Shown: piece after piece, positions 1-64,000 of the stretch | Numbering within the stretch: the first letter of the stretch is position 1 | How the letters are laid out: every line of letters begins with the position of its first letter | Origin: a virus | Direction: 5' to 3' (one strand) | Virus record (IMG/VR): IMGVR_UViG_3300012984_000016 | Location: 1 to 64,000 of that record | DNA: 64,000 nt | Translations under genes and position numbers: made by a program | The notes under the pieces: generated by a model | What the model saw: the letters and a program-made list of their open reading frames with translations, nothing else | What the model was told of the DNA's origin: nothing | Databases searched by the model: none

Positions 1-151
1 ACATCGTCCAGGTCTCGCCCGGGTTGACGTTGCTGTCGATCCACGAGCGAGCGTTGTTGGACGCCTCACTGTTGTCGGAGCCGAACAGGATCTTGGTGTC
101 ACGGACCTCACCCTGCGGGGTCTCGATCGTGACCTTCATTCGTGCACTCAT
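1..151 (-). CDS. hypothetical protein (runs off the window edge)
   Basis: ATG at 151 (MSARMKVTIETPQGEVRDTKILFGSD...) with GGAGG upstream, open to position 1, preceded by a promoter-like motif. Confidence 0.6.
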   Translation of the reverse strand, partial: MSARMKVTIETPQGEVRDTKILFGSDNSEASNNARSWIDSNVNPGETWTM

Positions 152-192
152 GACACAGCCTCCCTGCTGCTCGTGCGTACGTTCGTGGAGGC

Positions 193-221
193 ATTGTACC
201 CGGCCCAGCCCGTTGTGAAAC
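193..221 (-). promoter_or_regulatory. putative early promoter (leftward)
   Basis: reverse complement reads GTTTCAC...CCGGG-TACAAT, matching the motif repeated elsewhere. Confidence 0.55.
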
Positions 222-325
222 TGTGGCCCAAGGGTGAAACTTTCCAACATTCACGCATGGGTGTGTATCTCGCCTGCGTACAATAAAGGATGTGCAGGGG
301 ATCCGAACATCACACAACGTTAGGT

Positions 326-355
326 GTTTGTACGGGCTGCCAGTGCGGCATACTG
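326..355 (+). promoter_or_regulatory. putative early promoter of the amidoligase gene
   Basis: GTTTGTA-N16-CATACT upstream of the RBS and ATG at 407. Confidence 0.4.
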
Positions 356-406
356 ACAACGTACGACAGCCGGAGCGACCGGCACTCACCTAGCAGGGAG
401 GCTCAG

Positions 407-1294
407 ATGAGGAAGTTCGGCATCGAGGTAGAGTTCGGGGGTGACATCCCGCGCGCTATCAACCAGATCAACCAGGCGGGACTGTCCAACCGGACCGGTC
501 AGGTGGGCTACCTGACCCACGACACTGATGGGTGGGTCGTCAAGACCGATGCGTCAGTGTACAACGGTGGTGAGATGGTCGGGCCCCCGCTCGACTTCGA
601 CAACCCCGACCAGCGGGCACAGGTGACTACTGCCATCGAGGCTCTCGCTGCCTCTGGCGCAACCACCAACGAGTCCGCAGGCATCCACGTCCACATCGAC
701 GCGAGTGACCTGACCCCCGAGCAGATCGCCAACGTTGCTCGATGCTTCGTCAAGTTCGAGGATGTCATCTACCGCGTGGCGTCCTCTGGGTGGCGGAACA
801 TGCGCCCCGAGGCCCGTCGGTACGCGTACCCCTTGACCCACGAGCGGGTCAGCAAGATCGCCAAGGCGAAGGACCTCCCCACCCTTGCGCGAGCCTGGTA
901 CGGTCTCCGTCCCGGACAGGACCACTCGTACTCCGCACGTGACCACGGTCACGGCAGCCGCTACTGCGGTCTCAACCTTCACTCGTACTTCTACCGTCAG
1001 ACCATCGAGTTCCGGATCTTCAACTCGTCTCTCAACCCTGAGCGAGTGCAGGCCTACATCGCGATGTGCGTGGCGATCGTCGAGGATGCGCGACGTGGCA
1101 ACCGTCGCTCGTTCAACAAGCGCTACGCCCTGGGTGGCATGAAGTCGGGTGACACCTCGGACAAGGCAGCGTACCACCGCTTCCTCCAGGTCCTCCGCTA
1201 CAGCGCCGACCTGTCACTCGAAGACATGGGTCGCCTCAACAAGGTCTGGAAGGACTCCGTCCCCCAGGAGTACTTCTCCAGCCCCGCGTACTGA
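407..1294 (+). CDS. putative amidoligase (COOH-NH2 ligase family)
   Basis: FGIEVEF N-terminus, W..KTDAS...GGEMVGPPL, AGIHVHID, RYCGLNL, TIEFRIFNSSL; GGAGG RBS before ATG 407. Confidence 0.85.
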   Translation: MRKFGIEVEFGGDIPRAINQINQAGLSNRTGQVGYLTHDTDGWVVKTDASVYNGGEMVGPPLDFDNPDQRAQVTTAIEALAASGATTNESAGIHVHIDASDLTPEQIANVARCFVKFEDVIYRVASSGWRNMRPEARRYAYPLTHERVSKIAKAKDLPTLARAWYGLRPGQDHSYSARDHGHGSRYCGLNLHSYFYRQTIEFRIFNSSLNPERVQAYIAMCVAIVEDARRGNRRSFNKRYALGGMKSGDTSDKAAYHRFLQVLRYSADLSLEDMGRLNKVWKDSVPQEYFSSPAY

Positions 1295-1315
1295 CAAGTC
1301 CACCCAGGCTTGAGC

Positions 1316-1344
1316 GTTTGCACTGGACGCTCGCCGGGTACAAT
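1316..1344 (+). promoter_or_regulatory. putative early promoter
   Basis: GTTTGCA-N16-TACAAT with GGG before the -10 box. Confidence 0.6.
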
Positions 1345-1375
1345 ACATCCAGACCTACTGCAAGGAGACCGTACC

Positions 1376-2512
1376 ATGTGTGGCATCTTCGGTATCGCCT
1401 ACGGCCCCAAGGGGCCCGAGGGTGAGGAGTGGACTCCCGAGGAGTTCGCTCGGCTGATGTTCCCCGCGATCGAGCACCGTGGCCCTCACGCCTGGGGCTA
1501 CATGTACTGCAACTCGGACGCCGACACGATCGAGTGGGTGAAGACCCCTGGGTCGTGCAAGGCCAAGGGTGCCATGGACACCGTCGAGATCCCTGGCGAC
1601 GTGAAGTGGCTCGTGGGTCACGTCCGCTACGCCACGGGTGGCGAGAAGGCTCACCCCCGGTACAACCGGAACAACCACCCGATCCCCCACGGTGACATCG
1701 TCGGCGTCCACAACGGGGTCCTGCGGAACTGGCAGGGCATCCTGGACAAGACGGGCCGAGAGGACATCAAGAGCGGCGTGGACTCCGAGGCCATCTTCGC
1801 AGCGATCAACAAGTGGGGCATCCGCCCTGGGTTGCGCAAGATCGAGGGTGACATGGTCGCGGTGTGGGCCAACGTTGAGGAGCCGGAGGTCCTGCGGATC
1901 GCCCGCCTGGACGGACGACCCCTGGTGTACGCCACCACCGAGGCGGGATCCCTCATCTTCGCATCCGAGCAGGGTGTGATCGACGAGTGCCTCATCAAGC
2001 ACGGGCCGTACCACGACCTGGAGGACAAGACCAACTGGTTGATGACTGTCAAGCAGGGCAAGGTCTCCGAGCGTTCGCAGTACGCAGAGCCGATCAAGTC
2101 CTGGGCAGCCTCCGAGCGGTCCGGTCCGGCCCCGTCCTACTCCGGCGGCAGCCCGTTCCGGTCCTCCGTCCAGGACGCCTGGCCCATCGACAACCCGCTG
2201 TGGGATCCCCGAGGGATCACGGACCGCATGTCCGGGCAGCCTCGTCGGTACGGTCGCACCGGAGCCACTGCACCCAGCAGTGACGCCGTCAGCACATCCC
2301 CCACGCCTCACGGTGTGCCCGATCAGAAGATCAACCAGGTGGACGAGTTTGGTGGTTATTACATCGGGCAGAATACCTGGCAGGTGCCTGGGGGCGCTCT
2401 CCTGAACGCCACCCAGTACGTCAAGTGGGCCGTCCGCCGTGAGGTGAAGGCCCTGATCGAGTCCGGTGACATCGGTCTCGACGAAGCACTGACCCAACTC
2501 GAGATCGACTAG
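1376..2512 (+). CDS. class II (Ntn) glutamine amidotransferase
   Basis: MCGIFG N-terminal nucleophile Cys, HRGPHAWG, GHVRYAT, NNHP, HNGVL, VDSE, FASE; AAGGAG RBS. Confidence 0.9.
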   Translation: MCGIFGIAYGPKGPEGEEWTPEEFARLMFPAIEHRGPHAWGYMYCNSDADTIEWVKTPGSCKAKGAMDTVEIPGDVKWLVGHVRYATGGEKAHPRYNRNNHPIPHGDIVGVHNGVLRNWQGILDKTGREDIKSGVDSEAIFAAINKWGIRPGLRKIEGDMVAVWANVEEPEVLRIARLDGRPLVYATTEAGSLIFASEQGVIDECLIKHGPYHDLEDKTNWLMTVKQGKVSERSQYAEPIKSWAASERSGPAPSYSGGSPFRSSVQDAWPIDNPLWDPRGITDRMSGQPRRYGRTGATAPSSDAVSTSPTPHGVPDQKINQVDEFGGYYIGQNTWQVPGGALLNATQYVKWAVRREVKALIESGDIGLDEALTQLEID

Positions 2513-2525
2513 GGAGGACAGACCG

Positions 2526-3335
2526 ATGCGTTACCACCTTCACTTCAAGAACCTTCACCCCACGGTCCTGCGGGCCGCTGACGAACTCTTCCTCAGCAAG
2601 CCCTGGACCGGCACGGACGAGGAGCGGTACGTCAAGTTCCGCACGTTCCTGCAGCGGGCCTCGGACGCCTACTCCGTTCCGGCCCCGTCGTTCGAGGTCG
2701 ACACTGCCGGTGTCAACCACGGGCTGGCCCTCCAGCGCATGCAGTACGACCTGGGTCAGATCGACTGCGCTGACTTCTCGGTGATCAGCACCTTCCTGGG
2801 TCTCCGTGCCCACCTGCAGGCGCTGAACGTCGCGAACATCGACGGTCTCTCCGAGGCCGAGGACAACCTCACCGCACAGCGACTGCTGGCCAACGACGCC
2901 GTCGGCTGGGCGTGCTCCCTGTTTTACACGGTGCGCCCGACGCTGTTCCGCAAGGCGGTTCGCTCAGGGGTGATCCAGTTCGTCGCCCCGATCGACCTGC
3001 TCTCGTCCGCCACCCAGGAGCGTTACTGGGCCGGTGAGGTCGACATCAACGGCAAGGAGCGCACGCAGGTCTCGCCCCTGGACGAGGACGGTGTCGCGTA
3101 CATCCCCGAGGACGACGGTGACGAGCCGCCGATGGCAACCACGGGTGCTCTCGACCAGGAGGCAGGCCCCGCTCCGTACACCACCAACGAGGTGATGGAC
3201 ATCCTCGGTCGCTCCCGTTCGTACGTGTGCGCGCACGGCACTGACCTCGGGGGCACGCAGGACGAGGCCGGTCGCTGGACGTTCGCCCGCGCTGCGATCG
3301 ACACCATCGCCCAGGAGCAGGCCCAGCAGGGCTGA
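2526..3335 (+). CDS. hypothetical protein with C-terminal helix-turn-helix
   Basis: GGAGG RBS; C-terminal YTTNEVMDILGRSRSYV...GRWTF resembles an excisionase/MerR-like HTH. Confidence 0.65.
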   Translation: MRYHLHFKNLHPTVLRAADELFLSKPWTGTDEERYVKFRTFLQRASDAYSVPAPSFEVDTAGVNHGLALQRMQYDLGQIDCADFSVISTFLGLRAHLQALNVANIDGLSEAEDNLTAQRLLANDAVGWACSLFYTVRPTLFRKAVRSGVIQFVAPIDLLSSATQERYWAGEVDINGKERTQVSPLDEDGVAYIPEDDGDEPPMATTGALDQEAGPAPYTTNEVMDILGRSRSYVCAHGTDLGGTQDEAGRWTFARAAIDTIAQEQAQQG

Positions 3336-3356
3336 CCGCTCAACCCACGTAGAATG

Positions 3357-3390
3357 CTAGAGGGTCTCTGCAGCAGCAGGGGCCCTCTAG
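3357..3390. terminator. stem-loop, putative terminator
   Basis: CTAGAGGG..CTGC / GCAG..CCCTCTAG inverted repeat after the stop at 3335. Confidence 0.5.
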
Positions 3391-3411
3391 CCGTGCTTGG
3401 AAGGGACGACC

Positions 3412-3666
3412 GTGGATGCAGTAGAGGCCCGAGCGCGTAGGGCAGCCAAAGACGCGCTGGAGGACGCTGCTAGGAAGGTCCTGGAGGCGGCAGAGCGAGC
3501 AGGCAGGGCAGCGGACCGTGCTGACGGCATCCGTGAGGGAACGGTGACGGGTGACATGTTCGCCGCAGCGTCAGCCCACCGTGATGCTGAGCGCGAGGCC
3601 CATGGGGCACTGGACGCGCTGATCAAGAAGCAGCGAGAGACGTACAAGAAGTTCCCCCAACGCTGA
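3412..3666 (+). CDS. hypothetical helical protein
   Basis: ORF with phage-like codon usage in the + cassette. Confidence 0.6.
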   Translation: MDAVEARARRAAKDALEDAARKVLEAAERAGRAADRADGIREGTVTGDMFAAASAHRDAEREAHGALDALIKKQRETYKKFPQR

Positions 3667-3669
3667 GCG

Positions 3670-3697
3670 ATTTGAACATGTCCTCACCGGGTACAAT
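3670..3697 (+). promoter_or_regulatory. putative early promoter
   Basis: ATTTGAA-N15-TACAAT with CCGGG before the -10 box. Confidence 0.6.
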
Positions 3698-3723
3698 CTT
3701 TGTGAGATTCAAGGGAGGACATC

Positions 3724-5052
3724 ATGCCGGTCGATAACTCAGCCCTCGACAGAGCCTGGTACCAGGACAACCGTCCGATGGTACAGTTCCTCGAGATGGT
3801 GGAGGACGAGGGCGTCGGCTCAGCCCCGTGGGAGCGGTCTGCCGCAAGGTGGATCCGTCGCATCAATGAGAACGGTGCGCTGTCCCCGGGGCTGACCAAC
3901 TCTGGGTGGCGGATGATGCTCATCCACCGCTACGACCTGCCGGACCACGGTGCCGCCACCCTACGGTGGGCCCGTGCCAACTTCGATGTCTTCCACTATG
4001 TGTGGCAGAACCGGACGACCTACGCACTCACCTGGCAGGAGATCCTCGACGAGATCTTCCCGGACGCGGATGACCTGGAGGTGCTCCGTGCCAACATGCG
4101 GGTCCGCCAGGGCACGTCCGATCGCATCATCAATCCGGGTGAGCCCATCTACGATGAGGAGACCGGCGACCCTGGCAACCTGACAGCGATCCTCGGGCAG
4201 GCCCTGACGGACGCTGTGCGCAACGCTGAGACGATGGCCTCCGGTCTGGCAGCCGTAGGCAGGGCCGCTGACTTGGCAGCCACGACCGGCAGGCCGGTGA
4301 TCATCGGTGACCAAGGTGCCGCTGCACCCACCAGTGAGGCGCTGTCCACCGGAGCCTCTCGCACAACGGTGACCAACGGTCGTCGTCGGTACGCACCTGC
4401 CAGGTACAACGGTGGCATCGGCTCGCCCAACGGCGTGTACGAGATGGTGCTGTCACGCCAGGACCAGGCCGGTGACCACGAGGTCATCCAGCGGTTCCGG
4501 TACGACCTCTACACCGTGCAGAACGGTCAACTGGCGAACCTTCGCATCGTGCGGTGCGACCAGAACGGTGGCCGAGGGTTCGGTACCGTCCAGGAGGATG
4601 GCAACCTGTGGCTGTGGTCCCGCTTCGGTGACCAGTCCGGCGAGCGATGGATCCTGATGGGTGAGATGCTGCTCCGCGACCTGCAGAGGTCTCACGCAGC
4701 GGGTGACACCTTGTTCCGGGGCACTACCTACACGGTGCCTACCCGGCTCACGCGTGAGTACGGCCTCGGTGACATCGAGGTGTCGGTCAGGTTCGATCCG
4801 CACTGCAACCGCTGTAACACAGGGGCTGGGGTCCAGCACAACGGGGCACTGCAAATCACCCTGTGCGAGGACTGCCACGTGCGCCTCAGCAACCAGGGGA
4901 TCAGGGAGACCGCTGTCGCTGCTCAGCGCACGGCCCCGCGACTCCCTCGCCGGGAGCCTGCCCGCTCTCCCCAGGACGCCCCAGCGGTCGCCAGATCCAC
5001 GACAATGGATCGTCGGCGTCCGTCCCAGATCGATCCCACCAACCTTCAGTGA
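3724..5052 (+). CDS. hypothetical protein with C-terminal CxxC...CxxC
   Basis: 442 aa ORF, GGAGG RBS, HCNRC and LCEDCH pairs. Confidence 0.7.
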   Translation: MPVDNSALDRAWYQDNRPMVQFLEMVEDEGVGSAPWERSAARWIRRINENGALSPGLTNSGWRMMLIHRYDLPDHGAATLRWARANFDVFHYVWQNRTTYALTWQEILDEIFPDADDLEVLRANMRVRQGTSDRIINPGEPIYDEETGDPGNLTAILGQALTDAVRNAETMASGLAAVGRAADLAATTGRPVIIGDQGAAAPTSEALSTGASRTTVTNGRRRYAPARYNGGIGSPNGVYEMVLSRQDQAGDHEVIQRFRYDLYTVQNGQLANLRIVRCDQNGGRGFGTVQEDGNLWLWSRFGDQSGERWILMGEMLLRDLQRSHAAGDTLFRGTTYTVPTRLTREYGLGDIEVSVRFDPHCNRCNTGAGVQHNGALQITLCEDCHVRLSNQGIRETAVAAQRTAPRLPRREPARSPQDAPAVARSTTMDRRRPSQIDPTNLQ

Positions 5053-5059
5053 GGTGCTG

Positions 5060-5416
5060 ATGTTCTCCACACTGCTCGGCATCATCGCCATCCCCGTAGG
5101 GTTGTGCCTGCTGTGGTTCACCTGGCTGTTCCTGCTGGAGTACCCAGTGTGCTGGATCCCCACGGTGATGGTGGCCGCTGCTATCGTCGTTGGGTGCATC
5201 CGCAGCCGACAGAACGATGGACGTAGGGCCCGCCGAGAGCGCCACGCGCTCCAGGTCGCAGCCCTGCAGAAGGCAGCAGAGGACGCCAGGACGGCCCAGT
5301 ACACCGCGTGGAAGCCCGTGGCAGAGCGGATGACCGCCGCGATCGCTGAGGCCCTCCCTGCGCCTGCTCCCAGGACCACCTTCGACCCCGTGATCGACGA
5401 GGAATTCGAGGGATGA
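5060..5416 (+). CDS. membrane protein (2 TM)
   Basis: GAGGTG RBS; MFSTLLGIIAIPVGLCLLWFTWLF... two hydrophobic segments. Confidence 0.65.
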   Translation: MFSTLLGIIAIPVGLCLLWFTWLFLLEYPVCWIPTVMVAAAIVVGCIRSRQNDGRRARRERHALQVAALQKAAEDARTAQYTAWKPVAERMTAAIAEALPAPAPRTTFDPVIDEEFEG

Positions 5417-5601
5417 TGACCCGCCGACGCAGGCTGACACCAGCCAAGGAGCAGGCTCGCGTCGATGAGATCGCCCGCCTGAACGAGTACATGCGAAACC
5501 CGAACAGACCCACCACCATGCAGCCCTTGGTTGAGCCGGTGGATCTGTCCGGGTTCGATGAGCCGTGGTCCGTAGAAGAGTTCTTGGACGGCTTGGTCTA
5601 G
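5413..5601 (+). CDS. hypothetical protein
   Basis: ATGA overlap with the previous gene. Confidence 0.55.
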   Translation: MMTRRRRLTPAKEQARVDEIARLNEYMRNPNRPTTMQPLVEPVDLSGFDEPWSVEEFLDGLV

Positions 5602-5687
5602 GACGCTTCCTTGAGGTCCTCGAGACGCTGCTCGACCTTCGTGAGCACGCTCTCCCTCAGGGTGGTCAGGGTGTCAGTGCCGGACAT
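5598..5687 (-). CDS. 29-aa microprotein MSGTDTLTTLRESVLTKVEQRLEDLKEAS
   Basis: AGGAGGTG RBS 7 nt upstream of ATG; below the ORF-track cutoff. Confidence 0.5.
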   Translation of the reverse strand: MSGTDTLTTLRESVLTKVEQRLEDLKEAS

Positions 5688-5752
5688 TGCGTGTCACCTC
5701 CTAGGTCGTGTTGAAGACCATGATGACACATCATTCCCCGAATGTCTACGGG

Positions 5753-6016
5753 TTACGCAGGCGGATCTTGCGGGTCACGCTTGCGAGCGGGAACCCAACG
5801 CTTGCCCTTGCCTACCGTGAAGTGCCACCCAAGCGTGAGCGCAGCGCCGAGCAGGACCGGCCACACCAACCATGGGGACACCTCGTCGTGCACCCACTCA
5901 CTGACCGTTCCGCCGTCTCTACCGTCGGTGACACCACGGTACTCGTAGATGCAGAACGCTACGACCAGCACCGCCAGCAGGATGAAGAACAGCAGCCACC
6001 ACCAGCGAGCACTCAC
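5753..6016 (-). CDS. small 2-TM membrane protein
   Basis: WWWLLFFILLAVLVVAF and PWLVWPVLLGAALTLGWHF; overlaps the upstream gene. Confidence 0.65.
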   Translation of the reverse strand: MSARWWWLLFFILLAVLVVAFCIYEYRGVTDGRDGGTVSEWVHDEVSPWLVWPVLLGAALTLGWHFTVGKGKRWVPARKRDPQDPPA

Positions 6017-6999
6017 GCGAACGACTCCGCGAACACGACCGAGCCTTCGCCCTCGCCGGGGAAGGTGCGGTCTCCGTCGATGCCGGTGGCAGTCACCAGC
6101 ACGTCGTGGTCCCCGACGATGTCGGTGTCACCCGAGGCCCAGTTCACACGGACCTGACCCTTGTTCGTGTTCTGGTCGAGGACCGTGGCGTCCTTGACGA
6201 GCACGGTGTCGGTGCCGTCGTACTTGATCCGCACCACGACATCGCCGTAGGAGGACAGGTCCATCGGCTGACCCTTGTCGGTGAGAGTGATGACCAGCGG
6301 GGGCAGCGTGTCTCCGGCTCGGATGGCGTAGGGCATGTCGTACGGTCCCATCTTGAGATCTGCCTGGTTGGGTTCGATGATGATGCCCGGTCGGTCGACC
6401 GTGATGATCGTACCGATGTTCGCCCAAGGAGTACCCCAGGACTCCTGCGAAGGGATGGTGACAGGGGACACCTTGAGTGACAGGACCAGCGTCGGCAGCC
6501 CCCACGACTCGGCCGAGAGGATGGACTGCGGCACGGCCACGAAGTAGTTCGTCGCGGTCGGGACTCCCCACGACTCGGCGGTGGGAATCGAAGTCGGGGA
6601 CAGCGTGCGGGGACCTGGCGTGAAGGTCGGCTGGCCCCAAGCCTCCTGCGAGGCGATGGACGCAGGCGAGCACACCACGCCAAGAGCCGCTGTGGGCGTT
6701 CCCCAGGCCTCCTGAGAGGCGATCGAGGCCGGAGCCACCTGGAGCCCCTGCTGTGCCGTGGGAGAGCCCCAGGACTCCGCTGAGCCGATCGAGGTCGGGG
6801 ACGCCGTGAGCGGGCCCGAGGTCTTGACCGGCGTTCCCCACGATTCTGCAGACGCAATCGAAGTCGGGGTGGCCACAACGTTCGGACCCGTGAGGGTAGC
6901 GGTGGGCGTGCCCCATGACTCAGACGAACCGATCGTGGTCGGGTTGACCGTGATGGCGTTGGTGGTGACACCAACCTCCCAGACCTTGAGAGCACCCAT
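6013..6999 (-). CDS. virion-type protein with 8 SxE(S/A)WGxP repeats and a BppU-like Ig C-terminal domain
   Basis: tandem 22-24 aa repeats; C-terminus IRAGDTLPPLVITLTD..PMDLS...GQVRVNWASGDTD..G...RTFP; start coupled to the upstream stop. Confidence 0.7.
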   Translation of the reverse strand: MGALKVWEVGVTTNAITVNPTTIGSSESWGTPTATLTGPNVVATPTSIASAESWGTPVKTSGPLTASPTSIGSAESWGSPTAQQGLQVAPASIASQEAWGTPTAALGVVCSPASIASQEAWGQPTFTPGPRTLSPTSIPTAESWGVPTATNYFVAVPQSILSAESWGLPTLVLSLKVSPVTIPSQESWGTPWANIGTIITVDRPGIIIEPNQADLKMGPYDMPYAIRAGDTLPPLVITLTDKGQPMDLSSYGDVVVRIKYDGTDTVLVKDATVLDQNTNKGQVRVNWASGDTDIVGDHDVLVTATGIDGDRTFPGEGEGSVVFAESFA

Positions 7000-7439
7000 C
7001 AGTTGTTCACCGCCGCCTGCACGAGGTCGTAGAACTCCACGGCCCGCGCCTCGGCGTCCTCGTACGAGATGTCGGTGGTCCCACGCAGCGGAGGCGTGAT
7101 GCCGTACTTCCAACGAATGGTCTCGCGGTCACCAGCCGGAGCGAGCGAAGCCTCGTACATCTTGTTGGGCTGCTTCTGCTCCATGACCCACACGTACAGC
7201 GCCTTGAAGATTCCTTCGTCGCGGCGGTTCGGGATGGTCCACAGCATCATCGTGGTGAGGCAGGTCTTCACGCACTCCAGGCACGGGGTGCCCCGCAGTC
7301 CGTGGAAGTAGAAGAACGACACCACGTTGTTGCCGGGGTCGATCGCCACTGCCACCTCAGCCGTGGGGTCGATGGACGTTGAGGTCTGCTTCTCTTCGTA
7401 CGTCAGGAACCGGAACTCGGTACCAGCGTGGCCGCTCAT
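6999..7439 (-). CDS. putative GNAT-like acyltransferase
   Basis: 146 aa; MLWTIPNRRDEGIFKALY resembles GNAT motif A (h-V-x-P-x-x-R-x-x-G-I-x-x-x-L). Confidence 0.45.
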   Translation of the reverse strand: MSGHAGTEFRFLTYEEKQTSTSIDPTAEVAVAIDPGNNVVSFFYFHGLRGTPCLECVKTCLTTMMLWTIPNRRDEGIFKALYVWVMEQKQPNKMYEASLAPAGDRETIRWKYGITPPLRGTTDISYEDAEARAVEFYDLVQAAVNN

Positions 7440-8758
7440 CGCAGTCCCTTCTTCCTGATCTTCCCGGCTGGGCTCATAGGCAATGATCCCACCTTGGTCA
7501 TGGTCTTGGGCACAGCGTAGTGCGGAACCCAGGACCGCACGTACTCCAGCACCTGCGCCTCGGTGGCGTCTCCTTCGTAGAACCCCTGCACCTGTTGGCC
7601 GGTGCGACGGTCCGACACTCCGATGACTGCGGCGGCTCGCACTCCCGGATGCGTGAGCATGGCTCGCTCGACTGAGGTGGCGTACACCGTGTTGCCGTTC
7701 ACCAGGATCTTGTCCGAGCGCCTTCCTTCGATTACCAGTTCGCCGTCAGTAACACCCACGTAGTCTCCGGGTGCCACCCACTTCGGCATGTCCTGGATGC
7801 CAAGGAAGCCGATCTTCTTGTTCGCCGTCGAGTCCCCTCGCACGGAGATCTCACCGATGCCTGACTCGTCCGAGTCGATGCGCACCTCGATCGCATGGAA
7901 CGCAGCACCCACTGACCGAGTCGGCTCAGTGATCACCTTCGCAGAGATGAGCCCGCACTCAGTGGTCGCGTACAGGTTGACCAGTGCTACGTTCGGGAAC
8001 TGGCGCAGCCACTTCTCCTGCAACTCCATCGGCAGGTCGTTGCTGGACGAGTGGATCATGCGGAGCGACGGGAAGGTGGCCGAGGAGAAGCCCGCCTCGA
8101 TAAGTGAACGAATGATCGTGGGCCCCGCTGCTGCCATGTTACACCCATGGCGGTTGACCACCTCGGCGAACACCTGCGGTGTGACCTTGCGCTGGTCGAT
8201 GACCATGGTTGCTTCGTTCAGTGTGGTAAGCAGACCTACGATCGTCGCTACGCCGACAGCGAACGGAGTGCACACGAACACCCGCTGCCCACGGGAGTAG
8301 CCGTACTCGTACAGGTCGAGGTCGCGGCAGTACCGGGTCATCCTCGTGAGGTTGTGGCTGAAGATCTTCGGCCGACCCTCGGTCCCGGACGACCCGAACA
8401 TCAGCGCGCCGCCGTACTGGGAAGCAGCAGGGGACGATCTGGCGAGGTTCTGGGCGTACTCCGGGGTGCTGGGGTCCAGGCACCCGGTCCCGACGCCCAC
8501 GACCGCCCTGGCACGGGCCGTGCGTTTGATCGCTGAGCGCGCCATGCGAGGCAGGAAGCCGGGGAGCGGGAGGGCTGCGCGACCGGACCGCGCCACGCCC
8601 ATGAACAGTTCGTACGACTCGAGACGGTTGTCTGTTGTGACCGCTACGACCGAGTGGGGCGGAGCGATGTCACCTATGACTGATGACACTGCTCGGATCC
8701 GCTCGTCGAGTTCCGCTGCTGTGAGTGAGCGATCGCCCTCGACGATCGCTGGGGTCAC
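7436..8758 (-). CDS. AMP-binding (ANL superfamily) adenylating enzyme, acyl-CoA ligase-like
   Basis: P-loop SSGTEGRPK, NLYATTE, PGD, GRRSDKILVNG..VYATSVE, terminal PMSPAGKIRK catalytic Lys. Confidence 0.9.
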   Translation of the reverse strand: MTPAIVEGDRSLTAAELDERIRAVSSVIGDIAPPHSVVAVTTDNRLESYELFMGVARSGRAALPLPGFLPRMARSAIKRTARARAVVGVGTGCLDPSTPEYAQNLARSSPAASQYGGALMFGSSGTEGRPKIFSHNLTRMTRYCRDLDLYEYGYSRGQRVFVCTPFAVGVATIVGLLTTLNEATMVIDQRKVTPQVFAEVVNRHGCNMAAAGPTIIRSLIEAGFSSATFPSLRMIHSSSNDLPMELQEKWLRQFPNVALVNLYATTECGLISAKVITEPTRSVGAAFHAIEVRIDSDESGIGEISVRGDSTANKKIGFLGIQDMPKWVAPGDYVGVTDGELVIEGRRSDKILVNGNTVYATSVERAMLTHPGVRAAAVIGVSDRRTGQQVQGFYEGDATEAQVLEYVRSWVPHYAVPKTMTKVGSLPMSPAGKIRKKGLR

Positions 8759-9270
8759 GGGTGCGACTCGCGGTACGTGTTGAACTCGGCTCGGAGGTTC
8801 TGCAGGTCCTGACGGAACGACACCTGCTGGTTGGTCAGCGCAGTGAGACCGGCTGCCGCACGGTTGATCACGTCGAGGAAGGCCTGCATGGTCTGGAAGC
8901 CGATGAGGTCCGCGAGGAAGCCGATCTCATCGTCCGTCTGACCGTAGTCACGGAGCATGATCAGCGTCGGGATGATGGCCGGTGCGACGTTGGCGATCTC
9001 TTCCTTCGACACGTACCCGTCCTGAGTGGCCTCCCGCAGCGAGTTGAGAGCGCCACGCATGGAGGTGACGAGTTGGTCGCGAGTCACCCCTGTGCCGTTC
9101 GGCTGCGTGTCGGTGGCCGGGTAGCGCAGGGCGTCCTCGGCGATCTCAGCCGCGACAGCAGCACGGGGACCGTCGAGCAGTTCGAACCCAGCGGTGAGGA
9201 TGCTCACCAACTTGCTGCCGACCTCGAACCGCGTGACCGTGCCGTCACCGTTCATCCACTCGTGGAACAT
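8755..9270 (-). CDS. hypothetical protein
   Basis: 171 aa, coupled to both neighbours. Confidence 0.65.
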   Translation of the reverse strand: MFHEWMNGDGTVTRFEVGSKLVSILTAGFELLDGPRAAVAAEIAEDALRYPATDTQPNGTGVTRDQLVTSMRGALNSLREATQDGYVSKEEIANVAPAIIPTLIMLRDYGQTDDEIGFLADLIGFQTMQAFLDVINRAAAGLTALTNQQVSFRQDLQNLRAEFNTYRESHP

Positions 9271-9271
9271 G

Positions 9272-10165
9272 TCAACTCCTGACTACGATGAACGGACCGC
9301 CGTCGACGGCTCCTGAGGTCTGAGCAAGGTTCTTGATTGGTACACCGAAGGGCGAGTAGTTGACACTGGACCCACCGTTGGGGATGAAGAAGGGAGAGAC
9401 GGTGGTGAACGCGATGCCGTCGATGTTGGGGGACAGCCCAGAGTGCGACTGACCGAAGCCGTCGCCCGTGTCGAGGTAGGCCTCGCCACCCAGGTACACC
9501 TCCGCGAGCCGACCGCGCACACCCGAGTTGTCCTCACTGACCACGAAGGGCCAGTAGATGACATTCGACCCGCCGGTCTCCCTCTTGTTGATCAGCGAGC
9601 CGACTACGCCAGGGTTGATCACCGCCTGACGCATGGTCATCAGTTCGGCGGGCTCCCACGCCGCTGCGTTGAGCCCCTTCTTCACGTAGCACTTCTCGGT
9701 GCCCGTGTCGGACGAGGCGGACGTACCGGACATCGCCACGACCTGATCTGCCACCACGTTGTCCGAGAGGTAGTACGGCACCAGCGGGAACATGCCGAAG
9801 AACGATCGGGTGCTGCCCCATGTGGCGTCCTTGGCTCCGGTGCCAGCAGGGGCCGGTCCCTCCAGGCAGATGAACACATGGTTGGGACCGACACTCATCG
9901 TGAGAATGAAGGTGCCGGACAGCGAGGTGGCTCCGGTGTAGATGTACAGCGTCTTGTTCGAGGTGCCGATGGCCGAGCAGGTGATGGCAGCCGCCGCGAC
10001 CGCGTCGATGGTGAACGACACCAGCCGGTCCTGGCCCGAGGCTGAGGAGTTCGAGTAGGTGAACGGGTACGAGGCCCCAGTTTTGGTCCACCCTGCAGTG
10101 GACATCACCGAGTCGATCTGCGCCTGGATGCCCGTACCCACGACGGAGCCTGTGTAGAACGTCAT
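9272..10165 (-). CDS. putative virion structural / minor tail protein
   Basis: Gly/Ser/Thr-rich beta protein, GVRGRL motif, in a structural-looking cluster. Confidence 0.6.
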   Translation of the reverse strand: MTFYTGSVVGTGIQAQIDSVMSTAGWTKTGASYPFTYSNSSASGQDRLVSFTIDAVAAAAITCSAIGTSNKTLYIYTGATSLSGTFILTMSVGPNHVFICLEGPAPAGTGAKDATWGSTRSFFGMFPLVPYYLSDNVVADQVVAMSGTSASSDTGTEKCYVKKGLNAAAWEPAELMTMRQAVINPGVVGSLINKRETGGSNVIYWPFVVSEDNSGVRGRLAEVYLGGEAYLDTGDGFGQSHSGLSPNIDGIAFTTVSPFFIPNGGSSVNYSPFGVPIKNLAQTSGAVDGGPFIVVRS

Positions 10166-10167
10166 GA

Positions 10168-11589
10168 CTAGTTGGCCTCCACCAATTGAGAGATCTTGTC
10201 TCGGCCCAGGAACAGGTGACCCACCTGGCCCAGCCCGCTGTACAGCGGACCCTCGGCCACCAGGTAGTCGTAGGGCCAGGCTCCAGCAGCGAAGTCGGTG
10301 CCCGGGGCGCGCTCGAACAACACTTCATCGATCACGGCTGCGTTGTTGGGGGTGCTGTAGCAGATGCTGACACCGCCGAACACTCCCGGACCCGTGGCAC
10401 CGCCTGTGCCGGGTGTCGTGGCCTCCAGCACCTTGGTCCAGGGACCACTGATGGACGTGCCGGTGTACGTCTCGTGCCGCGTGAAGTTCTCGTACGGTGC
10501 GAAGTCCAGCGCGGTGGGGAACTGAGCCGCGTCGTACTTCACGTACGTACGGTGCTGGATGTACTGGCCCGAGGTGATCAGAGTCGCGTAGTTCTGACCC
10601 CAGATGAACCCACCCTTGGTGTCCGAGCCTGCGTACGCCACACCGTACTGAGCACCAGGCTCCGAAGAGTTGATGCCGATCTGCAGAGGTCCACCTACGT
10701 TGAACTGGATCTTGAACGTGCCGCTGACGTACTTGAAGGTGAGGATCGAAGCGATCCCGAGGTCACGGTTGTTGTCCGTCGAGTTCGAGTCTGGGCTGAT
10801 CAACTGAGTCAACACGTTGCTGTTGATGGACAGTTGGTTGCCGACGATGGTCAGGTTGGAGGAAGCACTCACGTTCGACAGCGGAGCCTGCGGAGGGATG
10901 TCGGCTGCCGTGCAGTCCCAGTTACCGTTGGCCCGGGCGAAGATGTCGTAGAAGTAGGAGCCGCGAGCGGTCGGGAACCCACGGTTGGCTGCGGCCTTGA
11001 CTACCAGCCGGTTGCACTTGGCACCAGAGACCGTGGACCAGAACCCTGCGCGGGTGTTGCCACGGGTGGTGGTCACCGGGCTCTGACTGCGGTCCGTGAT
11101 CAGAAGACGCAGGGTCTGCTTGCCGTTGATGCTGACGAACCAGCCGTTGCTGCGTGCACCAAGAATGACGGTGAACTCGGTGCCAGCCGGGATCCAGCAC
11201 CGAGCCTCTTGTCCGTTGTCCATGTACGTGCTGCCGAACGGCTTGCCCGTGGACTGCTGGGACTCGGACCAGAGCCGGAACACGAACCCCTCGCCGCCCG
11301 GGTCAGCGAACACACCGAAGTACACTCCGGCTGCACCGTCAGGAGCGGAGCCCGGAACTCCGATGCACACCCCCGCCTGATCCTGAACCGGCAGATCGGC
11401 CTCGACGATCCCAGCCCAGTTCGGGTTGTTCATCAACATGAACCGCTTGCTGCTGCCACTCATGGTGGTCGACGAGGAGACCGCCTGACCACCCGAGACT
11501 GAGTACCCGTTGTTGACGGACAGCGGGGTGAGATCTGCAGCGCCGACATTGAAGGGGGACGAGAAGACCTGGGTGAGAAGCGTAGTCAT
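10168..11589 (-). CDS. putative minor tail / receptor-binding protein
   Basis: 473 aa G/S/T/N-rich beta-sandwich-like composition. Confidence 0.6.
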   Translation of the reverse strand: MTTLLTQVFSSPFNVGAADLTPLSVNNGYSVSGGQAVSSSTTMSGSSKRFMLMNNPNWAGIVEADLPVQDQAGVCIGVPGSAPDGAAGVYFGVFADPGGEGFVFRLWSESQQSTGKPFGSTYMDNGQEARCWIPAGTEFTVILGARSNGWFVSINGKQTLRLLITDRSQSPVTTTRGNTRAGFWSTVSGAKCNRLVVKAAANRGFPTARGSYFYDIFARANGNWDCTAADIPPQAPLSNVSASSNLTIVGNQLSINSNVLTQLISPDSNSTDNNRDLGIASILTFKYVSGTFKIQFNVGGPLQIGINSSEPGAQYGVAYAGSDTKGGFIWGQNYATLITSGQYIQHRTYVKYDAAQFPTALDFAPYENFTRHETYTGTSISGPWTKVLEATTPGTGGATGPGVFGGVSICYSTPNNAAVIDEVLFERAPGTDFAAGAWPYDYLVAEGPLYSGLGQVGHLFLGRDKISQLVEAN

Positions 11590-11630
11590 CGTCCGTCCTT
11601 ACTGGTGTCGGTCAGGTCGCAGCCGGGAGG

Positions 11631-12059
11631 CTACAACTTGAAGATCTTCGTGGCACCGTTGGACCAGGCGATGGTCACGTCACCACCGTTGGGGATGACC
11701 GGGAAGTTGGTGCCCGTGTCGATGTAGCCGATGAGACGCTGCGCGGTCGCAGCCACATCCGCGCCGCCGCCGACCGCCGAGGACTGGAACAGCAGCCCGT
11801 AGTGGTTGGATGCGTTGGTCGGGACCGCTGTGTACACCACGTCGTCAGCGTCGGCGACGCCACCCGTGATGGACTTCGTGGTCAGAGCGCCAGAGGTGAC
11901 GTGGAGCACGCCGCCTGCAGTGGTCAGGTCCGACACGAACTTGTGAGCAGCGTTGAACGTGTAGGCCCGAACGAGGGCCAACTTGATGACAGCGGTGTCC
12001 CAGTCGATCTCACCCGCCAGGAACCCCTCGCGGCCTGGATCGAACAGTGAGTTAGCCAT
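11631..12059 (-). CDS. virion structural protein
   Basis: MANSLF...IDWDTAVIKLAL...ADADDV...PNGGDVTIAW...IFKL, a pattern common in phage virion proteins. Confidence 0.75.
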   Translation of the reverse strand: MANSLFDPGREGFLAGEIDWDTAVIKLALVRAYTFNAAHKFVSDLTTAGGVLHVTSGALTTKSITGGVADADDVVYTAVPTNASNHYGLLFQSSAVGGGADVAATAQRLIGYIDTGTNFPVIPNGGDVTIAWSNGATKIFKL

Positions 12060-12101
12060 GGTCTGTTACTCCTCGCTCGTCTGGTGTGGCACTTGACTGA
12101 A

Positions 12102-12138
12102 GGTGGGGCAAGCACTGGCCACAGGCACTCGCCCCACC
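12102..12138 (-). terminator. stem-loop
   Basis: GGTGGGGC...GCCCCACC inverted repeat just after the stop at 12143. Confidence 0.45.
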
Positions 12139-12142
12139 CGTC

Positions 12143-12481
12143 TCAGTTGACCTTGACGACGGCGACCGAGAGGCCGACGACCGACGAGTAGGTCAGGTAC
12201 GCGCGACCGTCGGCCGGGTTGGCGAACGACGAGCCCCGGAGCGGGCCGACGATGCGCTCACCCGTGGCGGGCAGCGTGACCGTGGCGTCCGGGATGGCGA
12301 CACCCGTGCCGGGGTCGACATCCGGGTACGAACCGATGGTGACGACCGCGACCGTGCCGGTGGTCTTGAAGTGGAGGTAGGTGCCGTCGCCGCACGGCAC
12401 CGTGTCGCCACCCGCGTTGCAGGTGTTGTACGTCGGGTTGGTACCGGCGAGGCTCGGAGCCTGTGCGGTCAGGGCTGCCAT
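12143..12481 (-). CDS. virion structural protein
   Basis: MAALTAQAPSLAG...GGDTVPCG...VTLPATGERIVGP; AAGGAG RBS. Confidence 0.65.
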   Translation of the reverse strand: MAALTAQAPSLAGTNPTYNTCNAGGDTVPCGDGTYLHFKTTGTVAVVTIGSYPDVDPGTGVAIPDATVTLPATGERIVGPLRGSSFANPADGRAYLTYSSVVGLSVAVVKVN

Positions 12482-12533
12482 GACATGTACTCCTTGGGGT
12501 GGGTCGGGGTGTGGCAGGTCTGCAACAAGTGTG

Positions 12534-13076
12534 TCACGTGCGGGAGGGCTCTTCCGTACTCGGCAGCGCAGCCAGTTCCCCAGCGAAGGCCGAAACGATG
12601 TACGACTCGAGAGCGATCCGGTCCTGTGGGCACAGGTGCTCACCCATGAATTCGAGCAACTTGGTCTGCTGTTGGCGGATGGCATCGACGTGCAGGAAGA
12701 ACTCGGCCTTGACGCCGAACAGGCCGAACAGTTTCGCTCGCTGATCCTGGCAGGCGGTGACCCGCGCGAGGCAGGAGATCTTCGTCTGCTCGGAGTTGGT
12801 CTTGTTGAACAACTTCCATGCCTCAGCCTTGACGAGGTCGAGTTCCTCCAGGGCCTTGATCGTGTTGCCGAGCACGTCCCGCAGCAGGTCCGGGTTGTTG
12901 CGGGCCTCGTCCCGGATCTTCTCGATGTACTCCTTGCGGTAGCGGCTGACCGTGCCGGGGCTGACCTCGATGTCCTTGGCGATCTCGATGTTCGAGAGGC
13001 CCTTCTTGATCCCCACGAACGCCTTCTGCTTGCGCTCGCCGATCTTGTACTTGGACTTGGTCTTGCCCTTGGACAC
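12534..13076 (-). CDS. HTH protein, probable terminase small subunit
   Basis: GLSNIEIAKDIEVSPGTVSRY HTH followed by helices and QRAKLFGL, as in actinophage TerS-like proteins; GGAGGT RBS. Confidence 0.55.
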   Translation of the reverse strand: MSKGKTKSKYKIGERKQKAFVGIKKGLSNIEIAKDIEVSPGTVSRYRKEYIEKIRDEARNNPDLLRDVLGNTIKALEELDLVKAEAWKLFNKTNSEQTKISCLARVTACQDQRAKLFGLFGVKAEFFLHVDAIRQQQTKLLEFMGEHLCPQDRIALESYIVSAFAGELAALPSTEEPSRT

Positions 13077-13235
13077 GACTACCTCCACGCTCAGAACGGC
13101 ACGATGCGTACTAGTTTCGTGCTAGTTCAAGCGTGATGGTGAACTGCCAGGCGAGCAAAGTAGTGCCTGACGTCGATGGTTTCTACTCGTTTCGAGTCAG
13201 AAGTAGTACGTAACTGACGATCGAGTAGGACGGAA

Positions 13236-13451
13236 CTAACGCTCGTCGGCTCGGTGCTGGCCGGGGTAGCGCACGTCGCGGGGGTTGTTGCAGCCGGAGC
13301 AGAAGGCCCCGGGGTTGTACCGGGACAGGACCACGCCGCAGTCCTCGGAGGCGCACACGCGGCGCTCTCCGTAGGATCGGGAAGGGGTTCGGCCCGAGGG
13401 CCAGGGGACGGTGCCGAGCCCCACGCGGGAGGCTGGCTTCCCCTCAGTCAC
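13236..13451 (-). CDS. small Zn-finger protein
   Basis: RVCASEDCGVVLSRYNPGAFCSGC. Confidence 0.6.
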   Translation of the reverse strand: MTEGKPASRVGLGTVPWPSGRTPSRSYGERRVCASEDCGVVLSRYNPGAFCSGCNNPRDVRYPGQHRADER

Positions 13452-13707
13452 CCGGAGGCACCGACCAGCCGAGAGCACCTTGGCGCTGGACCGCGAGGCG
13501 GTCGGCTGCCGAACGGAGAAGGATCTCCGCGTGCTCCAGGGCCATGGTGGACGACACCGAACCGCGAACGATCCCGGGCATCTCCAACCAGTTCTCGCCT
13601 TGCAAACCTGACACCCTCTGCATCACCACCGCCGCCTGGTTGACCTCGGCGAGTGCGGGGTCGACTGCGATGATGTACTCGGGCTGGGGAAGCGGCTGCA
13701 CAGACAC
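13444..13707 (-). CDS. hypothetical protein
   Basis: ORF filling the operon; start approximate. Confidence 0.45.
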   Translation of the reverse strand: MSVQPLPQPEYIIAVDPALAEVNQAAVVMQRVSGLQGENWLEMPGIVRGSVSSTMALEHAEILLRSAADRLAVQRQGALGWSVPPGD

Positions 13708-13824
13708 AGCGGACTCCGATTCTGTTGTAACGTCTGGAGTGCGCCCTCGCGGGTCGGAGTCAAGCCCTCTCGCACAGGGTCGAGTCTTTCGCGCTACGGC
13801 CACGCTTGGCGATATGGGGTAATC

Positions 13825-14289
13825 TTACGCAGCCTGAGCGTGGTCTGCAGCGAGCCGAGCGACCGCCAGAGCGTCCGCCACGTCGTCACTGGTGGTGTCA
13901 ATCCAGGGCTGGGCAGCGGCCACCATCATGGCCTTGTCTGCCTTGCCGGAACCGGTGGCGAACTTCTTCGCTGCGGTACCGATGATCGGGGTCCAGTCCA
14001 CCCCGTACCCGGCTTCCCACATGCGCAACTTGACGATGCCCACGACCTCGCCGAGCCGGGACAGGTTGGTCGGGCGAGAGAAGGCGTACTCCTCGATCGC
14101 CATGATGTCGAACGTGTAGCCCTTGCAGAAGCGGATGAGCCGGTCGGCGATGTAGTCAGCCCGCTGGACGTTGACACCATCCTTGGGTGCGGTCTTGAAG
14201 TTGGCGTGCTTCAGGACCACGTCCTTCTCGGAGTCGTAGATCACTACGCCCGGGGACGTGAGTGAGCAGTCGAGCCCGAGTACGATCAC
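13825..14289 (-). CDS. ruvC: RuvC-like Holliday junction resolvase
   Basis: VLGLDCSLTSPG, AIEE, KKFATGSGKADK, DDVADALA. Confidence 0.88.
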   Translation of the reverse strand: MIVLGLDCSLTSPGVVIYDSEKDVVLKHANFKTAPKDGVNVQRADYIADRLIRFCKGYTFDIMAIEEYAFSRPTNLSRLGEVVGIVKLRMWEAGYGVDWTPIIGTAAKKFATGSGKADKAMMVAAAQPWIDTTSDDVADALAVARLAADHAQAA

Positions 14290-14612
14290 GCCTCGACCCA
14301 CTTGCCATCTCGGATCCACCCATGCTTACCACAGCAGTCGGAGGCGAGGATCGAAGGCTCGGTGTGCAGCGGGTCTGCGGAGTGGAACTCGTGGGACTGG
14401 ATGCCGGAGGCGACCCACGTCGGGAAGTACCCCGGGTCCACGTCGCCCCGCTGGACGTGCGGCCACAGGTGCCCGTCGCACAGGTGCCACCAGAGGATGT
14501 GCATGATGTCGTAGATCTGCTCAGTCTCGTCGCCACGCTTGTACCAGGTGATCGCGGTGTCGCCGCCGAGGAAGGTGGCTCCGCGCTCCTCAAGTTCTTC
14601 CCTGGTCATCAT
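14286..14612 (-). CDS. hypothetical Cys/His protein
   Basis: WWHLC...PLHTEPSILASDCCGKHGWIRDGKW; coupled to neighbours. Confidence 0.6.
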   Translation of the reverse strand: MMTREELEERGATFLGGDTAITWYKRGDETEQIYDIMHILWWHLCDGHLWPHVQRGDVDPGYFPTWVASGIQSHEFHSADPLHTEPSILASDCCGKHGWIRDGKWVEA

Positions 14613-14758
14613 CGGTGTGCCGACTTCACGGTTGCGACATTCGCACAGGTGTGCTTCATCTCCACCCCGTTGACCGTGGTCTTGCGCCAGCCGCACGTGG
14701 GGCAAGGCGCACCCATCCAGACCAACGGAGGGATCGTGGCTGTGCCGACTGCTGTCAT
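14609..14758 (-). CDS. 49-aa CxxC protein
   Basis: MTAVGTATIPPLVWMGAPCPTCGW..., coupled to both neighbours. Confidence 0.5.
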   Translation of the reverse strand: MTAVGTATIPPLVWMGAPCPTCGWRKTTVNGVEMKHTCANVATVKSAHR

Positions 14759-15285
14759 CAGACGCTCACCCCTACCTCGACTGCCTCGCGGAACCTAGTG
14801 GACATCGTGCCGTCGAGGAAGGCGATCAGGGAGGCGACCAGTTCGAGACCGGTCGGCATCTCTCCGTACCCGTAGCCCTCTTCGAGCAGGTGATCGCGGA
14901 AGCACCGCTGGTCGATGGGATCCATAGTGTGAACCATGGCTCCGCAGATTGCCGGCGAAGGCTGCTGCCTGTAGAAACCAATGAGTGATGCCACCAGTTC
15001 GAGTCCTGATGGCACCTCGTGACGGTCGTACCCTTCCTCGATCAGGTAGGTCTTGAACTTCCGCCGCTCCCCTTCTGCCATGCCTCCCCACACGCCGTAC
15101 TCTTCGCGGTGGACCAGCGCACCCTCCAGACACCGAACCCGCTCGACACACGAGAAGCACAATCGCGTGGCCAGGTCCTCGCGGTCGACCCGCCCGTCTT
15201 CCATCCGACCGTCGTCCACGGATGAGAAGAACAACTCAGGGTTGGTCTCGCAGTGGTGTTGTTGTTCCAGGGTGGTTACTGTCAT
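14758..15285 (-). CDS. whiB: WhiB-family transcription factor with duplicated C-terminal extension
   Basis: C..PELFF...CFSCVERVRC...YGVWGG..ER; four Cys. Confidence 0.88.
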   Translation of the reverse strand: MTVTTLEQQHHCETNPELFFSSVDDGRMEDGRVDREDLATRLCFSCVERVRCLEGALVHREEYGVWGGMAEGERRKFKTYLIEEGYDRHEVPSGLELVASLIGFYRQQPSPAICGAMVHTMDPIDQRCFRDHLLEEGYGYGEMPTGLELVASLIAFLDGTMSTRFREAVEVGVSV

Positions 15286-15391
15286 GAGGCCTGTTCCCTA
15301 AAAGATCTTCGGGAGTGGTAGCCGCCACCCCTCAGAGGGAACTATGCCTCATGCCCTCACCCAAGCCTGACCGAGGCTCGCGAAATGGGCC

Positions 15392-16651
15392 CTATGGCCT
15401 AGTGCCGCCGTTAATGTTGATCGTGATCGACAGGCTCACGGTCGGCCCACCCTCGACGCTCGCGGGGAGGGTCACGGAGAACGGCTCCAGCGTCGCCTGG
15501 GCGGCTTCTCCCTGCTCGCCAGCCTCGGGGCTAGGCTCCACGGCGGCTTCGGCCTCCTCGTCCGTCTCCAGGTCGCTGAGTGCCTCGGAGGTCTCCTCCG
15601 GCGACGGAGGCTCGGGCGTGAGGCGCGGGCCGTTGATGAACTCGACCTCGCCCACCACGTCGGACTCGCAGTACAGCGCGGGCTCGAGAACCGACCGGCG
15701 TTCGAAGTCGTACTTCCGCACGCCCACGGTCTTGTGCCCCTGCCAGATGCGCGTGTACTTGAAGAACTCGCACAGCGTGGACTGGATGTTGCACAGCGAC
15801 AGGTCCAGCGGCTCCCCGTCATGGTCGAGAGGCCGGACGAAGGGCAGGTCGCGTGCTGCGAACTCCTCCCGTTGGTGCGCGTGCAGCCAGCGCATGACCA
15901 TGAGCAGGTTCCGAGGCTTCACGTCGGGTGCGAGCATCGCCCACATACCGCTGCGTGCGCCGGGTCCTGCTTGGGCCCACTGGTTCTGACCGTACGGGAG
16001 CACGGGGTCCGGTCCGGTGAGCAAGTCCACCACGATCTGGTGGGCCAGGAACTCGCCGAGGCCGGGGATGTCCTTGAAGACCTTGAAGATGGTCTGCACG
16101 TCCGGAGACGCCTCGACCCTTCGGTGGTACTCGGGCATCATGTCCGCGATCTTCACGAACAGGCGACCGACGTTCTCGATCTTGTCCTCGCCGCCCTCGT
16201 CGTTGTACCCCGCCACACGGTAGGCGTCACCGAAGACCTTGAACACGTCGGAGTCCTGCTCGCGGAGGACCTTGATGAACACGTCCACGTCGTAGTCGTC
16301 CACGGTGGATGCGACCAGCCGGTGCGTGGGCGGCTGGGATCCCATGAGACGGTACATCACGACGTTGAACATCTTGTCCAGGTCGGAGTAGTCGGCGTTC
16401 TCCACGATGGATGACACGACGTACTGCGTGCCGGGATCCAACTCGCGGTAGTTGTTGGTGATGAACTCGGCCTGCAGGATCGGGTCCTGAGTCCAGGGCC
16501 ACTCGCGCTGCATGCACACACGCCGGAACCACACGGCTTGACGTTCGGCCACGAACCGCCAGTACAGATCGTACTGGGTGGGGTCGAAGCAGGTGATGTC
16601 GAAGTCCTTCTCGGCGACGTACCGCTTGACCGAGTCCGTGGCCTCTGTCAT
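15392..16651 (-). CDS. 5-hmdU DNA kinase-family protein (aGPT-Pplase1, helical domain)
   Basis: FVAERQAVWFRR..WPWTQDPIL..FITNNYRELD, GLGEFLAHQIVVDL, GPGARSG, IQSTLCEFFKY. Confidence 0.8.
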   Translation of the reverse strand: MTEATDSVKRYVAEKDFDITCFDPTQYDLYWRFVAERQAVWFRRVCMQREWPWTQDPILQAEFITNNYRELDPGTQYVVSSIVENADYSDLDKMFNVVMYRLMGSQPPTHRLVASTVDDYDVDVFIKVLREQDSDVFKVFGDAYRVAGYNDEGGEDKIENVGRLFVKIADMMPEYHRRVEASPDVQTIFKVFKDIPGLGEFLAHQIVVDLLTGPDPVLPYGQNQWAQAGPGARSGMWAMLAPDVKPRNLLMVMRWLHAHQREEFAARDLPFVRPLDHDGEPLDLSLCNIQSTLCEFFKYTRIWQGHKTVGVRKYDFERRSVLEPALYCESDVVGEVEFINGPRLTPEPPSPEETSEALSDLETDEEAEAAVEPSPEAGEQGEAAQATLEPFSVTLPASVEGGPTVSLSITININGGTRP

Positions 16652-17031
16652 TTCTTGCCCTTCTTCTTCTTACGCCCCTTGCTAGCCTTGGGCGGCTTGG
16701 GCTTCGGAGGGGGCGGTGTCTTCGGAGACGGACCGTGGCCCGCCACTGCTCCCTTTGTGTAGTGCGGCTTCCACTTCTTGACAGAAGCCTCCACCTTGTG
16801 TTCCTTCTCAAGCGCGGACACCTTGCGCTCCTCGCGGGCGACATCGAAGTCCGGGTCCATAGTCTTGCGTGTCTTCTTCCAGGCCTCGTAAATCCTCCCC
16901 ATACCGGTCTGGCGCTTCTCAGGAGACATGGCGTCGTCCTCGTCGAACACCGCGTCAGCCGTGGAGAAGAACTCCAGCAGGGGACCGGTGGCCGCGATGA
17001 GATCGTCGACCCTGCGGTCAGCCTTGGGCAT
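16648..17031 (-). CDS. hypothetical protein with basic C-terminus
   Basis: coupled ORF, K/P-rich tail. Confidence 0.6.
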   Translation of the reverse strand: MPKADRRVDDLIAATGPLLEFFSTADAVFDEDDAMSPEKRQTGMGRIYEAWKKTRKTMDPDFDVAREERKVSALEKEHKVEASVKKWKPHYTKGAVAGHGPSPKTPPPPKPKPPKASKGRKKKKGKK

Positions 17032-17425
17032 CGAGAGTTCCCTTGAACCGCTCCGCTGCCTGAGCCACGCCCTTGAGCGAAGCCACCATCGCCTGCGATG
17101 CCTCATGCTTGGCAATGTCCTTCCGTGCTGCCTTGCGGATCCGACGCTCCTGCGCCGGAGTCAGCGGACGCCCACCGTTCTGCTCGATGTAGTGAGCGAT
17201 GCGATCCTCAGCGGACAGCGGAGCCGGGGCTGTGCCGCCCGAGCCGTTGATGATGGAACGGAGGTAGCGGTCGTGCGCCTCCTGTCCCTCGAACTCCTTG
17301 CGGTCGAAGCCGACCGGAGTACGGGGCGGGGGTGCGGGCCGGTTCACGGTGGGTCGGGAGTTGCGTGCGTACTCCTCCATGAGCGGCTTGACCTCGTCAG
17401 GCGCGGGCTCGCGGACCTCTGTCAT
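17018..17425 (-). CDS. hypothetical protein
   Basis: GGAGG RBS, LTPAQERRIRK motif. Confidence 0.6.
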   Translation of the reverse strand: MTEVREPAPDEVKPLMEEYARNSRPTVNRPAPPPRTPVGFDRKEFEGQEAHDRYLRSIINGSGGTAPAPLSAEDRIAHYIEQNGGRPLTPAQERRIRKAARKDIAKHEASQAMVASLKGVAQAAERFKGTLDAQG

Positions 17426-18309
17426 GCTGCCTCCTCGAATGCCTTCATGGCCTCGGCCCACACCTCGTCGATCGAGGTGAAGCCCTTGTACGCCTTGCGC
17501 TGCAACTTCTCATCGGACAACTTCTGGACGTGGCACACCTTGTAGAACTGGCAAGTGTCCGCCATGCTCGAACCCAACTTGCAGTCGGGGTGCATGGGAG
17601 GCATGCGCCGCTTCTTCAGATGCGCGTGCTGTTCCTTGAGCCAGGCGACCGCTGACTTCCAGTGGCCGGTGTCGAAGCCCACCGCGAAGCACTTGGTACG
17701 CTGCGTGTCCTTGCAGTCGTACAGCAGGATGCCGTCCTCGATCCCCTTGGCCTTCATGTAAGCCAAGAGTTGGCGGACCGCGTCGTCCTTCGGTTCGTCC
17801 TCGCGGTTGATCCAGTCGAAGCCGCGACGGTTGATGCCCTTGATGTCGATGACGTACAACTTGCCGTGGATGAGCAAGGTCACGTCGAGGTTGCCAGCGA
17901 CATGCCACTCGTCGAGGTGGACGAAGTACTCGATGTCGATGACCTTGAACTTCTCGGGGTCTCCGAACACCGCCTCCATGTCACGGAACAGTGCCTGCCA
18001 CTTGTGGTGTCTCCAGTTGCCGTCGTCGAACAGCAACTCCTTGTCGGGGTTGACCTTGCGCGAGCCCTTGTACCCCAGGAACTTGAGGATCGCCTGGCGG
18101 TCGCATCGGCCGATGGACGACGGGGAGAAGCGACCACCCGGACGGGCCCGCGCCACCATGGAGATCTCATGCGAGCGCACCCGGCCCTTGGCCTTCGGGG
18201 TGTCGCGGATGATCATGTACTCATCGATCAGTGGGCGCAGCGGATCGAGTTCCTTGCTGTGTAGACGCTTGACCATGTCAGCCAGCATCTTGCTGTCGCC
18301 TGGGGTCAC
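17422..18309 (-). CDS. Cas4-like PD-(D/E)XK exonuclease
   Basis: SPSSIGRC, GNWRH, GNLD...IDIK, QLLAYM, C-terminal Cys cluster. Confidence 0.8.
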   Translation of the reverse strand: MTPGDSKMLADMVKRLHSKELDPLRPLIDEYMIIRDTPKAKGRVRSHEISMVARARPGGRFSPSSIGRCDRQAILKFLGYKGSRKVNPDKELLFDDGNWRHHKWQALFRDMEAVFGDPEKFKVIDIEYFVHLDEWHVAGNLDVTLLIHGKLYVIDIKGINRRGFDWINREDEPKDDAVRQLLAYMKAKGIEDGILLYDCKDTQRTKCFAVGFDTGHWKSAVAWLKEQHAHLKKRRMPPMHPDCKLGSSMADTCQFYKVCHVQKLSDEKLQRKAYKGFTSIDEVWAEAMKAFEEAA

Positions 18310-18803
18310 TCAGGATCACCCTTGTAGTCGCGGAGGTTGATGGGGTGGTTCGCTGCGAGGTAATCCTTGAAGTTGATGAAGCCGTCCTCGGTCCAGTAGC
18401 CCCAGGACTTGGTGCGCTTGCCGACGAACACCAGGGTCCAGGTGTCGGGCTTGATGGAGATGATCCGGTGCGCGTCCTGCTTGCTCATCTTGTGGAACGA
18501 CAGCCAGCCGTGAGTCTTCTTCACAGCAGGTCGGAGCGCACCCTCACGGCGCTCGGTGTGCAGGACCTCGTCGTACCCGCCGCGCACCACCAGGGACCAG
18601 AAGTTGAAGGGGTGGTCGTGCGGGTCCGGGTCATGGTCGGGCTGGTGGATGTGGTGAAGGAACAGCGCGAACCAAGGGGTCTGGATGAGACGGTGGCGAC
18701 GGAGGTACAGCACGTCCATCTCGTTCTCATCCCAGCACATGATGTCCTGGACCTTCATGAAGGACCAGCGACCACCGGAGGTCGGGTTGAACTTCTTCGT
18801 CAT
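18306..18803 (-). CDS. cupin-like protein
   Basis: LHHIHQPD...HDHPFNFWSLVVRGGYDE...HRI..WTLVF. Confidence 0.65.
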   Translation of the reverse strand: MTKKFNPTSGGRWSFMKVQDIMCWDENEMDVLYLRRHRLIQTPWFALFLHHIHQPDHDPDPHDHPFNFWSLVVRGGYDEVLHTERREGALRPAVKKTHGWLSFHKMSKQDAHRIISIKPDTWTLVFVGKRTKSWGYWTEDGFINFKDYLAANHPINLRDYKGDPE

Positions 18804-19117
18804 GGCGTGTACCTCTCGATCACAACCGTCAGGCCGGTGCCCGCGAACTCAATGATCATACGAGGTTCGCGACCGTGCGTCAGCGCGTCCTTCTCGATGG
18901 CCAGGAACTCCTCGGCGCTGATCCGCCAGGACGCCTTCATCGTGGTCTTGAGTTGGTCCAGGTACTCGGGGCCCTTCACGTCCTGTGGGGCCCGCCTGCT
19001 GCTCCCGGACCCCGGCTGGACCCCGCCGCCTACCTCGCGTGCGTGGCGCTGCTCCTGGGCCTTGCTGCGGGCGTTGTTGTCCTTGCCGGGACGATCCCAC
19101 CACCCGGGCTTGCTCAT
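18800..19117 (-). CDS. small PD-(D/E)XK nuclease, resolvase-like
   Basis: QE..HAR..GG.VQPGSGS....DV......QLKTT. Confidence 0.65.
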   Translation of the reverse strand: MSKPGWWDRPGKDNNARSKAQEQRHAREVGGGVQPGSGSSRRAPQDVKGPEYLDQLKTTMKASWRISAEEFLAIEKDALTHGREPRMIIEFAGTGLTVVIERYTP

Positions 19118-19296
19118 GGTCCCTGCACGCTGATCGTGCCGGAGGGGTTCGTCTGGACCCCGTCGACGACGATGGTTCCCTTGACCAGTCGCCACGGCTT
19201 GCGTCCGCCATGCTTACACGGGCACGACGGAGGCGACTCGCAGTAGTGCTTGCGGTCACCCCGGTCCGCAGCGTCAGCACACTTCTGGCAGATCAC
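19114..19296 (-). CDS. small Cys-rich protein
   Basis: MICQKC...HYC...CPCKH. Confidence 0.55.
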   Translation of the reverse strand: MICQKCADAADRGDRKHYCESPPSCPCKHGGRKPWRLVKGTIVVDGVQTNPSGTISVQGP

Positions 19297-19694
19297 GCCG
19301 TGCCGCCTGCCGTGTGGTCGTTGACCGCCTGACTCAGGTGGTCAGTCACTGACTTGGTCAGCGAGTCCAGCATCTCCTGCGGGTCCACGCGCGGCTCCGT
19401 GGCGTGGATCGGGCCGACCAGCACACCCAGCGGACCCTGCACCAGCGGCACACCCAGGATGGCAGGGTGCGTGAGTTGGGAGAACGAGAACCCTGGGCGG
19501 TCCATGAAGTGGTTGTCATCCACGATCTTGATCTTGAGCACGTCCATGACATCCTCTGGCACCGACAGCGCCTGGATGGTCCCGATCATGCCCTCACGGA
19601 TGCGCTGCATGATCACGGCGAGTTGACCGATCGCCTGGGCTGCCACCTCCGAGGGGGAGTCCTCGTCACGGTACGGTCGCACGCGGTCAGTCAT
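19293..19694 (-). CDS. hypothetical protein
   Basis: coupled ORF in the operon. Confidence 0.6.
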   Translation of the reverse strand: MTDRVRPYRDEDSPSEVAAQAIGQLAVIMQRIREGMIGTIQALSVPEDVMDVLKIKIVDDNHFMDRPGFSFSQLTHPAILGVPLVQGPLGVLVGPIHATEPRVDPQEMLDSLTKSVTDHLSQAVNDHTAGGTA

Positions 19695-20778
19695 CGTCCT
19701 CGTCCTTGTCCTCGATGATGGTGTCCGGCTCGGCGGTGTTGAAGATGTCAGTCCGCAACTCGTCCGACACCGCTACGTTGCGGAGGAGCCACTTGTGGAA
19801 CTTGTTGCGGGACGACTGCTTCTCTTCTTCGTAGCCGACGACCCACCACTTGCTACCGGACTTCTTGATCAGGCCGGTGCGTCGGCCGAGGTACATCAGG
19901 TCCTCGGTGGCGTCGATGCCACCGTTGATGTAGTCGTACACGAACGTACCCTCGGCCCCGGCGATGGCCGCGCCGGTCTTGTCCTTCTCCACTCGCATGA
20001 GCACGCGGTGCCCCACGGTGGATGCCTTCTTGATCACGTCCCCGGTGTTCGGGTTGATCAACTTGCGCTGGGCCTTGATGTTCTCGGTGCGGTTCAGTTC
20101 GAGCCGGGTGCCTGCGTAGAAGGCCATGGACCGACCACCTGAGGTGGTGGTCTGCTTGGCGAAGGCGGACGCTCCGACGGCCTGTCGCGTCTGGTTGATG
20201 AAGATGATCGCGGAGTCGGTGTTGGCCACCGTCAACTTCCGCAGCGCCTTGCTCATCAACTTCGCCTGCTCCATTCCCATGGAGCGGTCACCCATCGACG
20301 AGTCCACCTCGGAGCGAGGGGACAGGGCTGCGATGGAGTCGATGCCGATCACGTCGTACAGGCCGGAGCGGATCTGGACCTCGGCCATGTCGATGACCTG
20401 CTCAGCATCCTCCTGCTGGATGAGCCGGAGCCGACGCAGGTCGATGCCCGCCTTCTCAGCGAAGCGAGGGTCGAACGTTCCCTCGACATCTGCGAAGCAA
20501 GCCCCGAGCCCGAGCCGCTGGGCGTTGCCCAGGGCGCGGAACGTGAGGTAGGTCTTGCCCACGTTGTAGGAGCCGTACAGTTCGAGGTAGCGGTTGCGCG
20601 CGAGCCCGCCGTCCAGCAGGTAGTCCACTGAGTCGATGCCCGTGGGGATGCGCTGGATCTTGAGGGACGGGTCCGAGCCCAACTTGATTGCACCCGGGAA
20701 CTTCTTGTTGACCTCGTCCATGTGCGCGTCGCGCTTCTGGTCCATGGTCAACTCGGCTGTTGCTGAACGACGGGGCAC
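19687..20778 (-). CDS. recA: RecA-like recombinase
   Basis: IPTGIDSVDYLLDGG, GSYNVGKT Walker A, IDSIAAL, FINQTR, SGGRSMAFYA. Confidence 0.93.
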   Translation of the reverse strand: MPRRSATAELTMDQKRDAHMDEVNKKFPGAIKLGSDPSLKIQRIPTGIDSVDYLLDGGLARNRYLELYGSYNVGKTYLTFRALGNAQRLGLGACFADVEGTFDPRFAEKAGIDLRRLRLIQQEDAEQVIDMAEVQIRSGLYDVIGIDSIAALSPRSEVDSSMGDRSMGMEQAKLMSKALRKLTVANTDSAIIFINQTRQAVGASAFAKQTTTSGGRSMAFYAGTRLELNRTENIKAQRKLINPNTGDVIKKASTVGHRVLMRVEKDKTGAAIAGAEGTFVYDYINGGIDATEDLMYLGRRTGLIKKSGSKWWVVGYEEEKQSSRNKFHKWLLRNVAVSDELRTDIFNTAEPDTIIEDKDEDDD

Positions 20779-20781
20779 GGC

Positions 20782-23700
20782 TCAGTCCTCCCTGGGTACG
20801 TGCTTGATGACCTTGATGCTGGACGCCTTCCCACACGAGAGGTTGAGCCAGCGCGGCTCCCACTCACCGCGACACTGGACAAGTGATCCTACGCCTGCCG
20901 ACCAGTGCTTGCTGGTCTCCGACCACAGCCGGATGTCGAAGTCCTCGACCGGTGACCACCGGATGTTCCAGGTCAGGTATTTCTTACCGGTCTTGGTCTC
21001 GCCCTCGCGGATCTTGGTGATCACTCCGACCAGGCACACGTCCTCGCCCGTGAGCGACTCCTCGGGCAGGACCACCTCACTCTGGTACTTCTCCCGGTAC
21101 TTCTTCATGCGGTCCTTGAACTGCCACTTGAGCAACTCCTCGGTGCGGTGCGGGTCACCAGGCACACCGATGGACTCGAACACTGAGGCTTCAGTCAGGG
21201 TCTTCATGTAGCCCACGTTGTTGACTTCCAGGGACACGTCCTCGACCGACTGGAACCCCTTCTTCGGGCGGTTGTTCATGAGCCGCTCGCCGACCTTGAT
21301 GCCGATGCCAGCGATGTCGGTGAAGCCGAAGCGGATGATCTTCTTCTTGGCATGAGCCGTGGCCAGCGCGTCCGAGGTGTTGATGTCCGGCGGTGCGATC
21401 TTGCCACCGAACTCCATGGCCTCGCGCATGTAGATGTCGCGGCGCTCCGCGTTGTCCTTGTTGTTCGGCACGGTGCGCAGCAGGGCGGTGATGTACTCGA
21501 TGGGGTACATGCACTTGAGCCGAGCGGTCTGGTAGGTGAGCAGGGTGTAGGCCGCTGCGTGCGAGCGGTTGTAGCCGTACCCGGCGTACCCCTCGATCAT
21601 CTTCCAAATCTCCTCGGCGGTCTCCTTCGGGATGCCCGAGGTCTTCTTGCAGCCCTTGATGAACGCGGGGCGCATGGCCTGCATGTCGTCCGACGACTTG
21701 TCCTTGATCGCTTCCTTGATGTCATCCATGCCCGCGTCGTCGAAGCCCGCCAGGGTGCGTCCGAACTCCATGACCTGCTCCTGGTAGAGCACGACGCCCC
21801 ACGTGTCCTCCAGGATCGGCTTGAGGGCCGGGTGTGCGTACTGGATGCCCGCCTTGCCCAGCCGTCGGTTCTTGTTGAAGATGTCGGGGAAGCCCGCGCT
21901 CATGGCACCCGTGCGGTAGAGGCTCGTGATCGAGATGAGGTCCTCGAAGTTCTTCGGCTTCACGTCGCGGCACCCGCGTCGGTTGGCCGGTCCCTCCATC
22001 TGGAACACGCCCGCTGTCTTGCCCTTCGCCAGCATGGCGTAGACCTTGTCATCGCCAGGCTCGTTGTCGGGATCCCAGAAGTCCGGCTCGATGTCCAGCC
22101 CGCGACGTTCCTTGAGAATCTTCAGGCACTCGTCGATGGTGTCCAGGGTGCGGAGGCCGAGGATGTCTTCCTTGAGGAAGCCCATCGCGTCGACGGCCTT
22201 CTTGTCGTACTGACCGATCATCCGCTTGGACGAAGGGATCCAGGCCTCGGGGATCTGCTTGCGGATGTTGGCCGAAGGGTCGGCGATGATGATGCCCGCA
22301 GGGTGAGCAGCGATCTGCTTCTTCAGCCCGCGCAGTTGCATCAGCATGGCGATGACCTCGGGGTAGTCCGCCATGAGTTGCTCAGGGATGAAGGCCTCGC
22401 CGGTCTCCTTGTCTTCGTAGATGCCCTTGTTCAGGTTGATGGCCTCCTGGCGCGGGATGCCGTTGGCGATGGCCACCGCGTTGAATGCTGACTTTGCACG
22501 GAGGTGACCGAAGGCTGCCACCGACATGGTGTTCTCAACACCGTACTTGTCGATGACGTAGTCGAAGACTTCACCGCGACGGAGTTGCGAGAAGTCCGAG
22601 TCGATGTCGGGCATCTTCGGGCGGGCCGGGTTGAGGAACCGCTCGAACAGCAGGGTGTACTTGATCGGGTCGCAGCGGTGGATGTCCAGCAGGTATCCCA
22701 CAAGGGTGCCAGCCGCCGACCCTCGACCGGGGCCGACCCGGATGCCCACGGACCGTGCGTAGGTGATGATGTCCGCAGTGATCAGCATGAAGTGCGCGAT
22801 CTTCGCCTGCTTGTACACCTTGAGTTCTGACTTGAGCCGGGAGGTGTACCGCTCGTCACCGTCCAACCCGAGTTCCTTGAGCCGCGTCTTGCACATGCGC
22901 TTCATCTCGGCGTCGGCATCTTCCACGCCGGGGAACTTGGGGATCTGGAACGTCTTGGACTCCCACGCCGGGATGCGTGTGTAGGAGTCCTTGGCGATCT
23001 GCAGGTTGGTGGCCACGCCGTTCTTCCAGTGCTTGGCACCGTAGGGCGACATGGTCTGCTTCATCTCGTCGTACGACTTCAGCCAGTAGCCCTCGCCCTC
23101 GAACCGGAACCGGTTGGGGTCCGTCACGTCCGAGGCGGTCTGGATCGCCAGCAGGGTGTCGTGCGCCATGGCGTCGTGCTCGTCCGCGAAGTGCGGGTCG
23201 TTCGTGATGACGTGCTGCAGGTTGTACTTCTTGGCCATGGCGATCAGCGCCGTGTTCAACCGGAGGTCGAAGGGCGTGTCGTGGTGCATGGTCTCGATGT
23301 AGTAGTGGGGGAAGGTCTCGCGCCACCACAGCAACTCGGTGACCGCCCGCTCCTCTGCGTCGTCCTCGTCGCTCAGGAGGGCCTTGGAGAGCGCAGAACC
23401 CGCGCACCCAGACAGGACGGTCAGATGCTTCGCGTCGTCTCCCAGGGCCTCCAGGATGCCTCGGTCGACCAGCGGCTTGAAGTAGAAGTTGCGGTGGCTC
23501 TCGGAGGACAGTTCCGACAGCACCTCGTACCCTCGTGCCCCACGGGCCAGGATGCTGATGTGCCGCTGGTCCTTCTGGCCCTGCGCCTTGTCCGCCCGGT
23601 GGCTCGCCACGTCCGGGACGAAGTAGAACTCCTCGCCGATGATCGGCTCCACGCCTTCCTTGCGGCACGCCTTGTAGAACTCAGGTGCGCCGGGGAGCCA

Positions 23701-23832
23701 GCCGTGGTCGGTCAGTGCCAGTGCAGAGAACCCCAGAGACCCTGCTTTCGCAGCGTACCCGGCGACTGTAGCCGCACCATCCAGCATGCTGTTGTCGCTG
23801 TGGTTATGCAAGTGGATGAAGTCGCTAGGCAC
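20782..23832 (-). CDS. dnaE: DNA polymerase III alpha subunit (family C)
   Basis: PHP domain HLHNHS..SMLDG, GPGRGSAAG, PDIDSDF, KEDILGL, YQEQ, GYNRSHA. Confidence 0.95.
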   Translation of the reverse strand: MPSDFIHLHNHSDNSMLDGAATVAGYAAKAGSLGFSALALTDHGWLPGAPEFYKACRKEGVEPIIGEEFYFVPDVASHRADKAQGQKDQRHISILARGARGYEVLSELSSESHRNFYFKPLVDRGILEALGDDAKHLTVLSGCAGSALSKALLSDEDDAEERAVTELLWWRETFPHYYIETMHHDTPFDLRLNTALIAMAKKYNLQHVITNDPHFADEHDAMAHDTLLAIQTASDVTDPNRFRFEGEGYWLKSYDEMKQTMSPYGAKHWKNGVATNLQIAKDSYTRIPAWESKTFQIPKFPGVEDADAEMKRMCKTRLKELGLDGDERYTSRLKSELKVYKQAKIAHFMLITADIITYARSVGIRVGPGRGSAAGTLVGYLLDIHRCDPIKYTLLFERFLNPARPKMPDIDSDFSQLRRGEVFDYVIDKYGVENTMSVAAFGHLRAKSAFNAVAIANGIPRQEAINLNKGIYEDKETGEAFIPEQLMADYPEVIAMLMQLRGLKKQIAAHPAGIIIADPSANIRKQIPEAWIPSSKRMIGQYDKKAVDAMGFLKEDILGLRTLDTIDECLKILKERRGLDIEPDFWDPDNEPGDDKVYAMLAKGKTAGVFQMEGPANRRGCRDVKPKNFEDLISITSLYRTGAMSAGFPDIFNKNRRLGKAGIQYAHPALKPILEDTWGVVLYQEQVMEFGRTLAGFDDAGMDDIKEAIKDKSSDDMQAMRPAFIKGCKKTSGIPKETAEEIWKMIEGYAGYGYNRSHAAAYTLLTYQTARLKCMYPIEYITALLRTVPNNKDNAERRDIYMREAMEFGGKIAPPDINTSDALATAHAKKKIIRFGFTDIAGIGIKVGERLMNNRPKKGFQSVEDVSLEVNNVGYMKTLTEASVFESIGVPGDPHRTEELLKWQFKDRMKKYREKYQSEVVLPEESLTGEDVCLVGVITKIREGETKTGKKYLTWNIRWSPVEDFDIRLWSETSKHWSAGVGSLVQCRGEWEPRWLNLSCGKASSIKVIKHVPRED

Positions 23833-23863
23833 GATTCCTCAATCCTCTCTGGGGTTCTCTGGC

Positions 23864-25054
23864 TTACTCGGACGGGACGTGCGATGCGAACATCCAGTCC
23901 AGGACTTCGGTGGGAACCTTCTCACCCGTGATCGGGTGCGGGCCACGGAGATGGTCGACCACGTCCTCGTGCCCCTTCTTGTGCCAGCGGTGGTAGTAGT
24001 AGAACCGGGCCTGAGCGAGGCCGAGCACCGGGTCCATGCAGCCGAGGAGGGTGTGCGCCGCCTTGAGGTCGAACCCCTTCTTGTACAGGGTGTGGGCCGC
24101 GAACGCCTCCAGCAGGCCGATCCAGGACACCGGCACTTCCTGGTGCGCGTTGAACAGCAGGGACTCGACCTGATCCCACTCGCACGTGCGGAGTGCCATC
24201 TCGTACGAGCGGACCGACGCGAGCACCTCGTCCGTGAGGTCGGCGGTCTCCCACGTCCAGTGACCACCGAAGCCCCAGCCGTCCTGCACCGCCTGGTACA
24301 GGTCGAACTCGGCGATGTCCTCGGCCTCCGCGTGGTGGTACTCGTAGGCGTGCAGGGAGTCGGCGACGTGCGTGTACGTGCCGACGGGGATGCCCAGGCG
24401 ACCGGCGATGTACCGCTGCATGGACATCCACTGGATGAAGTTGTAGGGCGTGCCCCACATGACATCGTTGGACCGCAGGATCTGCAGCCAGTCCAGGCGA
24501 CCGTCCCGGATCATCAGGTGCGCCATGAGGTTACAGGCGCGGTCCTTGGTCTCGCGGCGGACCTCCTCGAAGGCGTAGTTGTCAGTGTCCGAGGGGACGC
24601 GCATCGGCTGGTACGCCCGGTCGTGCGACGGCAGCGTGATGGTGAGCACGGCCTGGCGGGTCTCGGGGTCCTCGGTAAGCAGGCGGACCACGTCCTCGAT
24701 CTGGTCGTGACCGTGGGCGTAGCGCAGGCGGTAGCCGTACGCCGCGTTGAAGGTCTCACCGTCGTCGGAGTAGTCACCGATCTTGGAGTTGTAGTGCTTG
24801 AGCATCTCCACGTCGTTCTGCCCACCCAGGATCCACAGGACCTCGGCGAAGGCGAAGGTGACGTTGACCGGTCGGCCGAAGGCGGTGACCACCGGGCGCA
24901 GCGGGTCGTCGATGATGATCGTGGCGGGGTGGATCTCAAGGGTGGGTGCCACCCGAGAGGGGACCTGCTTGCCGCCGCCCATGACCGCCGCTACCGCAGC
25001 GGGGTACACGACGTTGGCGTTCGGCCCCTTGATGATCGCTTCGTTGGTGGTCAC
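23864..25054 (-). CDS. thymidylate synthase-fold enzyme, probable dUMP hydroxymethylase
   Basis: AYGYRLR, DPETRQAV, catalytic Cys (RACN), RSNDVMWGTPYN, SLHAY. Confidence 0.8.
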   Translation of the reverse strand: MTTNEAIIKGPNANVVYPAAVAAVMGGGKQVPSRVAPTLEIHPATIIIDDPLRPVVTAFGRPVNVTFAFAEVLWILGGQNDVEMLKHYNSKIGDYSDDGETFNAAYGYRLRYAHGHDQIEDVVRLLTEDPETRQAVLTITLPSHDRAYQPMRVPSDTDNYAFEEVRRETKDRACNLMAHLMIRDGRLDWLQILRSNDVMWGTPYNFIQWMSMQRYIAGRLGIPVGTYTHVADSLHAYEYHHAEAEDIAEFDLYQAVQDGWGFGGHWTWETADLTDEVLASVRSYEMALRTCEWDQVESLLFNAHQEVPVSWIGLLEAFAAHTLYKKGFDLKAAHTLLGCMDPVLGLAQARFYYYHRWHKKGHEDVVDHLRGPHPITGEKVPTEVLDWMFASHVPSE

Positions 25055-25698
25055 TTGGAACCCTCCGGGTAGGTGAAGCCGCGCCGCGTGAGGTGCTCAG
25101 CGATGAACGCGGTGGTCTCGCCCCGGGGAAGGTGCGGGACCAGGATGGTGATGTCCTCGTGGCGCTGGGCCAGGTACTCGTAGTTCTCCAGCACCTGCTT
25201 GTTGTTGCTCTTGTCCTTGGCGAACGGCTCCAGGAACATGAACACGATGTCGGGCATGCACCCTTGCGTGGGCAGCCGAGCGAGGTCGATGAACTCGTCC
25301 GCTGTCATCTGGGTTCGCATGTCCTTGACCCACCCGTAGGCGAAGGTCGAGAACCAGTTGCGATCCAGGAACACCGACTCGGCGTCGGAGTGGAGCCGGG
25401 GTACGATGACGTTCTCGTACATCTCACAGTGTGCCGCAAGGTGCAGGAACTGCCGGGTGAGCGGGAGGTGCTTCTTCCAGTTCACGTCCTCGGTGAGGCC
25501 GTAGATCTTGGCACCGAGTTCCGAGCCGCCGCTGGGCGAGTGCGTGAACACCGGCTTGCCGGAGTACAGGGGCTCGCCCTGCTCGGGCGCGTACACGGCC
25601 CGCTCGAAGCGGTCCATCTGGGTTGACTTGCCTGTGGCGTCCAGCCCCTCGAACACGATGAAGGAGGAGGGCTTGAGGATCAGCGGCAACTTGAACAC
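25051..25698 (-). CDS. tmk: thymidylate/dNMP kinase
   Basis: FEGLDATGKST P-loop, LDRNWFSTFAY, PDIVF. Confidence 0.85.
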   Translation of the reverse strand: MFKLPLILKPSSFIVFEGLDATGKSTQMDRFERAVYAPEQGEPLYSGKPVFTHSPSGGSELGAKIYGLTEDVNWKKHLPLTRQFLHLAAHCEMYENVIVPRLHSDAESVFLDRNWFSTFAYGWVKDMRTQMTADEFIDLARLPTQGCMPDIVFMFLEPFAKDKSNNKQVLENYEYLAQRHEDITILVPHLPRGETTAFIAEHLTRRGFTYPEGSK

Positions 25699-25776
25699 GT
25701 GGGTGACTCCAGGGTGAGGATGGCGTGACCCCCGCGTCCGATGGTTCTGAACACGAGGGTCACGACCGATGGTCCG

Positions 25777-26463
25777 TCAGGCTGCCTTCTTCTTCTTGCC
25801 CTTCTTCTTCTTGGACTTCTCGAGCCCGGTGGCCTGCTCGTCGATGTCGTCCTTGGCGTCGAGCGCCGAGGTGTCGGGCATCTCCGAGCCGAAGTAGCGA
25901 CGGGCCTCCTCGTCGACGTACTTCTGCAGGTCGATCGGCTTCTTGTCACCGATGTCCTTGATCGGCTTGAGGTCCGAGGAGGACACGTCGTACGAGACCG
26001 GCTGCGTGGGGTACTTGGCCACGTCGTAGGCCTTCTTGACGAACTTCTCGGGAGCCGCCGAGTAGCGGTAGAACAGGCGCGTGGAGAGGTCCTTCGGACC
26101 CTCCAGGATCATGACCTTCTTCTCCTTGAAGTTCCACACGTTGGCGGCGAACCGGTAGGAGGTCTTGCTGATGTTCTGGTCCTCGTCGAGGCAGAGCGGG
26201 CAGTTGTCACCGAGGCACGGCACGTAGTGCCACTTGGTGTCCTTCCACACGTGCTGCTCGAACTCCAGGAACCCCTGGGGGTTGTCCGGGTTCATCAGGC
26301 ACTGGATCGACACGGAGTCGCCCTGGCGCATGCGGATCGCGAGGCCGAAGTTGGACGAGCCCTTCGACTCCATGCGGTTCTTGTTCAGGCCGCTGAACGT
26401 CTTGACGGACAGCCCACCCTTGGCCTTGGCCTGGACGGTGGTCCCGCCCTTGTTCTTTGCCAT
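25777..26463 (-). CDS. putative single-stranded DNA-binding protein (gp32-like)
   Basis: EQH...PCLGDNCPLC...FAANV...YD, charged C-tail, replication context. Confidence 0.6.
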   Translation of the reverse strand: MAKNKGGTTVQAKAKGGLSVKTFSGLNKNRMESKGSSNFGLAIRMRQGDSVSIQCLMNPDNPQGFLEFEQHVWKDTKWHYVPCLGDNCPLCLDEDQNISKTSYRFAANVWNFKEKKVMILEGPKDLSTRLFYRYSAAPEKFVKKAYDVAKYPTQPVSYDVSSSDLKPIKDIGDKKPIDLQKYVDEEARRYFGSEMPDTSALDAKDDIDEQATGLEKSKKKKGKKKKAA

Positions 26464-26497
26464 GCGTCTCCTCGGTTCCTGGCCCTTGTGTGGCCGG

Positions 26498-26701
26498 TCA
26501 GGTCTTGTTGGCTTGGAGGTCCTTGACCAGGTCCTCGACCGCTTCCATGTCCTCAGCGTCGAGGCCCGCACCGTAGATGCGCAGGTCGCCGTCCTTGAAC
26601 ACGAACGCTACGAATGGCGCTTCCTGCATGTCCGTCAGCAACCGCTTCGCACGCTCGATGGAGAGGCGCGACACGGGGGAGACAGTCTCAGTAGTAGCCA
26701 C
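26498..26701 (-). CDS. hypothetical protein
   Basis: GAAGGT RBS, in operon. Confidence 0.55.
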   Translation of the reverse strand: MATTETVSPVSRLSIERAKRLLTDMQEAPFVAFVFKDGDLRIYGAGLDAEDMEAVEDLVKDLQANKT

Positions 26702-26720
26702 ACCTTCATGTTACGCGAAC

Positions 26721-27149
26721 TCACGCGTAACGGCGGTCGGCCTTCTCCTGCTCTTCCAGGAACCGGGTGCCGTGCTCCGCGACCGCGATGTACCAGTCCT
26801 CAGCGGAGGCCTCGGAGGGGAGGAGGGCGGCGACTGCTGCGGCCACGTCCTCGTTGTCCATGTGGATCAGTCCGTGCTTCGGCTGGCGCATCCCGGTCCG
26901 GTAGTGACGGATGAGGGAGATGACCTTGTTCTTCGCCGAGCCCTGGAACAGGGTGTTGAACGATGCGCCCTTCTCGGGGTCGTACCCCTCGACGCACTTC
27001 CACAGGATGATGTACAACTCCTGCTCGATGTCTTCCTGGTCCATCTGCGGGAGCGCCGAGCGGGCGTTCCTCGCGAAGGTGGAGATCGTGCCCCGGTAGC
27101 GCTCGATCGCGCGGTCGAGGTTTGTGCATGATTCGAGGGGAGCGTGCAT
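26721..27149 (-). CDS. sigma70-like factor (region 2 only)
   Basis: DQEDIEQELYIILWKCVEGYDPEKGASFNTLF....KN. Confidence 0.75.
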   Translation of the reverse strand: MHAPLESCTNLDRAIERYRGTISTFARNARSALPQMDQEDIEQELYIILWKCVEGYDPEKGASFNTLFQGSAKNKVISLIRHYRTGMRQPKHGLIHMDNEDVAAAVAALLPSEASAEDWYIAVAEHGTRFLEEQEKADRRYA

Positions 27150-27240
27150 CGTGTCGTCCGTTCGCCTGGGTCCGAGGACCGGGGGCCAACCCGATCCGCT
27201 CTGAGGCCATTCTGCCCTACCGGCTCATGACAACCGGGAA

Positions 27241-28290
27241 CTAGGTTGGGTGAACTTGGTCGAGTTCCTTCCGCCACCTGAGGTAGGGGACGCGCCGAGC
27301 CATCATGACCTCAACGTCTACTGGGAATAGGTCTTCCGGGTCCGAGGCCCTCAGCCGGGTGCCGTCCTTCTCCAGCCGCTTCTTCATCATCCACGGGGAG
27401 TACTGCCCGATGTACACCGGCATGCGAGTGCAAAGGGCATCACCGACCCGGCGCGACCAGATCAGCCCTGCGGCATCCCGGTCGGGGAGCAGGGTCACCG
27501 AGTTGTACTGTCCGAGCCAGCGGACCTTGATGTCACCCATGCGCGAGCCGAGCAGGCCCAGCGCCGGGTAGCCGCACTGGTCGATCCACTGCGTGTCCAG
27601 CCCGCCCTCGACGATGGCGATGTCCCGGGCCGAGCCGTGGAGGTCCACGCCGTACCACAGTTCAGACAACTCGACGCCCGGGGTGTACAGGTACTTCGGC
27701 TGCCACGACAGGGAGTCCGGGGTGGCCATGTAGCACCACGCCTCGATCTTCCCCTTCGCATTCTTGACCGGCATGGCGATCACGGACTCGAGAGTGAACT
27801 CACCCTTGTTGCCCAGCAGTGTGACCTTGTCCACCCAGCGCAGATCCCACCGCTCGAACGTGGCAGGCGTGAACCACCGCTCCAGTAGCGGAGTCGCTTG
27901 CCGTTTCCGAAGACGGTCGGGGTGGTCGGGCAGGTCCACCTTGCGCTTGCCCTTGGGTGGCTTGGCGTTGGTGGCAGCCCGCGCCAACTTGCGACGGAGC
28001 GCCGACATCATGGCGTCCGGTGTGCGGGGCTTGAGCATGCGCTCGACCTCGGGCCGAGGCAGGCCCAGCACCAGCGCGCCTAGAGCCACCAGATCGCCGC
28101 CAGCGCCGCAGGAGAAGCAGTTCCAGTAGCCGGTGCCGACGTTGACCGCGCACGACGGGCGGGAGTCGACATGCTTGGGGTCCGGGCACAGCATGTCCAG
28201 TTCCGGACCGCGCTCGGTTACCTCCAGGTGGAAGATGTCCTCCACCACAGCCTTGACATCGTCGACCCCGTAGTCTATTGCGCTAGGCAC
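27241..28290 (-). CDS. dnaG: DNA primase (CHC2 Zn finger + Toprim)
   Basis: CPDPKH..RPS...WNCFSCG, PKYLY, IVEGGLD, PDRDAAG; start approximate. Confidence 0.85.
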   Translation of the reverse strand: MPSAIDYGVDDVKAVVEDIFHLEVTERGPELDMLCPDPKHVDSRPSCAVNVGTGYWNCFSCGAGGDLVALGALVLGLPRPEVERMLKPRTPDAMMSALRRKLARAATNAKPPKGKRKVDLPDHPDRLRKRQATPLLERWFTPATFERWDLRWVDKVTLLGNKGEFTLESVIAMPVKNAKGKIEAWCYMATPDSLSWQPKYLYTPGVELSELWYGVDLHGSARDIAIVEGGLDTQWIDQCGYPALGLLGSRMGDIKVRWLGQYNSVTLLPDRDAAGLIWSRRVGDALCTRMPVYIGQYSPWMMKKRLEKDGTRLRASDPEDLFPVDVEVMMARRVPYLRWRKELDQVHPT

Positions 28291-28582
28291 GACCGAACTG
28301 CCCGTCTCTGTAGTTGGTGCGTGGACCACGAGTGGACCAGCCACCCTTGGGGATCTTGACTCCAGCGCGCTCGCACTCGCCAGGTCCGGGTACGGTGCAG
28401 AACGCATCGTGGTGGTGGTGCCGCCAGGTCGGGCACTCTTCGGTGCCGGTGCCGTGGTGGCTTCCTGAGTGGCCCCACTGGTCGCGCCCTGCCTTGAGAG
28501 CAGCCTGACGGCACGCGCGGTACTCGTCGATCCTGCCAGCGTTGACAGCCTCGTCGAAGGTCAGCGACTCGATGGGAGTCAT
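28283..28582 (-). CDS. hypothetical His/Cys-rich protein
   Basis: ATGA coupling to the NADAR stop; CPTWRHHHHDAFC. Confidence 0.55.
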   Translation of the reverse strand: MTPIESLTFDEAVNAGRIDEYRACRQAALKAGRDQWGHSGSHHGTGTEECPTWRHHHHDAFCTVPGPGECERAGVKIPKGGWSTRGPRTNYRDGQFGRA

Positions 28583-29043
28583 CGCCACTCCAGGTCGGTG
28601 AGTTCTGCACGGCGGGCCATGAGCAAGGTGCCGAGCCAGTTCAGGCCCTCCCAGCGCATCTTGGTGTTGTTCCAGGTCATGCCCCAGAACTTGTCGCCCC
28701 AGGTGTTGCCTTCGATCAGCCCGTAGTCCAAGGTGTTCAGGACCAACTTGGTGCTGAGGTCGTGAGGCTTCTCCGACATGCCAGGGAACTTGTGGTCCAG
28801 CGCAGTGCGCATCACTTCGAGCCGGTAGTAGTTCCAGTCCCCGCGCATGGTGCACCGGGCCCCGAGACGCTTCGCTTCCTTGGGGGTAGCCGCCTTCCGA
28901 ATCTCCTTGGCCTGCTGCTTCTTCTTCGCCTTCATCGACTGGAAGTAGTGCTCGACCGTGGGGTAGTGCAGCCCGTCGATCTTCATCGGGCTCGGGTGGA
29001 AGTTGCTGAGGAAGGCGTACTCCCCGGTGAAGCGCGTGATCAT
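28579..29043 (-). CDS. NADAR (YbiA-like) family hydrolase
   Basis: FLSNFHPSP, YPTVEHYFQSMK, EAKRLG, KF, LIEGNTWGDKFWG, GLNWLGTLLM..R. Confidence 0.9.
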   Translation of the reverse strand: MITRFTGEYAFLSNFHPSPMKIDGLHYPTVEHYFQSMKAKKKQQAKEIRKAATPKEAKRLGARCTMRGDWNYYRLEVMRTALDHKFPGMSEKPHDLSTKLVLNTLDYGLIEGNTWGDKFWGMTWNNTKMRWEGLNWLGTLLMARRAELTDLEWR

Positions 29044-30329
29044 CCTTCGTCCTCCACGTACTCCTCGCGGACCTCCGTCAGGATGCCGGAGTTGACATCG
29101 AAGCGGACCTTGGTCTTGCCGAACTCGGGACCGCCACGGTTCTTGACCAGGGAGTAGTACATGAGTCCCTCGTCCTTCTTCCGGCCGATGGAGATGACCA
29201 CGTCGGAGTCCTGACCGATGGAGTCGCCGTACGCGATGTGCTCCAGCCGAGGGAGGAAGCCCGCGCCTGCCTTGATGGACTCGCGGTTGACCTGAGCGGA
29301 GCAGCCCGCGATGACGTTGTGTCGCTTGCCGATCGACGCGGTGGCCGACGAGAGTTTGCGGATGGACACGTGGTCCGACTCGTTGCGGCCCGCCTCCGGG
29401 GGCTTGACCAGCGTGAGGTAGTCCAGCCAGAACATGTCCGGCTTGTACACCTCGACCTCAGCCTCGACGCGCTCCATAGTGTAGGGGTCCGACAGGTGCT
29501 GGATGTCGGCGACCACCAGCGACCCGGGCAGCCGCTCCTCGCACGCCTGCAGGAACTTGCGCATGTTGCGGTCGGACACGCGCCCCTGGTTCAGGTCGTG
29601 GTTCTTGAGCACCTTGTCCAGCGACCCGCCGCCTCCGTACATCTTCTGTGAGAAGATCGTGTACATGCGCGTGGCGACTTCGAACAGCGACATCTCCAGC
29701 GGGTACAGGATCACGTTCTGACCCTGCAGGACTGCCGAGGCAACGAAGCACAGGTCCACCCAGGACTTGCCCATGCCCGAGCGCCCGATGATGGTGTACA
29801 TGCGCTGCTTCTGCAGTCCGCCGGTCACGGCGTCGAACCGGTCGAACCCGGTGGGGATGCCAGCGATCTGACCGTTGCGTCGCTTGGCTACCTCGCCGCG
29901 CATGGCCTTGCTGACCTCAGGCGCGAACAGGTTGACGAGGTGGCTCTGCTCCTTGGAGGAGAAGGCCAGCGCGTTCAACTTGGACTGCATGGTCTGGATC
30001 GCGTCGTCCACCGACTCGTAGGAGTCCGCCTCGTCCGCAGCCGCGTTCAGGCTCTCCATGAACAGGACGTACTTGCGACGCTGCCGAGCCTGTGACACCA
30101 GCAGGGGCAACTCGGACTTCTTGACCTTCGGCAACTCCAGGTCCGGGAACCGTGCCCGAAGGGTGTCCTCAGAAGGGATGGTGAAGTGTTCCTTGTTGGT
30201 CTTGACGATGTAGCGCCAGATGGTCTGGTTCTCGTCCAGGAAGTGATCCCGGTCGATGCCGAGGGACTGAAGGTCCCGCAGCCCGTCGTACTTGACCACG
30301 TACGAGAGAAGAGCGGTGTCGATCGACAC
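29040..30329 (-). CDS. dnaB: DnaB-like replicative helicase
   Basis: GIPTGF..FD..TGGLQ, GRSGMGKS, LEMS, LDYL, QVNR, DSIGQDSD, KNRGG. Confidence 0.92.
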   Translation of the reverse strand: MSIDTALLSYVVKYDGLRDLQSLGIDRDHFLDENQTIWRYIVKTNKEHFTIPSEDTLRARFPDLELPKVKKSELPLLVSQARQRRKYVLFMESLNAAADEADSYESVDDAIQTMQSKLNALAFSSKEQSHLVNLFAPEVSKAMRGEVAKRRNGQIAGIPTGFDRFDAVTGGLQKQRMYTIIGRSGMGKSWVDLCFVASAVLQGQNVILYPLEMSLFEVATRMYTIFSQKMYGGGGSLDKVLKNHDLNQGRVSDRNMRKFLQACEERLPGSLVVADIQHLSDPYTMERVEAEVEVYKPDMFWLDYLTLVKPPEAGRNESDHVSIRKLSSATASIGKRHNVIAGCSAQVNRESIKAGAGFLPRLEHIAYGDSIGQDSDVVISIGRKKDEGLMYYSLVKNRGGPEFGKTKVRFDVNSGILTEVREEYVEDEG

Positions 30330-30790
30330 GGGTGGAGCCTCCCTGGATGCGAGCGTGAATGCTCTATCCTACGTGGCCAAAGTGCGGAGGCCGGATCCGG
30401 GCATAGGACTGGCCGTAGAAAGGTGACACTTGGTTTGCCCAGGAATTCTCATTGGTGTTACACCGTATTTGAATTCCTCGGCAAACCGATAGGTCTGTGA
30501 CCCTGCGGCGAGTGCGCCGCCTCGCCCCCGAGGAGTCGAGGGGTATCGTACGCAATCACAATTTCTGCCATGGGTGACGCCCGAATCAGGGCATGCAGAA
30601 GCCCGGGTAGAGGCTCCTGCGAGGGGGCGATCTACCCGGGCTCCTGTGTACTGGACCGAGGCGACGGGGGAGGCACCCCGGCCCAGCGAAAGCATCATAC
30701 GCGATCCAGATGTTTGCACTCGGGAGAGTGGGGTAGAATGCTATCACGACTCTTCACCGGGATGCGGTGGACTCACAAACGGAGCGTGAC
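30330..30790. other. divergent intergenic region with several hairpins (candidate origin or structured RNA)
   Basis: inverted repeats at 30432-30487, 30505-30520, 30563-30600 and 30601-30641; no convincing ORF. Confidence 0.5.
30712..30739 (+). promoter_or_regulatory. putative early promoter
   Basis: GTTTGCA-N15-TAGAAT with GGGG before the -10 box. Confidence 0.6.
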
Positions 30791-31030
30791 ATGAAGTTCC
30801 TGATGATCGACGACCTGATGGTGGAAGGCGAGACCTACACCGATGTCGTCGCGGCGATGGCCCGCTCCAAGATGCGCCGCCCGCGCTCGCTGGAGCAGTA
30901 CCGCCAGTCGACCGCCGACCGGATCCTTGAGGTGTACCAACTCAAGATCGATCCGTCCACCGACGAGACCTTCGTGAAGTCGATGATCGTCGCTGGCCTC
31001 ATGCGCAAGACCCGCGCCAAGAGCCGATGA
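30791..31030 (+). CDS. hypothetical protein
   Basis: GGAG RBS, first gene of the + block. Confidence 0.65.
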   Translation: MKFLMIDDLMVEGETYTDVVAAMARSKMRRPRSLEQYRQSTADRILEVYQLKIDPSTDETFVKSMIVAGLMRKTRAKSR

Positions 31031-32859
31031 AACTCGGCATCGCCAAGGCGTCCGACGCCTACCCTCAGACGCACCTTGTGCTCGTGGTGCAGATGAAGGA
31101 GGCCTCGGGCGTCGGGTACACCATCCGTGAGATCCTGCCGAAGGGCATCGAGCCGATCCGGGGTCGCAACCGTACCACGGGCGACTGGATCTACCGCTTC
31201 GACATCTCCTATCTCGAGATGCTGATGCTGGCGTTCCCCACGGCTGACCTCAGCGAGGGCCTGCACAAGCGGCTCATCAAGTTGACGCAGCGTGAGATCG
31301 ACAACATGCCGGTGCCGAAGTTGAAGGTCCCCGGCCTGATCAAGGTGTGGCCCGCTGGCACTCCGCTGGCTGGCGAGCCGTTCAGGCTGTTCAACTTCCA
31401 GAAGGTCGCGATCGAGATGATCGTGCGCTACCTCAAGGGTGAGATCTCCTACAAGGACTTCGAGCCCTTCCTGGCCTTTCTGCAGAACGATGAGATGGGT
31501 CTTGGCAAGACGCTCATGGCGCTGTGCGCGCTCCGGCTCGCCGAGGCCTACCCGGCTCTGATCATCGCACCGAAGAACGGCCTCACGGTGTGGGAGCGCG
31601 AGGCGATGCAGAAGTTGGGCCTGTGCGTGACGGTGGTGTCCGCCGACCGCATGAACATGGCGCAGCGCCGCGCTGCCATCGACGCCCGCGACGACATGAC
31701 GGTGATCATCCCCGAGACCACCCGTGGTCGATTCAACTGGACCTACGAGGACAACGGCAAGCGGGCGGATCGCATCTGGGCTGGCAACATCCCCGAGTTG
31801 TACGACTACGAGTACGACACCCTGGTCGTGGACGAGTACCACCGCTACGGCAACCTCGACGCTCAGCAAACCCAGGGCTACCTGCAGATCCAGTCCAAGC
31901 GGCTGCTGCCGATGTCGGGCACCCCGTTCATGAACACGCCCCTTGAGTTGTTCCCCACGCTGCACAAGATGGCACCGGACCTGTACCCGGACTACGAGAC
32001 GTACCGCCTGTCCATCGGCATCTACGAGCAGGGCAAGCCGCGCCCCGTGGGCTACAAGCCCAAGCAGATGAAGAAGTTGAAGAAGTTCATCGACGCCAAC
32101 TCCATCCGTCGCCGCCGCGACCACGTCATCAAGGATCTGCCGAAGGAACACATCGTCACGGTCCCGATCCAACTGACGAAGGAACAGCGCAAGATCTACA
32201 ACGTCGTGCGTGACGAGTTCAAGTTGGTGCTGGAGTCCGGCGAGAAGGTCCCCATGACCTCCGTCCGCTCGCACATCATGCGACTCAAGCAGGCGTGCTT
32301 CTCCCCCGAACTGTTCGGCGGTTCGAAGCACTCCGCCAAGATCGACGAGTTGCAGGAGCGGTTGGACGAACTGGTCGCCTCCGGTGAGAAGGCCCTGCTG
32401 GGCTCCGAGTGGGCCAAGGCGGCTCGCATCATGGAGCGCGAGTTCGCACGGTTCAACCCCGCGTACGTGGACGGCACAATCGCCTCGGTGGACAAGCGCC
32501 AGGCTCAGGCCGACAAGTTCAACACGGACGAGGACTGCAAGTTGTTCATCGGCACCATCAAGGCCAACCGTGAGGCCATCTCACTTCCGGCTGCTTCGTA
32601 CGTCGGCTTCTCTGACGAGGAGTGGAGCCCGCAGGTCAACGCTCAGTTCATCGCCCGCTCGGCGGTCGGTGGACTGCGAGGCCTGGACGCCAAGGTGGAG
32701 CAGGTCATCATCCTCAAGTTCCGCGCCGAGGACACGGTGGAGGAGCGGCTCGAAGAGTACCTCCGCGAGAAGGCCAACCTGTTCTCCTCCGTGGTGGACA
32801 AGGACGGTGGCGGGTTCAAGAACCGGACCGAGGCCAAGTCGCTGCTCGACATCCTGTAG
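31027..32859 (+). CDS. SNF2-family helicase
   Basis: DEMGLGKT, VVDEYH, MSGTPFMN, IRRRR...DLP, EAISL, WSP, DTVEE. Confidence 0.9.
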   Translation: MKLGIAKASDAYPQTHLVLVVQMKEASGVGYTIREILPKGIEPIRGRNRTTGDWIYRFDISYLEMLMLAFPTADLSEGLHKRLIKLTQREIDNMPVPKLKVPGLIKVWPAGTPLAGEPFRLFNFQKVAIEMIVRYLKGEISYKDFEPFLAFLQNDEMGLGKTLMALCALRLAEAYPALIIAPKNGLTVWEREAMQKLGLCVTVVSADRMNMAQRRAAIDARDDMTVIIPETTRGRFNWTYEDNGKRADRIWAGNIPELYDYEYDTLVVDEYHRYGNLDAQQTQGYLQIQSKRLLPMSGTPFMNTPLELFPTLHKMAPDLYPDYETYRLSIGIYEQGKPRPVGYKPKQMKKLKKFIDANSIRRRRDHVIKDLPKEHIVTVPIQLTKEQRKIYNVVRDEFKLVLESGEKVPMTSVRSHIMRLKQACFSPELFGGSKHSAKIDELQERLDELVASGEKALLGSEWAKAARIMEREFARFNPAYVDGTIASVDKRQAQADKFNTDEDCKLFIGTIKANREAISLPAASYVGFSDEEWSPQVNAQFIARSAVGGLRGLDAKVEQVIILKFRAEDTVEERLEEYLREKANLFSSVVDKDGGGFKNRTEAKSLLDIL

Positions 32860-32895
32860 CAGCGCGTACAATACTTGCAACGAGAAGGAGTTGTC

Positions 32896-33267
32896 ATGAA
32901 GGACAAGAAACTGCGCGAACTGATCGACGAGCGCGAGGTCATGAAGAAGAACGAGGACGCGGTCATCGCGGCCCGCAAGGCTGTGGACGCGAAGATCATC
33001 AAGGAACTCGACGAGCGCAAGACCAAGTCCCTCACGATGGACGACGGTCTCAAGGTGACCCGCGCCACCCAGAAGCGCACCACGTACTCCTTCGAGAAGT
33101 TGGTCGGTCTCATCGGCGCGACCAAGGCGAAGAAGTACCAGGCCCAGGCTGTCGACAAGGAAGCCCTCGCGGCTGGCATCGGCGAGGGCAAGGTGGCCCC
33201 CGACGTGCTGTCCGGCATCGCTGAGGTCACCGAGTCGGCTCCGTGGATCCAGGTCAGCGGCACCTGA
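32896..33267 (+). CDS. hypothetical coiled-coil protein
   Basis: AAGGAG RBS; preceded by TACAAT. Confidence 0.7.
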   Translation: MKDKKLRELIDEREVMKKNEDAVIAARKAVDAKIIKELDERKTKSLTMDDGLKVTRATQKRTTYSFEKLVGLIGATKAKKYQAQAVDKEALAAGIGEGKVAPDVLSGIAEVTESAPWIQVSGT

Positions 33268-33860
33268 TGTACATCCGGAACCTCACCCGGATCACGAGCC
33301 GGTCGACGGTCAAGCCAGGTGTGACCATCGTCGCCCTGCCGAAGGGTACTGAGGACGGACTGGACCTCGACCTCGAGAAGTACCCGATGGGTGTCCTGGT
33401 GAACGTCGGCTTCTCGTCGTACACCATCCGTGCCGCTGACGGTCATCGCCGGTCGCTGCTGTGGGCCGAGCACGACATGTACCTCGTGCAGGTCACGGAG
33501 ACCACGCCCGACGTGGCTCCGGCGTTCCCGATGCCCGGGGAGGACGAGGCCTTCGATGCCACAGACATGGATCTGGGCGTCAAGGCGGGCCGAGCAGCCG
33601 TCATGGGCATGCCTGGCCACCCCGGCATGCGTTCGCCCGCTGAGATCGCCGACACAGCCGCCAAGGCCGCTGTGGTGATCGAGCGGAAGCGGCTTGCCGA
33701 GCGGCTCCGCGACCGAGCCCTGTGGGTGCAACCGAACGAAGAGAATCTGCCCGCCGAGTTGCAGCCCGCTGCTCAGCGTTGGATGTTCTCCATCGCCACC
33801 CAGATCGAGCAGGGACTGCCGGTCAAGACCCAACAGGAACTTGACCCTGACGATGCGTAG
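33267..33860 (+). CDS. hypothetical protein
   Basis: TGATG coupling. Confidence 0.6.
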   Translation: MYIRNLTRITSRSTVKPGVTIVALPKGTEDGLDLDLEKYPMGVLVNVGFSSYTIRAADGHRRSLLWAEHDMYLVQVTETTPDVAPAFPMPGEDEAFDATDMDLGVKAGRAAVMGMPGHPGMRSPAEIADTAAKAAVVIERKRLAERLRDRALWVQPNEENLPAELQPAAQRWMFSIATQIEQGLPVKTQQELDPDDA

Positions 33861-33872
33861 CGAGTGCGTAAC

Positions 33873-34109
33873 ATGACCACTGGAAGATCGTTGAAGCAGT
33901 GGATCGCCGAGGAGAAGGGTCCGTACCAGGACCACATGACCTCCGGGGAACTCTGCATCTACCTCAACATCAACCCGCGCACCCTGCGTGAGTGGAAGAA
34001 GAAGCCGTGGTTCCCACCACCCGAGGTCATCACAGCCAAGGGTTGGGGACTGTGGTCACCCGATCAACAAACGGCTCTGCTGCGCAGGCGGCTCGGAGAG
34101 GACAGGTAG
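33873..34109 (+). CDS. small HTH (MerR/Xis-like) DNA-binding protein
   Basis: MTSGELCIYLNINPRTLREWKK..FPPP...LWS. Confidence 0.7.
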   Translation: MTTGRSLKQWIAEEKGPYQDHMTSGELCIYLNINPRTLREWKKKPWFPPPEVITAKGWGLWSPDQQTALLRRRLGEDR

Positions 34110-34831
34110 TGGCGAAGAAGAAGTACGAAGCCAAGGACATCAGGAAGCCCCTGATCTTCAAGGTCCGCAAGGGCACCTCGGACGAGAAGTCCATCGCCGA
34201 GGTCGTGACCCGCAGGGGTTACGGTCGCTACAACTTCACGCCGCGCCCCGGTGAGCAGTGGATCGACCTCGGTGCGAACATCGGCGCGTTCGCAGTGTGG
34301 GCAGCCGCTCACGGTGCCAACGTCGCTGCGTACGAGCCCGAGCCCGGGTGCTACGAGCGCCTGGTGATCAACGCCGGTCTCAACGGCAAGACGATCCAGG
34401 ACCGCATCACTCCGATCCAGTCCGGCGTTGCTGCTGACGCTCGCAAGAAGAAGATGCACATGTCCGTGAACTCCGCTCGCGGCAACGTGTGGCGGTCGTC
34501 CATGTTCAAGGACTGGCAGGGCGGCGAGTCCATCGACGTTCCGGTCACCACCGTCGAGGGTCTCTGGACCCCTGACAACTGCATCAAGATGGACATCGAG
34601 GGCATGGAGATGCCGATCCTCGAACGGTTCGCTGACAAGCCCGTCAAGCGGCTGGTGTTCGAGTGGTCGTTCGACATCGACCCGTCGCTCGACCGCTTCC
34701 GCCAGGTCATCAAGACCCTGCAGGAGACCTACCCCAACGTCAAGGGCGGCAACGTCCCGGACGACGCGCCTGAGGACAAGTGGCAGCCCCAGTGGTTCCC
34801 GCCGTGCCGACTGGTGTACTGCTGGTCATGA
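34109..34831 (+). CDS. FkbM-family SAM-dependent methyltransferase
   Basis: IDLGANIGAF, AYEPEP, IKMDIEGME. Confidence 0.88.
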   Translation: MAKKKYEAKDIRKPLIFKVRKGTSDEKSIAEVVTRRGYGRYNFTPRPGEQWIDLGANIGAFAVWAAAHGANVAAYEPEPGCYERLVINAGLNGKTIQDRITPIQSGVAADARKKKMHMSVNSARGNVWRSSMFKDWQGGESIDVPVTTVEGLWTPDNCIKMDIEGMEMPILERFADKPVKRLVFEWSFDIDPSLDRFRQVIKTLQETYPNVKGGNVPDDAPEDKWQPQWFPPCRLVYCWS

Positions 34832-35118
34832 TGGTCATCGTGTTCGTCCTCATCGCCTGGATCATCGGCATGACAGCCATGGCTTGCCTGCTGTTCCTGT
34901 CGTACGCCCAGGACACGGGCGAGGACCCCGAGGTGGCGGTCATGGGTGCTGGCATGGTGCTGTTCTGGCCTGCTGTGCTCGCGGTGGCCGGGTACGTTGC
35001 CGCTCGCACACGCTGGATCCAGCACCGTCAGCAAACATCACCCAGGCCCCCGTGTGTAACGTGTGCACTGAACGGGGTAACATGTACTCAGGGAACGCAG
35101 CGCGACTGCGAGTCTTGA
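34828..35118 (+). CDS. 2-TM membrane protein
   Basis: two hydrophobic segments, ATGA coupling. Confidence 0.55.
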   Translation: MMVIVFVLIAWIIGMTAMACLLFLSYAQDTGEDPEVAVMGAGMVLFWPAVLAVAGYVAARTRWIQHRQQTSPRPPCVTCALNGVTCTQGTQRDCES

Positions 35119-35144
35119 GTTAAACTTCCACCCGAGAGGTTGCA

Positions 35145-35405
35145 GTGGCCACCAAAGCAAGCACATCAGGCGCGGAGCCCGGTCCCCCGGGACTCGCCCG
35201 TGCCTGGTCCCAGACCACCATCAAGATCGGTCTCGGCAACTTCTCGTCGATCGAGACCTCGTTCGGTGCTACTCGCGACTGCGAGGACGACCCGGACGCG
35301 ATCAAGAAGGCTCAGGACGACCTGCACAAGATGAACGAGAAGCAGATCGAACGGGCCATGAAGAAGTACAAGGCGCTGGAAGGCGAGGTGGGTTACGGTG
35401 GGTAA
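35145..35405 (+). CDS. hypothetical protein
   Basis: GAGGT RBS; TIKIGLGNFSSIE motif followed by a helix. Confidence 0.65.
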   Translation: MATKASTSGAEPGPPGLARAWSQTTIKIGLGNFSSIETSFGATRDCEDDPDAIKKAQDDLHKMNEKQIERAMKKYKALEGEVGYGG

Positions 35406-36219
35406 GAAGGACAAGAAGGACAAGAAGCCCGCTCCGCTCGAAGGCTCCAAGATCTACTTCAAGCCGAAGGACGGCACGAAGTCCCGACGCGGAGGCATCT
35501 TCCTCCGTGCCATCGACAAGAAGACCTACGAGGTTCAACTCGACGGTGACCCGTTCACCGTATCCGTCAAGGCGGAACAGGTCACCACTTCGAGTAAGAA
35601 CGAGACCCAGGAGGTCCCCGAGATGAGCACCACCACCGCTGACAAGAGCACCACGAAGACCCTCCGCAAGGAGGCCAAGGCGCTCAAGATCGAGGGCTGG
35701 GAGGAGATGTCGCTCGCCGACCTCACCGCCGCAGTCGAGACCGCCCGAGGCAGCAACGGCAAGGCTGACAAGCCCGCCAAGGCCACCAAGGGTGCGGCCA
35801 AGAAGACCACGGCCAAGAAGGCCGCTCCGGCTGCCAAGAAGGCCGCTGCTCCGGCTGCGAAGAAGGCCGCTGCCAAGAAGACCGCTCCGGCCAAGAAGGC
35901 GGCTCCGGCGAAGAAGGCGGCTGCGGCTCCGGTCGAGCCCGCCGCGAACGGCAACCCGTTCAAGCCGGGTACCAACTTCGCGTACATCGCGGACGAGGTC
36001 ATCGCGGGCGGCAAGCGCAGCAAGATGGTCAAGGCGCTCAAGAAGAAGATCGAACTGGCCCCGCGCACGCGAGCCGGTTCGGACTACGACGTGGACGCCG
36101 AACTCGACCGTCGCATCCTGATCGTCGGCCAGACCCTGAAGAACGAGCACAACTTCACGGTCGAGCGCGAGGGTCGCGGCGCGGACGCGACCATCGTCGC
36201 CACCCCTCCGGCTTCCTGA
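35398..36219 (+). CDS. histone H1-like DNA-binding protein with Rho_N/HeH-like motif
   Basis: LRKEAKALKIEGWEEMSLADLTAAV followed by repeated (P)AAKKAA units. Confidence 0.75.
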   Translation: MGKKDKKDKKPAPLEGSKIYFKPKDGTKSRRGGIFLRAIDKKTYEVQLDGDPFTVSVKAEQVTTSSKNETQEVPEMSTTTADKSTTKTLRKEAKALKIEGWEEMSLADLTAAVETARGSNGKADKPAKATKGAAKKTTAKKAAPAAKKAAAPAAKKAAAKKTAPAKKAAPAKKAAAAPVEPAANGNPFKPGTNFAYIADEVIAGGKRSKMVKALKKKIELAPRTRAGSDYDVDAELDRRILIVGQTLKNEHNFTVEREGRGADATIVATPPAS

Positions 36220-36234
36220 GCCGGTCGCGAACGT

Positions 36235-36378
36235 CCCTGCTCCACCCGTGAGGATCCCCCGGGATCTTCCCAGCAGCGGTGCCGATACAGCGCTGGTGTG
36301 TGGTGGAGCAGGGGCCCTGCAAGAGCCCCAGAGCAAGGCGGTCTAACGTTCCGTCCACAAACCGCTCTGGGGCTCTTG
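36235..36378 (+). ncRNA. candidate structured RNA or tRNA leader
   Basis: 12-bp stem 36235-36246/36302-36313 enclosing two hairpins; perfect 15-bp stem 36320-36334/36364-36378. Confidence 0.35.
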
Positions 36379-36382
36379 TTCG

Positions 36383-36453
36383 TCCGGGATCGTCTAATGG
36401 CAGGACACCGGGTTTTGGTCCCGGCTACGCGGGTTCGACCCCTGCTCCCGGAG
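36383..36453 (+). tRNA. tRNA-Gln (anticodon TTG)
   Basis: acceptor TCCGGGA/TCCCGGA, D-arm GTCTAATGGCAGGAC, anticodon arm CCGGG-TTTTGGT-CCCGG, T-arm GCGGG-TTCGACC-CCTGC; no encoded CCA. Confidence 0.92.
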
Positions 36454-36474
36454 CAAGTGCAGTCATCGGTGAGA

Positions 36475-36503
36475 GTTTGTTACTTGTGACGATCGGGTAT
36501 AAT
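36475..36503 (+). promoter_or_regulatory. putative early promoter
   Basis: GTTTGTT-N16-TATAAT with CGGG before the -10 box. Confidence 0.62.
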
Positions 36504-36533
36504 CACAAGTACAGACGACTGAGGGAGAAGGCC

Positions 36534-37121
36534 ATGAGCCTCGCGAAGATCTACACGGTGGCCAAGTGCCAGAAGGACCAGGGCGAGTGTGAGAAGTGCC
36601 ACACGCCGCTGCCGAAGGGTTCGGCCTACCGCTGGTTCAAGGTCGGGTTCCGGTCCCGCTACAAGCACAAGCGGTGCATGAAGACGGAGTGCAGCCCGCG
36701 CGAGTCCGAGCGCGAGTCGTCGCTGGTCGCTGGCATCTACGCCGCTCAGGAGGGCTTCAAGCCCGACGACGCCGGGTCCGTGGACGAACTCAAGGACATG
36801 CTCAACGACGTGGCCGAGCAGGTCCGTGAGGTCGCCTCGGCCTACTCCGAAGCCGCTGACGCCATGGGCGAGGCTGGCGAGGAGCAGCGCGAGCGCGCCG
36901 AGCACTACGAGTCGCAGGCTGACGACGTGGAGAACACCGACCTCTCGGCCTACGAGGACGACGAGTGCGAGACCTGCAACGCCACCGGCCTGGTGGACGG
37001 CAAGACGCCTGAGGAGCCCGCTCCCTGCCCCGAGTGCGACGGCACGGGGAAGAACCCCGACGCGCTGGACCTGGCCCGCCAGACCGCCCAGGAGGGCGTC
37101 GACGCGATCGAGATGCTGTGA
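36534..37121 (+). CDS. Zn-finger and acidic coiled-coil protein
   Basis: CEKC...C..C at the N-terminus; CETCNATG...CPECDGTG (DnaJ-like) at the C-terminus. Confidence 0.7.
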   Translation: MSLAKIYTVAKCQKDQGECEKCHTPLPKGSAYRWFKVGFRSRYKHKRCMKTECSPRESERESSLVAGIYAAQEGFKPDDAGSVDELKDMLNDVAEQVREVASAYSEAADAMGEAGEEQRERAEHYESQADDVENTDLSAYEDDECETCNATGLVDGKTPEEPAPCPECDGTGKNPDALDLARQTAQEGVDAIEML

Positions 37122-38143
37122 AGCGCAAGGGTCAGCGTCCGGGCATCGTCAAGGACCTCCTGACGTTCAAAGCGAACCTCGCTGTGGAGTTGAAGGACGA
37201 CCCCGGCGACCGCTATGCTCGGTGGTTGAACAACCCCGACAACGCCGGAGCCACCGGCACCATCGTCAACCACTACAAGTCGGGGCCCCTCGGTCTCCCG
37301 ATGGACGATGCCAAGCGCCTCATGGCCAAGTGGGCCCTGTCGCTGGAGGTCAGTGAGAACATCGCGGTCAGCCGCGACCTGTGCGACCTGATCGGCGCGG
37401 CGGGTGAGGACCTGCCGGACGACATGGTCACTCACCACCACCACCTGTTCGCAGAGCATGGGTTCGTGTGGATGGAGAAGCCGATCCAGGACGAGGTCGG
37501 CGAGCACCCCATCGTCGCGCTGTCATGGCACAACGGGATCGGCTGGAGCAACCGTACCGCTACCCGTGGCAACGGTGGAGGCATGCTGCCGGGGATCGAG
37601 ATCAACCTGTGGACGATGGCTGAGGACATCCCCGTCCTGCTCCCGGGCGGTGCCGACTTCCTTCCGTACGGCCTGCCTTCGTTCGGTTGGATCGTGGACG
37701 GAGAGCACCGCGTTCCCAACCCTGAGTGGGACATGGACCTGCCCGCCTCGTCGCTGTCCAGGGTGTCCCGCTTCGTCATCACTATGCAGGCGTTCCTGAG
37801 GGACGAGTTGCCTGCCGTTGCGCGGTTCCCGGCCCCGAGGTCTAGCGCTGCGCTGATGCGCCGCCTGGACTGGCCTGAGCCGTCTGTGACGGTCATCGAC
37901 CTCCGGAAGAGGGCCAAGCGACCGACCTTCGCCAACGACGCGGAGGAAGCCGCCTGGCACCTCCAGAACCGCCACATCGTGCGCGGCCACTGGGCCAAGC
38001 GACACGTCGGTCCCACGCACCCCTCGCACTCCGGCGACGGGGATCAGAAGGAGACCATCTACGTGTACATCAACCCGTACATCAAGGGACCCGAGGACGC
38101 GCCGTTCATCATGTCCGAGAAGGTCAACGCTCTACGGAGGTAG
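37118..38143 (+). CDS. hypothetical phage protein
   Basis: GTGA coupling; C-terminal HIVRGHW...INPYIKGPEDAP motif. Confidence 0.7.
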   Translation: MKRKGQRPGIVKDLLTFKANLAVELKDDPGDRYARWLNNPDNAGATGTIVNHYKSGPLGLPMDDAKRLMAKWALSLEVSENIAVSRDLCDLIGAAGEDLPDDMVTHHHHLFAEHGFVWMEKPIQDEVGEHPIVALSWHNGIGWSNRTATRGNGGGMLPGIEINLWTMAEDIPVLLPGGADFLPYGLPSFGWIVDGEHRVPNPEWDMDLPASSLSRVSRFVITMQAFLRDELPAVARFPAPRSSAALMRRLDWPEPSVTVIDLRKRAKRPTFANDAEEAAWHLQNRHIVRGHWAKRHVGPTHPSHSGDGDQKETIYVYINPYIKGPEDAPFIMSEKVNALRR

Positions 38144-38145
38144 TC

Positions 38146-38463
38146 ATGGACATCGGGACCCCGCACCCGCTGACCGCTGCACAGACCGGCACCTCGGCTC
38201 AGGTGATCGCCGAACGGTGGCGCATCCTGGAAGCGATGGACGAGGGCGAACGCATCCGCTTCGAGCCCAACAAGCGAGGCCACGTGTGGGTGAAGAACTT
38301 CCCACACCCGCTGTACCCGTGGTCTCAGTACGTCCCCGGCGACACTCCCGGATCGGGCGTGTACACCAAGGTCGGTGACATGTGGACCTCGGCACGCATC
38401 GTCGAGGAGTGCGACAACCGTCAACTCGTCAGTGCGATGGACATGCCCTTCTCGACCTGGTGA
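38146..38463 (+). CDS. hypothetical protein
   Basis: GGAGGT RBS. Confidence 0.6.
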   Translation: MDIGTPHPLTAAQTGTSAQVIAERWRILEAMDEGERIRFEPNKRGHVWVKNFPHPLYPWSQYVPGDTPGSGVYTKVGDMWTSARIVEECDNRQLVSAMDMPFSTW

Positions 38464-38468
38464 CAGCA

Positions 38469-38514
38469 GAGAGCCCGCTCCATGTTGCGCTGGCGAGGCG
38501 CGGAGCGGGCTCTC
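38469..38514. terminator. bidirectional terminator between convergent blocks
   Basis: GAGAGCCCGCTCC / GGAGCGGGCTCTC inverted repeat. Confidence 0.7.
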
Positions 38515-38575
38515 TCATGCTTGGGACCTCCAGGCGATGCTTAGTTTACCTCATCGCCGAAGGGTCACGCAGTAC

Positions 38576-39013
38576 TCAGAAGATCCAGAGGAGCAGCAGG
38601 ACGACGACGATGACGACGACGACCGTGCCGAGGATGCCGAGGTTGACCGCACCCTTGTCCTCGACGTACCACTCGTTCGGGGTCTCCGGGTCCTTGGGGT
38701 CAGGCACCACGATGACCTGGGTGTCGGACGGCTTGGTACCGACGACAACCTTGGTCTCCTCCTGCTGGTACACGGGAGTCCTGGCGAAGCCGAGAAGGAT
38801 GCCGAACCACGGGCCGACCTTGCGCTCGGCGATCTGAGCGATGAGGTAGTACACCGCCGTCAGCAGCGCGCCGACGAACAGGATCAGGCCGTTGGCGGCG
38901 TTCTCGTCGATGACGATGTTGAAGTGCGCGGCGAGGTACGCGAGGAGCACGCCCACCACTGCGGGGACCGTGGTGCGGATCTGAGCCACCACCGCGTCGT
39001 TGAACTGGTTCAT
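38576..39013 (-). CDS. putative holin
   Basis: IRTTVPAVVGVLLAYL..., 2 N-terminal TMs and a C-terminal TM; lysis cassette. Confidence 0.7.
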   Translation of the reverse strand: MNQFNDAVVAQIRTTVPAVVGVLLAYLAAHFNIVIDENAANGLILFVGALLTAVYYLIAQIAERKVGPWFGILLGFARTPVYQQEETKVVVGTKPSDTQVIVVPDPKDPETPNEWYVEDKGAVNLGILGTVVVVIVVVLLLLWIF

Positions 39014-39073
39014 GTGCCTCTCCTTCAGATGGGGTTCTGCGTCCCTGTGCGCCGTTTTGGCGGCCGAACAGGC

Positions 39074-39460
39074 TTAGGTTGAGCCCGGAGGCTCGGGAGA
39101 GTCCCCGGGGAGGACCTCGAGATCCTTGGGGACCGTTCCACCCTGGATCTTGATGGCTGCCCGCAGGCGTGCGGCAACAACGATGGCGTTGTTGACAATG
39201 TCACGCAGGCGCTCGTTCTCCGACAGCACCCGGGCGAGTTCCTCGCGGCAGTCTTGGAGCAGGGACTTCTGCCGCTTGATCTCTTCGTCCTGGTCCTCGA
39301 CGATCTGACGGTTGATCTCCTGGGCGCGCGTGTAGGCCCCGGCCTCGACCGAGTCCTCGTTCTGCTTGCGCGACTGGTACGCAGTGAAAACCACACCTGC
39401 CGTGACGACAACAGCCGACACGACAGACGCAGCCCACGGCGTCACATCCCCAGAACTCAT
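39074..39460 (-). CDS. membrane-anchored coiled-coil protein (lysis cassette)
   Basis: N-terminal TM followed by a long coiled coil. Confidence 0.65.
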   Translation of the reverse strand: MSSGDVTPWAASVVSAVVVTAGVVFTAYQSRKQNEDSVEAGAYTRAQEINRQIVEDQDEEIKRQKSLLQDCREELARVLSENERLRDIVNNAIVVAARLRAAIKIQGGTVPKDLEVLPGDSPEPPGST

Positions 39461-39867
39461 TAGCGTCCCTCAGCCTCCGGCCATCCTGCAACGATCGTGA
39501 GAAGAATCGCACTGAAGAACCACTGCAGCGCCGAAGTCCAGGCGCGGTCGACATCGAACGTGACCCATCCGAAGAAGTACACGCACGACCACCACAGCGA
39601 CATGCCCACCATCAGGGCGAAGCCCCAGGTGTCGCGGCCTGGGGGGATTCGAGCAGAGATGATGCCGCACACCCCCACAGCGACGAAGACCACGCCCCAG
39701 AAGACCAGCGGGGCCCACCCTTCGGCGAGTTGTAGAGCGGGCACCGACTTGGTGGGAGTGAGGATGTTGCCGATGCCGGTGACGATGTACATGATGCCGA
39801 GGAGCAGGAGTACGGTCCCGCGTCGGCCCAGACCCCGTGTAATCCAGTGACTCGCTGCCGTGATCAT
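39460..39867 (-). CDS. 4-TM membrane protein (holin-like)
   Basis: four hydrophobic segments from MITAASHW. Confidence 0.65.
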   Translation of the reverse strand: MITAASHWITRGLGRRGTVLLLLGIMYIVTGIGNILTPTKSVPALQLAEGWAPLVFWGVVFVAVGVCGIISARIPPGRDTWGFALMVGMSLWWSCVYFFGWVTFDVDRAWTSALQWFFSAILLTIVAGWPEAEGR

Positions 39868-40307
39868 GGTCGAGTTCCTCTCGCCAACGACTGAGCCGAA
39901 GCGAAGTGCGACCACGCTACAAAGCAGTAGATCGCCACAGCGGTGGGCGCAGGTGCTGGGGTATGTTGAGCGGAGGATTGGATCCAGGCGAACAAGAACA
40001 TGAACGCCCAGAACAGGTAGAACCCGCTGTTGAGAGCCAGCATGGTTCCGAGGAACATGCGCTTGGCGCGTGAGACCATCAGCCCTGTTCCGAGACAGAT
40101 GATCAGAATCCCCCAGTAGCGGATCGGCATCCAGTCCCTCGCGGCGTCGTATGCAGGTGACACGAACCGCGAGGGACTGAACAGTGCGTACGCGAGCCCG
40201 ATGGCCCACGACAGTGCGATCAGCCCGTTGATGTTCAACCACAGACCGACCGACACGATCTTGTCATTGTGTCGGTCGTTCTGCCACAGCGTTCTGAGAC
40301 TGAGCAC
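39864..40307 (-). CDS. 4-TM membrane protein (holin-like)
   Basis: four hydrophobic segments, directly after the endolysin. Confidence 0.65.
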   Translation of the reverse strand: MLSLRTLWQNDRHNDKIVSVGLWLNINGLIALSWAIGLAYALFSPSRFVSPAYDAARDWMPIRYWGILIICLGTGLMVSRAKRMFLGTMLALNSGFYLFWAFMFLFAWIQSSAQHTPAPAPTAVAIYCFVAWSHFASAQSLARGTRP

Positions 40308-40323
40308 TGGTGTGACCCTTCCG

Positions 40324-41280
40324 TCAGCCGTAGATCCAGGTCATCGGGTTACGGAGACTTCCCCCGTTGTTCCACCCGGGAACCAGGTCACGACGGTCGA
40401 CGTGGGCCACGCGGCCCGTGGATCGCATGTAGCCGATGCCGCCGAAGCGGTGCATGGCCGCGACCCGCTGGTGAGAGATCTCCTGCGGGGTGTCGCAAGC
40501 CGCGCCGATCCGGTGGAGCGAACCGCGTGCCCCGCCGATGCGCGCGTTGTACGAGTCGCACCGGTAGCCGGAGACCGGGACGAACCCGCCCACCGTCTTG
40601 CGGTACACCTCCAGGGAGGAGACCAGGGCGCGACCCACGTGCTTGCCGGAGCCCTTGACGCCCTCGCCAGCGATGCGACGGCACGAGCCGTACACGCCGC
40701 CGCACTTGCAGCGGAACTCGCTGAACGAGAAGTTGGTGCTGAGGGTGCCGCGACCGGCCTTGCGGTTGCGCTCGGACCACAGGAGGGCCTGAGCGGTGAG
40801 CGGGCCGACGAGGCCGTCCACCTTGAGCGCGGTGCCCAGGGCCCAGAAGCCCTGGAAGTCACGAACGGACTGCTTGTAGCGCGCCGCCGTGTTGGTGCGG
40901 AAGCCCAGCCGGTTGAGGATGGTCTTCGCCTGCGAGGCGTTGATGGCAGGCTTGACACCCTTCATCGGGCCGTCGCCGCGCGGCTCCTCAGCGGCCTCAG
41001 CCAGGAAGGACGCGATGTCCTCCAGGCCCTTGGCAGCCTCGGCCTCGTAGTCGATGTCGTCCGGGGCGTCGGCCTCGTGCTCACCGGCCACCTCGACATC
41101 GGCGGTCAGGTCGTCGACGGAGGTGTCCTCCGGCTCGTCCTCGGGCTCCGACGCGGTGCTGCCGTCCTCGTTGAGAACGACCTCAGGGTCGTCGAACTCG
41201 GGCAGGTCGAGCACCCGATCGTTGTCACCGTTGTCAGGTGCTTCGAGCACCTCGACCTCCGGCTCCGGGGTGTCACTCAT
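40324..41280 (-). CDS. endolysin: acidic N-terminus, PG-binding domain, peptidase M15-like domain
   Basis: VRDFQ...LKVDGLVGPLT; NFSFSEFRCKCG, SGYRC..N..IGGA..SLH..G.ACD, HVDRR. Confidence 0.88.
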   Translation of the reverse strand: MSDTPEPEVEVLEAPDNGDNDRVLDLPEFDDPEVVLNEDGSTASEPEDEPEDTSVDDLTADVEVAGEHEADAPDDIDYEAEAAKGLEDIASFLAEAAEEPRGDGPMKGVKPAINASQAKTILNRLGFRTNTAARYKQSVRDFQGFWALGTALKVDGLVGPLTAQALLWSERNRKAGRGTLSTNFSFSEFRCKCGGVYGSCRRIAGEGVKGSGKHVGRALVSSLEVYRKTVGGFVPVSGYRCDSYNARIGGARGSLHRIGAACDTPQEISHQRVAAMHRFGGIGYMRSTGRVAHVDRRDLVPGWNNGGSLRNPMTWIYG

Positions 41281-41340
41281 TTGGTACCTCCTGGGGGTTG
41301 TGGCCTTACCTCAAGCATGACTCACGCTTGGGTCAGAACG

Positions 41341-41631
41341 TCACTTCTTCTTAGCAGCAGCCGGTGCGTCGGGCTCAGCAACCAGTTCGAGACCGGGAGC
41401 CTCACCAGGAGCCTCAGGGGCCGGGACAACGACCGGGGGGACCGCAGCCACGCCCACACCGCCCAACTTCTCCTGCATGTCCTGGATGGTCTGCTGCTGC
41501 TGCTTGATGATGTCGTGCGCTTCTTCCATGTTCGCGTCGGCCTGTGCCTTGTCGATGATGAGTTGCGTTTCCAACTCACCGATCCGGGTCTTGAATCGCT
41601 CGACCAACGAGTTGATGTTCAGTTCAGCCAT
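41341..41631 (-). CDS. hypothetical coiled-coil protein
   Basis: AGGAG RBS, MAELNINSLVERFK. Confidence 0.65.
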   Translation of the reverse strand: MAELNINSLVERFKTRIGELETQLIIDKAQADANMEEAHDIIKQQQQTIQDMQEKLGGVGVAAVPPVVVPAPEAPGEAPGLELVAEPDAPAAAKKK

Positions 41632-41644
41632 GGTGCTCGGACTC

Positions 41645-42265
41645 CTAGGTCTCTGGCGTGGTGTCGGCGAGGAACCTCGCAATTTTCTCGTTCAGCATGA
41701 CGGCCTCACGAATCTCTCGTGAAGTCTCGTTGATGCTGGCCTTCATCGTGGCGTCCTCTGCAGTGATGCCACCCTGGCGGGTGAAGGCAGCGGCCTGGTG
41801 GAGGACCTGATTGGACAAGGTGGGATCGGTGTCAGCGCGAGCAGCAGCCGATGCCGCCTTCCTGAACTCGTACTCGTCAGAATTCGCCAGGTGGTTGTTG
41901 GCCACCTCTTCGGCGAACCCTTCGATGGACTGACCAGGAGCGAACGTGAGCGGCTCCCGGGTCGCGAGCCACTCGGCGTACAGCGCGTTGGCCTCGTCCA
42001 CCTCGAAGTCGTACGGGTGGATGTCGTCACCGACGATGCCTCCCGTGGGTCCTCCGACAGTCTCCTCGAACTCATGGAGGACGATCTCGAGGAGGATGGC
42101 AATCTCCTCGACATCGATCCCGTACTCCAGCGCACGCCACTCCAGGGTGCCGTAGGAGATCAGGTATTGGAACTCGAACCCGTCCTCATCCCGGACACAT
42201 GTGGCATGCCAGGCCAGAGGGTTTTCAACGTCATCGACCATTGAGGTCCAAGTGAAGGTTGTCAT
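41645..42265 (-). CDS. hypothetical acidic protein (tail-associated)
   Basis: TGATG coupling with the tail fibre gene. Confidence 0.65.
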   Translation of the reverse strand: MTTFTWTSMVDDVENPLAWHATCVRDEDGFEFQYLISYGTLEWRALEYGIDVEEIAILLEIVLHEFEETVGGPTGGIVGDDIHPYDFEVDEANALYAEWLATREPLTFAPGQSIEGFAEEVANNHLANSDEYEFRKAASAAARADTDPTLSNQVLHQAAAFTRQGGITAEDATMKASINETSREIREAVMLNEKIARFLADTTPET

Positions 42266-45200
42266 CAGATCTGCCACATCCAAATGATGCTGGTGGGAGA
42301 AGCGGAACCGGTGTCGATGTTCTTCACGCGATGCTGGATCTGGGTGGTGGAGGTGGCAGGTATCCCGCTGATCACATCCTGACCGGTACGGACCGAGCAC
42401 ACAGCCTTCGGGACGGCAGGGAGCGTCGGACCGTAGGTGTACAGCACTGCATTGCTAGCACCAGACGACAGGCTGGCGAAGTTGTACTCGAACCACAGGA
42501 ACAGAGAACGCTGACCGAAGGAGGAAGGCAGTTGGCCGTAGAAGTACATGATCGGCGAGGAGGCGTAGTACCCGATGTCCATCTGCTTGATGGCGTGGAG
42601 GTTGGTGTACTGGCTCTCGATCTGGATGAAGCCGCCGTTGTTGACGTTGCTCCGCTCCGTGGATGACATCCAGATCTGCGGCTGACCCGTGCCGGAAGTG
42701 TTGGTGCGAGCGGGCTCGATGAGCAGGTCGCCGACGCCCGTGGTGCCCGGGCCGGTGGTGCCGGAGATGTAGCCGTCCAACTGGGCCGCGTTGTAGCCAC
42801 GGAACCAGATGGTGTTGACGTACCCGCCTGTGCCGTCGATGAGCACTGCCGCACCAGACGCTGCGGTGCGGAGCATACCGCCTGTGATGACAGCACCGTC
42901 GATGCTGCCGCCAGTGATGTACGAAGCATCCATGCCGGAGGCTGTGATGGTGCCGCTCAACTGGACGTTACCGTACAGGTCGATGTCAAGGCCAGTGATG
43001 CCGCTGTAGTTGTTGTGAGCGTGGATGCCGTTGGCGTCAATAGTAGTGCCACCGTAAACACCGTCACCGACGAAGATGGAACCGGTAGCACCAACGGTGA
43101 TGGTGGCGGCGTTCAGGGTGCCGGTCTTGATTGCTCCGGCGCTGAGGGTGTTGGTGGTGATCCGGTCGCCCGACATCGTGCCGAACTTGATCACGCTGGC
43201 GTCGATGCCGGTGGCGATGATCTTGGCGGTGGTGACTGCACCGTCGGTGAGCATCAGGGACGTGGTGCGCAACTTCACCAGGCAGTCGTCGAAGTACACG
43301 ATGGTGCCCGCTGCGTTGCTGTTCAGCCCCAGGCCGACGCGCAGGTAGCCGACACCCGCAGGGACCGTGGCGTTCCAGTCGACGGACTGGTACGACGTGG
43401 TGGGAGCGAACCAGCCGACCATGCCTGCGTTGATGACCCCGGCGTCTCCCGGATTGAAGTTCGGAGTCGTGCCCCAGTAGGCGAAGATCGCAGCATAGCC
43501 GCTCGCCGCTGAAGCCTTGTGGTAGGTCGAGACTCGCCACTCTTGCCCAGGGGACACCGGGATGGCGTCGGAGTAGATGACCGGGTCGCCAGACGTGCCG
43601 CGAGTGATCTTCAGACAGTTGCCACCACCGTTGCCGTTGGTGGTGTCCAGTGCCCAGGCTCCACCAGTACCGAGGACGATCCAACCAGCAGAGGAGCCCC
43701 AGTTGGCAGGCTTAGTGGGGTCCGCTGCCTGTGCATCTTCGAAGGAGCCGTTAACCAGCGCGCTGTCGGACCAGTTGGCGATGGTCAACTTCTCAGTCGT
43801 GATGGACTTCGAAGCGATGCGACCGGCTGCCAGGGTGCCGGTGGTGATGACCGCCGCGTCCAGGGAGCCGATGATGCCCGACGCAGCGGTGATGGTGCCG
43901 GTGGCCATCTGCGTGGCGGTGATCGTACCCGCTACGATCTTGGCTGCCGTGATGCTGAGTGCAGCGATCTCGTTCGCAGTGACTGCACCAGCGGCGATCT
44001 TCGCAGTGGTGATGGCCCCGGCGATCAACTTCGGAGTCGTGATCGCGTTGTCAGCGATCTCAGTCACGGTGATCGTGTTCGGGAGGATCTCGTCGGGGCG
44101 CGGCGCGTAGGCCGTGACCATGTCGCCGAGTTCGGCCTGGATGTCCGTGACGTTGAACGTGGTGCCGATCGCCGGGTAGGACAGGGCTCCAGACCGGTTC
44201 GTGGTGAGGATCTGGACACCGACGCGGAAGGGGGAGGCGTGGCCGGTGTAGGTGTACACCAGACGGTCCCAGCCGCCCGTACAGGTGATCTCAGAGGCGT
44301 CCACGGTGGGTTCCGCCACCGAGGTGCCCGTACCCGGCGTGAGGCACCGCAGGCCGATCTTCAGGAGCAGTCCAGCCGTGCCCTTGACGTAGGCCGACAC
44401 CGTCACCTTGCTGGACCCCGGCACAGACTCGTTCAGCGGTGCGTAGGCGATGACGCCCTGAGGCACCGTGTTGCTGTTGGTGGTGACCAGGTACGAGTTG
44501 TTGGTCTGGCGACCGGTGGTAGTGTCGTACGTCACGACGCCACCGAAGTACGGAGAGTACGACAGCAGGCCAGCCTTGACGTTCGAGTTGACGACCATGT
44601 TGCCGCCACCGATGGCGACGTTCAGACCAGACGAGCCGACCAGTTGGGTCACCCATGCGCTACCCGACCAGCGGCTCGCACGGTTACCGTTGGCGGTGTC
44701 GTACCACATGTCACCGATGTGGAGGTTGTTCGTGGCAGCCGGAGCGGTGGACTGGTAGTACGTACTGACCGTACCGTTGTCCGTGAGGGCTTCGACCACC
44801 ACGAGGTCGACCTGACAGGTGCCGTCACCTGAGGCGTTGTTCAGGTACATGACCGGCGAGATGAACTTCGTGGAGGAGTGCATCTTGGCCGGGGTCTGGG
44901 CGCTGTTGCCCGTGGGGGTCGCAGTTCCGTTCGGCGAGCCCAGACCCTTGACGTAGGCGGTGAACGTGGTCCACACACCGGTAACCAGCGGGACTGCCGC
45001 CGCTGCGATGTAGTGCTGCGAGGAGATGGTGTTCGAGCCCGTGGCGTTGACGCGGGTGGTCTGGTCAGACCAGCCAGTGAGACCGAGGTACACGTTCTGC
45101 CGAGTACCGAGCGAGTCCGCGACCGTCTGGCGCACACGGAACTTGATCCGGTACAACGTCTCCGGGTCATAGGGGACCAGGTCCTTGCGGTCACCGATGA

Positions 45201-46464
45201 ACGAGTTCGTTGCACTGTGAACGGTGTTGCCGGACAGAGCGTCGGTGACCGTGACGTTGGTCAGGGTGCCAGAGGCGAAGTTCCACCGAGTCGCGTCCTG
45301 ACCCGTGTCGTACAACTTCTGGTTGAGAGAGCCGACGAGGTCAAGCCCGATGTCAGCGAAGGCCGTCTTCGTCATCGAGCCCGACACCTGAGTGGAAGGG
45401 GCTGCAGAGCCGTCCACGTCGCGGGCGATGACCTTGATGTAGTACACCGTGTCGTAGGACAGCGCAGTGGCCGACCCCGGCAGAGTCTTGAGAAGATACG
45501 ACGTGCCGTCGGTGACCGTGCCAACCAGGGTGGCACCGCTGGGAGTGAACCCGGAGGTGGTGGACAGGTGCACGTCGTAGGACACGATGTCAGTAGAGAC
45601 GACCTCGGCCCACTTGATGTAGATGGCACCGATCAGCGACGTGACCGTGACGCCACCTACAGCCGGAGGAGCAGACCCGTCTGAAGCGAAGGTTCCGACA
45701 GCGGTGGACACCGTCGGCGTCGAGGACACCGAGGCGTTCCCCGAGGAGTCGATCGCCCGCACCCGGAAGTACCACGTCGGACCTGCTGCCAGCCCGGTGA
45801 TCGAGGTGATGGTGGCGTTGACCCGCTCGGTGGTCACGCCCGAGGCGAACGTCGACGAGGTGGAGTAGTCGTACTCGTACAGACCCTTGCCGCCGACCAC
45901 GTCGGGCTCGGTGTTCTCGTTCCAACTCAGGGTGATGGAGCCGATGCCCTGCGTCACAGCCACACCCGTGGGTGCTGCCGGGATGGTGGTGTCCGTGGTG
46001 GTGGTGAAGTCCTGCCAGCCCGAGGACGGGAGCGGCGCAGACAGCCTGTTCACGTTGTTGAGGGAGAACACGATGACACCGTAGGTGGCCAGCGGGTCCA
46101 GGCCCTCCACCCGGAGCGTCGTGCTCTGCTGACGGTAAATCTTCGGAGGTTGGTACACACCCGAGATCTTCTTCGCCACGCGAATCTCGTACTGCGAGGC
46201 GGAAGCGTCAGCCGGAGCGGTCCAGGTGATGGTGGCCCACAGGTTGTTCAGGTACGCGCCCGTGGTGATGCCCATCCCTGTGGGCGGGGACACCGGGGCA
46301 GCCAGTACCTGGACCGCGCCAGTGCCGGAGTCGATGGTGACAGTGGTGAAGGTGGCGTTGGCAGGAGTAGAACCGATCACTGCAGGGTTGGAGATGGCCT
46401 GTTCGAGCAGAGCGATGCGTCGCCCTTGCTCGGCGATGTCGTCCATGAACGTCGTGGCAGGCAT
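42265..46464 (-). CDS. large minor tail protein / central fibre (FN3 and carbohydrate-binding-like domains)
   Basis: FN3-like segments (PTGV..ITLSW..YFRVRAID.SGN.S), IGDMWYDT, ITTAKI repeats, NGSFE CBM-like domain. Confidence 0.85.
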   Translation of the reverse strand: MPATTFMDDIAEQGRRIALLEQAISNPAVIGSTPANATFTTVTIDSGTGAVQVLAAPVSPPTGMGITTGAYLNNLWATITWTAPADASASQYEIRVAKKISGVYQPPKIYRQQSTTLRVEGLDPLATYGVIVFSLNNVNRLSAPLPSSGWQDFTTTTDTTIPAAPTGVAVTQGIGSITLSWNENTEPDVVGGKGLYEYDYSTSSTFASGVTTERVNATITSITGLAAGPTWYFRVRAIDSSGNASVSSTPTVSTAVGTFASDGSAPPAVGGVTVTSLIGAIYIKWAEVVSTDIVSYDVHLSTTSGFTPSGATLVGTVTDGTSYLLKTLPGSATALSYDTVYYIKVIARDVDGSAAPSTQVSGSMTKTAFADIGLDLVGSLNQKLYDTGQDATRWNFASGTLTNVTVTDALSGNTVHSATNSFIGDRKDLVPYDPETLYRIKFRVRQTVADSLGTRQNVYLGLTGWSDQTTRVNATGSNTISSQHYIAAAAVPLVTGVWTTFTAYVKGLGSPNGTATPTGNSAQTPAKMHSSTKFISPVMYLNNASGDGTCQVDLVVVEALTDNGTVSTYYQSTAPAATNNLHIGDMWYDTANGNRASRWSGSAWVTQLVGSSGLNVAIGGGNMVVNSNVKAGLLSYSPYFGGVVTYDTTTGRQTNNSYLVTTNSNTVPQGVIAYAPLNESVPGSSKVTVSAYVKGTAGLLLKIGLRCLTPGTGTSVAEPTVDASEITCTGGWDRLVYTYTGHASPFRVGVQILTTNRSGALSYPAIGTTFNVTDIQAELGDMVTAYAPRPDEILPNTITVTEIADNAITTPKLIAGAITTAKIAAGAVTANEIAALSITAAKIVAGTITATQMATGTITAASGIIGSLDAAVITTGTLAAGRIASKSITTEKLTIANWSDSALVNGSFEDAQAADPTKPANWGSSAGWIVLGTGGAWALDTTNGNGGGNCLKITRGTSGDPVIYSDAIPVSPGQEWRVSTYHKASAASGYAAIFAYWGTTPNFNPGDAGVINAGMVGWFAPTTSYQSVDWNATVPAGVGYLRVGLGLNSNAAGTIVYFDDCLVKLRTTSLMLTDGAVTTAKIIATGIDASVIKFGTMSGDRITTNTLSAGAIKTGTLNAATITVGATGSIFVGDGVYGGTTIDANGIHAHNNYSGITGLDIDLYGNVQLSGTITASGMDASYITGGSIDGAVITGGMLRTAASGAAVLIDGTGGYVNTIWFRGYNAAQLDGYISGTTGPGTTGVGDLLIEPARTNTSGTGQPQIWMSSTERSNVNNGGFIQIESQYTNLHAIKQMDIGYYASSPIMYFYGQLPSSFGQRSLFLWFEYNFASLSSGASNAVLYTYGPTLPAVPKAVCSVRTGQDVISGIPATSTTQIQHRVKNIDTGSASPTSIIWMWQI

Positions 46465-47510
46465 TACACGAACTCCAACTTCATGTTGCCGGGACCGGGC
46501 AGCCACTCCACGGCCTTGATCCGGTAGTTGCCCTCGAACTGGTCACGACCGTTGTGGATGCTCACAGGAAGAGTGTCCCCCGGCTGGACCACCCCGAGCA
46601 GAAGACGGTCGGGCACCTCGATTGCAGTAAGGGTCACGTCCTTCTTGACAGTGCCGCGCTCCGAGGTCTCCTTCTGAGCCCGCTGGAGCAGCATGTTCAC
46701 GTCGTTCTCACCGGAGATGGAGACGATGTCCTCCCACTGTCCGAACTCCGCGACCGATGCCGAGTTGGTGGCGTTGTTCTCGAACTTGATGTCACCGTTC
46801 GCGCCGCCCGTGGCGTACACCCGGTTGGCCATGTCCCCGGCATCCTCGGTGGTGCCGTAGTCCGTGACGTTGACACCGTACTCCATGAGGAGGTTCGAGC
46901 GGGTGGTGCCCCTGCGGGGGTAGTACATCTTGAACTGGCGGAGCCCGGTGCCGTCGAAGATGACATCGATGTCGAAGCCGGTGGGGTTGCCAGCCGCGTC
47001 GGCCACCGTCTGGAACTCCTGGAGGATCTCGAGCACGTTCTTGTGCTCGTCCCTCTTGTACTCTCGGGAGCGGATGACTCCAGACGGAGTGTAGGACCCC
47101 AGGACGATGCCCCAGTCCCGCGCCACCGGAGTCTGAGCCGCTTGCACCACGGCTCCGGCGATCTGCATCTGCTCGATTGAGGTGTACGTCTGCGTGGCGT
47201 TGAGGATGAACCGTGCGTTGAAGTACTCCAGCAGCCCGGGGCACTCGAAGTCCACCGTGCGCGGATTGTTCTTCGTGGAGCGGTGGAAGGCCCAGTGCAT
47301 GAGCGAGTTGTTCACCCACAGTTGCACCTCGTTCTTGTGCATCAGCGGGGCGACCACCTGCGGGTCGTTCTGGTTCATGGTGTACGAGATGGACCCAGGG
47401 TTGTTGAGTTCCCACCGGGCCTTCTTCAGTACAGCGTTCTTGAGGGTGTCAGCCTGTGACACTCCAGTCCGACTGACGACCTCAAGCCGGTACTCGATGG
47501 GCGTAGGCAT
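46464..47510 (-). CDS. minor tail protein (baseplate hub, Tal-like)
   Basis: follows Dit; ELNNPGSISYT, MEYGVNV, VQPGD motifs. Confidence 0.75.
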   Translation of the reverse strand: MPTPIEYRLEVVSRTGVSQADTLKNAVLKKARWELNNPGSISYTMNQNDPQVVAPLMHKNEVQLWVNNSLMHWAFHRSTKNNPRTVDFECPGLLEYFNARFILNATQTYTSIEQMQIAGAVVQAAQTPVARDWGIVLGSYTPSGVIRSREYKRDEHKNVLEILQEFQTVADAAGNPTGFDIDVIFDGTGLRQFKMYYPRRGTTRSNLLMEYGVNVTDYGTTEDAGDMANRVYATGGANGDIKFENNATNSASVAEFGQWEDIVSISGENDVNMLLQRAQKETSERGTVKKDVTLTAIEVPDRLLLGVVQPGDTLPVSIHNGRDQFEGNYRIKAVEWLPGPGNMKLEFV

Positions 47511-48421
47511 TAGTGGATCCAGGCGGCGCGGTGCGTGATGGAGTAGAGAGCAGCCGAGCCGACCGCTCCGGCGTCACGGGTGAACTGCACCGTGTTCGAC
47601 CCAGGGGTCAGCGACCACCACTGGCTGTCAGAGCGGCGGTAGGAGTAGATGGGAGCACCGTTGAGCAGCATGGTGCGCAGGCCGAAGTCGATGACCAGGG
47701 TCTGAGCCGCTGACACGTTGCCGGTCAGACGGATCGCTCGGCCCGCCATGACGGTGTCGTCGAGGTTGGGTGCCGACACCAAGGTGATGATGCCGTTGTT
47801 GAACGGGCCGGTGATGGAGATGAGCGGCTCGGTCAGGAAGTCACCACCGACAGTGAAGGTTGATCCGCCTGTGGTGGCTGAGGTCGCGATGGACCCGTTG
47901 GTGACCGTCGGGGTGAAGGTGTAGTGGCGGGGGTCCGCAGCGACGAACTGGACCGATGCCTGACCCAGACCGTGAGCCAGTTCGTAGTTCGTCGGCAGGA
48001 CCAACTTGCGCGGGCGGCAGTAGATATACTTCTTGATGGAGCCGCCCGTACGCGGGCGCTGCCACACCATCGGCACCTCGGCCTGACGAGGACGGAACAC
48101 CGGGGCGAGGTCGTGGATCGCGGTCTCGGCTGCTGCAAAGCCAGCGGTGTCGATCTTGATGGTGGCGTTCATGACGCGCGGGCCCATCAGGTCGATGCCG
48201 GGGACGACGCCGTGCCGGTCCTGGCGGTCCAGGTCGTTGGCCCGGATGTCAGGGATGCCGTACAGGCCGTCCCACTGCTCGACGATGTACTTCGTGCCCG
48301 AGCCCAGCAGCAGCGCGCTGTACTCGTACATGTAGTCACCAGTGACGAGATCACCAGCAGCCATGTCAACCACCAACCCTGCTGTTGCGTGTGACAGCCA
48401 GCGCCACCCTGTGATCGGCAT
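47510..48421 (-). CDS. distal tail protein (Dit)
   Basis: directly after the TMP; QFVAADPRHY, WWSLTPGSNTV. Confidence 0.8.
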   Translation of the reverse strand: MPITGWRWLSHATAGLVVDMAAGDLVTGDYMYEYSALLLGSGTKYIVEQWDGLYGIPDIRANDLDRQDRHGVVPGIDLMGPRVMNATIKIDTAGFAAAETAIHDLAPVFRPRQAEVPMVWQRPRTGGSIKKYIYCRPRKLVLPTNYELAHGLGQASVQFVAADPRHYTFTPTVTNGSIATSATTGGSTFTVGGDFLTEPLISITGPFNNGIITLVSAPNLDDTVMAGRAIRLTGNVSAAQTLVIDFGLRTMLLNGAPIYSYRRSDSQWWSLTPGSNTVQFTRDAGAVGSAALYSITHRAAWIH

Positions 48422-48424
48422 TCA

Positions 48425-51400
48425 TCAACGCCCCCGTCCGCGCTGGAGGAAGGAGATCTCTGCGATCAACTCGTTCGGATCAGCATCCTGGTGAACGTCG
48501 ATGTCGTAGGTGTCACCTTCGTTGGTGATGTACTGGACGCCACCCACGCCGGAGGACTGCGAGGCCAGCGCCGTGAGTGCCGACTGCTGCGCCTGCAGAG
48601 ACGCAGCGATGGCGTGCATCGGCTCGAACATGGAGTACAGCCGCTCCAGCGGGATGATCGCCTCAGGACCGGCCTCGCCCGCACCGAAGATCGCCTGACG
48701 GGTGATGCCACCCTTGGCGTTCCACACGATGGTCGGGATCTCAGGGATGTCAGGGAACCCGATGCTGCCCGGGAACCAGTCCATCCCCGGCAACTTCTTG
48801 ACCTTGTCAGCCAGCGGGATGTTGAAGGACTTGCCGTCGACCGTGTCGAACACCGCGTTGATGGCACCGATGAGCCCGTTGATGGGAGCCGTCAGTGCCT
48901 TGGCGATCGTGGTGCCGATCGAGCCGAAGTTGATGCCACCGAAGAAGTTCTGGATCTTGGTACGCAGCCCCGGGAACAGTTCGTCGATCTTCTCAGTGAG
49001 TCCGTTCCACAGGTTGCGAGCGAGGTTGCCGCCGAAGGTCTTGATGGACTCCAGCGCGCCGGAGGCAGCGCCGGTCACCATGGAGCGGATCGTGCCGAGG
49101 AGGTTCCAGGCCGCATTGGCAGCAGTGGTGAAGCCGGTCCACATCCGGCCAGGCAGCGAGGTCATGAAGGTGACGACCGTGCCGATGATGCCCGGAGCCC
49201 TGTTGGTGATCCAGCGCGAGAACACTCCACCCAGGTCGAACTTGCTGAAGAGGTTGTCCTTGACACCCTCCCACACAGCATCCCACATGCCGCCGAACCA
49301 GCCCTTGACCCGCTCGATGACGCGGTCCTTCTCGTCCATGAGCCAACCCCAGATGGCCCCGGCGATGTCCCAGTCAGGTCCGAACGCCTGGTTCGAACCC
49401 GACACCCAGGCCCACGCCTGGTCCCACATGTCACCGAACCAAGTGGAGATGCCGTCGATGACGCCCTGCGCCTCGTCGCTCAGCCACTTGCCCATCGGGT
49501 CAGCGATGTTCCAACCCTCGCCGAAGTGGTCACTGGTGAACCAGTCCCACGCGCCGTTCCACGTGTCTACGAACCAACCACCGATGGAGTCGATGACCTC
49601 TCGAGTCTTCTCACCCAACTTCGCCGCGATGTCACCGCCAGTCAAGGTGCCGAACATGGCCCAGAAGGACGGGACGATGTTGAGGAGATTGCCGAGGGAG
49701 TCCAGCCACCGACCGTCGTTGATGGCGTCCAGCATGCCAGTGACACTGCCGCTGATGCTTCCCCAGGCAGTCTTGATGTGATCGATCCAGGTGTCGATGT
49801 GACCGGGCTTGTCCTCCTTGAGGGAGGCGTTGATCTCACCGGCACCAGCCAGAGCGCCGCGCACGTCCTTGCCCAACTTCTGAGCATCGGCGACAGTCTT
49901 CTTCGTACCAGTCATCCCGGTCTTGGTCTTCGCCTCGGGAGGAATCTCCTCCTTCAACTTGCGACCGTACTCCTTGATCTGGTCCCCGACGGGACCACCC
50001 ATCTTGTCGCCCATCTTGATGAGTTCGTCGGCGAGGTGGATCGCCTCATCGCGGGCGGTGACGGTGTGACCGTTGGCCTCCTCCTGCGCCTTCCAGGCGG
50101 CGGTGTTCGCCTTGGCCTGGTCGTAGTAGGCCGACTCCAGATCCAGGGCCGCGTTCCGCAGGTCCTCGGACGCCGTCTTGCCTGACTTGACATCGTTCAG
50201 GTTCTTGCGGGACTCGAGAACGGCATCCTGGGCCTCCACCAGCGCGAGTTGCGCGGCGGTGAGTTCCATCTGCGCTTCCTTGTACGCAGTGTCGTTCTTC
50301 AGATCCGCACGGGCCTGCTTCAGCGCCTCGGTCTTGTCGATGACAGCCTGGGCCGCGTCCACCACGGCCTGCTGGGCGTCAGCGAGTTCGCGCTCTGCAG
50401 CGGCAAGTTCCTCGGCGGTCGGGCCCGCCTTCAACTTGTCGAGTTCCTTCTGAGCATCGCTCTGGTCGGCGGTGGCCTCGGCCACGTCCAACTTCGCATC
50501 AGCCAGGATCGCGTTGGCATCCTGGATGTCGCGGTCGCTGGCACCCTCTTGCATGAGGTAGTTCAGGTACCACTGAGCATCCGAGGCCTTGACGTTGGCC
50601 TTGTTGAGGTTCAGGATCGAGCGAGCCAACTTGTTGGTCGCGTCGCGGAGTTCGTCGGCCGAGGGACCTGCCTGGAGGTCCGACAGTTCCTTCTGCTTGT
50701 CCTTCGCGTTCTGGACCGCGTCCGCGTAGTCCCGCTGCGACGAAGCCAGGTCGGCCTCAGCGTCCTTGACATCCTGCTGGGCCTTCGCGCGGGCGTGCGC
50801 GAGGTTGTACTCAGCCTTGGCCACGTCCAGAGTGGCACGCTTGACATCGTTTCGGGCCTGAGCCAACTCCAACTCGGCCTTGCGGATGGCCTTGGTCCGG
50901 TTCTTGGTGGCCTCCAGAGCCTCTGCGTAGGCCTTCTCGGCCGCTTCGACGCTCTGGTTAGCCCTCTTGACCCCCAGCATGGTGTCGATCAGCGAGAGAG
51001 CCGCCTGCGCCCTCTTCTCCAGGGCGTCAGCGGCCTTGTTCTCGGCGTCAGCCAGGGCGTTGGCCTTGTCGGTGGCTGCCTGGTCGACTCCACCGAGCGC
51101 CTTGTTGGCCGCAGCGGCGTTCCGGGCCTGTGCGACGGAGGCGACGAACCCACCGTTGAGCATGAGCAACTTGTCGAGCAGATCACCAGCAGCAGTGTCA
51201 CCGGCTTCCATGCGAGCCTGCAGATCGGCGACCGCCTGCTGGGCTCCTTCGGTGTTCGCGCCGGTCATCAGGTCGAACAGGGTCTGGATGGAGATGCCGT
51301 AGTTGCGAGCGGTGTCGATCGCACCAGACTGTACCAGTTGGTTGATGACGACAGCCCGGGTGTTCTCGCCGAGTGCGTAGTTGTCCTTGCGCAGGGCGTC

Positions 51401-53785
51401 GACGATCTCCTGCTGAGCCTTGGCGTACTCCTTGGACTTGTCCGCCGCGTCCTTGGCCTGCGTGCCGTAGTGGTGGAACAGGTACGTGAGCACTCCAGCA
51501 GCGGCGATGAGCCAGCCGACCGGGCCCAGCGCTGTCTTGACAGCGAAGCCGAGACCGGTGACCGCACCAGACATGACACCGATGCCACGAGCGGACATGA
51601 CAGCCTGAGCCTCGGCTGCCTTGGCACCGACGACGACCTGCTCCTGAGCGATCGCCTGCTGCACCATGGCGGCGATCTCGAGTTCGCGCGCCTGGATCGC
51701 TGCTGCCTCGGACGAGATGATGCCCGCCGCTGCTTCTTGGGCGGCAGCGATGCGCGCCGTCTCCATGACGATCTGCTGCTGGATGACCCGGACTTCGAGT
51801 TCACGAGCAGCGATCTCTTCAGCGGTGGCCCCAGCGATGCCAGCAGCAGCAGCCTCGGCCTCGACCACCCGTGCGGCTTCGAGTTGCATCTGGGCGAGCA
51901 GTTGACGGATCTGCAGGTCGCGAGCAGCGATCTCAGAGGCCGACGAGCGAGCACCGACCCCGGCTGCCTCCTGTCGAGCAGCAGCCTGCAGAGCCTCCAA
52001 CTTGATAGCGGTCTGCTGGACCTGCAGAGCCGCCAGTCGGGCCTGGGCGTTGGCTGCGATCTGACGACGCTCTTCGGAAGCAGCAGCCGCAGCGATCAGA
52101 GCGTTCTGCTGAGCGATCTTGCCTTCGAGTTCCATGATGCGCAGCGAGCCGGTACGCTGAGCATCCATGGCCGCGCGAGCGGCGTTGATCTTGGCGAGGT
52201 TGGCCTGCTGCAGAGCGGCGTTCGCCTGGTCGATCTGACCGTAGATCTGCTCCAGCCGGATGGTCTGAGTCAGGACCGCGTTGTGGGCTTCCTCGATCAG
52301 GACCAACTTGGCACGCTCGGCAGCGGCCTGCGCGTTGGCCTTGGCATTGAACCCGGCAGCGAAGGCTCCACGCAGGGTGACCTTCTCACCGACGGTCAGC
52401 GAGCCGTTGAGAGCCTGCTGCATGGCGATGGTCGAACCGATGACCTCGCGCAACTTGCGGAAGGCGTCGGCGGCGAGGACGATGCGCGGGCCGATGAGCA
52501 GAGCCCCGGCTGCCAGGAAGGCGATCGAGGCGGCAGCAGCCGTGCCGTAGGCGATGACCTGCTTCATCGGCTCCGGGAGAGCCTGGAACGCCGCCACGAA
52601 CTCCTCGGTGAGGTCGATCGCCTGCTTCGCGACCGGCAGGTAGATCTCACCGAACGAGATTGCCACATCGTTGATGTTGTTCTTGAGGATGGCCAACTGG
52701 TTGGTGAACGTGGCGTACTGCGCTTCGGCTGCGCGGGCCAGAGCCGTACCGTCGTTGTACGCCTTGTTCGACACACCCAGGATCGCGTTGAGGTCGGTCT
52801 GCTCGTTGCCGACCTGCTGCGTGCCCTTGGCCAGCGCCTCCAGGGCCTGCACCTGGCGGACCTCGGTGATGCCGAGGGAGTCCAGGATCTTGGTGGCAGT
52901 GAGCGAGCCGCCGCCCAACTTGCCGAGCCCGGTGACGAAGGCAGCCAGGGCCTGCGCCGGGTCCTCCTTGGCCAGCGCCTGGAACTTCTCTTGCGTGGTG
53001 CCCGCCACCGTGGCAAACAGTTCCAACTTCTGCGGGTCCAGACCAGCAGCGGCACGAGAGATGTCACCGATGGTCTTCTGGACCGAGGACGCTCCTGCCT
53101 CAGCACGGGAGCCGAGAGACAGGACCGCAGCAGACACACCGAGGACTTGGTCGGCGGTGTAGCCCGCGACCGCCGCAGCACCCGACAGGCGCTTCGACAT
53201 GTTCAGGATGTCGGTCTCGGTGGCAGCCGTCGAGCGACCGGTCTCGAGCAGGGCCGAGCCGAGTTGACGGTACTGGTCCGCAGACAGCCCGAACACGTTC
53301 GCAATGTTGGCGAGTTGCGGAACGCTGGCAGCCGTGAGGTTGGTAGTGGCGATCAGGTCGACCAGGGTGGTGGTGAACGTTGCCACGTCCTCCGAGGCAA
53401 CACCCAGAGCACCGGCCTGCTCAGCCAGGTCGGTGATGGTCTTCAGATCCACCGGGCGGGTCTTGGCCACCTCGCGGAGCGCCTTGCCGAGGGTCTCGGC
53501 GGCTGCCGTGTTCTCCTCGATCGACTTGGCATTGTCGTAGGTGGTGCGAGCCACACCAGCCATGCCCTGCTCGAACGAGGCGGCTGCGTTGAGAGCCACC
53601 GCCATGCCCGCCGCCATGGCAGTACCAGCAGCACCGAAGGCGAGGCCGACGTTCCGGATGCCCCACCAGTTGTCACGGACGACAGAGTAGAGCGAGCCGA
53701 GGGACTGCTCAGCGTTCCGGACGCCTTGCCGCAGAGCGGAGGCGTCGAGGATTAGCCTAGCAGTAGCAACGGCATCGTCTGCCAC
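48425..53785 (-). CDS. tape measure protein
   Basis: 1786 aa Ala-rich helical; FEQGMAGVART, Trp-periodic C-terminal region, GEAGPEAIIPL. Confidence 0.95.
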   Translation of the reverse strand: MADDAVATARLILDASALRQGVRNAEQSLGSLYSVVRDNWWGIRNVGLAFGAAGTAMAAGMAVALNAAASFEQGMAGVARTTYDNAKSIEENTAAAETLGKALREVAKTRPVDLKTITDLAEQAGALGVASEDVATFTTTLVDLIATTNLTAASVPQLANIANVFGLSADQYRQLGSALLETGRSTAATETDILNMSKRLSGAAAVAGYTADQVLGVSAAVLSLGSRAEAGASSVQKTIGDISRAAAGLDPQKLELFATVAGTTQEKFQALAKEDPAQALAAFVTGLGKLGGGSLTATKILDSLGITEVRQVQALEALAKGTQQVGNEQTDLNAILGVSNKAYNDGTALARAAEAQYATFTNQLAILKNNINDVAISFGEIYLPVAKQAIDLTEEFVAAFQALPEPMKQVIAYGTAAAASIAFLAAGALLIGPRIVLAADAFRKLREVIGSTIAMQQALNGSLTVGEKVTLRGAFAAGFNAKANAQAAAERAKLVLIEEAHNAVLTQTIRLEQIYGQIDQANAALQQANLAKINAARAAMDAQRTGSLRIMELEGKIAQQNALIAAAAASEERRQIAANAQARLAALQVQQTAIKLEALQAAARQEAAGVGARSSASEIAARDLQIRQLLAQMQLEAARVVEAEAAAAGIAGATAEEIAARELEVRVIQQQIVMETARIAAAQEAAAGIISSEAAAIQARELEIAAMVQQAIAQEQVVVGAKAAEAQAVMSARGIGVMSGAVTGLGFAVKTALGPVGWLIAAAGVLTYLFHHYGTQAKDAADKSKEYAKAQQEIVDALRKDNYALGENTRAVVINQLVQSGAIDTARNYGISIQTLFDLMTGANTEGAQQAVADLQARMEAGDTAAGDLLDKLLMLNGGFVASVAQARNAAAANKALGGVDQAATDKANALADAENKAADALEKRAQAALSLIDTMLGVKRANQSVEAAEKAYAEALEATKNRTKAIRKAELELAQARNDVKRATLDVAKAEYNLAHARAKAQQDVKDAEADLASSQRDYADAVQNAKDKQKELSDLQAGPSADELRDATNKLARSILNLNKANVKASDAQWYLNYLMQEGASDRDIQDANAILADAKLDVAEATADQSDAQKELDKLKAGPTAEELAAAERELADAQQAVVDAAQAVIDKTEALKQARADLKNDTAYKEAQMELTAAQLALVEAQDAVLESRKNLNDVKSGKTASEDLRNAALDLESAYYDQAKANTAAWKAQEEANGHTVTARDEAIHLADELIKMGDKMGGPVGDQIKEYGRKLKEEIPPEAKTKTGMTGTKKTVADAQKLGKDVRGALAGAGEINASLKEDKPGHIDTWIDHIKTAWGSISGSVTGMLDAINDGRWLDSLGNLLNIVPSFWAMFGTLTGGDIAAKLGEKTREVIDSIGGWFVDTWNGAWDWFTSDHFGEGWNIADPMGKWLSDEAQGVIDGISTWFGDMWDQAWAWVSGSNQAFGPDWDIAGAIWGWLMDEKDRVIERVKGWFGGMWDAVWEGVKDNLFSKFDLGGVFSRWITNRAPGIIGTVVTFMTSLPGRMWTGFTTAANAAWNLLGTIRSMVTGAASGALESIKTFGGNLARNLWNGLTEKIDELFPGLRTKIQNFFGGINFGSIGTTIAKALTAPINGLIGAINAVFDTVDGKSFNIPLADKVKKLPGMDWFPGSIGFPDIPEIPTIVWNAKGGITRQAIFGAGEAGPEAIIPLERLYSMFEPMHAIAASLQAQQSALTALASQSSGVGGVQYITNEGDTYDIDVHQDADPNELIAEISFLQRGRGR

Positions 53786-53787
53786 TG

Positions 53788-54147
53788 TCAGCCACCTCCT
53801 CCTGCCGCGACCCTGGAAGCCGGGTCCATGAACTTGCCGGGTGCACTCGTCTTCTTCGTGTCGAACGAGCCGTCAGGCTTCAGTGCCATCATCTGCTCGA
53901 AGGCTCCCTGGCGTGCCCGGTTGATCTGGTCACTGGAAGCCTCCTTCTTCGTCCGCGATGCGCTGGCTCGCACTGCCTGCTCTGCCTGATCCATCTCGTT
54001 GTTGACTTTCATCTGCCACAGGTACACGGCCTCGTCGAAGCACCACGCGGCGTAGGGGTCATCCACCCCCACCAGGAGTGACGGGCGCGTCTTGTACTGC
54101 TGCGCCATCTGCCCCACCTGCCATGTACGCGGCCCGTTGGTCGCGAA
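53788..54147 (-). CDS. tail assembly chaperone C-terminal (GT) extension, probably reached by frameshift
   Basis: overlaps the TAC; RPSLLVG.DDPYAAWCFDEAV; start placed at the proposed slip site. Confidence 0.65.
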   Translation of the reverse strand, partial: FATNGPRTWQVGQMAQQYKTRPSLLVGVDDPYAAWCFDEAVYLWQMKVNNEMDQAEQAVRASASRTKKEASSDQINRARQGAFEQMMALKPDGSFDTKKTSAPGKFMDPASRVAAGGGG

Positions 54148-54646
54148 ACGTGGCGAGGTCAGCACTGGCCCCCTGCGCGAATGCGAAGGCGAACATCTGG
54201 TCATCGAAGTCGATGTCGAGGACGGACAGCGTGGCCTCGTCCTCGGGCTCCCAGGCGTTGGGGTCGTAGTTGGCCTTGTGCTCGTCGGTCCAGTCCGCGC
54301 ACCGGGGGTCTTCGTCCAGGTGGTCGATGTCCGGCGGGACCTCCACGGCGGGCTCGACGAAGATCCGAGCGCACTGGGCGTTGATGAACTGGATCATCGA
54401 GATGAGCAGTTCGGGGTCGGAGGTGTCGATCTTGGTGGGCTTGCCACCGGCCTCCAGCATCTTGTTCATGGTCTCGGTGAGGGGGTTGGGGATCTTCCCC
54501 TCCTTGATCATCTCGGCGAGGTCCAGCGTCCGCTTGAGGGACGCCGTGTTACCACTCGGCAAGGTGACGAGGATGCCCTGCTTACGGGCTGATCGCCATT
54601 CGGTCTTCTCGGTCGCTGCACGCACTGCAGGGTTTCCGCTCGGCAT
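54059..54646 (-). CDS. tail assembly chaperone
   Basis: between major tail and TMP; AAGGAG RBS; VTLPSG motif. Confidence 0.75.
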   Translation of the reverse strand: MPSGNPAVRAATEKTEWRSARKQGILVTLPSGNTASLKRTLDLAEMIKEGKIPNPLTETMNKMLEAGGKPTKIDTSDPELLISMIQFINAQCARIFVEPAVEVPPDIDHLDEDPRCADWTDEHKANYDPNAWEPEDEATLSVLDIDFDDQMFAFAFAQGASADLATFRDQRAAYMAGGADGAAVQDAPVTPGGGG

Positions 54647-54764
54647 CGAGTGCTCCTTAAACGGTATGTCCGGACAACCACAAGTTTGGGGCTTGGATGA
54701 GCCCGGACATGGAACTGGCCCCCACCCCGAAGGATGAGGACCAGCCCATGTCAGGGACTTGCGA

Positions 54765-55307
54765 TCACGGGATCGCGGTCGCCGTCTCGTTCTGGACGAA
54801 CTTGTACAGGAGACCCTGCGAGTTCGTCTTGGGGAGTGCGCGACCGCTGGCACCCGTGAGCCAGAAGTTGCCGTCGCTCATCTCGCCAGCGAGTTCTCCC
54901 GTGCAGCGCGCCTTGAAGAGCACGCAGTGGAAGTCACCGCCGGAGTCGGAGATGGACTGACCCTCGACCTGGAAGTACGGACGGATGTCCGCACCGGTCT
55001 TCTGGAAGGTCTTGATCTGGTTCGGCGTGGTGCCGGTCTCGGTGATGGTGCCACCGAACATGGCGCGCACCGCCTCGTAGGAGATGCCACCACCTTCGAG
55101 GGACCAGTCGACAGCCGGACCCTGGCCGTGGATGGCGACGAGACCGTCGTCACCACGGAGTTCGGCGAAGTCCTCGGCCTCCGAGAACGAGAACGTCCGG
55201 GCGTTGGGCAGGTCCACTGCCGTCCCGAGCGTCTCGCTTCCCGGAATCATCGGGGTGATCCGCACGTCGCGGAGCCCGTAGGGGAGCGGGATGAATGCGA
55301 TGGGCAT
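54765..55307 (-). CDS. major tail protein
   Basis: LPYGLRDVRI..., ELRGDD, PYFQVEG; position in module. Confidence 0.8.
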   Translation of the reverse strand: MPIAFIPLPYGLRDVRITPMIPGSETLGTAVDLPNARTFSFSEAEDFAELRGDDGLVAIHGQGPAVDWSLEGGGISYEAVRAMFGGTITETGTTPNQIKTFQKTGADIRPYFQVEGQSISDSGGDFHCVLFKARCTGELAGEMSDGNFWLTGASGRALPKTNSQGLLYKFVQNETATAIP

Positions 55308-55309
55308 GT

Positions 55310-55513
55310 CTACGTGTCCTTCCTCATGAGTCGCTCGGGATCCTGGTACCTCTTAGTATCGACCATCTCACCTGACTGTAGGTCGAAGTAATGCAGTACC
55401 ACGATCCCTTTGGCAGCCCCACAGCGTGGAGACTTGCATTTGATCTCCAACCGCCCGCTCTCTACGACAACGCCGTGGAGTCTGGAACTGCAGCGGAGGA
55501 ACTTTGTGGCCAT
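55310..55513 (-). CDS. Com-like Zn-ribbon protein
   Basis: LRCSSRLHG...LEIKCKSPRCG. Confidence 0.6.
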   Translation of the reverse strand: MATKFLRCSSRLHGVVVESGRLEIKCKSPRCGAAKGIVVLHYFDLQSGEMVDTKRYQDPERLMRKDT

Positions 55514-55523
55514 GGTGTAGTTG

Positions 55524-56036
55524 TCAGGACTTGGAGCCGCGACGACCGCCGCCAGCGTCGTTGCCGGAGCCGCCCGTCGAACCCGACTCGCTGACGGACG
55601 AGCCCGGAGGCGTGGTGGCCGAAGCAGCCGACGAGGTCTCGCCGACAGCAGGGACAGCGCCTTCGGTGGCCGGGGCGTCACCCTCGGGGGCCGGGGCGTT
55701 GCGAGCGATCTGCGCGTTGAGACGCTCCTGCTCGGCTGCCTCGGTGTCGACGGTGCCCGCACGGGACTCGACGCCCTCGGGGTCCGACATGCCGATGAAG
55801 TGCTGGGCCTCGTTGACCGGCACGATGGCCTCCTCCGTCACGTCGACGAAGGACTCGTCGGCGAGCAGAAGAGTGATGACTGCCTCGGGCACCTCGGTGA
55901 CCTCGGTGTCCAGGATCCAGTTGGTGGAGCGGTCCCACCGGAGTTCGTTCTCCAGCGGCTCGGCGAGGAGGCCGTTCCAGTTCTCGCCCGCCGAGATGAC
56001 ACGCACGTCGGCGCGTCCGTAGTACTTGATCTTCAT
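55524..56036 (-). CDS. hypothetical protein
   Basis: GAGGAGG RBS; neck/tail operon. Confidence 0.7.
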   Translation of the reverse strand: MKIKYYGRADVRVISAGENWNGLLAEPLENELRWDRSTNWILDTEVTEVPEAVITLLLADESFVDVTEEAIVPVNEAQHFIGMSDPEGVESRAGTVDTEAAEQERLNAQIARNAPAPEGDAPATEGAVPAVGETSSAASATTPPGSSVSESGSTGGSGNDAGGGRRGSKS

Positions 56037-56045
56037 CTTCCCTCC

Positions 56046-56483
56046 TCAGGGAATGGCCCGAGTGAAGTTCACCCGGTAGGTAGCGGTCTTGACACCTTCT
56101 TTGCGGACGGTGTCAACACCGTCTCGGCTTGAGCGATCGAACAGGACTTCGAGCACTCGGACTCCATCCAAGGTGACTTGCTGGATCGACTCCAGTGCCT
56201 CTTGAATGATGTCGTGGATCTCCTTGATCCGCACAACACTGCCCGGCTCATCGTAGACGTACACCGTCCACCATGTGCGCTTGGATCCCGGCGAGGTCTC
56301 GCGGACATCCCGGTTGGGGTAGGCCTCGTCCTCGCCGATCATCACGTAGGGCAGTTCAGGTTGAGCAGGCACGCCGTTGACACCGAGCGTACCTCGCTGG
56401 TAGATCCGGTCCCCGACGATGTCCGTCAAGGCTGAGGTCTCCACCAGAGTCTTGTTAAGCACCTTACCCGACAGCGAACTCAC
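56046..56483 (-). CDS. tail terminator
   Basis: LTDIVGDRIY...PYVMI...VYVYD..I..I...L; start approximate. Confidence 0.65.
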   Translation of the reverse strand: MSSLSGKVLNKTLVETSALTDIVGDRIYQRGTLGVNGVPAQPELPYVMIGEDEAYPNRDVRETSPGSKRTWWTVYVYDEPGSVVRIKEIHDIIQEALESIQQVTLDGVRVLEVLFDRSSRDGVDTVRKEGVKTATYRVNFTRAIP

Positions 56484-56973
56484 CTCCCGAGATGGGAGCG
56501 AGCAGCGCAGATGAGTACTTGCGCAGGGTCGGCTCGATGATGGCGAAGTTACCGCCGTTGGCATATTCCAGGAACACGCCGTACGCGACGGAGTGTCCCA
56601 GGAAGATCGTGTAGGTGCCCTCGCGGTCGTTGATGACCAGCGCGGCCTTGAGACCGTTGCGCGCGTCGTGAGAGCGGTCCTCCCACGGGGCGTTGGCCTT
56701 CGCATCCTCCTCGACCATCTCACGGATGCGTTCCATGTTGGCCTTGAGTTCCTCAGTGAGGTTGTCAGCCAACTTGGAAGGCATGCCGAACACGCCGTCC
56801 AGTCCTGTCCACACGAAGCCGAAGCCGCCCTTGAGGAACTTGCCCTGGGCGTCACGGAGTTGGAACGAGGACGGCGAGCCGAAGTCGCCGAAGGTAGGCA
56901 TGCGCCCCGGCGACGGGAGACGACCGCTACCGGGGATCTTGGCACTGACGTGGGGGAAGCCGCCGCTGGCCAT
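56464..56973 (-). CDS. HK97 gp10-like neck protein
   Basis: AKANAPWEDR...ARNGL, HSVAYGVFLE, FAIIEPT. Confidence 0.75.
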   Translation of the reverse strand: MASGGFPHVSAKIPGSGRLPSPGRMPTFGDFGSPSSFQLRDAQGKFLKGGFGFVWTGLDGVFGMPSKLADNLTEELKANMERIREMVEEDAKANAPWEDRSHDARNGLKAALVINDREGTYTIFLGHSVAYGVFLEYANGGNFAIIEPTLRKYSSALLAPISGGEFAVG

Positions 56974-57347
56974 CAGATCAGCACCGTCCCCTCACCCTTG
57001 ACTTGGTAGGACTTGTCCGGGTGGATGAGTTCGACCTTGAACGTTCGCCCCTGGTGCTCGAACGTGTCGCCCTCGGACATGTCGTCCCCCGGCATCCCCA
57101 CCAGCACGAACCGGAGCGGCATGTACTCGCCCTGCTCGATCAGGGACTCGTTCAGGTCGGGCGTCGGGTAGCCCAGGAAGCGCTGAACGGCGTTTTGCGG
57201 CGTTGGGGTGTCGTTCCGGGTGAATCCGCCCGCCCCGTCCGGTTCTGGGGCGCTGGGGCGGCTCAGGGCGACGGGGATGCCCTCTTCCGCGATCATCGAC
57301 CGCGTGACGGCGATCCGCTCCCTCAGGGTGACGTGGTCGACGGTCAT
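56973..57347 (-). CDS. head-to-tail stopper
   Basis: PDGAGG, LVG..D.M.EGD.F; position. Confidence 0.65.
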   Translation of the reverse strand: MTVDHVTLRERIAVTRSMIAEEGIPVALSRPSAPEPDGAGGFTRNDTPTPQNAVQRFLGYPTPDLNESLIEQGEYMPLRFVLVGMPGDDMSEGDTFEHQGRTFKVELIHPDKSYQVKGEGTVLI

Positions 57348-57751
57348 CCGGTGCTCGCATCAGACGGCGGCGTGAACAGCACCCTCGGGAACTCGTCGGT
57401 CCACGGGCGGGCCCACGGCACGGACTTGCCCACCACGCGCGCCGAGGTCATGATCTGAGCGGCGGTGGCGTCGGCCTGCGCCTGGAAGTACTCAGCCTGC
57501 TGCTTCGCGTTGATGTACTTCTGGCGGTACTTGCGGTCGGAGCCGGACTCGTTGACATCGATGAGCCGAGCGAACTCAGCCATCTTCCAAGTCCAGCCCA
57601 CAGCCGCTGCGAAGGTCAACCCTCGGCTACCGGCCTCGTCGATCAGGTCGTTGATCTCGGTGTCACTGAAGAACGTGTCCGAGGCGTCGAGCCCGTTGGG
57701 GATGCGCTCGCCGAGGAGAGCACGCAGACGTGTTGCGGCTGTCAGAGCCAT
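57344..57751 (-). CDS. head-to-tail adaptor
   Basis: RLRALLG...FSDTEI..L...AA..W..K...VNESGS.R. Confidence 0.7.
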   Translation of the reverse strand: MALTAATRLRALLGERIPNGLDASDTFFSDTEINDLIDEAGSRGLTFAAAVGWTWKMAEFARLIDVNESGSDRKYRQKYINAKQQAEYFQAQADATAAQIMTSARVVGKSVPWARPWTDEFPRVLFTPPSDASTG

Positions 57752-57770
57752 GACGTGCCCTCCTCAACGA

Positions 57771-58004
57771 TCAGAACTTGTCGGTGACCAGTGCGAGCGG
57801 GTACTCCGGCAGGCCCGACGGGTCCGGGGTGCCGGGGATGGTGAGGTTGAAGCGCGAGGCGATCTCAGCGACGACGCGCTGGAGAGCCGCGCTCTCCCAG
57901 GCGAGAGTTGCCTGGTCCTCGCTGACAGCGGCCTGCAGGGCGTCCTTGGCGGACTGCAACTCCTCCAGGGTCATCGCGTCCGGGGTGATGGTGTCCCAAG
58001 CCAT
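57771..58004 (-). CDS. hypothetical protein
   Basis: GAAGGA RBS. Confidence 0.6.
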   Translation of the reverse strand: MAWDTITPDAMTLEELQSAKDALQAAVSEDQATLAWESAALQRVVAEIASRFNLTIPGTPDPSGLPEYPLALVTDKF

Positions 58005-58024
58005 GATCTTCCTTCCTTGACACT

Positions 58025-58059
58025 GAGGAGGGCGAAGGCGATGTGCCCTCGCCCTCCTC
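58025..58059 (-). terminator. stem-loop after the capsid operon
   Basis: GAGGAGGGCGA / TCGCCCTCCTC. Confidence 0.6.
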
Positions 58060-58082
58060 GGGGTGTGTGAACCGACCGGTGA

Positions 58083-58616
58083 CTACTTCTTGGCGTCGGC
58101 TGCCTTCGCAGCAGCCTCGGCCTCGGCAGCAGCGTCGTCCGCCGCCTTCTCGGCCTTCTTGGCACCCTTGCCCGTCTCCTCGGCCACCGACGCCTCGTGA
58201 GCAGCGATGTTGGCCTCCTTGCGGGCGCGGTCAGCCTCGTAGTCGAGACGGCCGAGACCGTCACCGATGCCGCGCTGTGCCTCGATGCGAAGGCGGTCGT
58301 TCTCGGCCTCGCCGACCACCGCCTCCTCCGAGTAGTAGCCCTGGACCTTGTTCGGGATGACCTCGACGCCGGTCGCCTCGAACAGGTCGGACGACGCAGC
58401 CTGCACGGCCTCGTAGTCCTCCTCGGTCGCGGGCTCGAGAACGCCTCGGTTGAGACCGCCACGCACGAAGTTCTGCGAGAGCGGGTAGTCGTCCGAGGGG
58501 AACTCCTTGACATCCAGGCCGCTGATGCTCCAGCCCGTACCACCGTCGATGTCGGCGACGATCTGGCGAACCAGACGGTCGGCCAACTTGACGTACTGCG
58601 GGTCGTTCTTCGCCAT
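58083..58616 (-). CDS. hypothetical protein downstream of MCP
   Basis: 177 aa, AGGA RBS. Confidence 0.7.
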   Translation of the reverse strand: MAKNDPQYVKLADRLVRQIVADIDGGTGWSISGLDVKEFPSDDYPLSQNFVRGGLNRGVLEPATEEDYEAVQAASSDLFEATGVEVIPNKVQGYYSEEAVVGEAENDRLRIEAQRGIGDGLGRLDYEADRARKEANIAAHEASVAEETGKGAKKAEKAADDAAAEAEAAAKAADAKK

Positions 58617-58670
58617 GATGACTGTCCTGCCTTCCTGTGGCCTTGAGACTTCTGCTCAGGAGAGCAGGGG

Positions 58671-59789
58671 TCAGCGGATCGGGACCGTCGGGCCCGGGTT
58701 GGTACCGATGGTCGTCGAGTAGTCCAGGACGAGGCGACCGTCCTTGAACAGGTTGGCGAACCCGGTGATGATGGAGGCGAACTCGGCCGTCAGTTGACGG
58801 CTGACGATCTTCTCCGACTCCAGGAGGAGCGGCATGGCCGTGAGTTGCACCATGGCCTTGGCGCGGTCGACGAACAGGATCTTCTTCGCGGGCACGTTGG
58901 GGTGCGTGAAGATGTCCTGGCTGGTCGGCAGCGGGTTGCTGAGGTTCAGCGTGACGCCCGACGGCGTGACACCGTTGGGGATCTGCGTCTTCTGGAACTC
59001 CGGCATGGCGAGGATCGACATCGCGTCGTTCTCGTTGACCACCATGACGGTCGAGATGCGACCGATCTGGCGGAAGCGGATCCAGGCCCGCACGATGTCC
59101 TGGTAGGTCAGCGTGTTGGCCGTGGTCGCGCCGATGACGGGAGCCGCCTCGGAACCGTCCGCCTGGTCGCCGTTGATCAGGATGTTGATCGCGTCGACAT
59201 CGAGGTCCCAGCCGAGTTGCTGGCCCAACTCCTCGAAGTAGATCGCGGCGAGGTCGAGCGGGGTGAACATGATCGACTCGTAGGTCTGCTTGAGACCGCG
59301 AGCCTTCTTCTTGATCGTGACCTGCTTCTCGGCCCAGGTGATGATCTGGCCCTCGGGGATGGTCGCGCCCTCGTTCACGTCGCGAAGTTGGACCTCGCTC
59401 TTGAACGACGAGACCGTCGAGAAGTCCATCTTCGGCATCGTGAGGCCGGTGGACTCGATGCTCTCCTCCGCAGCGATCAGCGAGCCGTAGAACGGCGCGT
59501 AGTCGAGGCCGCGAAGCACGGCGTCACGGAAGACCTCCGGGAACAGCCACCGGTTGAGTTCGGTGGTGTTGAGCATCTTGTTGACGGTCATGCCGTTCAT
59601 GTCGACGCCGAGTTGGCGGTAGAACGCCTCCGGCGTCATGTCCGCACCGAACGAGTCCGCGAGGTAGGACTTCAGCGTGATGCCTCCGTCGACCTCCTTG
59701 CGGATGCGCTGCAGTTCGTCGTGCAGAGCCTTGGTGTTGAAGTCGGCGTTGACGCCGACCCCCTTGAACTTACCTGCGATGGCAGTCAT
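58671..59789 (-). CDS. major capsid protein (HK97 fold)
   Basis: LFPEV, VNEGATIP, KKARGL..TYE, AINILINGD; GAGGA RBS. Confidence 0.88.
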   Translation of the reverse strand: MTAIAGKFKGVGVNADFNTKALHDELQRIRKEVDGGITLKSYLADSFGADMTPEAFYRQLGVDMNGMTVNKMLNTTELNRWLFPEVFRDAVLRGLDYAPFYGSLIAAEESIESTGLTMPKMDFSTVSSFKSEVQLRDVNEGATIPEGQIITWAEKQVTIKKKARGLKQTYESIMFTPLDLAAIYFEELGQQLGWDLDVDAINILINGDQADGSEAAPVIGATTANTLTYQDIVRAWIRFRQIGRISTVMVVNENDAMSILAMPEFQKTQIPNGVTPSGVTLNLSNPLPTSQDIFTHPNVPAKKILFVDRAKAMVQLTAMPLLLESEKIVSRQLTAEFASIITGFANLFKDGRLVLDYSTTIGTNPGPTVPIR

Positions 59790-59811
59790 GTCTGTGGATC
59801 CTCCTCTCGGA

Positions 59812-60246
59812 TCAGCGGTGGAGCAGGTCGAAGGAGTTGGTCGCGGTGGCACCCGTGAGGGCGATGCCGATGACCTTCTCCGTGGCGGACGGGACGACGC
59901 CCGTGGTGATGGGACGGACGGTGCCCGCCGCGCCGATGACGACGATGTCGCCCGCGACGATGGTGGCGTCCGCAGTCACCTGGTGGACGGCGAAGCCAGG
60001 CACCTCGACGGTGACCTGTCCGCCCGGGTTGCCCACCGGGTAGGTGGTGGAGGTGGCCGAACTGGTCCGCTTGACGTTCTTGACGGACACGCGACCCAGC
60101 ACCTGCTTGGTGCCGGTCGCCTGAACCACCGTGTAGTCAGCGGAGAGTTCGACCCAGTCACCGACATTGGCCGAGTAAGCGACACCCGTGTCCAGCGTCA
60201 GCGCGAGAAGGCCGGTGATCTTGCCACCGGGAGTCTTCGTGGTCAC
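59812..60246 (-). CDS. capsid decoration/cement protein
   Basis: small Gly/Thr/Val-rich protein with IGIAL motif immediately upstream of MCP. Confidence 0.7.
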   Translation of the reverse strand: MTTKTPGGKITGLLALTLDTGVAYSANVGDWVELSADYTVVQATGTKQVLGRVSVKNVKRTSSATSTTYPVGNPGGQVTVEVPGFAVHQVTADATIVAGDIVVIGAAGTVRPITTGVVPSATEKVIGIALTGATATNSFDLLHR

Positions 60247-60291
60247 TGTGCTTTCACATCCTTTCCTTCTAGCACTTAGGTTGAAACGGGG

Positions 60292-62181
60292 TCAGCCGTG
60301 GAGGCGACGGACGCGAGTGTCCGAGGCCTTGGTGTGCTGCTCGACGCCGTCCGGGATGGTCCCCACGGTCTTCTCGTGCGGGTCCGACTGAGCGGACGAC
60401 CGACGGACGGCGCGGGGGAACTTGGCGCGAGCCAGGTTCTTGTTCTCGTCGATCAGGGTCTTGACCAGTTCGACGTTGTCACCGCAGGCTTCGAGGATCT
60501 TCTGGAACGAGTCCACGGGGACACCCTTGTCGGTGCCGTCGGTGTGTGACTTGACGTACCAGTCGATCGCCTCGGCCTGCAGCGACTTGATGTACTCGTC
60601 GCCCATCTCGGCCTTGGGAGTCAGGTCGGAGACCTGCTTCGCCAGGGTCGAGTTGGACTCGGAGGCGGCGGTCAGGATGGCGAGAAGGCCGTTGTCACCG
60701 TCCTCACCACCCGCCGCTGCTGCGATCCACTCAGCGGGAACCTTGGCTGCGGTTGCGGCAGCCAGAACGGTCTTGCGACTCACGGTCTTCACTCCCTCCT
60801 GTGCATCGGGCTTGTCGGTGGTGTCCTCGTCCTCGTCCGAGGGCTCGTCACCCTCGGTTGAAGCGTCCTCAGCCGCGTCAGCGGCGTCGGTCACTTCCGA
60901 GTCGGGGCCACCGTCGACGGCAGGGTCTTCTCCGTCGGAGTCGTCCCCTGCGCCACCGACTGCGTCGTCTTCCGACCCCCCTTGCTCGTCGGCACCGAGT
61001 GATTCGCTGCCCCCGTCTTCTGGGCCCCCACGCTGCGCTTCGCCATCTGCATCCACCTCCTCTGTGGCTTCGAGAGCCTCGTTGTCGAGGTCCTCGTCGT
61101 CTTCGTCACTGGCCTCCTTGCCGAGGCACAGCGGCTCGTTGTCGCCCGGTGCGAACCGCCACACGAGCGAACGGTCGTCGACCCACTTGAGGGCACCGTC
61201 CTCCTCGCGGGTGGCACCCTTGGCGAGGGCTGCACGGACCTCGTCCGGCGTGTGCGGCATCTTGAAGGCCGAGGCCTCCTGGGACGACAGGCCGAGGAGC
61301 GGGGCCTTGGAGGCACTCGCTGCCTTGATCACGCCGTCGATGCCCGCACCCTTGTCGAGCGAGGCGTAGAACTGAGCCCCGAGGAACACCTGGCTCAGTT
61401 CGTAGAAGTCCTTGGCACCTTCCATCTTGCCCATGGCCTTGACGACGCCCTTGTCGGACGGCTGGCGCTCCATGGGGTAGCCGTACGAGTCGGTCTCGTC
61501 GGAGTTGGGGTCGTAGTACGAACCCTTGACGTGGCCCTCGTCGCACACGGACCAGCCCCACATGGTGTGCATGGTCTTCGAGCAGATGGAGCAGTTCATC
61601 GCGTCGAGCATGACGCCGACCGACACGGCCCAGTTGATGCCGAAGTCGATCGAGTTGATGAGCGCCTCGTTCTCCGGCGTGCGAGGGATGTACACCTCGT
61701 TCGTCAGGAAGGTGGCGTCGATCGCCTTGCCCTCGGCGTCGGTCACGTCGTCGCGGACCCCGGTGCCGAAGATGCGAGCGACCGGCATGCCCGAGTAGTC
61801 GTGGCCGGTCATGTACGACTTGCCGGTGGGACCGTAGGGCTCGGGCAGCGCCGCGAACTCCCTGATGGTCTCCTCGGTGAAGAAGTCGTCGTCACGGTCG
61901 GGGAGGGTGTTCGCCGACAGGGTCTCGAACACCGCGACCTGGTCCGCCGTCTTCGGCGAGAGGGTGAAGGTGTTGATGCGAGCGAGTTGCTCGTCCGTGG
62001 GGGTCTTGAGACCGCCGATCGCTCCGACCGACGAACCCGACCCGCCGCCCTCGGCGTCCTTCGCGTGGAACAGCGTGACGCGCTTGTCGACGGCCTTCTG
62101 GCCAGCGGTGACGGCGCGGGCTTCTGCGAGGGTGTCAGCAAGGGGCTGCGACTTGGCCTGCTTGAGAGTCTTGTGCTTCAC
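60292..62181 (-). CDS. capsid maturation protease-scaffold fusion
   Basis: DRDDD, VSVG, CSIC..C.H, YELSQVFLGAQ; acidic linker; helical C-terminus. Confidence 0.75.
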   Translation of the reverse strand: MKHKTLKQAKSQPLADTLAEARAVTAGQKAVDKRVTLFHAKDAEGGGSGSSVGAIGGLKTPTDEQLARINTFTLSPKTADQVAVFETLSANTLPDRDDDFFTEETIREFAALPEPYGPTGKSYMTGHDYSGMPVARIFGTGVRDDVTDAEGKAIDATFLTNEVYIPRTPENEALINSIDFGINWAVSVGVMLDAMNCSICSKTMHTMWGWSVCDEGHVKGSYYDPNSDETDSYGYPMERQPSDKGVVKAMGKMEGAKDFYELSQVFLGAQFYASLDKGAGIDGVIKAASASKAPLLGLSSQEASAFKMPHTPDEVRAALAKGATREEDGALKWVDDRSLVWRFAPGDNEPLCLGKEASDEDDEDLDNEALEATEEVDADGEAQRGGPEDGGSESLGADEQGGSEDDAVGGAGDDSDGEDPAVDGGPDSEVTDAADAAEDASTEGDEPSDEDEDTTDKPDAQEGVKTVSRKTVLAAATAAKVPAEWIAAAAGGEDGDNGLLAILTAASESNSTLAKQVSDLTPKAEMGDEYIKSLQAEAIDWYVKSHTDGTDKGVPVDSFQKILEACGDNVELVKTLIDENKNLARAKFPRAVRRSSAQSDPHEKTVGTIPDGVEQHTKASDTRVRRLHG

Positions 62182-62186
62182 CTCGA

Positions 62187-62315
62187 TCAGCCCTTCTTCT
62201 CGACGCCGCGTCCGCCGAACTGCTTACCGGGCGGTGCGGGCTTGACAGCGGTGGACCCCGAGTCGTCACTCTTGGGTGACTGCTCCTCGGGGGTGTCCTT
62301 CTTGTCCTCAGCCAT
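62187..62315 (-). CDS. 42-aa hypothetical protein
   Basis: AGGAG RBS before MAEDKKDTPEE. Confidence 0.5.
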   Translation of the reverse strand: MAEDKKDTPEEQSPKSDDSGSTAVKPAPPGKQFGGRGVEKKG

Positions 62316-62361
62316 GTTCACTGCTCCTATCATGAGACACAACGCCGCGCTAACAGTGAAC

Positions 62362-63867
62362 CTAGGAGTTGTCGGGCGGGTCTTCGAGGTCTGTGATTGT
62401 ACGGTCGAGGCTGGCACTGCGGTTGTTCTGGTTGTCCGCCTTGCCTCCACCGTCGTCGCCCAGGGCGTCGTTGGTGTTGGAGTTGCCACCGTTCTCGAGC
62501 AGCGGTGACTCGGGAGGCTCGGTGTACTCGGTCTTCACGTCCGCGAAGCCGAGACGCTGAGCCATGTCCTGCTGGTTCGTGATGCCCGAGGCCCACAGCG
62601 TGAGTTCGTTCTTGATTTCCATCGCCAGGGACTGAGCCATCTGCAGGCGGTTCAGGGTCTTGTTCTCGTTGAACTGGATCTTGACCGAGTCCACTCGCAG
62701 GCCCTGCAGATCCAGCGCCAGGCGGTAGCCCGCCTCGATCATGCGCTTGACCGCCTGCTGGTACTTCTTCGTGTTGCGGATGATGATGTCGTACGCCACC
62801 CCGGCGTAGGTCTCAGTCGTGGAGTACGACCGGCCCTGCACCGACGGCATGGACTTCAGGCCCGAGAAGATCAACTCCTCGTTCTGCTTGAAGATGTTGG
62901 TGGCTCCGGCAGCGTTGCCAGCCATGGACTGCGTCTTGACTTCCACGTCGTTGTAGTGGACCAGACCGCCGTCCCGCACCATGTCCTCGGTCGCGTCGAC
63001 GTAGGACTCCAGGAAGGCGCTCGCACGCGCTGCGAAGTCCTCGTCGGACTCGCCGGGGAGGGGCTGGAGTTGCTCGACCGACACGTCGATCATGGCCAAC
63101 AGGCCGATCTTCTTGACGATCTGGGACATGTTGGCGATCATGTCCTTCTGGATGCCGATGTTCATCAGGGCCGCGACGAACGGCGGGGTGCCGTACGGTG
63201 ACTCCGGCTCGGCGTCGAATGCGAAGTAGTGGAAGGTGATCGGGTTCAGCCGGATGCAGCCGTTGCGGACCTCCTGGCCCGCGCGCTTCCTGGCGTCCGC
63301 GACCGACAGCGCGACCTTCTGGTACGGCGCGTACTGCTGGATGTCCTCGTCCCAGAAGAACCGGATCGTCTTCGGGTTGATGTCTGCGAAGTCCAGCACC
63401 GTGGTCAGGTCGTCGTCCAGGACCCACTCGCCACACATGGCTCCGTACGTGGCTGCCTGGTCGAGCAACTTGTTGATCAGACCGTCGATGCCGCCGTGCG
63501 AGGCCTGCACTGTCTGGGCCAGGGTTTCGAGGTACTCCTTGGCCTTGCGCTTCTGCAGGTCCGAGCCCGCGTCCACCATGAGTTCGTGGCCGGAGTTGGC
63601 CAGGGTCCGCACGTTGTCCACGGCCTGGCTGTAGTCCGGGTTGTACGTGGCGAGCAACTCGATGTAGTCGAGGATGTCCCACGGCATGAAGTAGCCGAGC
63701 GGAGCGTACGAGTCGAACAGGCCCTTGACCTGGCCGTAAGCGCCGGTCTGGGGACCCAGGACCGCCGAGGTGATGGGCGACTTGGCCCCGCGAGCGCCGC
63801 TCTGGGCACGCTTGCCGGTGGGCGCTTCCCCGGGGTGAATCGGGTGCACCTGCCCATTACCAGCCAT
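62362..63867 (-). CDS. portal protein
   Basis: 501 aa, first gene of the head module; GEWV, INPKTIRF, SPYGTPP. Confidence 0.8.
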   Translation of the reverse strand: MAGNGQVHPIHPGEAPTGKRAQSGARGAKSPITSAVLGPQTGAYGQVKGLFDSYAPLGYFMPWDILDYIELLATYNPDYSQAVDNVRTLANSGHELMVDAGSDLQKRKAKEYLETLAQTVQASHGGIDGLINKLLDQAATYGAMCGEWVLDDDLTTVLDFADINPKTIRFFWDEDIQQYAPYQKVALSVADARKRAGQEVRNGCIRLNPITFHYFAFDAEPESPYGTPPFVAALMNIGIQKDMIANMSQIVKKIGLLAMIDVSVEQLQPLPGESDEDFAARASAFLESYVDATEDMVRDGGLVHYNDVEVKTQSMAGNAAGATNIFKQNEELIFSGLKSMPSVQGRSYSTTETYAGVAYDIIIRNTKKYQQAVKRMIEAGYRLALDLQGLRVDSVKIQFNENKTLNRLQMAQSLAMEIKNELTLWASGITNQQDMAQRLGFADVKTEYTEPPESPLLENGGNSNTNDALGDDGGGKADNQNNRSASLDRTITDLEDPPDNS

Positions 63868-64000
63868 GCGGCGCGCTCCTCAGGATTTGACGGGTGTCAT
63901 GCCATTATCTCTTGCGCTTGGACCCAAGAGTCCGAATGACTGCAACTCGGGCTCCGGCGATGGCTGCGACGCCCGCAACTTTACCGGCTCCCAGTTGAGT

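Follow-up and report, generated by a model that had tools for sequence, protein, structure and literature searches.

Restriction-site avoidance in virulent double-stranded DNA phages was reportedly described by Sharp in 1986. Staphylococcus phage K, for example, is free of GATC. AluI, which recognises AGCT, originates from an actinobacterium. Phage-encoded tRNAs that match the codon use of the phage are a general concept. The avoidance of short palindromes in phages has been surveyed by Rusinov et al. (2018, BMC Genomics 19:885; PMC6286503). Thymidine hypermodification derived from 5-hmdU is described for phages M6, ViI, PhiW-14, SP10 and PaMx11, and many Type II enzymes are stopped in vitro by modified T in TG or TC steps, even where this T lies immediately beyond the site (Lee et al. 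2021, PMC8989533; Flodman et al. 2019, PMC6449724). M6 DNA is resistant to ApaI in experiment, which the authors credit to a flanking TG (PMC6449724). AluI cuts the 5-hmdU DNA of SP8 to completion (PMC7653180); hypermodified M6 and ViI DNA is digested partially by AluI, and PvuII and SacI are blocked (PMC6449724, supplement).

We analysed a stretch of 64,000 nt (the window) of the soil phage IMGVR_UViG_3300012984_000016; its whole genome comprises 74,305 bp, so that the remainder amounts to 10.3 kb. The phage is an uncultured soil siphovirus, virulent-looking, and its host is very likely an actinobacterium, as judged from the genes for a WhiB regulator and an Rpf-type transglycosylase. No prophage or bacterial relative was found. 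Its sequence is reproduced in soil metagenomes of other studies. The features discussed below are listed in Table 1.

Table 1. Features of the phage genome, with positions in the window.
Feature	Position	Strand	Details
Window and other 10.3 kb	1..64000 and remainder	both	AGCT-free on both strands; CCGCGG, GGCGCC, GCCGGC, GACGTC and ATGCAT absent or nearly so
Amidoligase and class-II glutamine amidotransferase pair	290..2512	+	Common to relatives G001, G003 and G006
Dual example	2495..2503	+	Gln-Leu as CAA-CTC, then CTCGAG with A directly 3' (T-flank on the opposite strand)
WhiB-family regulator	14758..15285	-	Marker of an actinobacterial host
5-hmdU DNA kinase family protein	15392..16651	-	PF18723, E = 4e-54
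Surviving CGGCCG (example)	18107..18112	.	Flanked as tCGGCCGa
Thymidylate-synthase-fold pyrimidine hydroxymethylase	23864..25054	-	PF00303; RSND...WGTPYN, Asn at the dUMP-selecting position
dNMP (thymidylate-type) kinase	25051..25698	-	Overlaps the hydroxymethylase gene
tRNA-Gln, anticodon UUG	36383..36454	+	ARAGORN; Rfam tRNA, 54 bits; U1:A72, G73
Major capsid gene	58671..59852	-	5 CAA and 11 CAG codons; 5/5 CAA precede CTN

AGCT does not occur in the window, where a second-order Markov model predicts 188 copies, nor in the full genome (214 expected). AGCA, AGCC and AGCG are present in 323, 510 and 508 copies, respectively. As a codon-aware null, synonymous codons were shuffled within 76 heuristic genes (300 shuffles). 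The shuffled coding DNA contained 193.5 ± 7.8 AGCT (minimum 169) against none observed (z = -25), ruling out an observed/expected ratio (O/E) near 1. In the 12.4 kb outside the called genes, about 39 further copies were expected and none is present. AGCT is the sole purged 4-mer. The remaining 4-bp palindromes lie at O/E 0.7-1.2, and window counts agree with an earlier note, made from the sequence alone, that GATC, TCGA, GTAC, CCGG and GGCC are frequent.

The same note had proposed that Lys-Leu, Glu-Leu and Gln-Leu codon pairs are rewritten so that AGCT does not arise. Indeed, the genome contains no xAG-CTN pair; in AGCT-containing relatives this is the majority form and is used freely. Lys-Leu is encoded as AAG-TTG (50 pairs) or AAA-CTN (5), Glu-Leu as GAA-CTN (65) or GAG-TTG (26), and Gln-Leu as CAA-CTN (34) or CAG-TTG (4), with CAA in 35 of 39 Gln-Leu pairs overall. 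All six positions offered previously as examples are CAA-CTN pairs. CAA makes up 90% of the Gln codons before Leu versus 7% before non-Leu (p = 4e-32), showing that it is enriched in AGCT-creating contexts and is not independent of a following CT. CAA-CTN pairs account for 34 of all 86 CAA codons, forced TTG for 80 of 122 TTG codons and forced GAA for 65 of 209 GAA codons. Since all five CAA codons of the major capsid gene precede CTN, they are forced by AGCT avoidance. In the other frames, Ala GCT never follows an A-ending codon (0/186; about 20% elsewhere), and Ser AGC never precedes a T-starting codon (0/186). The recoding is context-dependent and silent in all three reading frames. These data confirm that the strong AGCT avoidance claimed earlier is genuine, complete and achieved via synonymous recoding.

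Five further words, overlooked in the earlier note, are purged, making AGCT one of at least six purged palindromes. Their observed/expected counts are 0/47 for CCGCGG, 0/49 for GGCGCC, 1/59 for GCCGGC, 1/42 for GACGTC and 0/11 for ATGCAT. When strand-symmetrised 6-mers with at least 25 expected copies were surveyed, only four were purged, all of them palindromes; among all 5-mers, none was purged. All purged words are palindromes. For comparison, we used relatives from IMG/VR, that is, phages with virion and replication genes in common with this phage. Relative G001 purges AGCT (0/214), CGCG (1/361) and 16 hexamers; G006 purges AGCT (2/136) and 19 hexamers; and G003 purges 16 hexamers. CGCG is purged in L005 and L036 and GATC in G004 and G005, and AGCT is at a normal level in G002 and L002. 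Across the family, the avoided words include AGCT, CGCG, GATC and CATG as well as differing hexamer lists. Three relatives from other samples share the absence of AGCT, and the AGCT-free genomes are scattered on the capsid tree instead of forming one clade. The purge list is thus labile among related phages.

A second group of sites is lost conditionally. CTCGAG, CGGCCG, GGTACC and TCCGGA survive only with T directly 5', and AGCT survives in no flank context. For sites with a 5' T on 0, 1 and 2 strands, we counted 0, 4 and 6 CGGCCG versus 38, 19 and 1.7 expected under the codon-aware null, and 0, 16 and 1 CTCGAG versus 26.5, 9.8 and 0.8 expected. T was the only flank base flagged. Genome-wide, the 12 CGGCCG survivors all have a 5' T and/or a 3' A, with both present in 6. 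The T-flank rule was also detected in Microbacterium phage Chepli (CCATGG, CACGTG and GAGCTC) and in the M6-species phage AN14 (GGGCCC, GCGCGC and GACGTC). Chepli and AN14 are unrelated to this phage, and all three carry a 5-hmdU DNA kinase. Flagged pairs used T in 10 of 11 cases in kinase carriers versus 0 of 8 where the genome lacks the pathway (p = 1e-4). The surviving GGGCCC sites of AN14 are all T-flanked, which may be compared with the ApaI resistance of M6 DNA.

The genome encodes a putative thymidine modification pathway. Among solved structures, the hydroxymethylase is closest to pyrimidine hydroxymethylases, with the CMP 5-hydroxymethylase MilA as the best relative (5e-25; ThyA, 5e-10), and the product is presumed to be a dUMP hydroxymethylase making 5-hmdUMP. 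The 5-hmdU DNA kinase family protein, which has homologues in M6-like and ViI-like phages, is a marker of post-replicative thymidine hypermodification; some phage records label it aGPT-Pplase clade 1. No finishing enzyme of the amino-acid:DNA transferase, decarboxylase or radical-SAM type was recognised in the genome; candidates are an ANL ligase, an FkbM methyltransferase and the amidoligase/GATase pair. The latter probably lies outside the thymidine pathway, because the three relatives that share it do not have the pathway. From this gene set, with indirect support from the T-flank rule, we infer that the thymidine of the phage is modified, and the T-flank rule would then reflect shielding by modified thymidine.

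We consider it highly probable that AGCT was purged through selection by a nuclease that cuts AGCT, in the simplest case a Type II restriction-modification system of the AluI type in the hosts, with T-flank shielding of other sites by modified thymidine. The data are best explained by an AGCT-directed nuclease, given that no word other than a palindrome is purged and that the lists vary from relative to relative; we infer that selection was exerted by a host restriction enzyme. The AGCT-directed host defence suggested in the earlier note is partly supported, with AGCT as one member of a purge list of six or more palindromes. According to the proposed mechanism, the lineage was selected against such a nuclease in actinobacterial hosts. 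All of the about 230 expected AGCT would have been lost because one cut would be lethal and AGCT is always avoidable without protein change, through silent changes within genes and plain substitutions outside them. The five hexamers would have been cleared in the same way. 5-hmdU-derived thymidine would protect CTCGAG, CGGCCG, GGTACC and TCCGGA when T is directly 5'. It would give AGCT no usable protection, so that the phage would rely on site absence. The previous suggestion that the modification does not block the AGCT defence is supported indirectly, by the cleavage of 5-hmdU DNA and, in part, of M6 and ViI DNA by AluI and by the fact that AGCT, unlike the T-flanked sites, is tolerated nowhere.

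Total site absence is likewise predicted if the phage itself produces an AGCT nuclease without a methylase, e.g., for degrading host DNA, and is safe because it has no sites. About 35 ORFs without annotation, four of them of 269-473 aa, leave room for such an enzyme. We regard this as very unlikely, however. Pfam, PHROGs and NCBIfam revealed no restriction-type nuclease, and the only genes exclusive to the pair of this phage and AGCT-free G001 encode a cupin-like protein and a peptidase. A Cas4-like exonuclease and resolvases are also found in AGCT-containing relatives. Moreover, one nuclease cannot account for five other unrelated palindromes or for the long, differing lists of the relatives. 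Still less credible is mutation pressure, in which a host AluI-type C5-methylase would repeatedly methylate AGCT and deamination of 5-methylcytosine would yield AGTT or AACT. Of all words one step away from AGCT, these two are the most enriched (O/E 1.53 and 1.74), and the commonest fixes (CTG to TTG, GAG to GAA and CAG to CAA) are C-to-T changes on one or the other strand. But such a bias yields depletion, not 0 of about 230. In addition, the T is changed in the Ala frame (GCT to GCC, GCG or GCA), and TCN takes the place of Ser AGC. Thus, whichever protein-keeping route is available is used, which argues for selection and not for one mutation type, and mutation pressure leaves the other purged sites and the T-flank rule unexplained. 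Finally, the sequencing platform is not on record and modified motifs can give systematic errors on some platforms, so AGCT could have been mis-called or removed by assembly or masking. The chance of this is negligible: the replacements are of several substitution types and always synonymous, a pattern that no error process could produce; in soil samples of two other studies, contigs from separate assemblies are identical to the window over the overlapping pieces; and the same absence is seen in three relatives from other samples.

Building on selection by a host nuclease, we tentatively suggest, at somewhat less than an even chance, that the phage genome is a record of which sites its thymidine modification can protect. 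Shieldable words would be kept T-flanked and unshieldable ones deleted, with tRNA-Gln(UUG) as a secondary cost-saver for the 35 forced CAA codons. AGCT may be unshieldable because a preceding T creates a T-A step, expected to stay unmodified under this chemistry, and also because AluI-type enzymes may tolerate modified T at the edge of the site. Against shielding, an M6-like T-G/T-C modification might lead one to expect survival of SAGCTS, since PvuII and SacI are resisted in M6; however, CAGCTG and GAGCTC, with 27 and 29 copies expected, have no survivors. A simple TG/TC model is also at odds with one T-T case in the T-flank rule (tTCCGGA) and with the internal T-C step that CTCGAG already has.

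tRNA-Gln(UUG), noted previously as the sole tRNA of the window and reading CAA, is also the sole tRNA of the genome. Its D-arm is free of AGCT, unlike the general tRNA consensus (UAGCU). In addition to the main explanation, the tRNA could have been kept or acquired because AGCT avoidance forces CAA, and would serve as a decoder for the 34-35 CAA-CTN pairs, including five within the capsid gene. This link is weak, and we consider it rather unlikely. In its favour are the CAA bias before Leu and the 34 forced codons among 86. When the use of the A-ending route was compared with that in tRNA-less, AGCT-free G001, it was lower for Lys (9% vs. 43%) and Glu (71% vs. 86%) and higher for Gln (90% vs. 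61%; p = 0.003), and the Glu odds ratio predicts 58% CAA in Gln-Leu pairs, against 35/39 observed (p = 1e-5). In the major capsid gene, 5 of 16 Gln codons are CAA, all forced, with no free CAA. The closest relative, G002, keeps AGCT and has no tRNA at the syntenic position. However, this evidence comes from one genome pair, and co-occurrence of the tRNA with AGCT avoidance fails across phages: neither G001 (about 95% complete) nor G006 (58% complete), both AGCT-free, has a tRNA, and Microbacterium phage Eden has a tRNA-Gln and 239 AGCT versus 149 expected. The forced rises in TTG (80) and GAA (65) are larger and have no matching phage tRNA. Outside Leu contexts, dividing the CAA share by the GAA share gives about 0.55-0.6 in genomes with and without the tRNA alike, indicating that the tRNA has not relaxed general CAA use. 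The earlier proposal that the tRNA supports the avoidance has the dependence of CAA on a following CT in its favour and the tRNA-less, AGCT-free relatives against it.

Taken alone, the AGCT purge is a textbook anti-restriction footprint and one more example, from an uncultured soil actinophage family. The purge list (AGCT, CCGCGG, GGCGCC, GCCGGC, GACGTC and ATGCAT) may be read as a description of the host's restriction enzymes and could aid host finding. Of greater use is the combination with the putative thymidine hypermodification, since the genome displays seemingly covered sites (T-flanked CTCGAG, CGGCCG, GGTACC and TCCGGA) beside uncovered ones (AGCT and T-free sites). The T-flank rule in two unrelated kinase carriers, for one of which published digestion data agree, suggests that modification context and range might be read from sequence alone. 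If the genome does record its protective range, word statistics alone could predict the modification context and the defeated host enzymes for any 5-hmdU DNA kinase phage.

As with codon-matching phage tRNAs, a single intact tRNA reads a codon whose use, low in a GC-rich genome, is raised in the phage; here, however, the demand would stem from motif avoidance and not from base composition, and co-occurrence fails in relatives. With M6, ViI, PhiW-14, SP10 and PaMx11, this phage has in common a thymidylate-synthase-fold hydroxymethylase with the dUMP-type Asn, a dNMP kinase and a 5-hmdU DNA kinase family protein. It differs in having no recognisable finishing enzyme, in its very likely actinobacterial host and in that the protective range is deduced from word statistics. 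As in the restriction-site avoidance of virulent double-stranded DNA phages, Type II-like palindromes are lost completely or nearly so, synonymously and with lists that differ among relatives. In contrast, the avoidance here co-exists with a thymidine-hypermodification pathway, and part of it is conditional on a flanking T. Dodging of restriction sites is a known footprint; site survival that is conditional on T directly 5' is the new detail.

AGCT occurs neither in the window nor in the whole genome, for which a second-order Markov model predicts 188 and 214 copies, respectively. Synonymous codons were shuffled gene by gene in 76 heuristically called genes, which cover 83% of the genome. The shuffled coding DNA contained 193.5 ± 7.8 copies, never fewer than 169 across 300 shuffles, and about 39 further copies are expected in the remainder. 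This null is conservative, because it draws on an already depleted codon pool. The remaining 4-bp palindromes are near expectation (observed/expected, 0.7-1.2). The codon-aware count of 0 versus 193.5 ± 7.8 bears out the strong avoidance of AGCT described in the earlier note.

Avoidance by synonymous recoding, also proposed there, was seen in all three frames. The genome contains no xAG-CTN codon pair, the usual majority form in relatives with AGCT. Lys-Leu is written as AAG-TTG (50) or AAA-CTN (5), Glu-Leu as GAA-CTN (65) or GAG-TTG (26), and Gln-Leu as CAA-CTN (about 34-35) or CAG-TTG (4); all six examples put forward earlier are CAA-CTN pairs. TTG codons follow Lys, Glu, or Gln in 80 of 122 cases. 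The Ala codon GCT is never used after an A-ending codon (0/186), nor is the Ser codon AGC used before a T-starting codon (0/186). AGCT was replaced by several substitution types, silent every time. Independent assemblies (soil contigs) match the sequence, and the absence is repeated in three related genomes from other samples. Given these mixed, always silent changes, the agreeing assemblies, and the three relatives, an artefact is excluded for practical purposes as the cause.

The genome is a single contig of 74,305 bp with 64% G+C, and the window is its first 64 kb. Its virion genes are of siphovirus type and cover portal, capsid, tape measure, Dit, and the tail. The phage brings its own replication genes, which specify DnaE, a DnaB-type helicase, a primase, RecA, an SNF2 helicase, resolvases (RuvC-like and others), and an exonuclease resembling Cas4. 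No integrase was found in the annotation. Further products are a sigma-70-like factor, a regulator of the WhiB family, and a transglycosylase domain of the Rpf type, the last two being markers of Actinobacteria and of the phages that infect them. The tRNA did not take us further, since Microbacterium phage tRNA-Gln genes match it only weakly, and host inference stops at Actinobacteria. The source is a soil metagenome, and contig comparison revealed identical pieces in soil samples from two other studies. Megablast with the genome gave no match among deposited phages, and tblastn with DnaE and capsid found relatives only at ≤35% identity. Querying IMG/VR with the kinase described below and searching bacterial genomes with a capsid alignment returned nothing, and the SNF2 helicase retrieved one distant fragment from metagenomes.

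Coordinates of features in the window
Feature	Position	Strand	Observation
Amidoligase + glutamine amidotransferase pair	290-2512	+	39-54% identity in G001, G003, and G006
Surviving depleted sites (examples)	2498, 18107, 31213		Survival tied to T directly 5' on at least one strand; rule holds genome-wide for CTCGAG, CGGCCG, GGTACC, and TCCGGA
ANL-family adenylating enzyme	7436-8758	-	Only in this genome; possible thymidine finishing enzyme
Cupin-like gene	18306-18803		Shared only with AGCT-free G001
Segment inside DnaE	22002-22668		Second soil-contig depth spike, about 50 vs 9; common G>T at 22620
NADAR-domain protein (PF08719, 2e-26)	28579-29043	-	Inside replication module; shared only by G003
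FkbM-family methyltransferase	33992-34831	+	Also in G002; possible thymidine finishing enzyme
Lys/Ala-rich repeat gene	35398-36219	+	AAGAAGGCG-type units, especially 35800-35925; C-terminal part 67% identical in G002
Region directly upstream of tRNA	36233-36382	+	No Rfam family match at E ≤ 1
tRNA-Gln(UUG)	36383-36454	+	Intact, 54 bits, U1:A72, G73; sole tRNA of the genome

Some loci deserve separate mention. NADAR enzymes undo ADP-ribosylation of DNA bases, so the NADAR protein may serve as counter-defence against DarT-type toxins. Soil contigs over the Lys/Ala-rich gene show 10-15x the local depth, many length variants, and loose ends; the repeat resembles the tail found on histone-like proteins of actinobacteria. 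The depth spike inside DnaE is probably a highly conserved segment common to many soil organisms and not a feature of the phage.

AGCT is not the only missing word. CCGCGG (0 observed/47 expected), GGCGCC (0/49), GCCGGC (1/59), GACGTC (1/42), and ATGCAT (0/11) are purged as well, and ACGCGT is depleted (3/23). Of the full set of strand-symmetrised 6-mers expected 25 or more times, only four are purged, each a palindrome, and none of the 5-mers screened is purged. The AGCT-directed mechanism suggested earlier is largely right but too narrow, since the purge extends to at least six palindromes, AGCT among them.

Searching IMG/VR with portal and capsid yielded a family with common virion and replication genes (capsid 52-70%, DnaE 44-55% identity), whose purge lists differ. 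Those of G001, G003, and G006 are very long for genomes of 40-90 kb, at 16-19 six-base palindromes apiece. In the capsid tree, AGCT-free members fall in more than one clade: the genome under study pairs with G002/L002, G001 sits among AGCT-normal members, and G006/L033 form a separate pair. A palindrome-only purge with lineage-specific lists is the result expected from differing host restriction enzymes. Restriction-site avoidance in phages is well known (PMC6286503); the avoidance here is ordinary in kind and unusually clean in degree.

Purged words in related IMG/VR genomes and fragments (observed/expected)
Genome	Size	Purged words
G001	81 kb, about 95% complete	AGCT 0/214, CGCG 1/361, 16 hexamers
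G006	42.8 kb, 58% complete	AGCT 2/136, 19 hexamers
L033	6.4 kb	AGCT 0/18
G003	90 kb	16 hexamers, TTAA 0/13; AGCT present
L005, L036	fragments	CGCG 0/43 and 0/58, respectively
G004, G005	60 kb, 39 kb	GATC 2/183 and 0/115, respectively
G002, L002	73 kb, 17 kb	Few hexamers; AGCT normal

Alternatively, the phage itself could encode an AGCT nuclease and keep its genome site-free for self-protection. Four ORFs of 269-473 aa lack annotation and could hold such an enzyme, but Pfam, PHROGs, and NCBIfam reveal neither a restriction-type nuclease nor a DNA methyltransferase in the phage, and the two genes shared only with AGCT-free G001 encode a peptidase and a protein resembling cupins. The cupin-like protein was considered as the nuclease and rejected: it falls in a cupin/'cysteine dioxygenase'-type PHROG and has no solved relative. 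Since a single nuclease cannot account for six unrelated purged words, we assign this explanation a small probability and favor host restriction.

The earlier note further held that tRNA-Gln(UUG) supports the avoidance. CAA codons are indeed forced in 34 of 86 cases, and the capsid gene, with 16 Gln codons, has five CAA codons, every one of them forced. CAA is used in 35 of 39 Gln-Leu pairs, above the 58% predicted from the Glu odds ratio (p = 1e-5) and above the 31/51 in tRNA-less G001 (p = 0.003); Lys and Glu differ in the opposite direction. However, tRNA and avoidance do not co-occur: G001 and G006 are AGCT-free without the tRNA, and phage Eden has a tRNA-Gln alongside abundant AGCT. Moreover, forcing affects TTG and GAA more often than CAA, yet neither has a matching phage tRNA, and the background CAA:GAA ratio is equal whether or not a genome has the tRNA. 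Thus, the forcing of CAA stands, and a functional link to the tRNA seems doubtful. Linkage of tRNA-Gln to the kinase gene in Microbacterium phages was also discarded, as each gene occurs without the other, the tRNA in Eden and the kinase in Chepli. The general tRNA consensus at positions 8-12, UAGCU, itself contains AGCT, which limits the tRNA genes that an AGCT-free phage can carry unchanged; the tRNA-Gln here has UCGUC.

The genome also encodes a TS-fold enzyme that is closest, among solved structures, to pyrimidine 5-hydroxymethylases rather than to thymidylate synthases. Its base-selecting residue is Asn, which we take to be the dUMP type. The gene overlaps that of a dNMP kinase, and the phage further encodes a member of the 5-hmdU DNA kinase family (PF18723, 4e-54). 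Judged by homology, the predicted hydroxymethylase and two kinases are the front end of an M6/ViI-type thymidine hypermodification pathway (PMC8989533). Finishing enzymes, an amino-acid:DNA transferase included, were not recognised among the encoded proteins. The amidoligase/glutamine amidotransferase pair likely lies outside the pathway, because G001, G003, and G006 have it without the hydroxymethylase and kinase. A search of G001-G005, weak as a negative, found no 5-hmdU kinase, and local tblastn agrees.

Modified T in M6/ViI DNA is mostly in TG/TC steps. AluI fully cuts the 5-hmdU DNA of SP8 (PMC7653180) and partially digests M6 and ViI DNA, on which PvuII and SacI are blocked; SacII fully cuts M6 DNA (PMC6449724 supplement). 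The suggestion that the phage's base modification may leave an AGCT-directed defence unblocked has experimental precedent in these AluI digests.

An apparent footprint of shielding came to light among the survivors of depleted sites. All surviving CGGCCG (12/12) and CTCGAG (20/20) sites have T directly 5' and/or A directly 3', and they are scattered and independent of one another. We screened all 60 non-AGCT hexamer palindromes with each of the four flank bases against a codon-aware null, and T was the sole base flagged in the genome, for four sites. AGCT, CCGCGG, and GGCGCC have no surviving context.

Flank dependence of four depleted sites by number of strands with T directly 5'
Site	Observed (0, 1, 2 strands)	Expected (0, 1, 2 strands)
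CGGCCG	0, 4, 6	38, 18.8, 1.7
CTCGAG	0, 16, 1	26.5, 9.8, 0.8
GGTACC	2, 5, 1	17.2, 8.4, 1.9
TCCGGA	1, 7, 0	10.6, 7.2, 0.8

In relatives without the pathway, CTCGAG is wholly purged (0/62, 0/39, and 0/11) and no site is flagged for T. Two unrelated kinase carriers behave like our genome. In Chepli, CCATGG is found at 0/17 unflanked versus 12/9 T-flanked, and CACGTG and GAGCTC are likewise flagged; in AN14, an M6-species phage, GGGCCC is found at 0/22 versus 9/13, and GCGCGC and GACGTC are likewise flagged. With one uniform threshold, T was the flank in 10 of 11 flagged site/flank pairs of kinase carriers versus 0 of 8 in the six genomes examined that lack the thymidine pathway (p = 1e-4). The idea that the purge list is the complement of protection by T modification was dropped: internal-T sites were purged in 3/82 versus 8/34 for no-T or edge-T sites (p = 0.002), a single contrast because the counts come from the genome and its sister G002, and AN14 purges many internal-T sites.

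The ten T-flagged sites all start with a base other than A, which means that T-A never occurs as the permissive step; this fits a TG/TC rule but is only suggestive. A simple TG/TC context model is incomplete, because CTCGAG holds a T-C step within the site and the flank of tTCCGGA makes a T-T step. No conserved context was found further upstream of the permissive T, and a non-exhaustive literature search yielded no description of such a footprint in genomes. The most interesting outcome of this analysis is the T-flank exemption, a tie between site avoidance and thymidine hypermodification that is found again in unrelated phages. It has a counterpart in M6, whose DNA resists ApaI at the T-free site GGGCCC, a resistance that the authors attribute to flanking TG (PMC6449724 supplement); the survivors in AN14 belong to this class.

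Follow-up and report, generated by a model that had tools for sequence, protein, structure and literature searches.

The window, by which we mean the whole 64,000-nucleotide stretch analysed here, derives from an uncultured actinophage-like virus (IMG/VR record IMGVR_UViG_3300012984_000016, positions 1-64,000). It carries a block of minus-strand genes in which a predicted adenylating enzyme and a small GNAT-fold protein are encoded side by side:

12143..12484, minus strand: 113-aa protein that opens the accessory virion block; phrog_16194 'tail protein' (6e-15, residues 69-179 of the long ORF)
11631..12059, minus strand: 142-aa phage protein; phrog_644 (9e-25)
10168..11589, minus strand: 473-aa beta-rich module protein, first of a conserved five-gene block
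9272..10165, minus strand: 297-aa protein with a predicted JBD30 gp47 fold (AF2 model and VIA-align)
8755..9270, minus strand: 171-aa protein with a C-terminal coiled coil, kept directly upstream of the enzyme pair
7436..8758, minus strand: predicted 440-aa ANL-superfamily adenylating enzyme, compact and acyl-CoA-ligase-like (Pfam AMP-binding and AMP-binding_C)
6999..7439, minus strand: 146-aa protein with a predicted minimal GNAT fold (AF2, Foldseek, VIA)
6013..6999, minus strand: 328-aa fibrous protein with repeats and a BppU-like Ig domain; PHROG 'minor tail protein'
5753..6016, minus strand: 87-aa single-pass membrane protein (hydrophobic N-terminus in the translation), last gene of the chain

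An internal ATG was taken as the start of the 113-aa protein, because the longer ORF (12143-12685) overlaps an upstream HTH gene. At another phage locus, L093, proteins in the slot of the 142-aa protein match phrog_240 'head protein'. The sequence-only reading had described a chain of overlapping start and stop codons running through the enzyme pair. Both the six-frame list of minus-strand ORFs (8755-9270, 7436-8758, 6999-7439, 6013-7113 and 5753-6016) and the junction sequences agree with that description. The stop of the 171-aa gene overlaps the ligase start as GTGA, the ligase gene overlaps the 146-aa gene as ATGA, TGATG joins the stop of the 146-aa gene to the start of the 328-aa gene (ATG at 6999), and GTGA is again the overlap between the 328-aa and 87-aa genes. 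The whole chain is translationally coupled, which we counted in favour of the ligase and the small GNAT-fold protein acting as one unit. Neither a search for promoters and terminators nor RNA-type folding of the convergent gap (5595-5760) revealed anything exceeding background.

The ligase matches Pfam AMP-binding (4e-33, 115.1 bits against a cut-off of 29.9) and AMP-binding_C (5e-12, 47 bits against 24.5). It carries the motifs SSGTEGRPK (A3), YATTE (A5), GD (A7), GRRSDKILVNG (A8 hinge) and PAGK (A10), which are kept in the six closest homologues. Residues D332, G345, R346, R347, S348, D349, K350, G432 and K433 are invariant in the resulting seven-member clade. Scores, motifs and conservation together uphold the proposal of a 440-aa ANL enzyme with all core motifs, and the protein is predicted to be an intact, compact member of this superfamily. 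Identity within the clade is 40-52% and then drops to 31% or less, so that these unusually short ANL enzymes appear to form a clade of their own. The best NCBIfam match, a long-chain-fatty-acid-CoA ligase (7e-40), lies far under its curated cut-off, as all 25 listed NCBIfam models do. The acyl-CoA ligase equivalogs (FadD3, MenE, FadD13-like and others) reach at best 136.7 bits against a cut-off of 476. In profile comparisons the top families are ligases for fatty or medium-chain acyl-CoA, the best PDB matches are FadD13, a fatty-acid CoA ligase and MatB, and there is also a distant resemblance to DltA. The A4 region reads PFAVGVA (clade consensus PMAVGAG) without the alpha-amino-binding Asp, and its FA aligns with FH of FadD13. 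An NRPS-type amino-acid adenylation domain was rejected, given the missing A4 Asp and a TIGR01733 score of 85 bits against a cut-off of 317.

Both the A10 Lys and the hinge Asp are missing from two deeply diverged orthologues, at L093 and L094: the L094 ligase has no Lys in the A10 stretch, and in the L093 ligase Lys is absent from the GK position. The P-loop (SSGSTGxPK) is canonical in both, and the A5 TE and A7 Asp are retained. Judged by these losses, canonical two-step chemistry may not be general across the module family. Megablast and tblastn searches of 50,697 phage records revealed no DNA match and no ligase relative above 28% identity; the listed matches are ordinary CoA ligases, mostly in unannotated records, and several lie in records that are evidently bacterial sequence (e.g. 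Mycobacterium avium, Salmonella enterica). A scan of genome contigs with the ligase clade returned distant cyanobacterial ANL genes only, and no prophage copy. The ligase gene had been thought to share the genome's avoidance of AGCT and hence not to be a recent pickup. This holds: AGCT is absent from the 64 kb (188 sites expected) and from the ligase gene (4.3 expected), and GC3 is genome-typical. By both measures the enzyme pair is probably a long-term resident of this genome.

The AF2 model of the 146-aa protein is of high quality (pLDDT 91.9, pTM 0.86). Foldseek returned 49 PDB matches at E ≤0.001, the top ones at E 2e-5, and every listed match is a GNAT-type acetyltransferase or a structure containing one. 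With VIA the best match is PanZ (4crz_B, Z 10.1); 306 chains reach a Z of at least 8, and the listed entries (Z 8.7-10.1) align over residues 5-125. Matches in BFVD are NAT_SF/GNAT proteins, and two family members carry the JGI label 'GNAT superfamily'. The GNAT fold surmised earlier for this ORF is thus found by AF2, Foldseek and VIA alike, and we predict with high confidence that the protein is a minimal GNAT (hereafter mini-GNAT), built on a mixed beta sheet with the beta4-alpha3-beta5-alpha4 core. In the model the alpha1-alpha2 acceptor lobe is reduced and a loop with three cysteines (Cys3 loop) is inserted. The previously unnamed family comprises 39 representatives of 132-158 aa. An 83.7-kb contig encodes an identical small protein. 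The CxxCxxxC loop corresponds to C53, C56 and C60; C53, C60 and Y95 are invariant in the family and C56 is kept in >90%, suggesting a conserved functional site. The motif-A-like segment pointed out before (RRDEGIF here) is likewise kept across the 39 members, with the consensus YRxQGIF, i.e. R-x-x-G-x-F. It aligns with the same region of a solved putative acetyltransferase, 3dsb, which also has RRKGIF. None of the Pfam GNAT models (PF00583, PF13508 and similar) matched at threshold, the best being Acetyltransf_7 (E 0.16, in one of five members). CoA binding by the mini-GNAT is putative, because motif A has Phe at the Gly/Ala position of Q/R-x-x-G-x-G/A, the L012 homologue has His replacing Gly, and a Pfam match is missing.

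The enzyme pair had been placed between tail-like proteins, and the neighbours support this setting through the gp47 fold described below and through PHROG tail families for the ORFs 6013-7113 and 12143-12685. The 297-aa protein was modelled with AF2 (pLDDT 71, pTM 0.78) and compared with 48,161 chains by VIA-align. A single chain, 8rk3_c, stood out at Z 15.7 over 232 of 317 residues, the next best reaching Z 2.9. The 317 residues of this chain fit gp47 (318 aa) of phage JBD30 and not gp48 or gp50; gp47 is the tail-fibre-forming protein of that phage (PMC11445458). Although gp47 is labelled nitrilase in the same study (PMC11445458), no nitrilase is present among the 50 listed VIA entries for the 297-aa model, of which one chain only exceeds Z 3. 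BFVD matches of the 297-aa protein include 'virion structural protein' entries, and the 50,697 phage records hold no match. The protein is conserved in L012, L013, L092/93 and L094. Because this member of the block, of about 300 aa, has the JBD30 gp47 fold, we regard the virion setting as real. The likeness to the JBD30 gp47/gp48 lateral fibres (8rk3; PMC11445458) lies in the fold, at 9% identity; in contrast, the annotated JBD30 tail region has no ligase or GNAT, and the fibre block of the window stands apart from the main tail module, which lies at 42-55 kb.

The 473-aa protein has same-position homologues in L013 (39% identity) and L012 (26%), and in L092/L093 its slot is occupied by an ORF of about 518 aa without a tblastn match to the window protein. 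Its ESM Atlas neighbours, LamG/3-keto-disaccharide-hydrolase-like jelly rolls, are a weak lead only. Homologues of the 171-aa protein were detected by tblastn in L013, L014 and L094 and by position and alignment in L012 and L093; a PDB sequence search returned coiled-coil matches only. Downstream of the pair, the 328-aa protein consists of eight repeats of 22-24 aa (P-x-S-I-x-S-x-E-S/A-W-G-x-P) followed by the BppU-like Ig domain. It matches PHROG 'minor tail protein' families (7e-16 and 5e-9) and, weakly, BppU_N (E 0.044). A 107-aa membrane protein with weak similarity to the 87-aa protein lies downstream of the pair in L013/L015.

In all seven independent phage loci recovered, the ligase gene and a small GNAT gene are adjacent, which rules out chance as the origin of the pairing. 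Since the order of the two genes is swapped in L012 and L014, the adjacency speaks for selection for linkage rather than inherited order alone. The conserved block has the layout [~500 aa][~300 aa][~165 aa][ligase][mini-GNAT] and is maintained even where the ligases share only 23-25% identity and the phages differ by 15 points in GC content. Part of the synteny is common inheritance among related phages, and on its own it does not point to a target. The portal gene lies downstream of the block in L013/L015 and L092/L093, about 5 kb away in L093. Viral-contig scans using single proteins recovered no loci, nor did those using alignments A8 and A9. No cultured phage relative was found among the 50,697 phage records, in which the portal protein has distant matches only, and a literature search for a phage ligase/GNAT/tail-fibre system returned nothing relevant.

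We favour, at a probability of roughly 0.4, a reading in which the ligase and the mini-GNAT are one functional unit of an accessory (lateral) tail-fibre module and acylate a protein of that module. We infer the two-step activation and transfer of an acyl group onto fibres, the enzymology being read from fold and motifs. Late in infection, the ligase would use ATP to convert a carboxylic acid into acyl-AMP and then into a thioester, most simply acyl-CoA. The acid would be a non-amino one, possibly aliphatic, such as a fatty acid. The mini-GNAT would then pass the acyl group to an amine, on a lysine side chain or at the N-terminus, in a protein that the module itself encodes. The gp47-like fibre former, the 473-aa protein and the repeat protein encoded downstream are candidates for the acceptor, and the end product would be a virion carrying an acylated fibre. 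More tentative, and on balance doubtful, is the wider proposal of a dedicated phage-encoded acylation, possibly lipidation, of lateral tail fibres by a compact ANL enzyme and a new family of Cys3-loop mini-GNATs that co-travel in the fibre modules of diverse uncultured siphoviruses.

To our knowledge, covalent decoration of particles by phage-encoded enzymes has so far mainly meant glycosylation, and we know of no description of an acylation enzyme pair in a tail-fibre block of phages. A ligase and acyl-transferase in a fibre module would extend virion decoration to acylation. It would also offer a handle on how fibres adapt to cell envelopes that are waxy or difficult in other ways. If the wider proposal is correct, it would define a new class of virion post-translational modification that could tune adsorption to lipid-rich actinobacterial envelopes. 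Independently of the target, there stand an unnamed Cys3-loop mini-GNAT family, an apparently private clade of short ANL enzymes and a five-gene fibre module recognisable in metagenomes.

Comparable enzyme pairs are known from cells. Mammalian glycine conjugation proceeds in two steps through the acyl-CoA ligase ACSM2B and the GNAT N-acyltransferase GLYAT, and mycobacteria N-acylate the lysine of mycobactin by means of FadD33/MbtM, MbtL and MbtK. Both combine a carboxylate-activating ANL enzyme with a GNAT-fold partner that hands the acyl group on to an amine; the system for mycobactin is, in addition, actinobacterial and uses a fatty acid. The pair described here differs in being viral, coupled to tail-fibre genes and without a carrier protein. 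Its GNAT, of about 145 aa, has a Cys3 loop and no Pfam GNAT match, and its ligase, some 60 residues short of the usual length, stays below every curated family cut-off. Toxin-activating acyltransferases such as HlyC and ApxC have a GNAT-like fold and acylate Lys in repeat proteins. There, too, a small acyltransferase gene adjoins that of the secreted repeat protein to which the enzyme attaches a fatty acyl group, as the gene for the repeat-rich fibrous protein directly follows the GNAT gene here. However, HlyC/ApxC work without a ligase, on acyl-ACP supplied by the host, and no sequence match or specific structural match between them and the mini-GNAT was seen.

What we observed of the enzymology also suits a pair that is active on something other than the virion. 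It would then acylate a receptor, a lipid, an amine linked to teichoic acid or arabinogalactan, or some such part of the host envelope, or else make a small N-acyl metabolite. The fibre-gene setting would then serve to block superinfection or to prevent progeny from re-adsorbing to debris. Receptor-modifying genes of phages often adjoin tail-fibre genes, the operon ends with a small membrane protein here and in L013/L015, and the ligase recalls DltA besides fatty-acid ligases, all of which we counted for this explanation. Yet the translations of both enzymes are free of signal peptides and membrane segments, so that an envelope target would be reachable from the cytoplasm only. Moreover, the block encodes neither a carrier protein nor a membrane acyltransferase, and its tight coupling is with structural genes. 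We consider a target outside the virion rather unlikely.

The top structural match, PanZ, raises the question of whether the mini-GNAT is a transferase at all. PanZ/YhhK (4crz, 2k5t; 127 aa, CoA-binding) is a similarly minimal GNAT (Z 10.1, rmsd 2.9 Å over 105 residues) that acts as a CoA-dependent regulator and not as a transferase, and GNATs are well known to control ANL enzymes by acetylating a lysine. In the case of AcsA with AcuA or Pat, a small GNAT is likewise encoded beside an ANL enzyme. On this view the mini-GNAT would bind CoA or acyl-CoA as an adaptor or regulator, either in the manner of PanZ or, through the A10 lysine of the ligase, in that of AcuA/Pat, and the ligase alone would do the chemistry, e.g. 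direct amide formation from the acyl-adenylate. The reduced acceptor lobe and the Phe that replaces the motif-A glycine/alanine are consistent with such a role, which we nevertheless hold to be quite unlikely. The PanZ match is tied, within 1 Z unit, with many true acetyltransferases at Z 9-9.6. PanZ shares 13% identity with the mini-GNAT, is without the Cys3 loop and partners PanD rather than an ANL enzyme, and the setting of AcsA/AcuA/Pat is acetate metabolism, not a virion module. The invariant Tyr and Cys residues speak for a role in catalysis or in metal binding. Finally, the GNAT gene is retained beside the L094 ligase, with no A10 lysine, and the L093 ligase, with none at GK. The A10 lysine is thus not a general target of the mini-GNAT, and AcuA/Pat-type targeting of the partner was rejected.

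The altered L093 and L094 ligases bear also on the idea that both proteins are exapted folds without remaining catalysis, serving as fibre-assembly chaperones or structural baseplate parts. The loss of the A10 Lys and hinge Asp would suit this, as would the position of the genes in a slot usual for fibre chaperones. It is improbable, however, since the catalytic ANL motifs of the window clade are all invariant at only 40-52% identity, and even L093 and L094 keep the P-loop, A5 TE and A7 Asp, as would be expected if purifying selection acts on ATP chemistry.

Phage DNA is a documented substrate of GNAT-fold enzymes: PaMx11 gp48 acetylates 5-aminomethyl-dU (5-NmdU N-acetyltransferase; PMC8989533), and Mom is a further, metal-binding case (PMC7261163). 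The phage studied here encodes a 5-hmdU DNA kinase (helical domain, 4e-54), and it also encodes thymidylate-synthase-like and dTMP-kinase-like enzymes. Still, acylation of hypermodified DNA, also entertained in the sequence-only reading and taken here to concern an amine installed on 5-hmdU, has lost ground and is highly improbable: in the pathway as described, kinase and amino-acid:DNA transferase genes adjoin that of the acetyltransferase (PMC8989533), whereas no kinase match occurs in the 103-kb L094 virus (only 70% complete, however), the pair lies 6.6 kb from the kinase gene of the window with unrelated genes between, and it is always found among fibre genes, the neighbours at the other loci being fibre and packaging genes.

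Two larger proteins came up in the searches. P0141 (2870 aa), matched by a profile of five sequences, was discarded as spurious, having no match to the 39-sequence profile and no CxxCxxxC. P0101 is a natural ANL-GNAT fusion protein, whose existence we counted in favour of the main reading; in an hhalign comparison of the mini-GNAT family with its GNAT domain the match was weak (probability 13.6%), with the two aligned in the right register.

The ligase and the mini-GNAT are encoded in a chain of five reading frames:

8755-9270, minus strand: gene of a 171-aa protein
7436-8758, minus strand: ligase gene
6999-7439, minus strand: mini-GNAT gene
6013-6999, minus strand: gene of a 328-aa protein
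5753-6016, minus strand: gene of a small membrane protein

From the 171-aa gene onwards the junctions read GTGA, ATGA, TGATG and GTGA. Reading frames and junction sequences thus agree with the overlapping minus-strand gene chain described in the sequence-only reading. In two lineages the last gene of the operon, placed right behind the pair or behind the fibre gene, encodes a small single-pass membrane protein (window, 5753-6016; locus L013, 7604-7927), perhaps a holin-like or an exclusion protein.

The ligase scored above both Pfam ANL models and contains the motifs SSGTEGRPK (A3), YATTE (A5), GD (A7), GRRSDKILVNG (A8) and PAGK (A10), as expected from the core motifs reported earlier. A search of 5.8 billion proteins yielded six close relatives with 40-52% identity, four of them full-length (439-442 aa) and two cut, and all catalytic positions are invariant inside this clade. 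Beyond these six, identity falls to 31% or less and the matches are ordinary, mostly actinobacterial acyl-CoA ligases of ~480-540 aa. No curated NCBIfam cut-off was reached by the ligase, the best model being long-chain-fatty-acid-CoA ligase (137 bits versus 476), and the amino-acid adenylation model gave 85 bits against a cut-off of 317. By sequence, the solved proteins nearest to the ligase are FadD13, a fatty-acid CoA ligase, malonyl-CoA synthetase and NRPS A domains, without a prominent match. The enzyme thus falls within the ANL superfamily but outside every named subfamily. At motif A4 it carries FA (clade consensus PMAVGAG), compared with FH in FadD13 and an alpha-amino-binding Asp in amino-acid-activating domains, a comparison that makes a non-amino carboxylic acid the more likely substrate.

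The ligase gene contains no AGCT site (4.3 expected) and has a genome-typical GC3 of 0.80. Both properties indicate a long-resident gene, in line with the proposal that it avoids AGCT and is not a fresh host pickup. AGCT is absent across the whole window (1-64,000; 0 versus ~188 expected from trinucleotide frequencies), CTAG occurs at half of expectation and the frequencies of the remaining 4-bp palindromes are close to those expected. The pattern resembles strong avoidance of a restriction site of the AluI type.

A word-based search with the mini-GNAT returned solely itself. In the loci of ligase relatives that were read, an ORF of 141-145 aa adjoins every ligase. A profile of five such small proteins was searched against 1.84 billion representatives, giving 40 proteins; 39 have lengths of 118-158 aa, with a single one outside 132-158 aa, and the fortieth, P0141, was rejected as spurious. 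In the 39-sequence alignment C53, C60 and Y95 are invariant and C56 is conserved in >90%. The family consensus C..CT..CA.G..VWTR.dYR.QGIF..L..W corresponds to the beta4-loop-alpha3 'motif A', with the final Gly/Ala replaced by Phe. An AlphaFold2 model based on this alignment reached pLDDT 91.9 and pTM 0.86. Foldseek against the PDB gave 49 matches with E <=0.001, and those listed, including RimI, AAC(6'), Hpa2 and SSAT, are all GNAT-type acetyltransferases or structures holding one. VIA-align placed PanZ (4crz_B) first (Z 10.1, 105 residues, 2.9 A); 306 chains had Z >=8, and the entries listed are all GNAT-fold. Thus the GNAT fold of 6999-7439, named beforehand as a test, was recovered in both structure searches. 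A viral structure library likewise returned GNAT/NAT_SF proteins, a PDB sequence profile search found the motif-A region of the putative acetyltransferase 3dsb, itself RRKGIF (E 0.05), and two family members carry the JGI pipeline label 'GNAT superfamily'. None of the Pfam GNAT models reached threshold for the family. In the model a single short helix replaces alpha1-alpha2, the C-terminus is extended by a long helix, and beta3 and beta4 are separated by a Cys3 loop of 13 residues, whose cysteines may bind Zn or Fe-S or include a catalytic residue. The mini-GNAT is thus, as modelled, a stripped-down GNAT, assigned by its predicted fold, with an atypical motif A and no sequence-model match.

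The pair is present in seven independent loci: the window, L012, L013, L014, L016, L092/L093 and L094. L015 is a second assembly of L013, and L092 and L093 (GC 49%) are near-identical over the pair; each couple was counted once. L094 (GC 64.5%) derives from a 103-kb virus. The ligase precedes the mini-GNAT in the window, L013/L015, L016, L092/L093 and L094, and follows it in L012 and L014. The L092-L094 ligases share only 23-25% identity with that of the window. That adjacency is kept despite this divergence and the local swap of order argues for functional coupling of the two proteins. The orthologous module ligases of L093 (6706-8004) and L094 (6718-8007) keep the canonical P-loop SSGSTGxPK, the A5 TE and the A7 Asp, but no A10 lysine stands at the GK position and the A8 hinge has lost its aspartate (GRSVKK, GRKVKK). 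A metagenomic protein (P0101, 629 aa) is a natural ANL-GNAT fusion, the GNAT domain being C-terminal. Its ANL part shares 26% full-length identity with the window ligase, and its GNAT domain aligns weakly with the mini-GNAT family.

Three genes, encoding proteins of ~470-520, ~290-330 and ~160-180 aa, recur upstream of the pair in the window, L012, L013, L092/L093 and L094. The 297-aa protein of the window was modelled from a seven-sequence alignment (pLDDT 71, pTM 0.78) and aligned exhaustively with 48,161 solved chains. A single match stood out, 8rk3 chain c of the JBD30 baseplate (Z 15.7, 232 residues; runner-up Z 2.9). With its 317 residues this chain fits JBD30 gp47 (318 aa), whereas gp48 (307 aa) and gp50 (273 aa) are too short. 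By its model, the 297-aa protein therefore shares a fold with gp47. PMC11445458 describes gp47 and gp48 of JBD30 as partners in the three lateral tail fibres, with which the phage takes hold of the type IV pilus. BFVD neighbours of the 297-aa protein include several 'virion structural protein' entries, the 171-aa protein has a C-terminal coiled coil and the 473-aa protein gave weak jelly-roll/LamG leads. Downstream of the pair, the 328-aa protein combines eight P-x-S-I-x-S-x-E-S/A-W-G-x-P repeats with a BppU-like Ig domain and has matches to PHROG families of the 'minor tail protein' type. In L093 a collagen-like protein of 822 aa is encoded upstream and a BppU-like one of 118 aa downstream; L094 encodes a short collagen-like protein on the downstream side. 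In L093 the fibre block precedes a confirmed portal gene by ~5 kb; in L015 it lies directly upstream of large ORFs read as putative packaging genes, and in the window it is 30 kb away from the main tail genes. Given these neighbours, the pair is part of an accessory tail-fibre/baseplate module. The virion setting proposed at the outset is confirmed and widens to a conserved module of five genes. In L093, tandem paralogous small proteins (2713-3084 and 3151-3597; phrog_240, 'head protein') upstream of the fibre block fill the slot of the window phrog_644 protein (11631-12059).

Successive ANL and GNAT chemistry is familiar from glycine conjugation and mycobactin lysine acylation. Literature searches on phage ligase/GNAT/tail-fibre systems yielded no such pair in a phage virion module, and phage-record searches no cultured phage carrying it. 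Of the acylation system put forward in the sequence-only reading, the intact ANL enzyme, the GNAT fold, obligate pairing, translational coupling and the fibre-module context stand; acyl transfer onto fibres is what we infer from them. The ligase would convert its acid first into an acyl-adenylate and next into a thioester, of which acyl-CoA is the simplest candidate; during assembly the mini-GNAT would then acylate an amine on a fibre-module protein. We hold this two-step activation and transfer tentatively, at a probability of about 0.4. Identical chemistry directed at a component of the host envelope or at a small amine is the likeliest rival, though itself unlikely. A non-catalytic or regulatory mini-GNAT is unlikely: PanZ as nearest structure favours it, but an AcuA/Pat-type role is contradicted by the retention of the GNAT beside ligases with no A10 lysine in the GK position. 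That both are exapted, inactive folds serving as chaperones or structural parts would suit the residues lost in L093 and L094, yet the P-loop is canonical there and the window clade keeps its catalytic residues, which makes this quite improbable. For tailoring of hypermodified thymidine in DNA, PaMx11 gp48 and Mom are precedents (PMC8989533, PMC7261163), and this phage encodes a 5-hmdU kinase, but the reading is very improbable, as the pair is never beside such genes in the loci read and no match to the kinase was found in the L094 virus.

The window covers positions 1 to 64,000 of a 74,305-bp IMG/VR virus record (completeness ~92%, CheckV) and has 64% GC along its whole length. Phage genes include a WhiB-like regulator, a RuvC-like resolvase, a Cas4-type exonuclease and RecA; the WhiB gene and GC content suggest an actinobacterial host. 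Two further features are:

42-64 kb, minus strand: siphovirus morphogenesis module (portal, major head, major tail, Dit-like and 1413-aa tail-tip-like proteins)
40.3-41.3 kb: endolysin

Megablast gave no match and the best portal identity among 50,697 phage records was ~27%, so the phage has no close cultured relative. Beside the DnaE-type polymerase gene, minus-strand genes at 15392-16651, 23864-25054 and 25051-25698 encode a 5-hmdU DNA kinase helical domain (4e-54) and thymidylate-synthase-like and dTMP-kinase-like enzymes; the phage probably hypermodifies thymidine. A plus-strand cassette (290-5052) converges on the fibre/enzyme operon and encodes an Amidoligase_2 protein (9e-35), a class II glutamine amidotransferase and, after it, proteins of 269 and 442 aa without family match; it is missing from the other loci holding the pair. 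The accessory virion block is headed by a 184-aa HTH protein (12534-13088, minus strand) with weak PHROG matches (RNase E and sigma-factor families). Because this gene and the long ORF 12143-12685 have 150 nt in common, the downstream gene probably starts at 12484. A contig of 83,674 bp carries proteins identical to the 146-aa and 297-aa products of the window (database proteins P0001 and P0161), and hence an assembly longer than 74,305 bp exists for the same or a near-identical phage.

What the first reader, a model, noticed from the sequence alone, without database searches (positions are those of the whole stretch)
15392..25698. Thymidine hypermodification pathway with no recognisable final transferase
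Seen: a TS-fold enzyme with RSND..WG..N (Asn at the dUMP-specificity position; RSND as in phage hydroxymethylases), coupled to a dNMP kinase and next to the phage's own DnaE, plus an aGPT-Pplase1/5-hmdU DNA kinase-family gene at 15392-16651 with an acidic tail. Established: in phages such as M6, ViI and phiW-14, 5-hmdU is incorporated, phosphorylated on DNA, then substituted by an amino acid:DNA transferase. I see no such transferase in the window. Inference: this actinophage carries 5-hmdU or 5-phosphomethyl-dU, or a new derivative made with other enzymes here (FkbM methyltransferase, cupin, GNAT/ligase, amidoligase).
Basis: partly seen in the sequence, partly recalled or inferred. Interest (0 to 1): 0.8.

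Follow-up and report, generated by a model that had tools for sequence, protein, structure and literature searches.

The report
Actinophage hydroxymethyl-uracil module lacking DNA kinase
An uncultured soil actinophage carries a thymidylate-synthase-like hydroxymethylase, a thymidylate-kinase-like kinase and an uncharacterised DNA-glycosylase-fold enzyme that probably put a modified thymine into its DNA; the gene read as the "DNA kinase" is really a cousin of the "missing" transferase, and the same trio is the core of a widespread bacterial operon of a type shown to defend against phages.

Summary
15392-16651(-) is a stand-alone aGPT-Pplase1/HMUDK_hel protein (Pfam E 4e-54) with an acidic tail. 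23864-25054(-) is a TS-fold enzyme nearer to hydroxymethylases than to ThyA, with Asn at the uracil-specificity site. It is translationally coupled to a thymidylate-kinase-family gene (25051-25698) and sits just before DnaE.

The interpretation needs correcting. HMUDK_hel is not the kinase. The characterised 5-hmdU DNA kinase is a P-loop protein (PF18748). That kinase and the clade-2 transferase (PF18724) are both undetectable in the 74.3-kb record, and a positive control on M6 worked. Pplase1 is itself the HhH-fold paralogue of the transferases (best fold match PaMx11 gp46, Z 10.8), and its invariant Cys294 aligns with their catalytic Cys.

In relatives the TMK-like kinase lies next to Pplase1 or is fused to it. 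That fusion, with the same TS homolog, forms a conserved operon in at least 594 places in bacterial genomes. A published E. coli defence system (DS-4/NTTI) has the same domain set.

Best reading: a kinase-less 5-hmdU module whose final base is unknown. Earlier follow-ups in this scan described many other kinase-less Pplase1 modules on other DNA. The TS + Pplase1 pairing is already published. New here are the TMK link and the actinophage setting.

The parts
25051..25698 (-). Thymidylate-kinase-family NMP kinase (215 aa), predicted 5-hm-dUMP kinase. It is the only small P-loop kinase in the genome.
   Evidence: Pfam Thymidylate_kin E 1.9e-9. The family profile aligns full length with Aquifex TMK 2pbr, E 7e-22; the positions F/R/Q of 'LLFEASR...AYQ' are H/H/G here. 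Walker A scan. 30% identity, E 3e-13, to the N-terminal domain of the TMK-Pplase1 fusion P0071. Adjacent to Pplase1 in L085, L086 and L011.
23864..25054 (-). TS-fold pyrimidine hydroxymethylase homolog (396 aa, long C-terminal extension), predicted dUMP 5-hydroxymethylase.
   Evidence: Best solved relative is MilA CMP 5-hydroxymethylase, E 5.4e-25, against E>=4.8e-10 for classical TS. Asn ('GTPYN') sits where MilA has Asp ('GAVSD'). M6 gp58 E 2e-30. TS homologs of the bacterial operon score up to E 4e-50. 'PC-N' and 'RSND' are conserved.
20782..23832 (-). Phage DnaE-type replicase, directly downstream of the hydroxymethylase.
   Evidence: DNA_pol3_alpha E 1e-61, PHP, finger, HHH_6.
15392..16651 (-). 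Stand-alone aGPT-Pplase1 / HMUDK_hel protein (419 aa): HhH glycosylase-like catalytic domain (about residues 20-330), acidic linker, conserved terminal beta-hairpin.
   Evidence: Pfam E 4.4e-54. AF2 pLDDT 84.7. VIA-align Z 10.8, rmsd 4.2, 230 residues aligned to PaMx11 gp46 5-PmdU glycinyltransferase 8z2n. Invariant D209, C294, E295, K298. hhalign puts C294 on C247 of M6 gp51.
16648..17115 (-). Small protein with a Lys-rich tail; its end overlaps the Pplase1 start by 4 nt. Possible partner; function unknown.
   Evidence: Overlap of coordinates. Sequence. A homolog (E 9e-13) lies directly upstream of Pplase1 in the syntenic locus L084.
33992..34831 (+). FkbM-family SAM methyltransferase, a candidate tailoring enzyme (weak link).
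   Evidence: Pfam Methyltransf_21 E 1.7e-11. Homologs are adjacent or translationally coupled to Pplase1 in L087, L088 and L013. This subfamily is rare in cultured phages (6 records).

Best explanation
The window holds a split three-gene 5-hydroxymethyl-dU module.

Step 1 (inferred from family and residues): the TS-fold enzyme converts dUMP to 5-hm-dUMP. The coupled TMK-family kinase phosphorylates it to the diphosphate. Host enzymes and the phage's own DnaE then put 5-hmdU into phage DNA, probably replacing only part of the T, because no dTTPase, dUTPase or dCMP deaminase was found.

Step 2 (inferred from fold, conserved Cys and gene linkage): the stand-alone aGPT-Pplase1 acts on 5-hmdU. It is an HhH glycosylase-fold paralogue of the amino-acid/diamine:DNA transferases and keeps their Cys nucleophile. 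It would flip the base out, attack C6, and exchange or remove the C5 substituent. It would do so without the P-loop 5-hmdU DNA kinase that every characterised pathway uses.

The product is unknown. It could be a substituted thymine, possibly methylated by the FkbM enzyme, or thymine itself.

So the item missing from this genome is the DNA kinase.
For: - Hydroxymethylase type and uracil specificity.
- Coupling of kinase, TS homolog and DnaE.
- The kinase has a complete NMP-kinase fold, altered at positions I recall as contacting the thymine base in classical TMKs.
- No PF18748 and no PF18724 in the 74.3-kb, about 92%-complete record. The same PF18748 search finds M6 gp54 and three other kinases.
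- The only other P-loop proteins are terminase, RecA and DnaB.
- Pplase1 fold: top structural match is the 5-PmdU glycinyltransferase, Z 10.8 over 230 of 289 residues, followed by QNG1 and HhH glycosylases at Z 8-9.6.
- The invariant motif 'IQSTLC' aligns with 'VETVLC', which ends at the catalytic Cys247 of the transferases (PMC11472151; PMC13458397).
- Linkage: 44 of 86 Pplase1 loci have the TS homolog within 10 kb. L085 and L086 carry the compact cassette kinase -> Pplase1 -> TS. Three metagenomic TMK-Pplase1 fusions and 80 bacterial fusion loci exist.
- Kinase-less genomes are real: 5 Pplase1+TS viral records, 3 of them complete with terminal repeats, have no PF18748, and one complete record also lacks PF18724.
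- Published precedent for the TS + Pplase1 partnership without a kinase: PMC9599517.
Against: - No chemistry was measured. The function of clade-1 Pplase is unknown in the literature, and M6 gp55 was dispensable in vitro.
- The sequence link between Pplase1 and Pplase2 is weak: hhalign E 2e-3, probability 13%, and no PDB hit by profile. A Z of 10.8 for an all-helical protein is below the level at which fold matches are safe (note).
- Hydroxyl is a poor leaving group, so kinase-free substitution has no biochemical precedent.
- About 8% of the genome may be missing. One collection lists an 83,674-bp contig for this protein against the 74,305-bp record.
- No dTTP-exclusion genes were found.
- The complete avoidance of AGCT, a site that contains T, suggests that any T modification does not protect every T-containing site.
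Confidence: 0.5

Rival explanations
1. Nucleotide-level reading: Pplase1 works together with the TMK-like kinase on free 5-hm-dUMP or its diphosphate, not on DNA. A modified dNTP is made before replication, or a nucleotide is destroyed or recycled.
For: - The kinase is a complete NMP kinase and is fused to Pplase1 in many bacteria.
- The bacterial operon also carries purely nucleotide-level enzymes: MazG+MazG_C, a dCTP-deaminase-like protein and Nmad2.
- The closest long relatives of the kinase are MazG-MazG_C-TMK fusions.
- The second-best fold match of Pplase1 is QNG1/DUF2419, which acts on a free nucleoside monophosphate (Z 9.6).
Against: - The HhH 'GLGEFLAHQ' motif and the best fold match are those of DNA-acting enzymes.
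- In many loci Pplase1 neighbours DNA-level enzymes: P-loop 5-HMUDK in 8 loci (2 of them fused), TET-associated glycosyltransferase and SNF2 helicase.
- In this phage Pplase1 lies 7 kb from the kinase, among recombination and repair genes.
Confidence: 0.2
2. Conflict module rather than self-modification: the trio was exchanged with bacterial DS-4/NTTI-like defence operons. In the phage it serves to exclude competing phages, to attack or reprogramme the host's nucleotide pool, or to counter such a defence.
For: - The window's TS homolog is closer to those of the bacterial operon (E up to 4e-50) than to M6 gp58 (2e-30).
- In a quick tree the Pplase1 clade joins the bacterial-fusion clade rather than the M6 clade (SH-aLRT 86).
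- The bacterial operon has XRE/IrrE regulators and often a ThsB-type TIR.
- An E. coli system of TS + dNMP kinase + HMUDK_hel + TIR + Nmad2 was validated as anti-phage (PMC13092281).
- L086 has an integrase next to the trio.
Against: - The window has no TIR, Nmad2, MazG_C, XRE/IrrE or other effector among the ORFs scanned.
- The kinase and TS genes sit inside the replication operon directly before DnaE, the usual place for genes that feed the phage's own DNA synthesis.
- The tree node has only moderate support, and the tree was a quick one.
Confidence: 0.12
3. Canonical pathway, incompletely sampled: a P-loop 5-hmdU DNA kinase and a clade-2 transferase lie on the part of the genome not in the record, or are too divergent to detect.
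For: - CheckV completeness is 92% and the record is linear, without terminal repeats.
- An 83,674-bp contig is listed for the same protein.
- About 20 ORFs of the record have no family assignment.
Against: - Searches at E<=10 with Pfam models and with my own HMMs found nothing, and the control was positive.
- Complete relatives without the kinase exist.
- In characterised phages the kinase, transferase and Pplase1 genes usually cluster, and the neighbourhood here is fully sampled.
Confidence: 0.08
4. Ordinary thymidylate supply: the TS homolog makes dTMP and the kinase makes dTDP, as in many phages. Pplase1 has an unrelated DNA-repair-like role.
For: - TS plus TMK pairs are common phage metabolic genes.
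- The catalytic Cys, the Asn and the folate-site Asp of TS are all present.
- No dTTP-exclusion enzymes were found.
Against: - The enzyme is far closer to a solved hydroxymethylase than to any ThyA.
- It shares the 'RSND' motif and the long C-terminal extension with M6 gp58.
- Its family is persistently linked to Pplase1, which is found in hypermodifying phages and not in SPO1 (PMC5889632).
- The kinase differs from TMKs at positions I recall as base-contacting.
Confidence: 0.07

Closest known systems
Thymidine hypermodification pathways of phages M6, PaMx11, ViI, PhiW-14, SP10 and SH-Ab 15599 (Lee 2018 PMC5889632; Lee 2021 PMC8989533; PMC11472151; PMC13458397)
   Same: TS-fold dUMP hydroxymethylase homolog (M6 gp58, E 2e-30). 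aGPT-Pplase1 homolog (M6 gp55, 26% identity). Genes lie next to the replicase. HhH-fold enzyme with a conserved Cys.
   Different: No P-loop 5-hmdU DNA kinase (PF18748). No clade-2 transferase (PF18724). No PLP, radical-SAM or FAD tailoring enzymes. No HD, dUTPase or dCMP deaminase. A TMK-family kinase is present instead. The host is an actinobacterium and the replicase is DnaE, not PolA.
Kinase-less TS + aG/PT-PPlase1 'partner AMGs' of HTVC023P-type pelagiphages (PMC9599517) and similar uncultured phage modules
   Same: TS homolog and Pplase1 co-occur without a DNA kinase, close to the polymerase. The biochemistry is uncharacterised.
   Different: Those modules often add a glycosyltransferase and a 5'-deoxynucleotidase, and radical-SAM enzymes occur in similar uncultured modules. 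This window has none of these. It has a dedicated TMK-family kinase, and its Pplase1 clade carries an acidic tail with a conserved terminal hairpin.
   Same: The same three catalytic families: TS homolog, NMP kinase and HMUDK_hel. The window's TS and kinase find their best relatives here. The gene order kinase -> Pplase1 -> TS recurs in L085 and L086.
   Different: In bacteria the kinase and Pplase1 are fused and are accompanied by regulators and by Nmad2, MazG_C, dCTP-deaminase-like or TIR genes. In the phage the three genes are separate, spread over 10 kb of a replication operon, and have none of those partners. I did not compare the window's proteins with the DS-4 proteins by sequence. The DS-4 kinase is annotated adenylate-kinase-like, not TMK.
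SPO1/SP8-type hmU phages
   Same: dUMP hydroxymethylase plus a phage dNMP kinase feed 5-hmdUTP to a phage polymerase.
   Different: Those phages replace T completely, using dTTPase/dUTPase, dCMP deaminase and a TS inhibitor. SPO1 has no aGPT-Pplase, and only 6 Bacillus phage records matched Pplase1.

Membership tests
Characterised thymidine hypermodification pathway (5-HMUDK + AADT type) | dUMP hydroxymethylase (TS homolog) supplying 5-hmdU | tested here: met
   Homolog present, of hydroxymethylase type by similarity and residues. Its product was not measured.
Characterised thymidine hypermodification pathway (5-HMUDK + AADT type) | P-loop 5-hmdU DNA kinase (PF18748, M6 gp54 type) | tested here: not met
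   No match at E<=10 in the whole record. My own HMM found none. The positive control worked. Caveat: the record is about 92% complete.
Characterised thymidine hypermodification pathway (5-HMUDK + AADT type) | Clade-2 aGPT-Pplase / amino acid:DNA transferase (PF18724) | tested here: not met
   No match at E<=10. A 26-sequence HMM gave only noise. The same Pfam search finds hits in other records.
Characterised thymidine hypermodification pathway (5-HMUDK + AADT type) | Hypermodified thymidine in virion DNA | not testable with these tools
   Uncultured phage. The public runs holding it are soil metagenomes kept as contigs only.
aGPT-Pplase clade 1 / HMUDK_hel (PF18723) | Match to the family model above the curated cut-off | tested here: met
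   184 bits against a cut-off of 25, E 4.4e-54; 185 bits in the six-frame search.
aGPT-Pplase clade 1 / HMUDK_hel (PF18723) | Helix-hairpin-helix DNA-glycosylase-like fold shared with clade 2 | tested here: met
   AF2 model pLDDT 84.7. VIA-align Z 10.8 to 8z2n, and Z 8-9 to Ogg, EndoIII, AlkA and MutY. Helical fold, so the Z-scores are only moderately strong.
aGPT-Pplase clade 1 / HMUDK_hel (PF18723) | Cys nucleophile equivalent to Cys247 of PaMx11 gp46 / M6 gp51 | tested here: inconclusive
   C294 is invariant in 32 sequences and aligns with C247 in hhalign, but at E 2e-3 and probability 13%. No residue-level structural superposition was available.
5-hmdU DNA kinase (as the Pfam name HMUDK_hel suggests) | P-loop / Walker A nucleotide-binding kinase domain | tested here: not met
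   No Walker A motif in the 419-aa protein. Pfam finds only the helical domain.
Pyrimidine hydroxymethylase branch of the TS fold | Catalytic Cys, Asn (uracil) or Asp (cytosine) at the specificity site, and closer to hydroxymethylases than to ThyA | tested here: met
   'ACN' Cys. 'GTPYN' Asn against 'GAVSD' in MilA. MilA E 5e-25 against ThyA E>=5e-10.
Thymidylate kinase family (PF02223) | P-loop, DR(Y/H) motif and full-length NMP-kinase architecture | tested here: met
   'FEGLDATGKST' and 'DRNWFSTFAYG'. The family profile aligns over 190 residues with TMK 2pbr, E 7e-22. Substrate not tested.
Bacterial TS + NMP kinase + HMUDK_hel conflict operon (DS-4/NTTI type) | The three core enzyme families | tested here: met
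   published domain table.
Bacterial TS + NMP kinase + HMUDK_hel conflict operon (DS-4/NTTI type) | Accessory or effector genes (TIR, Nmad2, MazG_C, DCD) and XRE/IrrE regulators; one compact operon | tested here: not met
   None found among the ORFs of the record that were scanned with Pfam. The genes are spread over 10 kb.

The most novel reading that the evidence does not exclude
Clade-1 aGPT-Pplase is a kinase-independent 5-hmdU-processing enzyme. Using its invariant Cys-Glu pair, it turns 5-hmdU directly (without phosphate activation) into thymine or a substituted thymine. It could then be the long-sought activity that converts leftover 5-hmdU to T in SP10, PhiW-14, M6 and ViI ('still unknown', PMC5889632). 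With the hydroxymethylase and the TMK-like kinase it would form a minimal three-gene unit that both phages (self-modification) and bacteria (DS-4-type defence) deploy.
Probability: 0.15. Interest if true: 0.85.

Novelty: new variant of a known kind. Interest (0 to 1): 0.55.

Why it matters
Every thymidine hypermodification pathway worked out so far starts with a P-loop DNA kinase and a clade-2 transferase. The role of the clade-1 paralogue, which accompanies the hydroxymethylase far more widely, is unknown.

This phage offers a stripped-down case: hydroxymethylase, a dedicated NMP kinase and Pplase1, with no other recognised modification enzyme. Relatives carry the three genes as one 3-kb cassette or with two of them fused. 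That is a convenient system for finding out what Pplase1 does.

The same core in hundreds of bacterial genomes, and in a validated E. coli defence system, links phage DNA modification to bacterial immunity. If Pplase1 acts without a kinase, it also adds a new route to base-modified DNA.

For annotation, the result is a warning: the Pfam name 'HMUDK_hel' should not be read as 'DNA kinase'.

Tried and rejected
- **Complex prediction** of Pplase1 (1-335) with the TMK-like kinase: no verdict, score 0.00. This is not evidence either way.
I could not fetch the long contigs of the closest relatives (P0006, P0029, P0035, P0064) or the 83.7-kb version of this contig.
- **Megablast of the region against phages**: no match. 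tblastn of the kinase against phages: no match.
- **Metagenome scans**: P0001 alone found nothing. A1 was too diverse to give search patterns. A2 gave only 6 short loci.
- **Genome contigs with the close family A2**: none. Only the fusion-type alignment A4 found bacterial loci.
- **The genome search 'relatives'** is not available for a virus record.
- **Profile of the Pplase1 family against PDB sequences**: no hit at E<=10. hhalign against a single Pplase2 sequence found only the HhH motif. Global-mode hhalign gave a meaningless result.
- **Foldseek** alone gave no hit at E<=0.001.
- **Weak hit of ORF 19293-19694 to the M6 dCMP-deaminase-like gp65** (E 0.013): rejected. The protein has no HAE/PCxxC motifs.
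- **Idea that the FkbM enzyme parallels DpdM**, the dPreQ1 methyltransferase: rejected. DpdM is a DUF3109 protein.
- **Amidoligase, GATase, AMP-binding enzyme and cupin as pathway members**: no homolog within 10 kb of Pplase1 in 86 loci. No support, but not excluded.
- **ESM Atlas** for ORFs 2526-3335 and 3724-5052: nothing usable.
- **Sequencing runs**: no RNA holder listed. The DNA holders are three 2018 soil metagenomes kept as contigs.
- **Iyer et al. 2013** (PMC3763556) is not held in the library.

Full report
**What is there.**
The window is the first 64 kb of a 74,305-bp linear IMG/VR virus record, estimated about 92% complete. It is held in 2018 soil metagenomes. With 64% G+C, a WhiB gene, a sigma factor and a DnaE replicase, it is an actinophage-type genome.

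From about 30.3 kb down to 13.8 kb, one minus-strand arm reads in this order:
- DnaB
- NADAR
- primase
- sigma factor
- an SSB-like Zn protein
- TMK-like kinase (25698-25051)
- TS homolog (25054-23864; its start overlaps the kinase stop by 4 nt)
- DnaE (23832-20782)
- RecA
- three small ORFs
- Cas4-like exonuclease
- two small ORFs
- HMUDK_hel protein (16651-15392; its start overlaps the preceding ORF)
- WhiB
- RuvC

**The 'kinase-family' gene is not a kinase.**
Scanning the M6 cluster with Pfam shows how the names map onto proteins:
- gp51 = ADDT (PF18724, the glycine:DNA transferase)
- gp54 = HMUDK_HMUD1 (PF18748, the P-loop 5-hmdU DNA kinase)
- gp55 = HMUDK_hel (PF18723, formerly aGPT-Pplase1)

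Lee et al. showed that gp54 plus gp51 suffice in vitro and that gp55 is dispensable (PMC8989533). The Pfam name presumably reflects SP10 gp186, where the helical domain is fused to the kinase and the kinase domain alone is active.

The window protein matches only the helical domain and has no Walker A motif. Across the whole record, neither PF18748 nor PF18724 is detectable at E<=10, nor with HMMs I built from loci. The same PF18748 search finds M6 gp54 and three other kinases. The only P-loop proteins in the genome are terminase, RecA, DnaB and the TMK-like kinase.

**What the Pplase1 protein looks like.**
- Seventy-three relatives were found, all carrying PF18723 only or with a kinase domain.
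- D209, C294, E295 and K298 are invariant in 32 sequences.
- The AlphaFold model is confident (pLDDT 84.7).
- Foldseek alone is weak.
- VIA-align ranks the PaMx11 gp46 5-PmdU glycinyltransferase first: Z 10.8, rmsd 4.2, 230 residues aligned, spanning both proteins. Next come the queuosine-monophosphate glycosylase QNG1 (Z 9.6) and classical HhH glycosylases (Z 8-9).
- A profile-profile alignment with 26 clade-2 sequences is statistically weak (E 2e-3). It lines up the HhH 'G-[FL]-G' motif and ends exactly on 'IQSTLC' against 'VETVLC'. That places C294 on the Cys247 that attacks C6 of the pyrimidine in the transferases (PMC11472151; PMC13458397).

So the protein is best seen as an uncharacterised paralogue of the 'missing' transferase.

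The window's own clade adds an acidic linker and a conserved terminal 'ITIN' beta-hairpin.

**The TS homolog and the kinase.**

TS homolog:
- Its best solved relative is MilA CMP 5-hydroxymethylase (E 5e-25, residues 48-274). Classical thymidylate synthases match only a 70-residue core at E>=5e-10.
- Where MilA has Asp (cytosine), the phage enzyme has Asn (uracil). 'RSND' and the catalytic Cys are conserved with M6 gp58.

Kinase:
- It is a full-length thymidylate-kinase fold (family profile against 2pbr, E 7e-22).
- The positions that are F, R and Q in the TMK motifs 'LLFEASR' and 'AYQ' are nearly invariant H, H and G in this family.
- From my recollection of TMK structures these positions contact the thymine base, so an altered base preference is plausible. 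That step is inference.
- A complete NMP-binding architecture argues that this is a nucleotide kinase (hm-dUMP kinase) rather than a DNA kinase.

**Gene linkage in relatives.**
- Among 86 Pplase1 loci from viral and metagenome collections, 44 have the TS homolog within 10 kb. Only 8 have an M6-gp54-like kinase, and in 2 of those it is fused to Pplase1.
- The closest informative relatives (41-43% identity), L085 and L086, carry a compact cassette: TMK-like -> Pplase1 -> TS.
- L084 is syntenic with the window: Cas4 exonuclease, small basic ORF, Pplase1, WhiB, RuvC.
- L087, L088 and L013 have an FkbM methyltransferase adjacent or coupled to Pplase1.
- Other recurrent neighbours are PolA, SNF2 helicase, TET-associated glycosyltransferase and radical-SAM/SPASM enzymes.
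- Five Pplase1+TS viral records, three of them complete with terminal repeats, lack PF18748. One complete genome lacks PF18724 as well.

The kinase-less class is therefore real. It is already in print for pelagiphages (PMC9599517). Earlier follow-ups in this scan described it repeatedly on other DNA.

**A bacterial counterpart.**
- TMK-like::HMUDK_hel fusions exist in metagenomes: P0071, P0144 and P0146.
- Searching one genome per prokaryotic species with them gave at least 594 confirmed places across many phyla.
- In the 80 loci fetched, a conserved operon appears: XRE-HTH (46 loci), IrrE/M78 peptidase (54), an unknown 275-aa protein (57), the fusion (80) and the TS homolog (55).
- Variable additions are Nmad2 (23), MazG+MazG_C (23), a dCTP-deaminase-like protein (21) and a ThsB-type TIR (20).
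- The window's TS homolog matches these (E up to 4e-50) better than it matches M6 gp58.
- The best long relatives of the kinase are MazG-MazG_C-TMK fusions.
- In a quick ML tree the window's Pplase1 clade joins the bacterial-fusion clade (SH-aLRT 86), away from the M6 clade.
- DefensePredictor validated an E. coli system, DS-4 'NTTI', as anti-phage. It consists of thymidylate synthase, a dNMP kinase, an HMUDK_hel protein, TIR and Nmad2 (PMC13092281).
- I did not compare the DS-4 proteins with the window by sequence, because I had them only as printed text.

**How it most likely works.**

Shown:
- the families, the residues, the coupling, the absences and the linkage.

Inferred:
- dUMP -> 5-hm-dUMP (TS homolog) -> diphosphate (TMK-like kinase) -> incorporation by DnaE.
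- Pplase1 then processes 5-hmdU, most likely in DNA, by Cys-C6 chemistry without prior phosphorylation.
- The product is unknown: a substituted thymine, perhaps methylated by the FkbM enzyme, or thymine itself.

Substitution of T is probably partial, because no dTTPase, dUTPase, dCMP deaminase or HD gene was found.

I put this at 0.5. Rivals:
- Pplase1 acts on free nucleotides (0.2).
- The trio is a conflict module related to DS-4 (0.12).
- The canonical genes lie on the unsampled 8% (0.08).
- Plain dTMP supply (0.07).

**Candidate extra enzymes.**
Only FkbM has comparative support. Its subfamily is rare in cultured phages. In cyanophage MED4-117 it sits between a DNA methylase and a DpdA-like transglycosylase, another DNA-modification setting.

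The amidoligase + GATase pair (290-2512) belongs to classes that Lee et al. saw near hypermodification genes. Here, however, it lies 13 kb away on the other strand and has no counterpart near Pplase1 in 86 loci.

**Limits.**
- No chemistry was done.
- The record is incomplete.
- The clade-1/clade-2 alignment is weak by sequence.
- Fold Z-scores for helical proteins are only moderately informative.

**Verdict.**
This is a new variant of a known but uncharacterised kind (kinase-less TS + Pplase1). Its value lies in the minimal gene set, the TMK link and the bacterial counterpart.

Noticed in passing
whole record (window 1-64000 and on to 74305): AGCT is completely absent: 0 observed against 214 expected from a Markov model. 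CCGCGG 0 against 43, GGCGCC 0 against 24, GCCGGC 1 against 40, GACGTC 1 against 29, CTAG 30 against 57. This is strong restriction-site avoidance, and it includes a site that contains T.
   Followed up: partly
L138-L217 (bacterial genome loci): A widespread bacterial operon: XRE-HTH, IrrE/M78 peptidase, an unknown 275-aa protein, a TMK::HMUDK_hel fusion and a TS homolog. Variable additions are Nmad2, MazG+MazG_C, a dCTP-deaminase-like protein and a ThsB-TIR. At least 594 places across many phyla. It has the same domain set as the validated E. coli defence system DS-4/NTTI.
   Followed up: partly
window 15395-15649 (C-terminal 85 residues of the Pplase1 protein): An acidic low-complexity linker is followed by a conserved terminal 'h-x-ITIN-h' beta-hairpin. 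It is found only in the window's own clade of Pplase1 and may be a docking element. The preceding ORF (16648-17115) ends in a Lys-rich tail and is conserved upstream of Pplase1 in L084.
   Followed up: no
window 28579-29043 (-): A NADAR-domain protein (E 2e-26) lies between DnaB and primase. To my knowledge NADAR proteins reverse ADP-ribosylation of DNA, so it may be a counter-defence against DarT-type systems.
   Followed up: no
window 290-2512 (+): Amidoligase_2 (E 9e-35) and a class-II glutamine amidotransferase (E 6e-15) sit side by side at the left end of the record. The two ORFs that follow have no recognisable family.
   Followed up: partly
window 6013-8758 (-): An AMP-binding (ANL) adenylating enzyme (7436-8758, E 4e-33) is chained by overlaps to ORFs, one of which (6013-7113) matches minor-tail-protein PHROGs. 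An adenylating enzyme among virion genes is unusual.
   Followed up: no
L136:6965-7666 (cyanophage MED4-117) and L137:6989-7687 (pelagiphage HTVC112P): The nearest cultured-phage homologs of the window's FkbM methyltransferase lie between a DNA methylase and a DpdA-like queuine tRNA-ribosyltransferase (MED4-117), and next to ParB-like and SNF2/DnaJ-like genes (HTVC112P). This FkbM subfamily may be a DNA-modification enzyme.
   Followed up: no
L086:1617-5858: A tyrosine integrase with an Arm-binding domain lies directly upstream of the TMK-like -> Pplase1 -> TS cassette. The cassette may travel on an integrative element.
   Followed up: no
window 25777-26571 (-): A 264-aa ORF has a 'C-x4-C-x2-C' cluster and a Lys-rich C-terminus. 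It lies directly upstream of the kinase gene and has no Pfam or PHROG match. It looks like a phage SSB, but this was not tested.
   Followed up: no
whole record: The protein collection lists an 83,674-bp contig for the Pplase1 protein, but a 74,305-bp contig for the kinase. A longer assembly of this phage probably exists.
   Followed up: no
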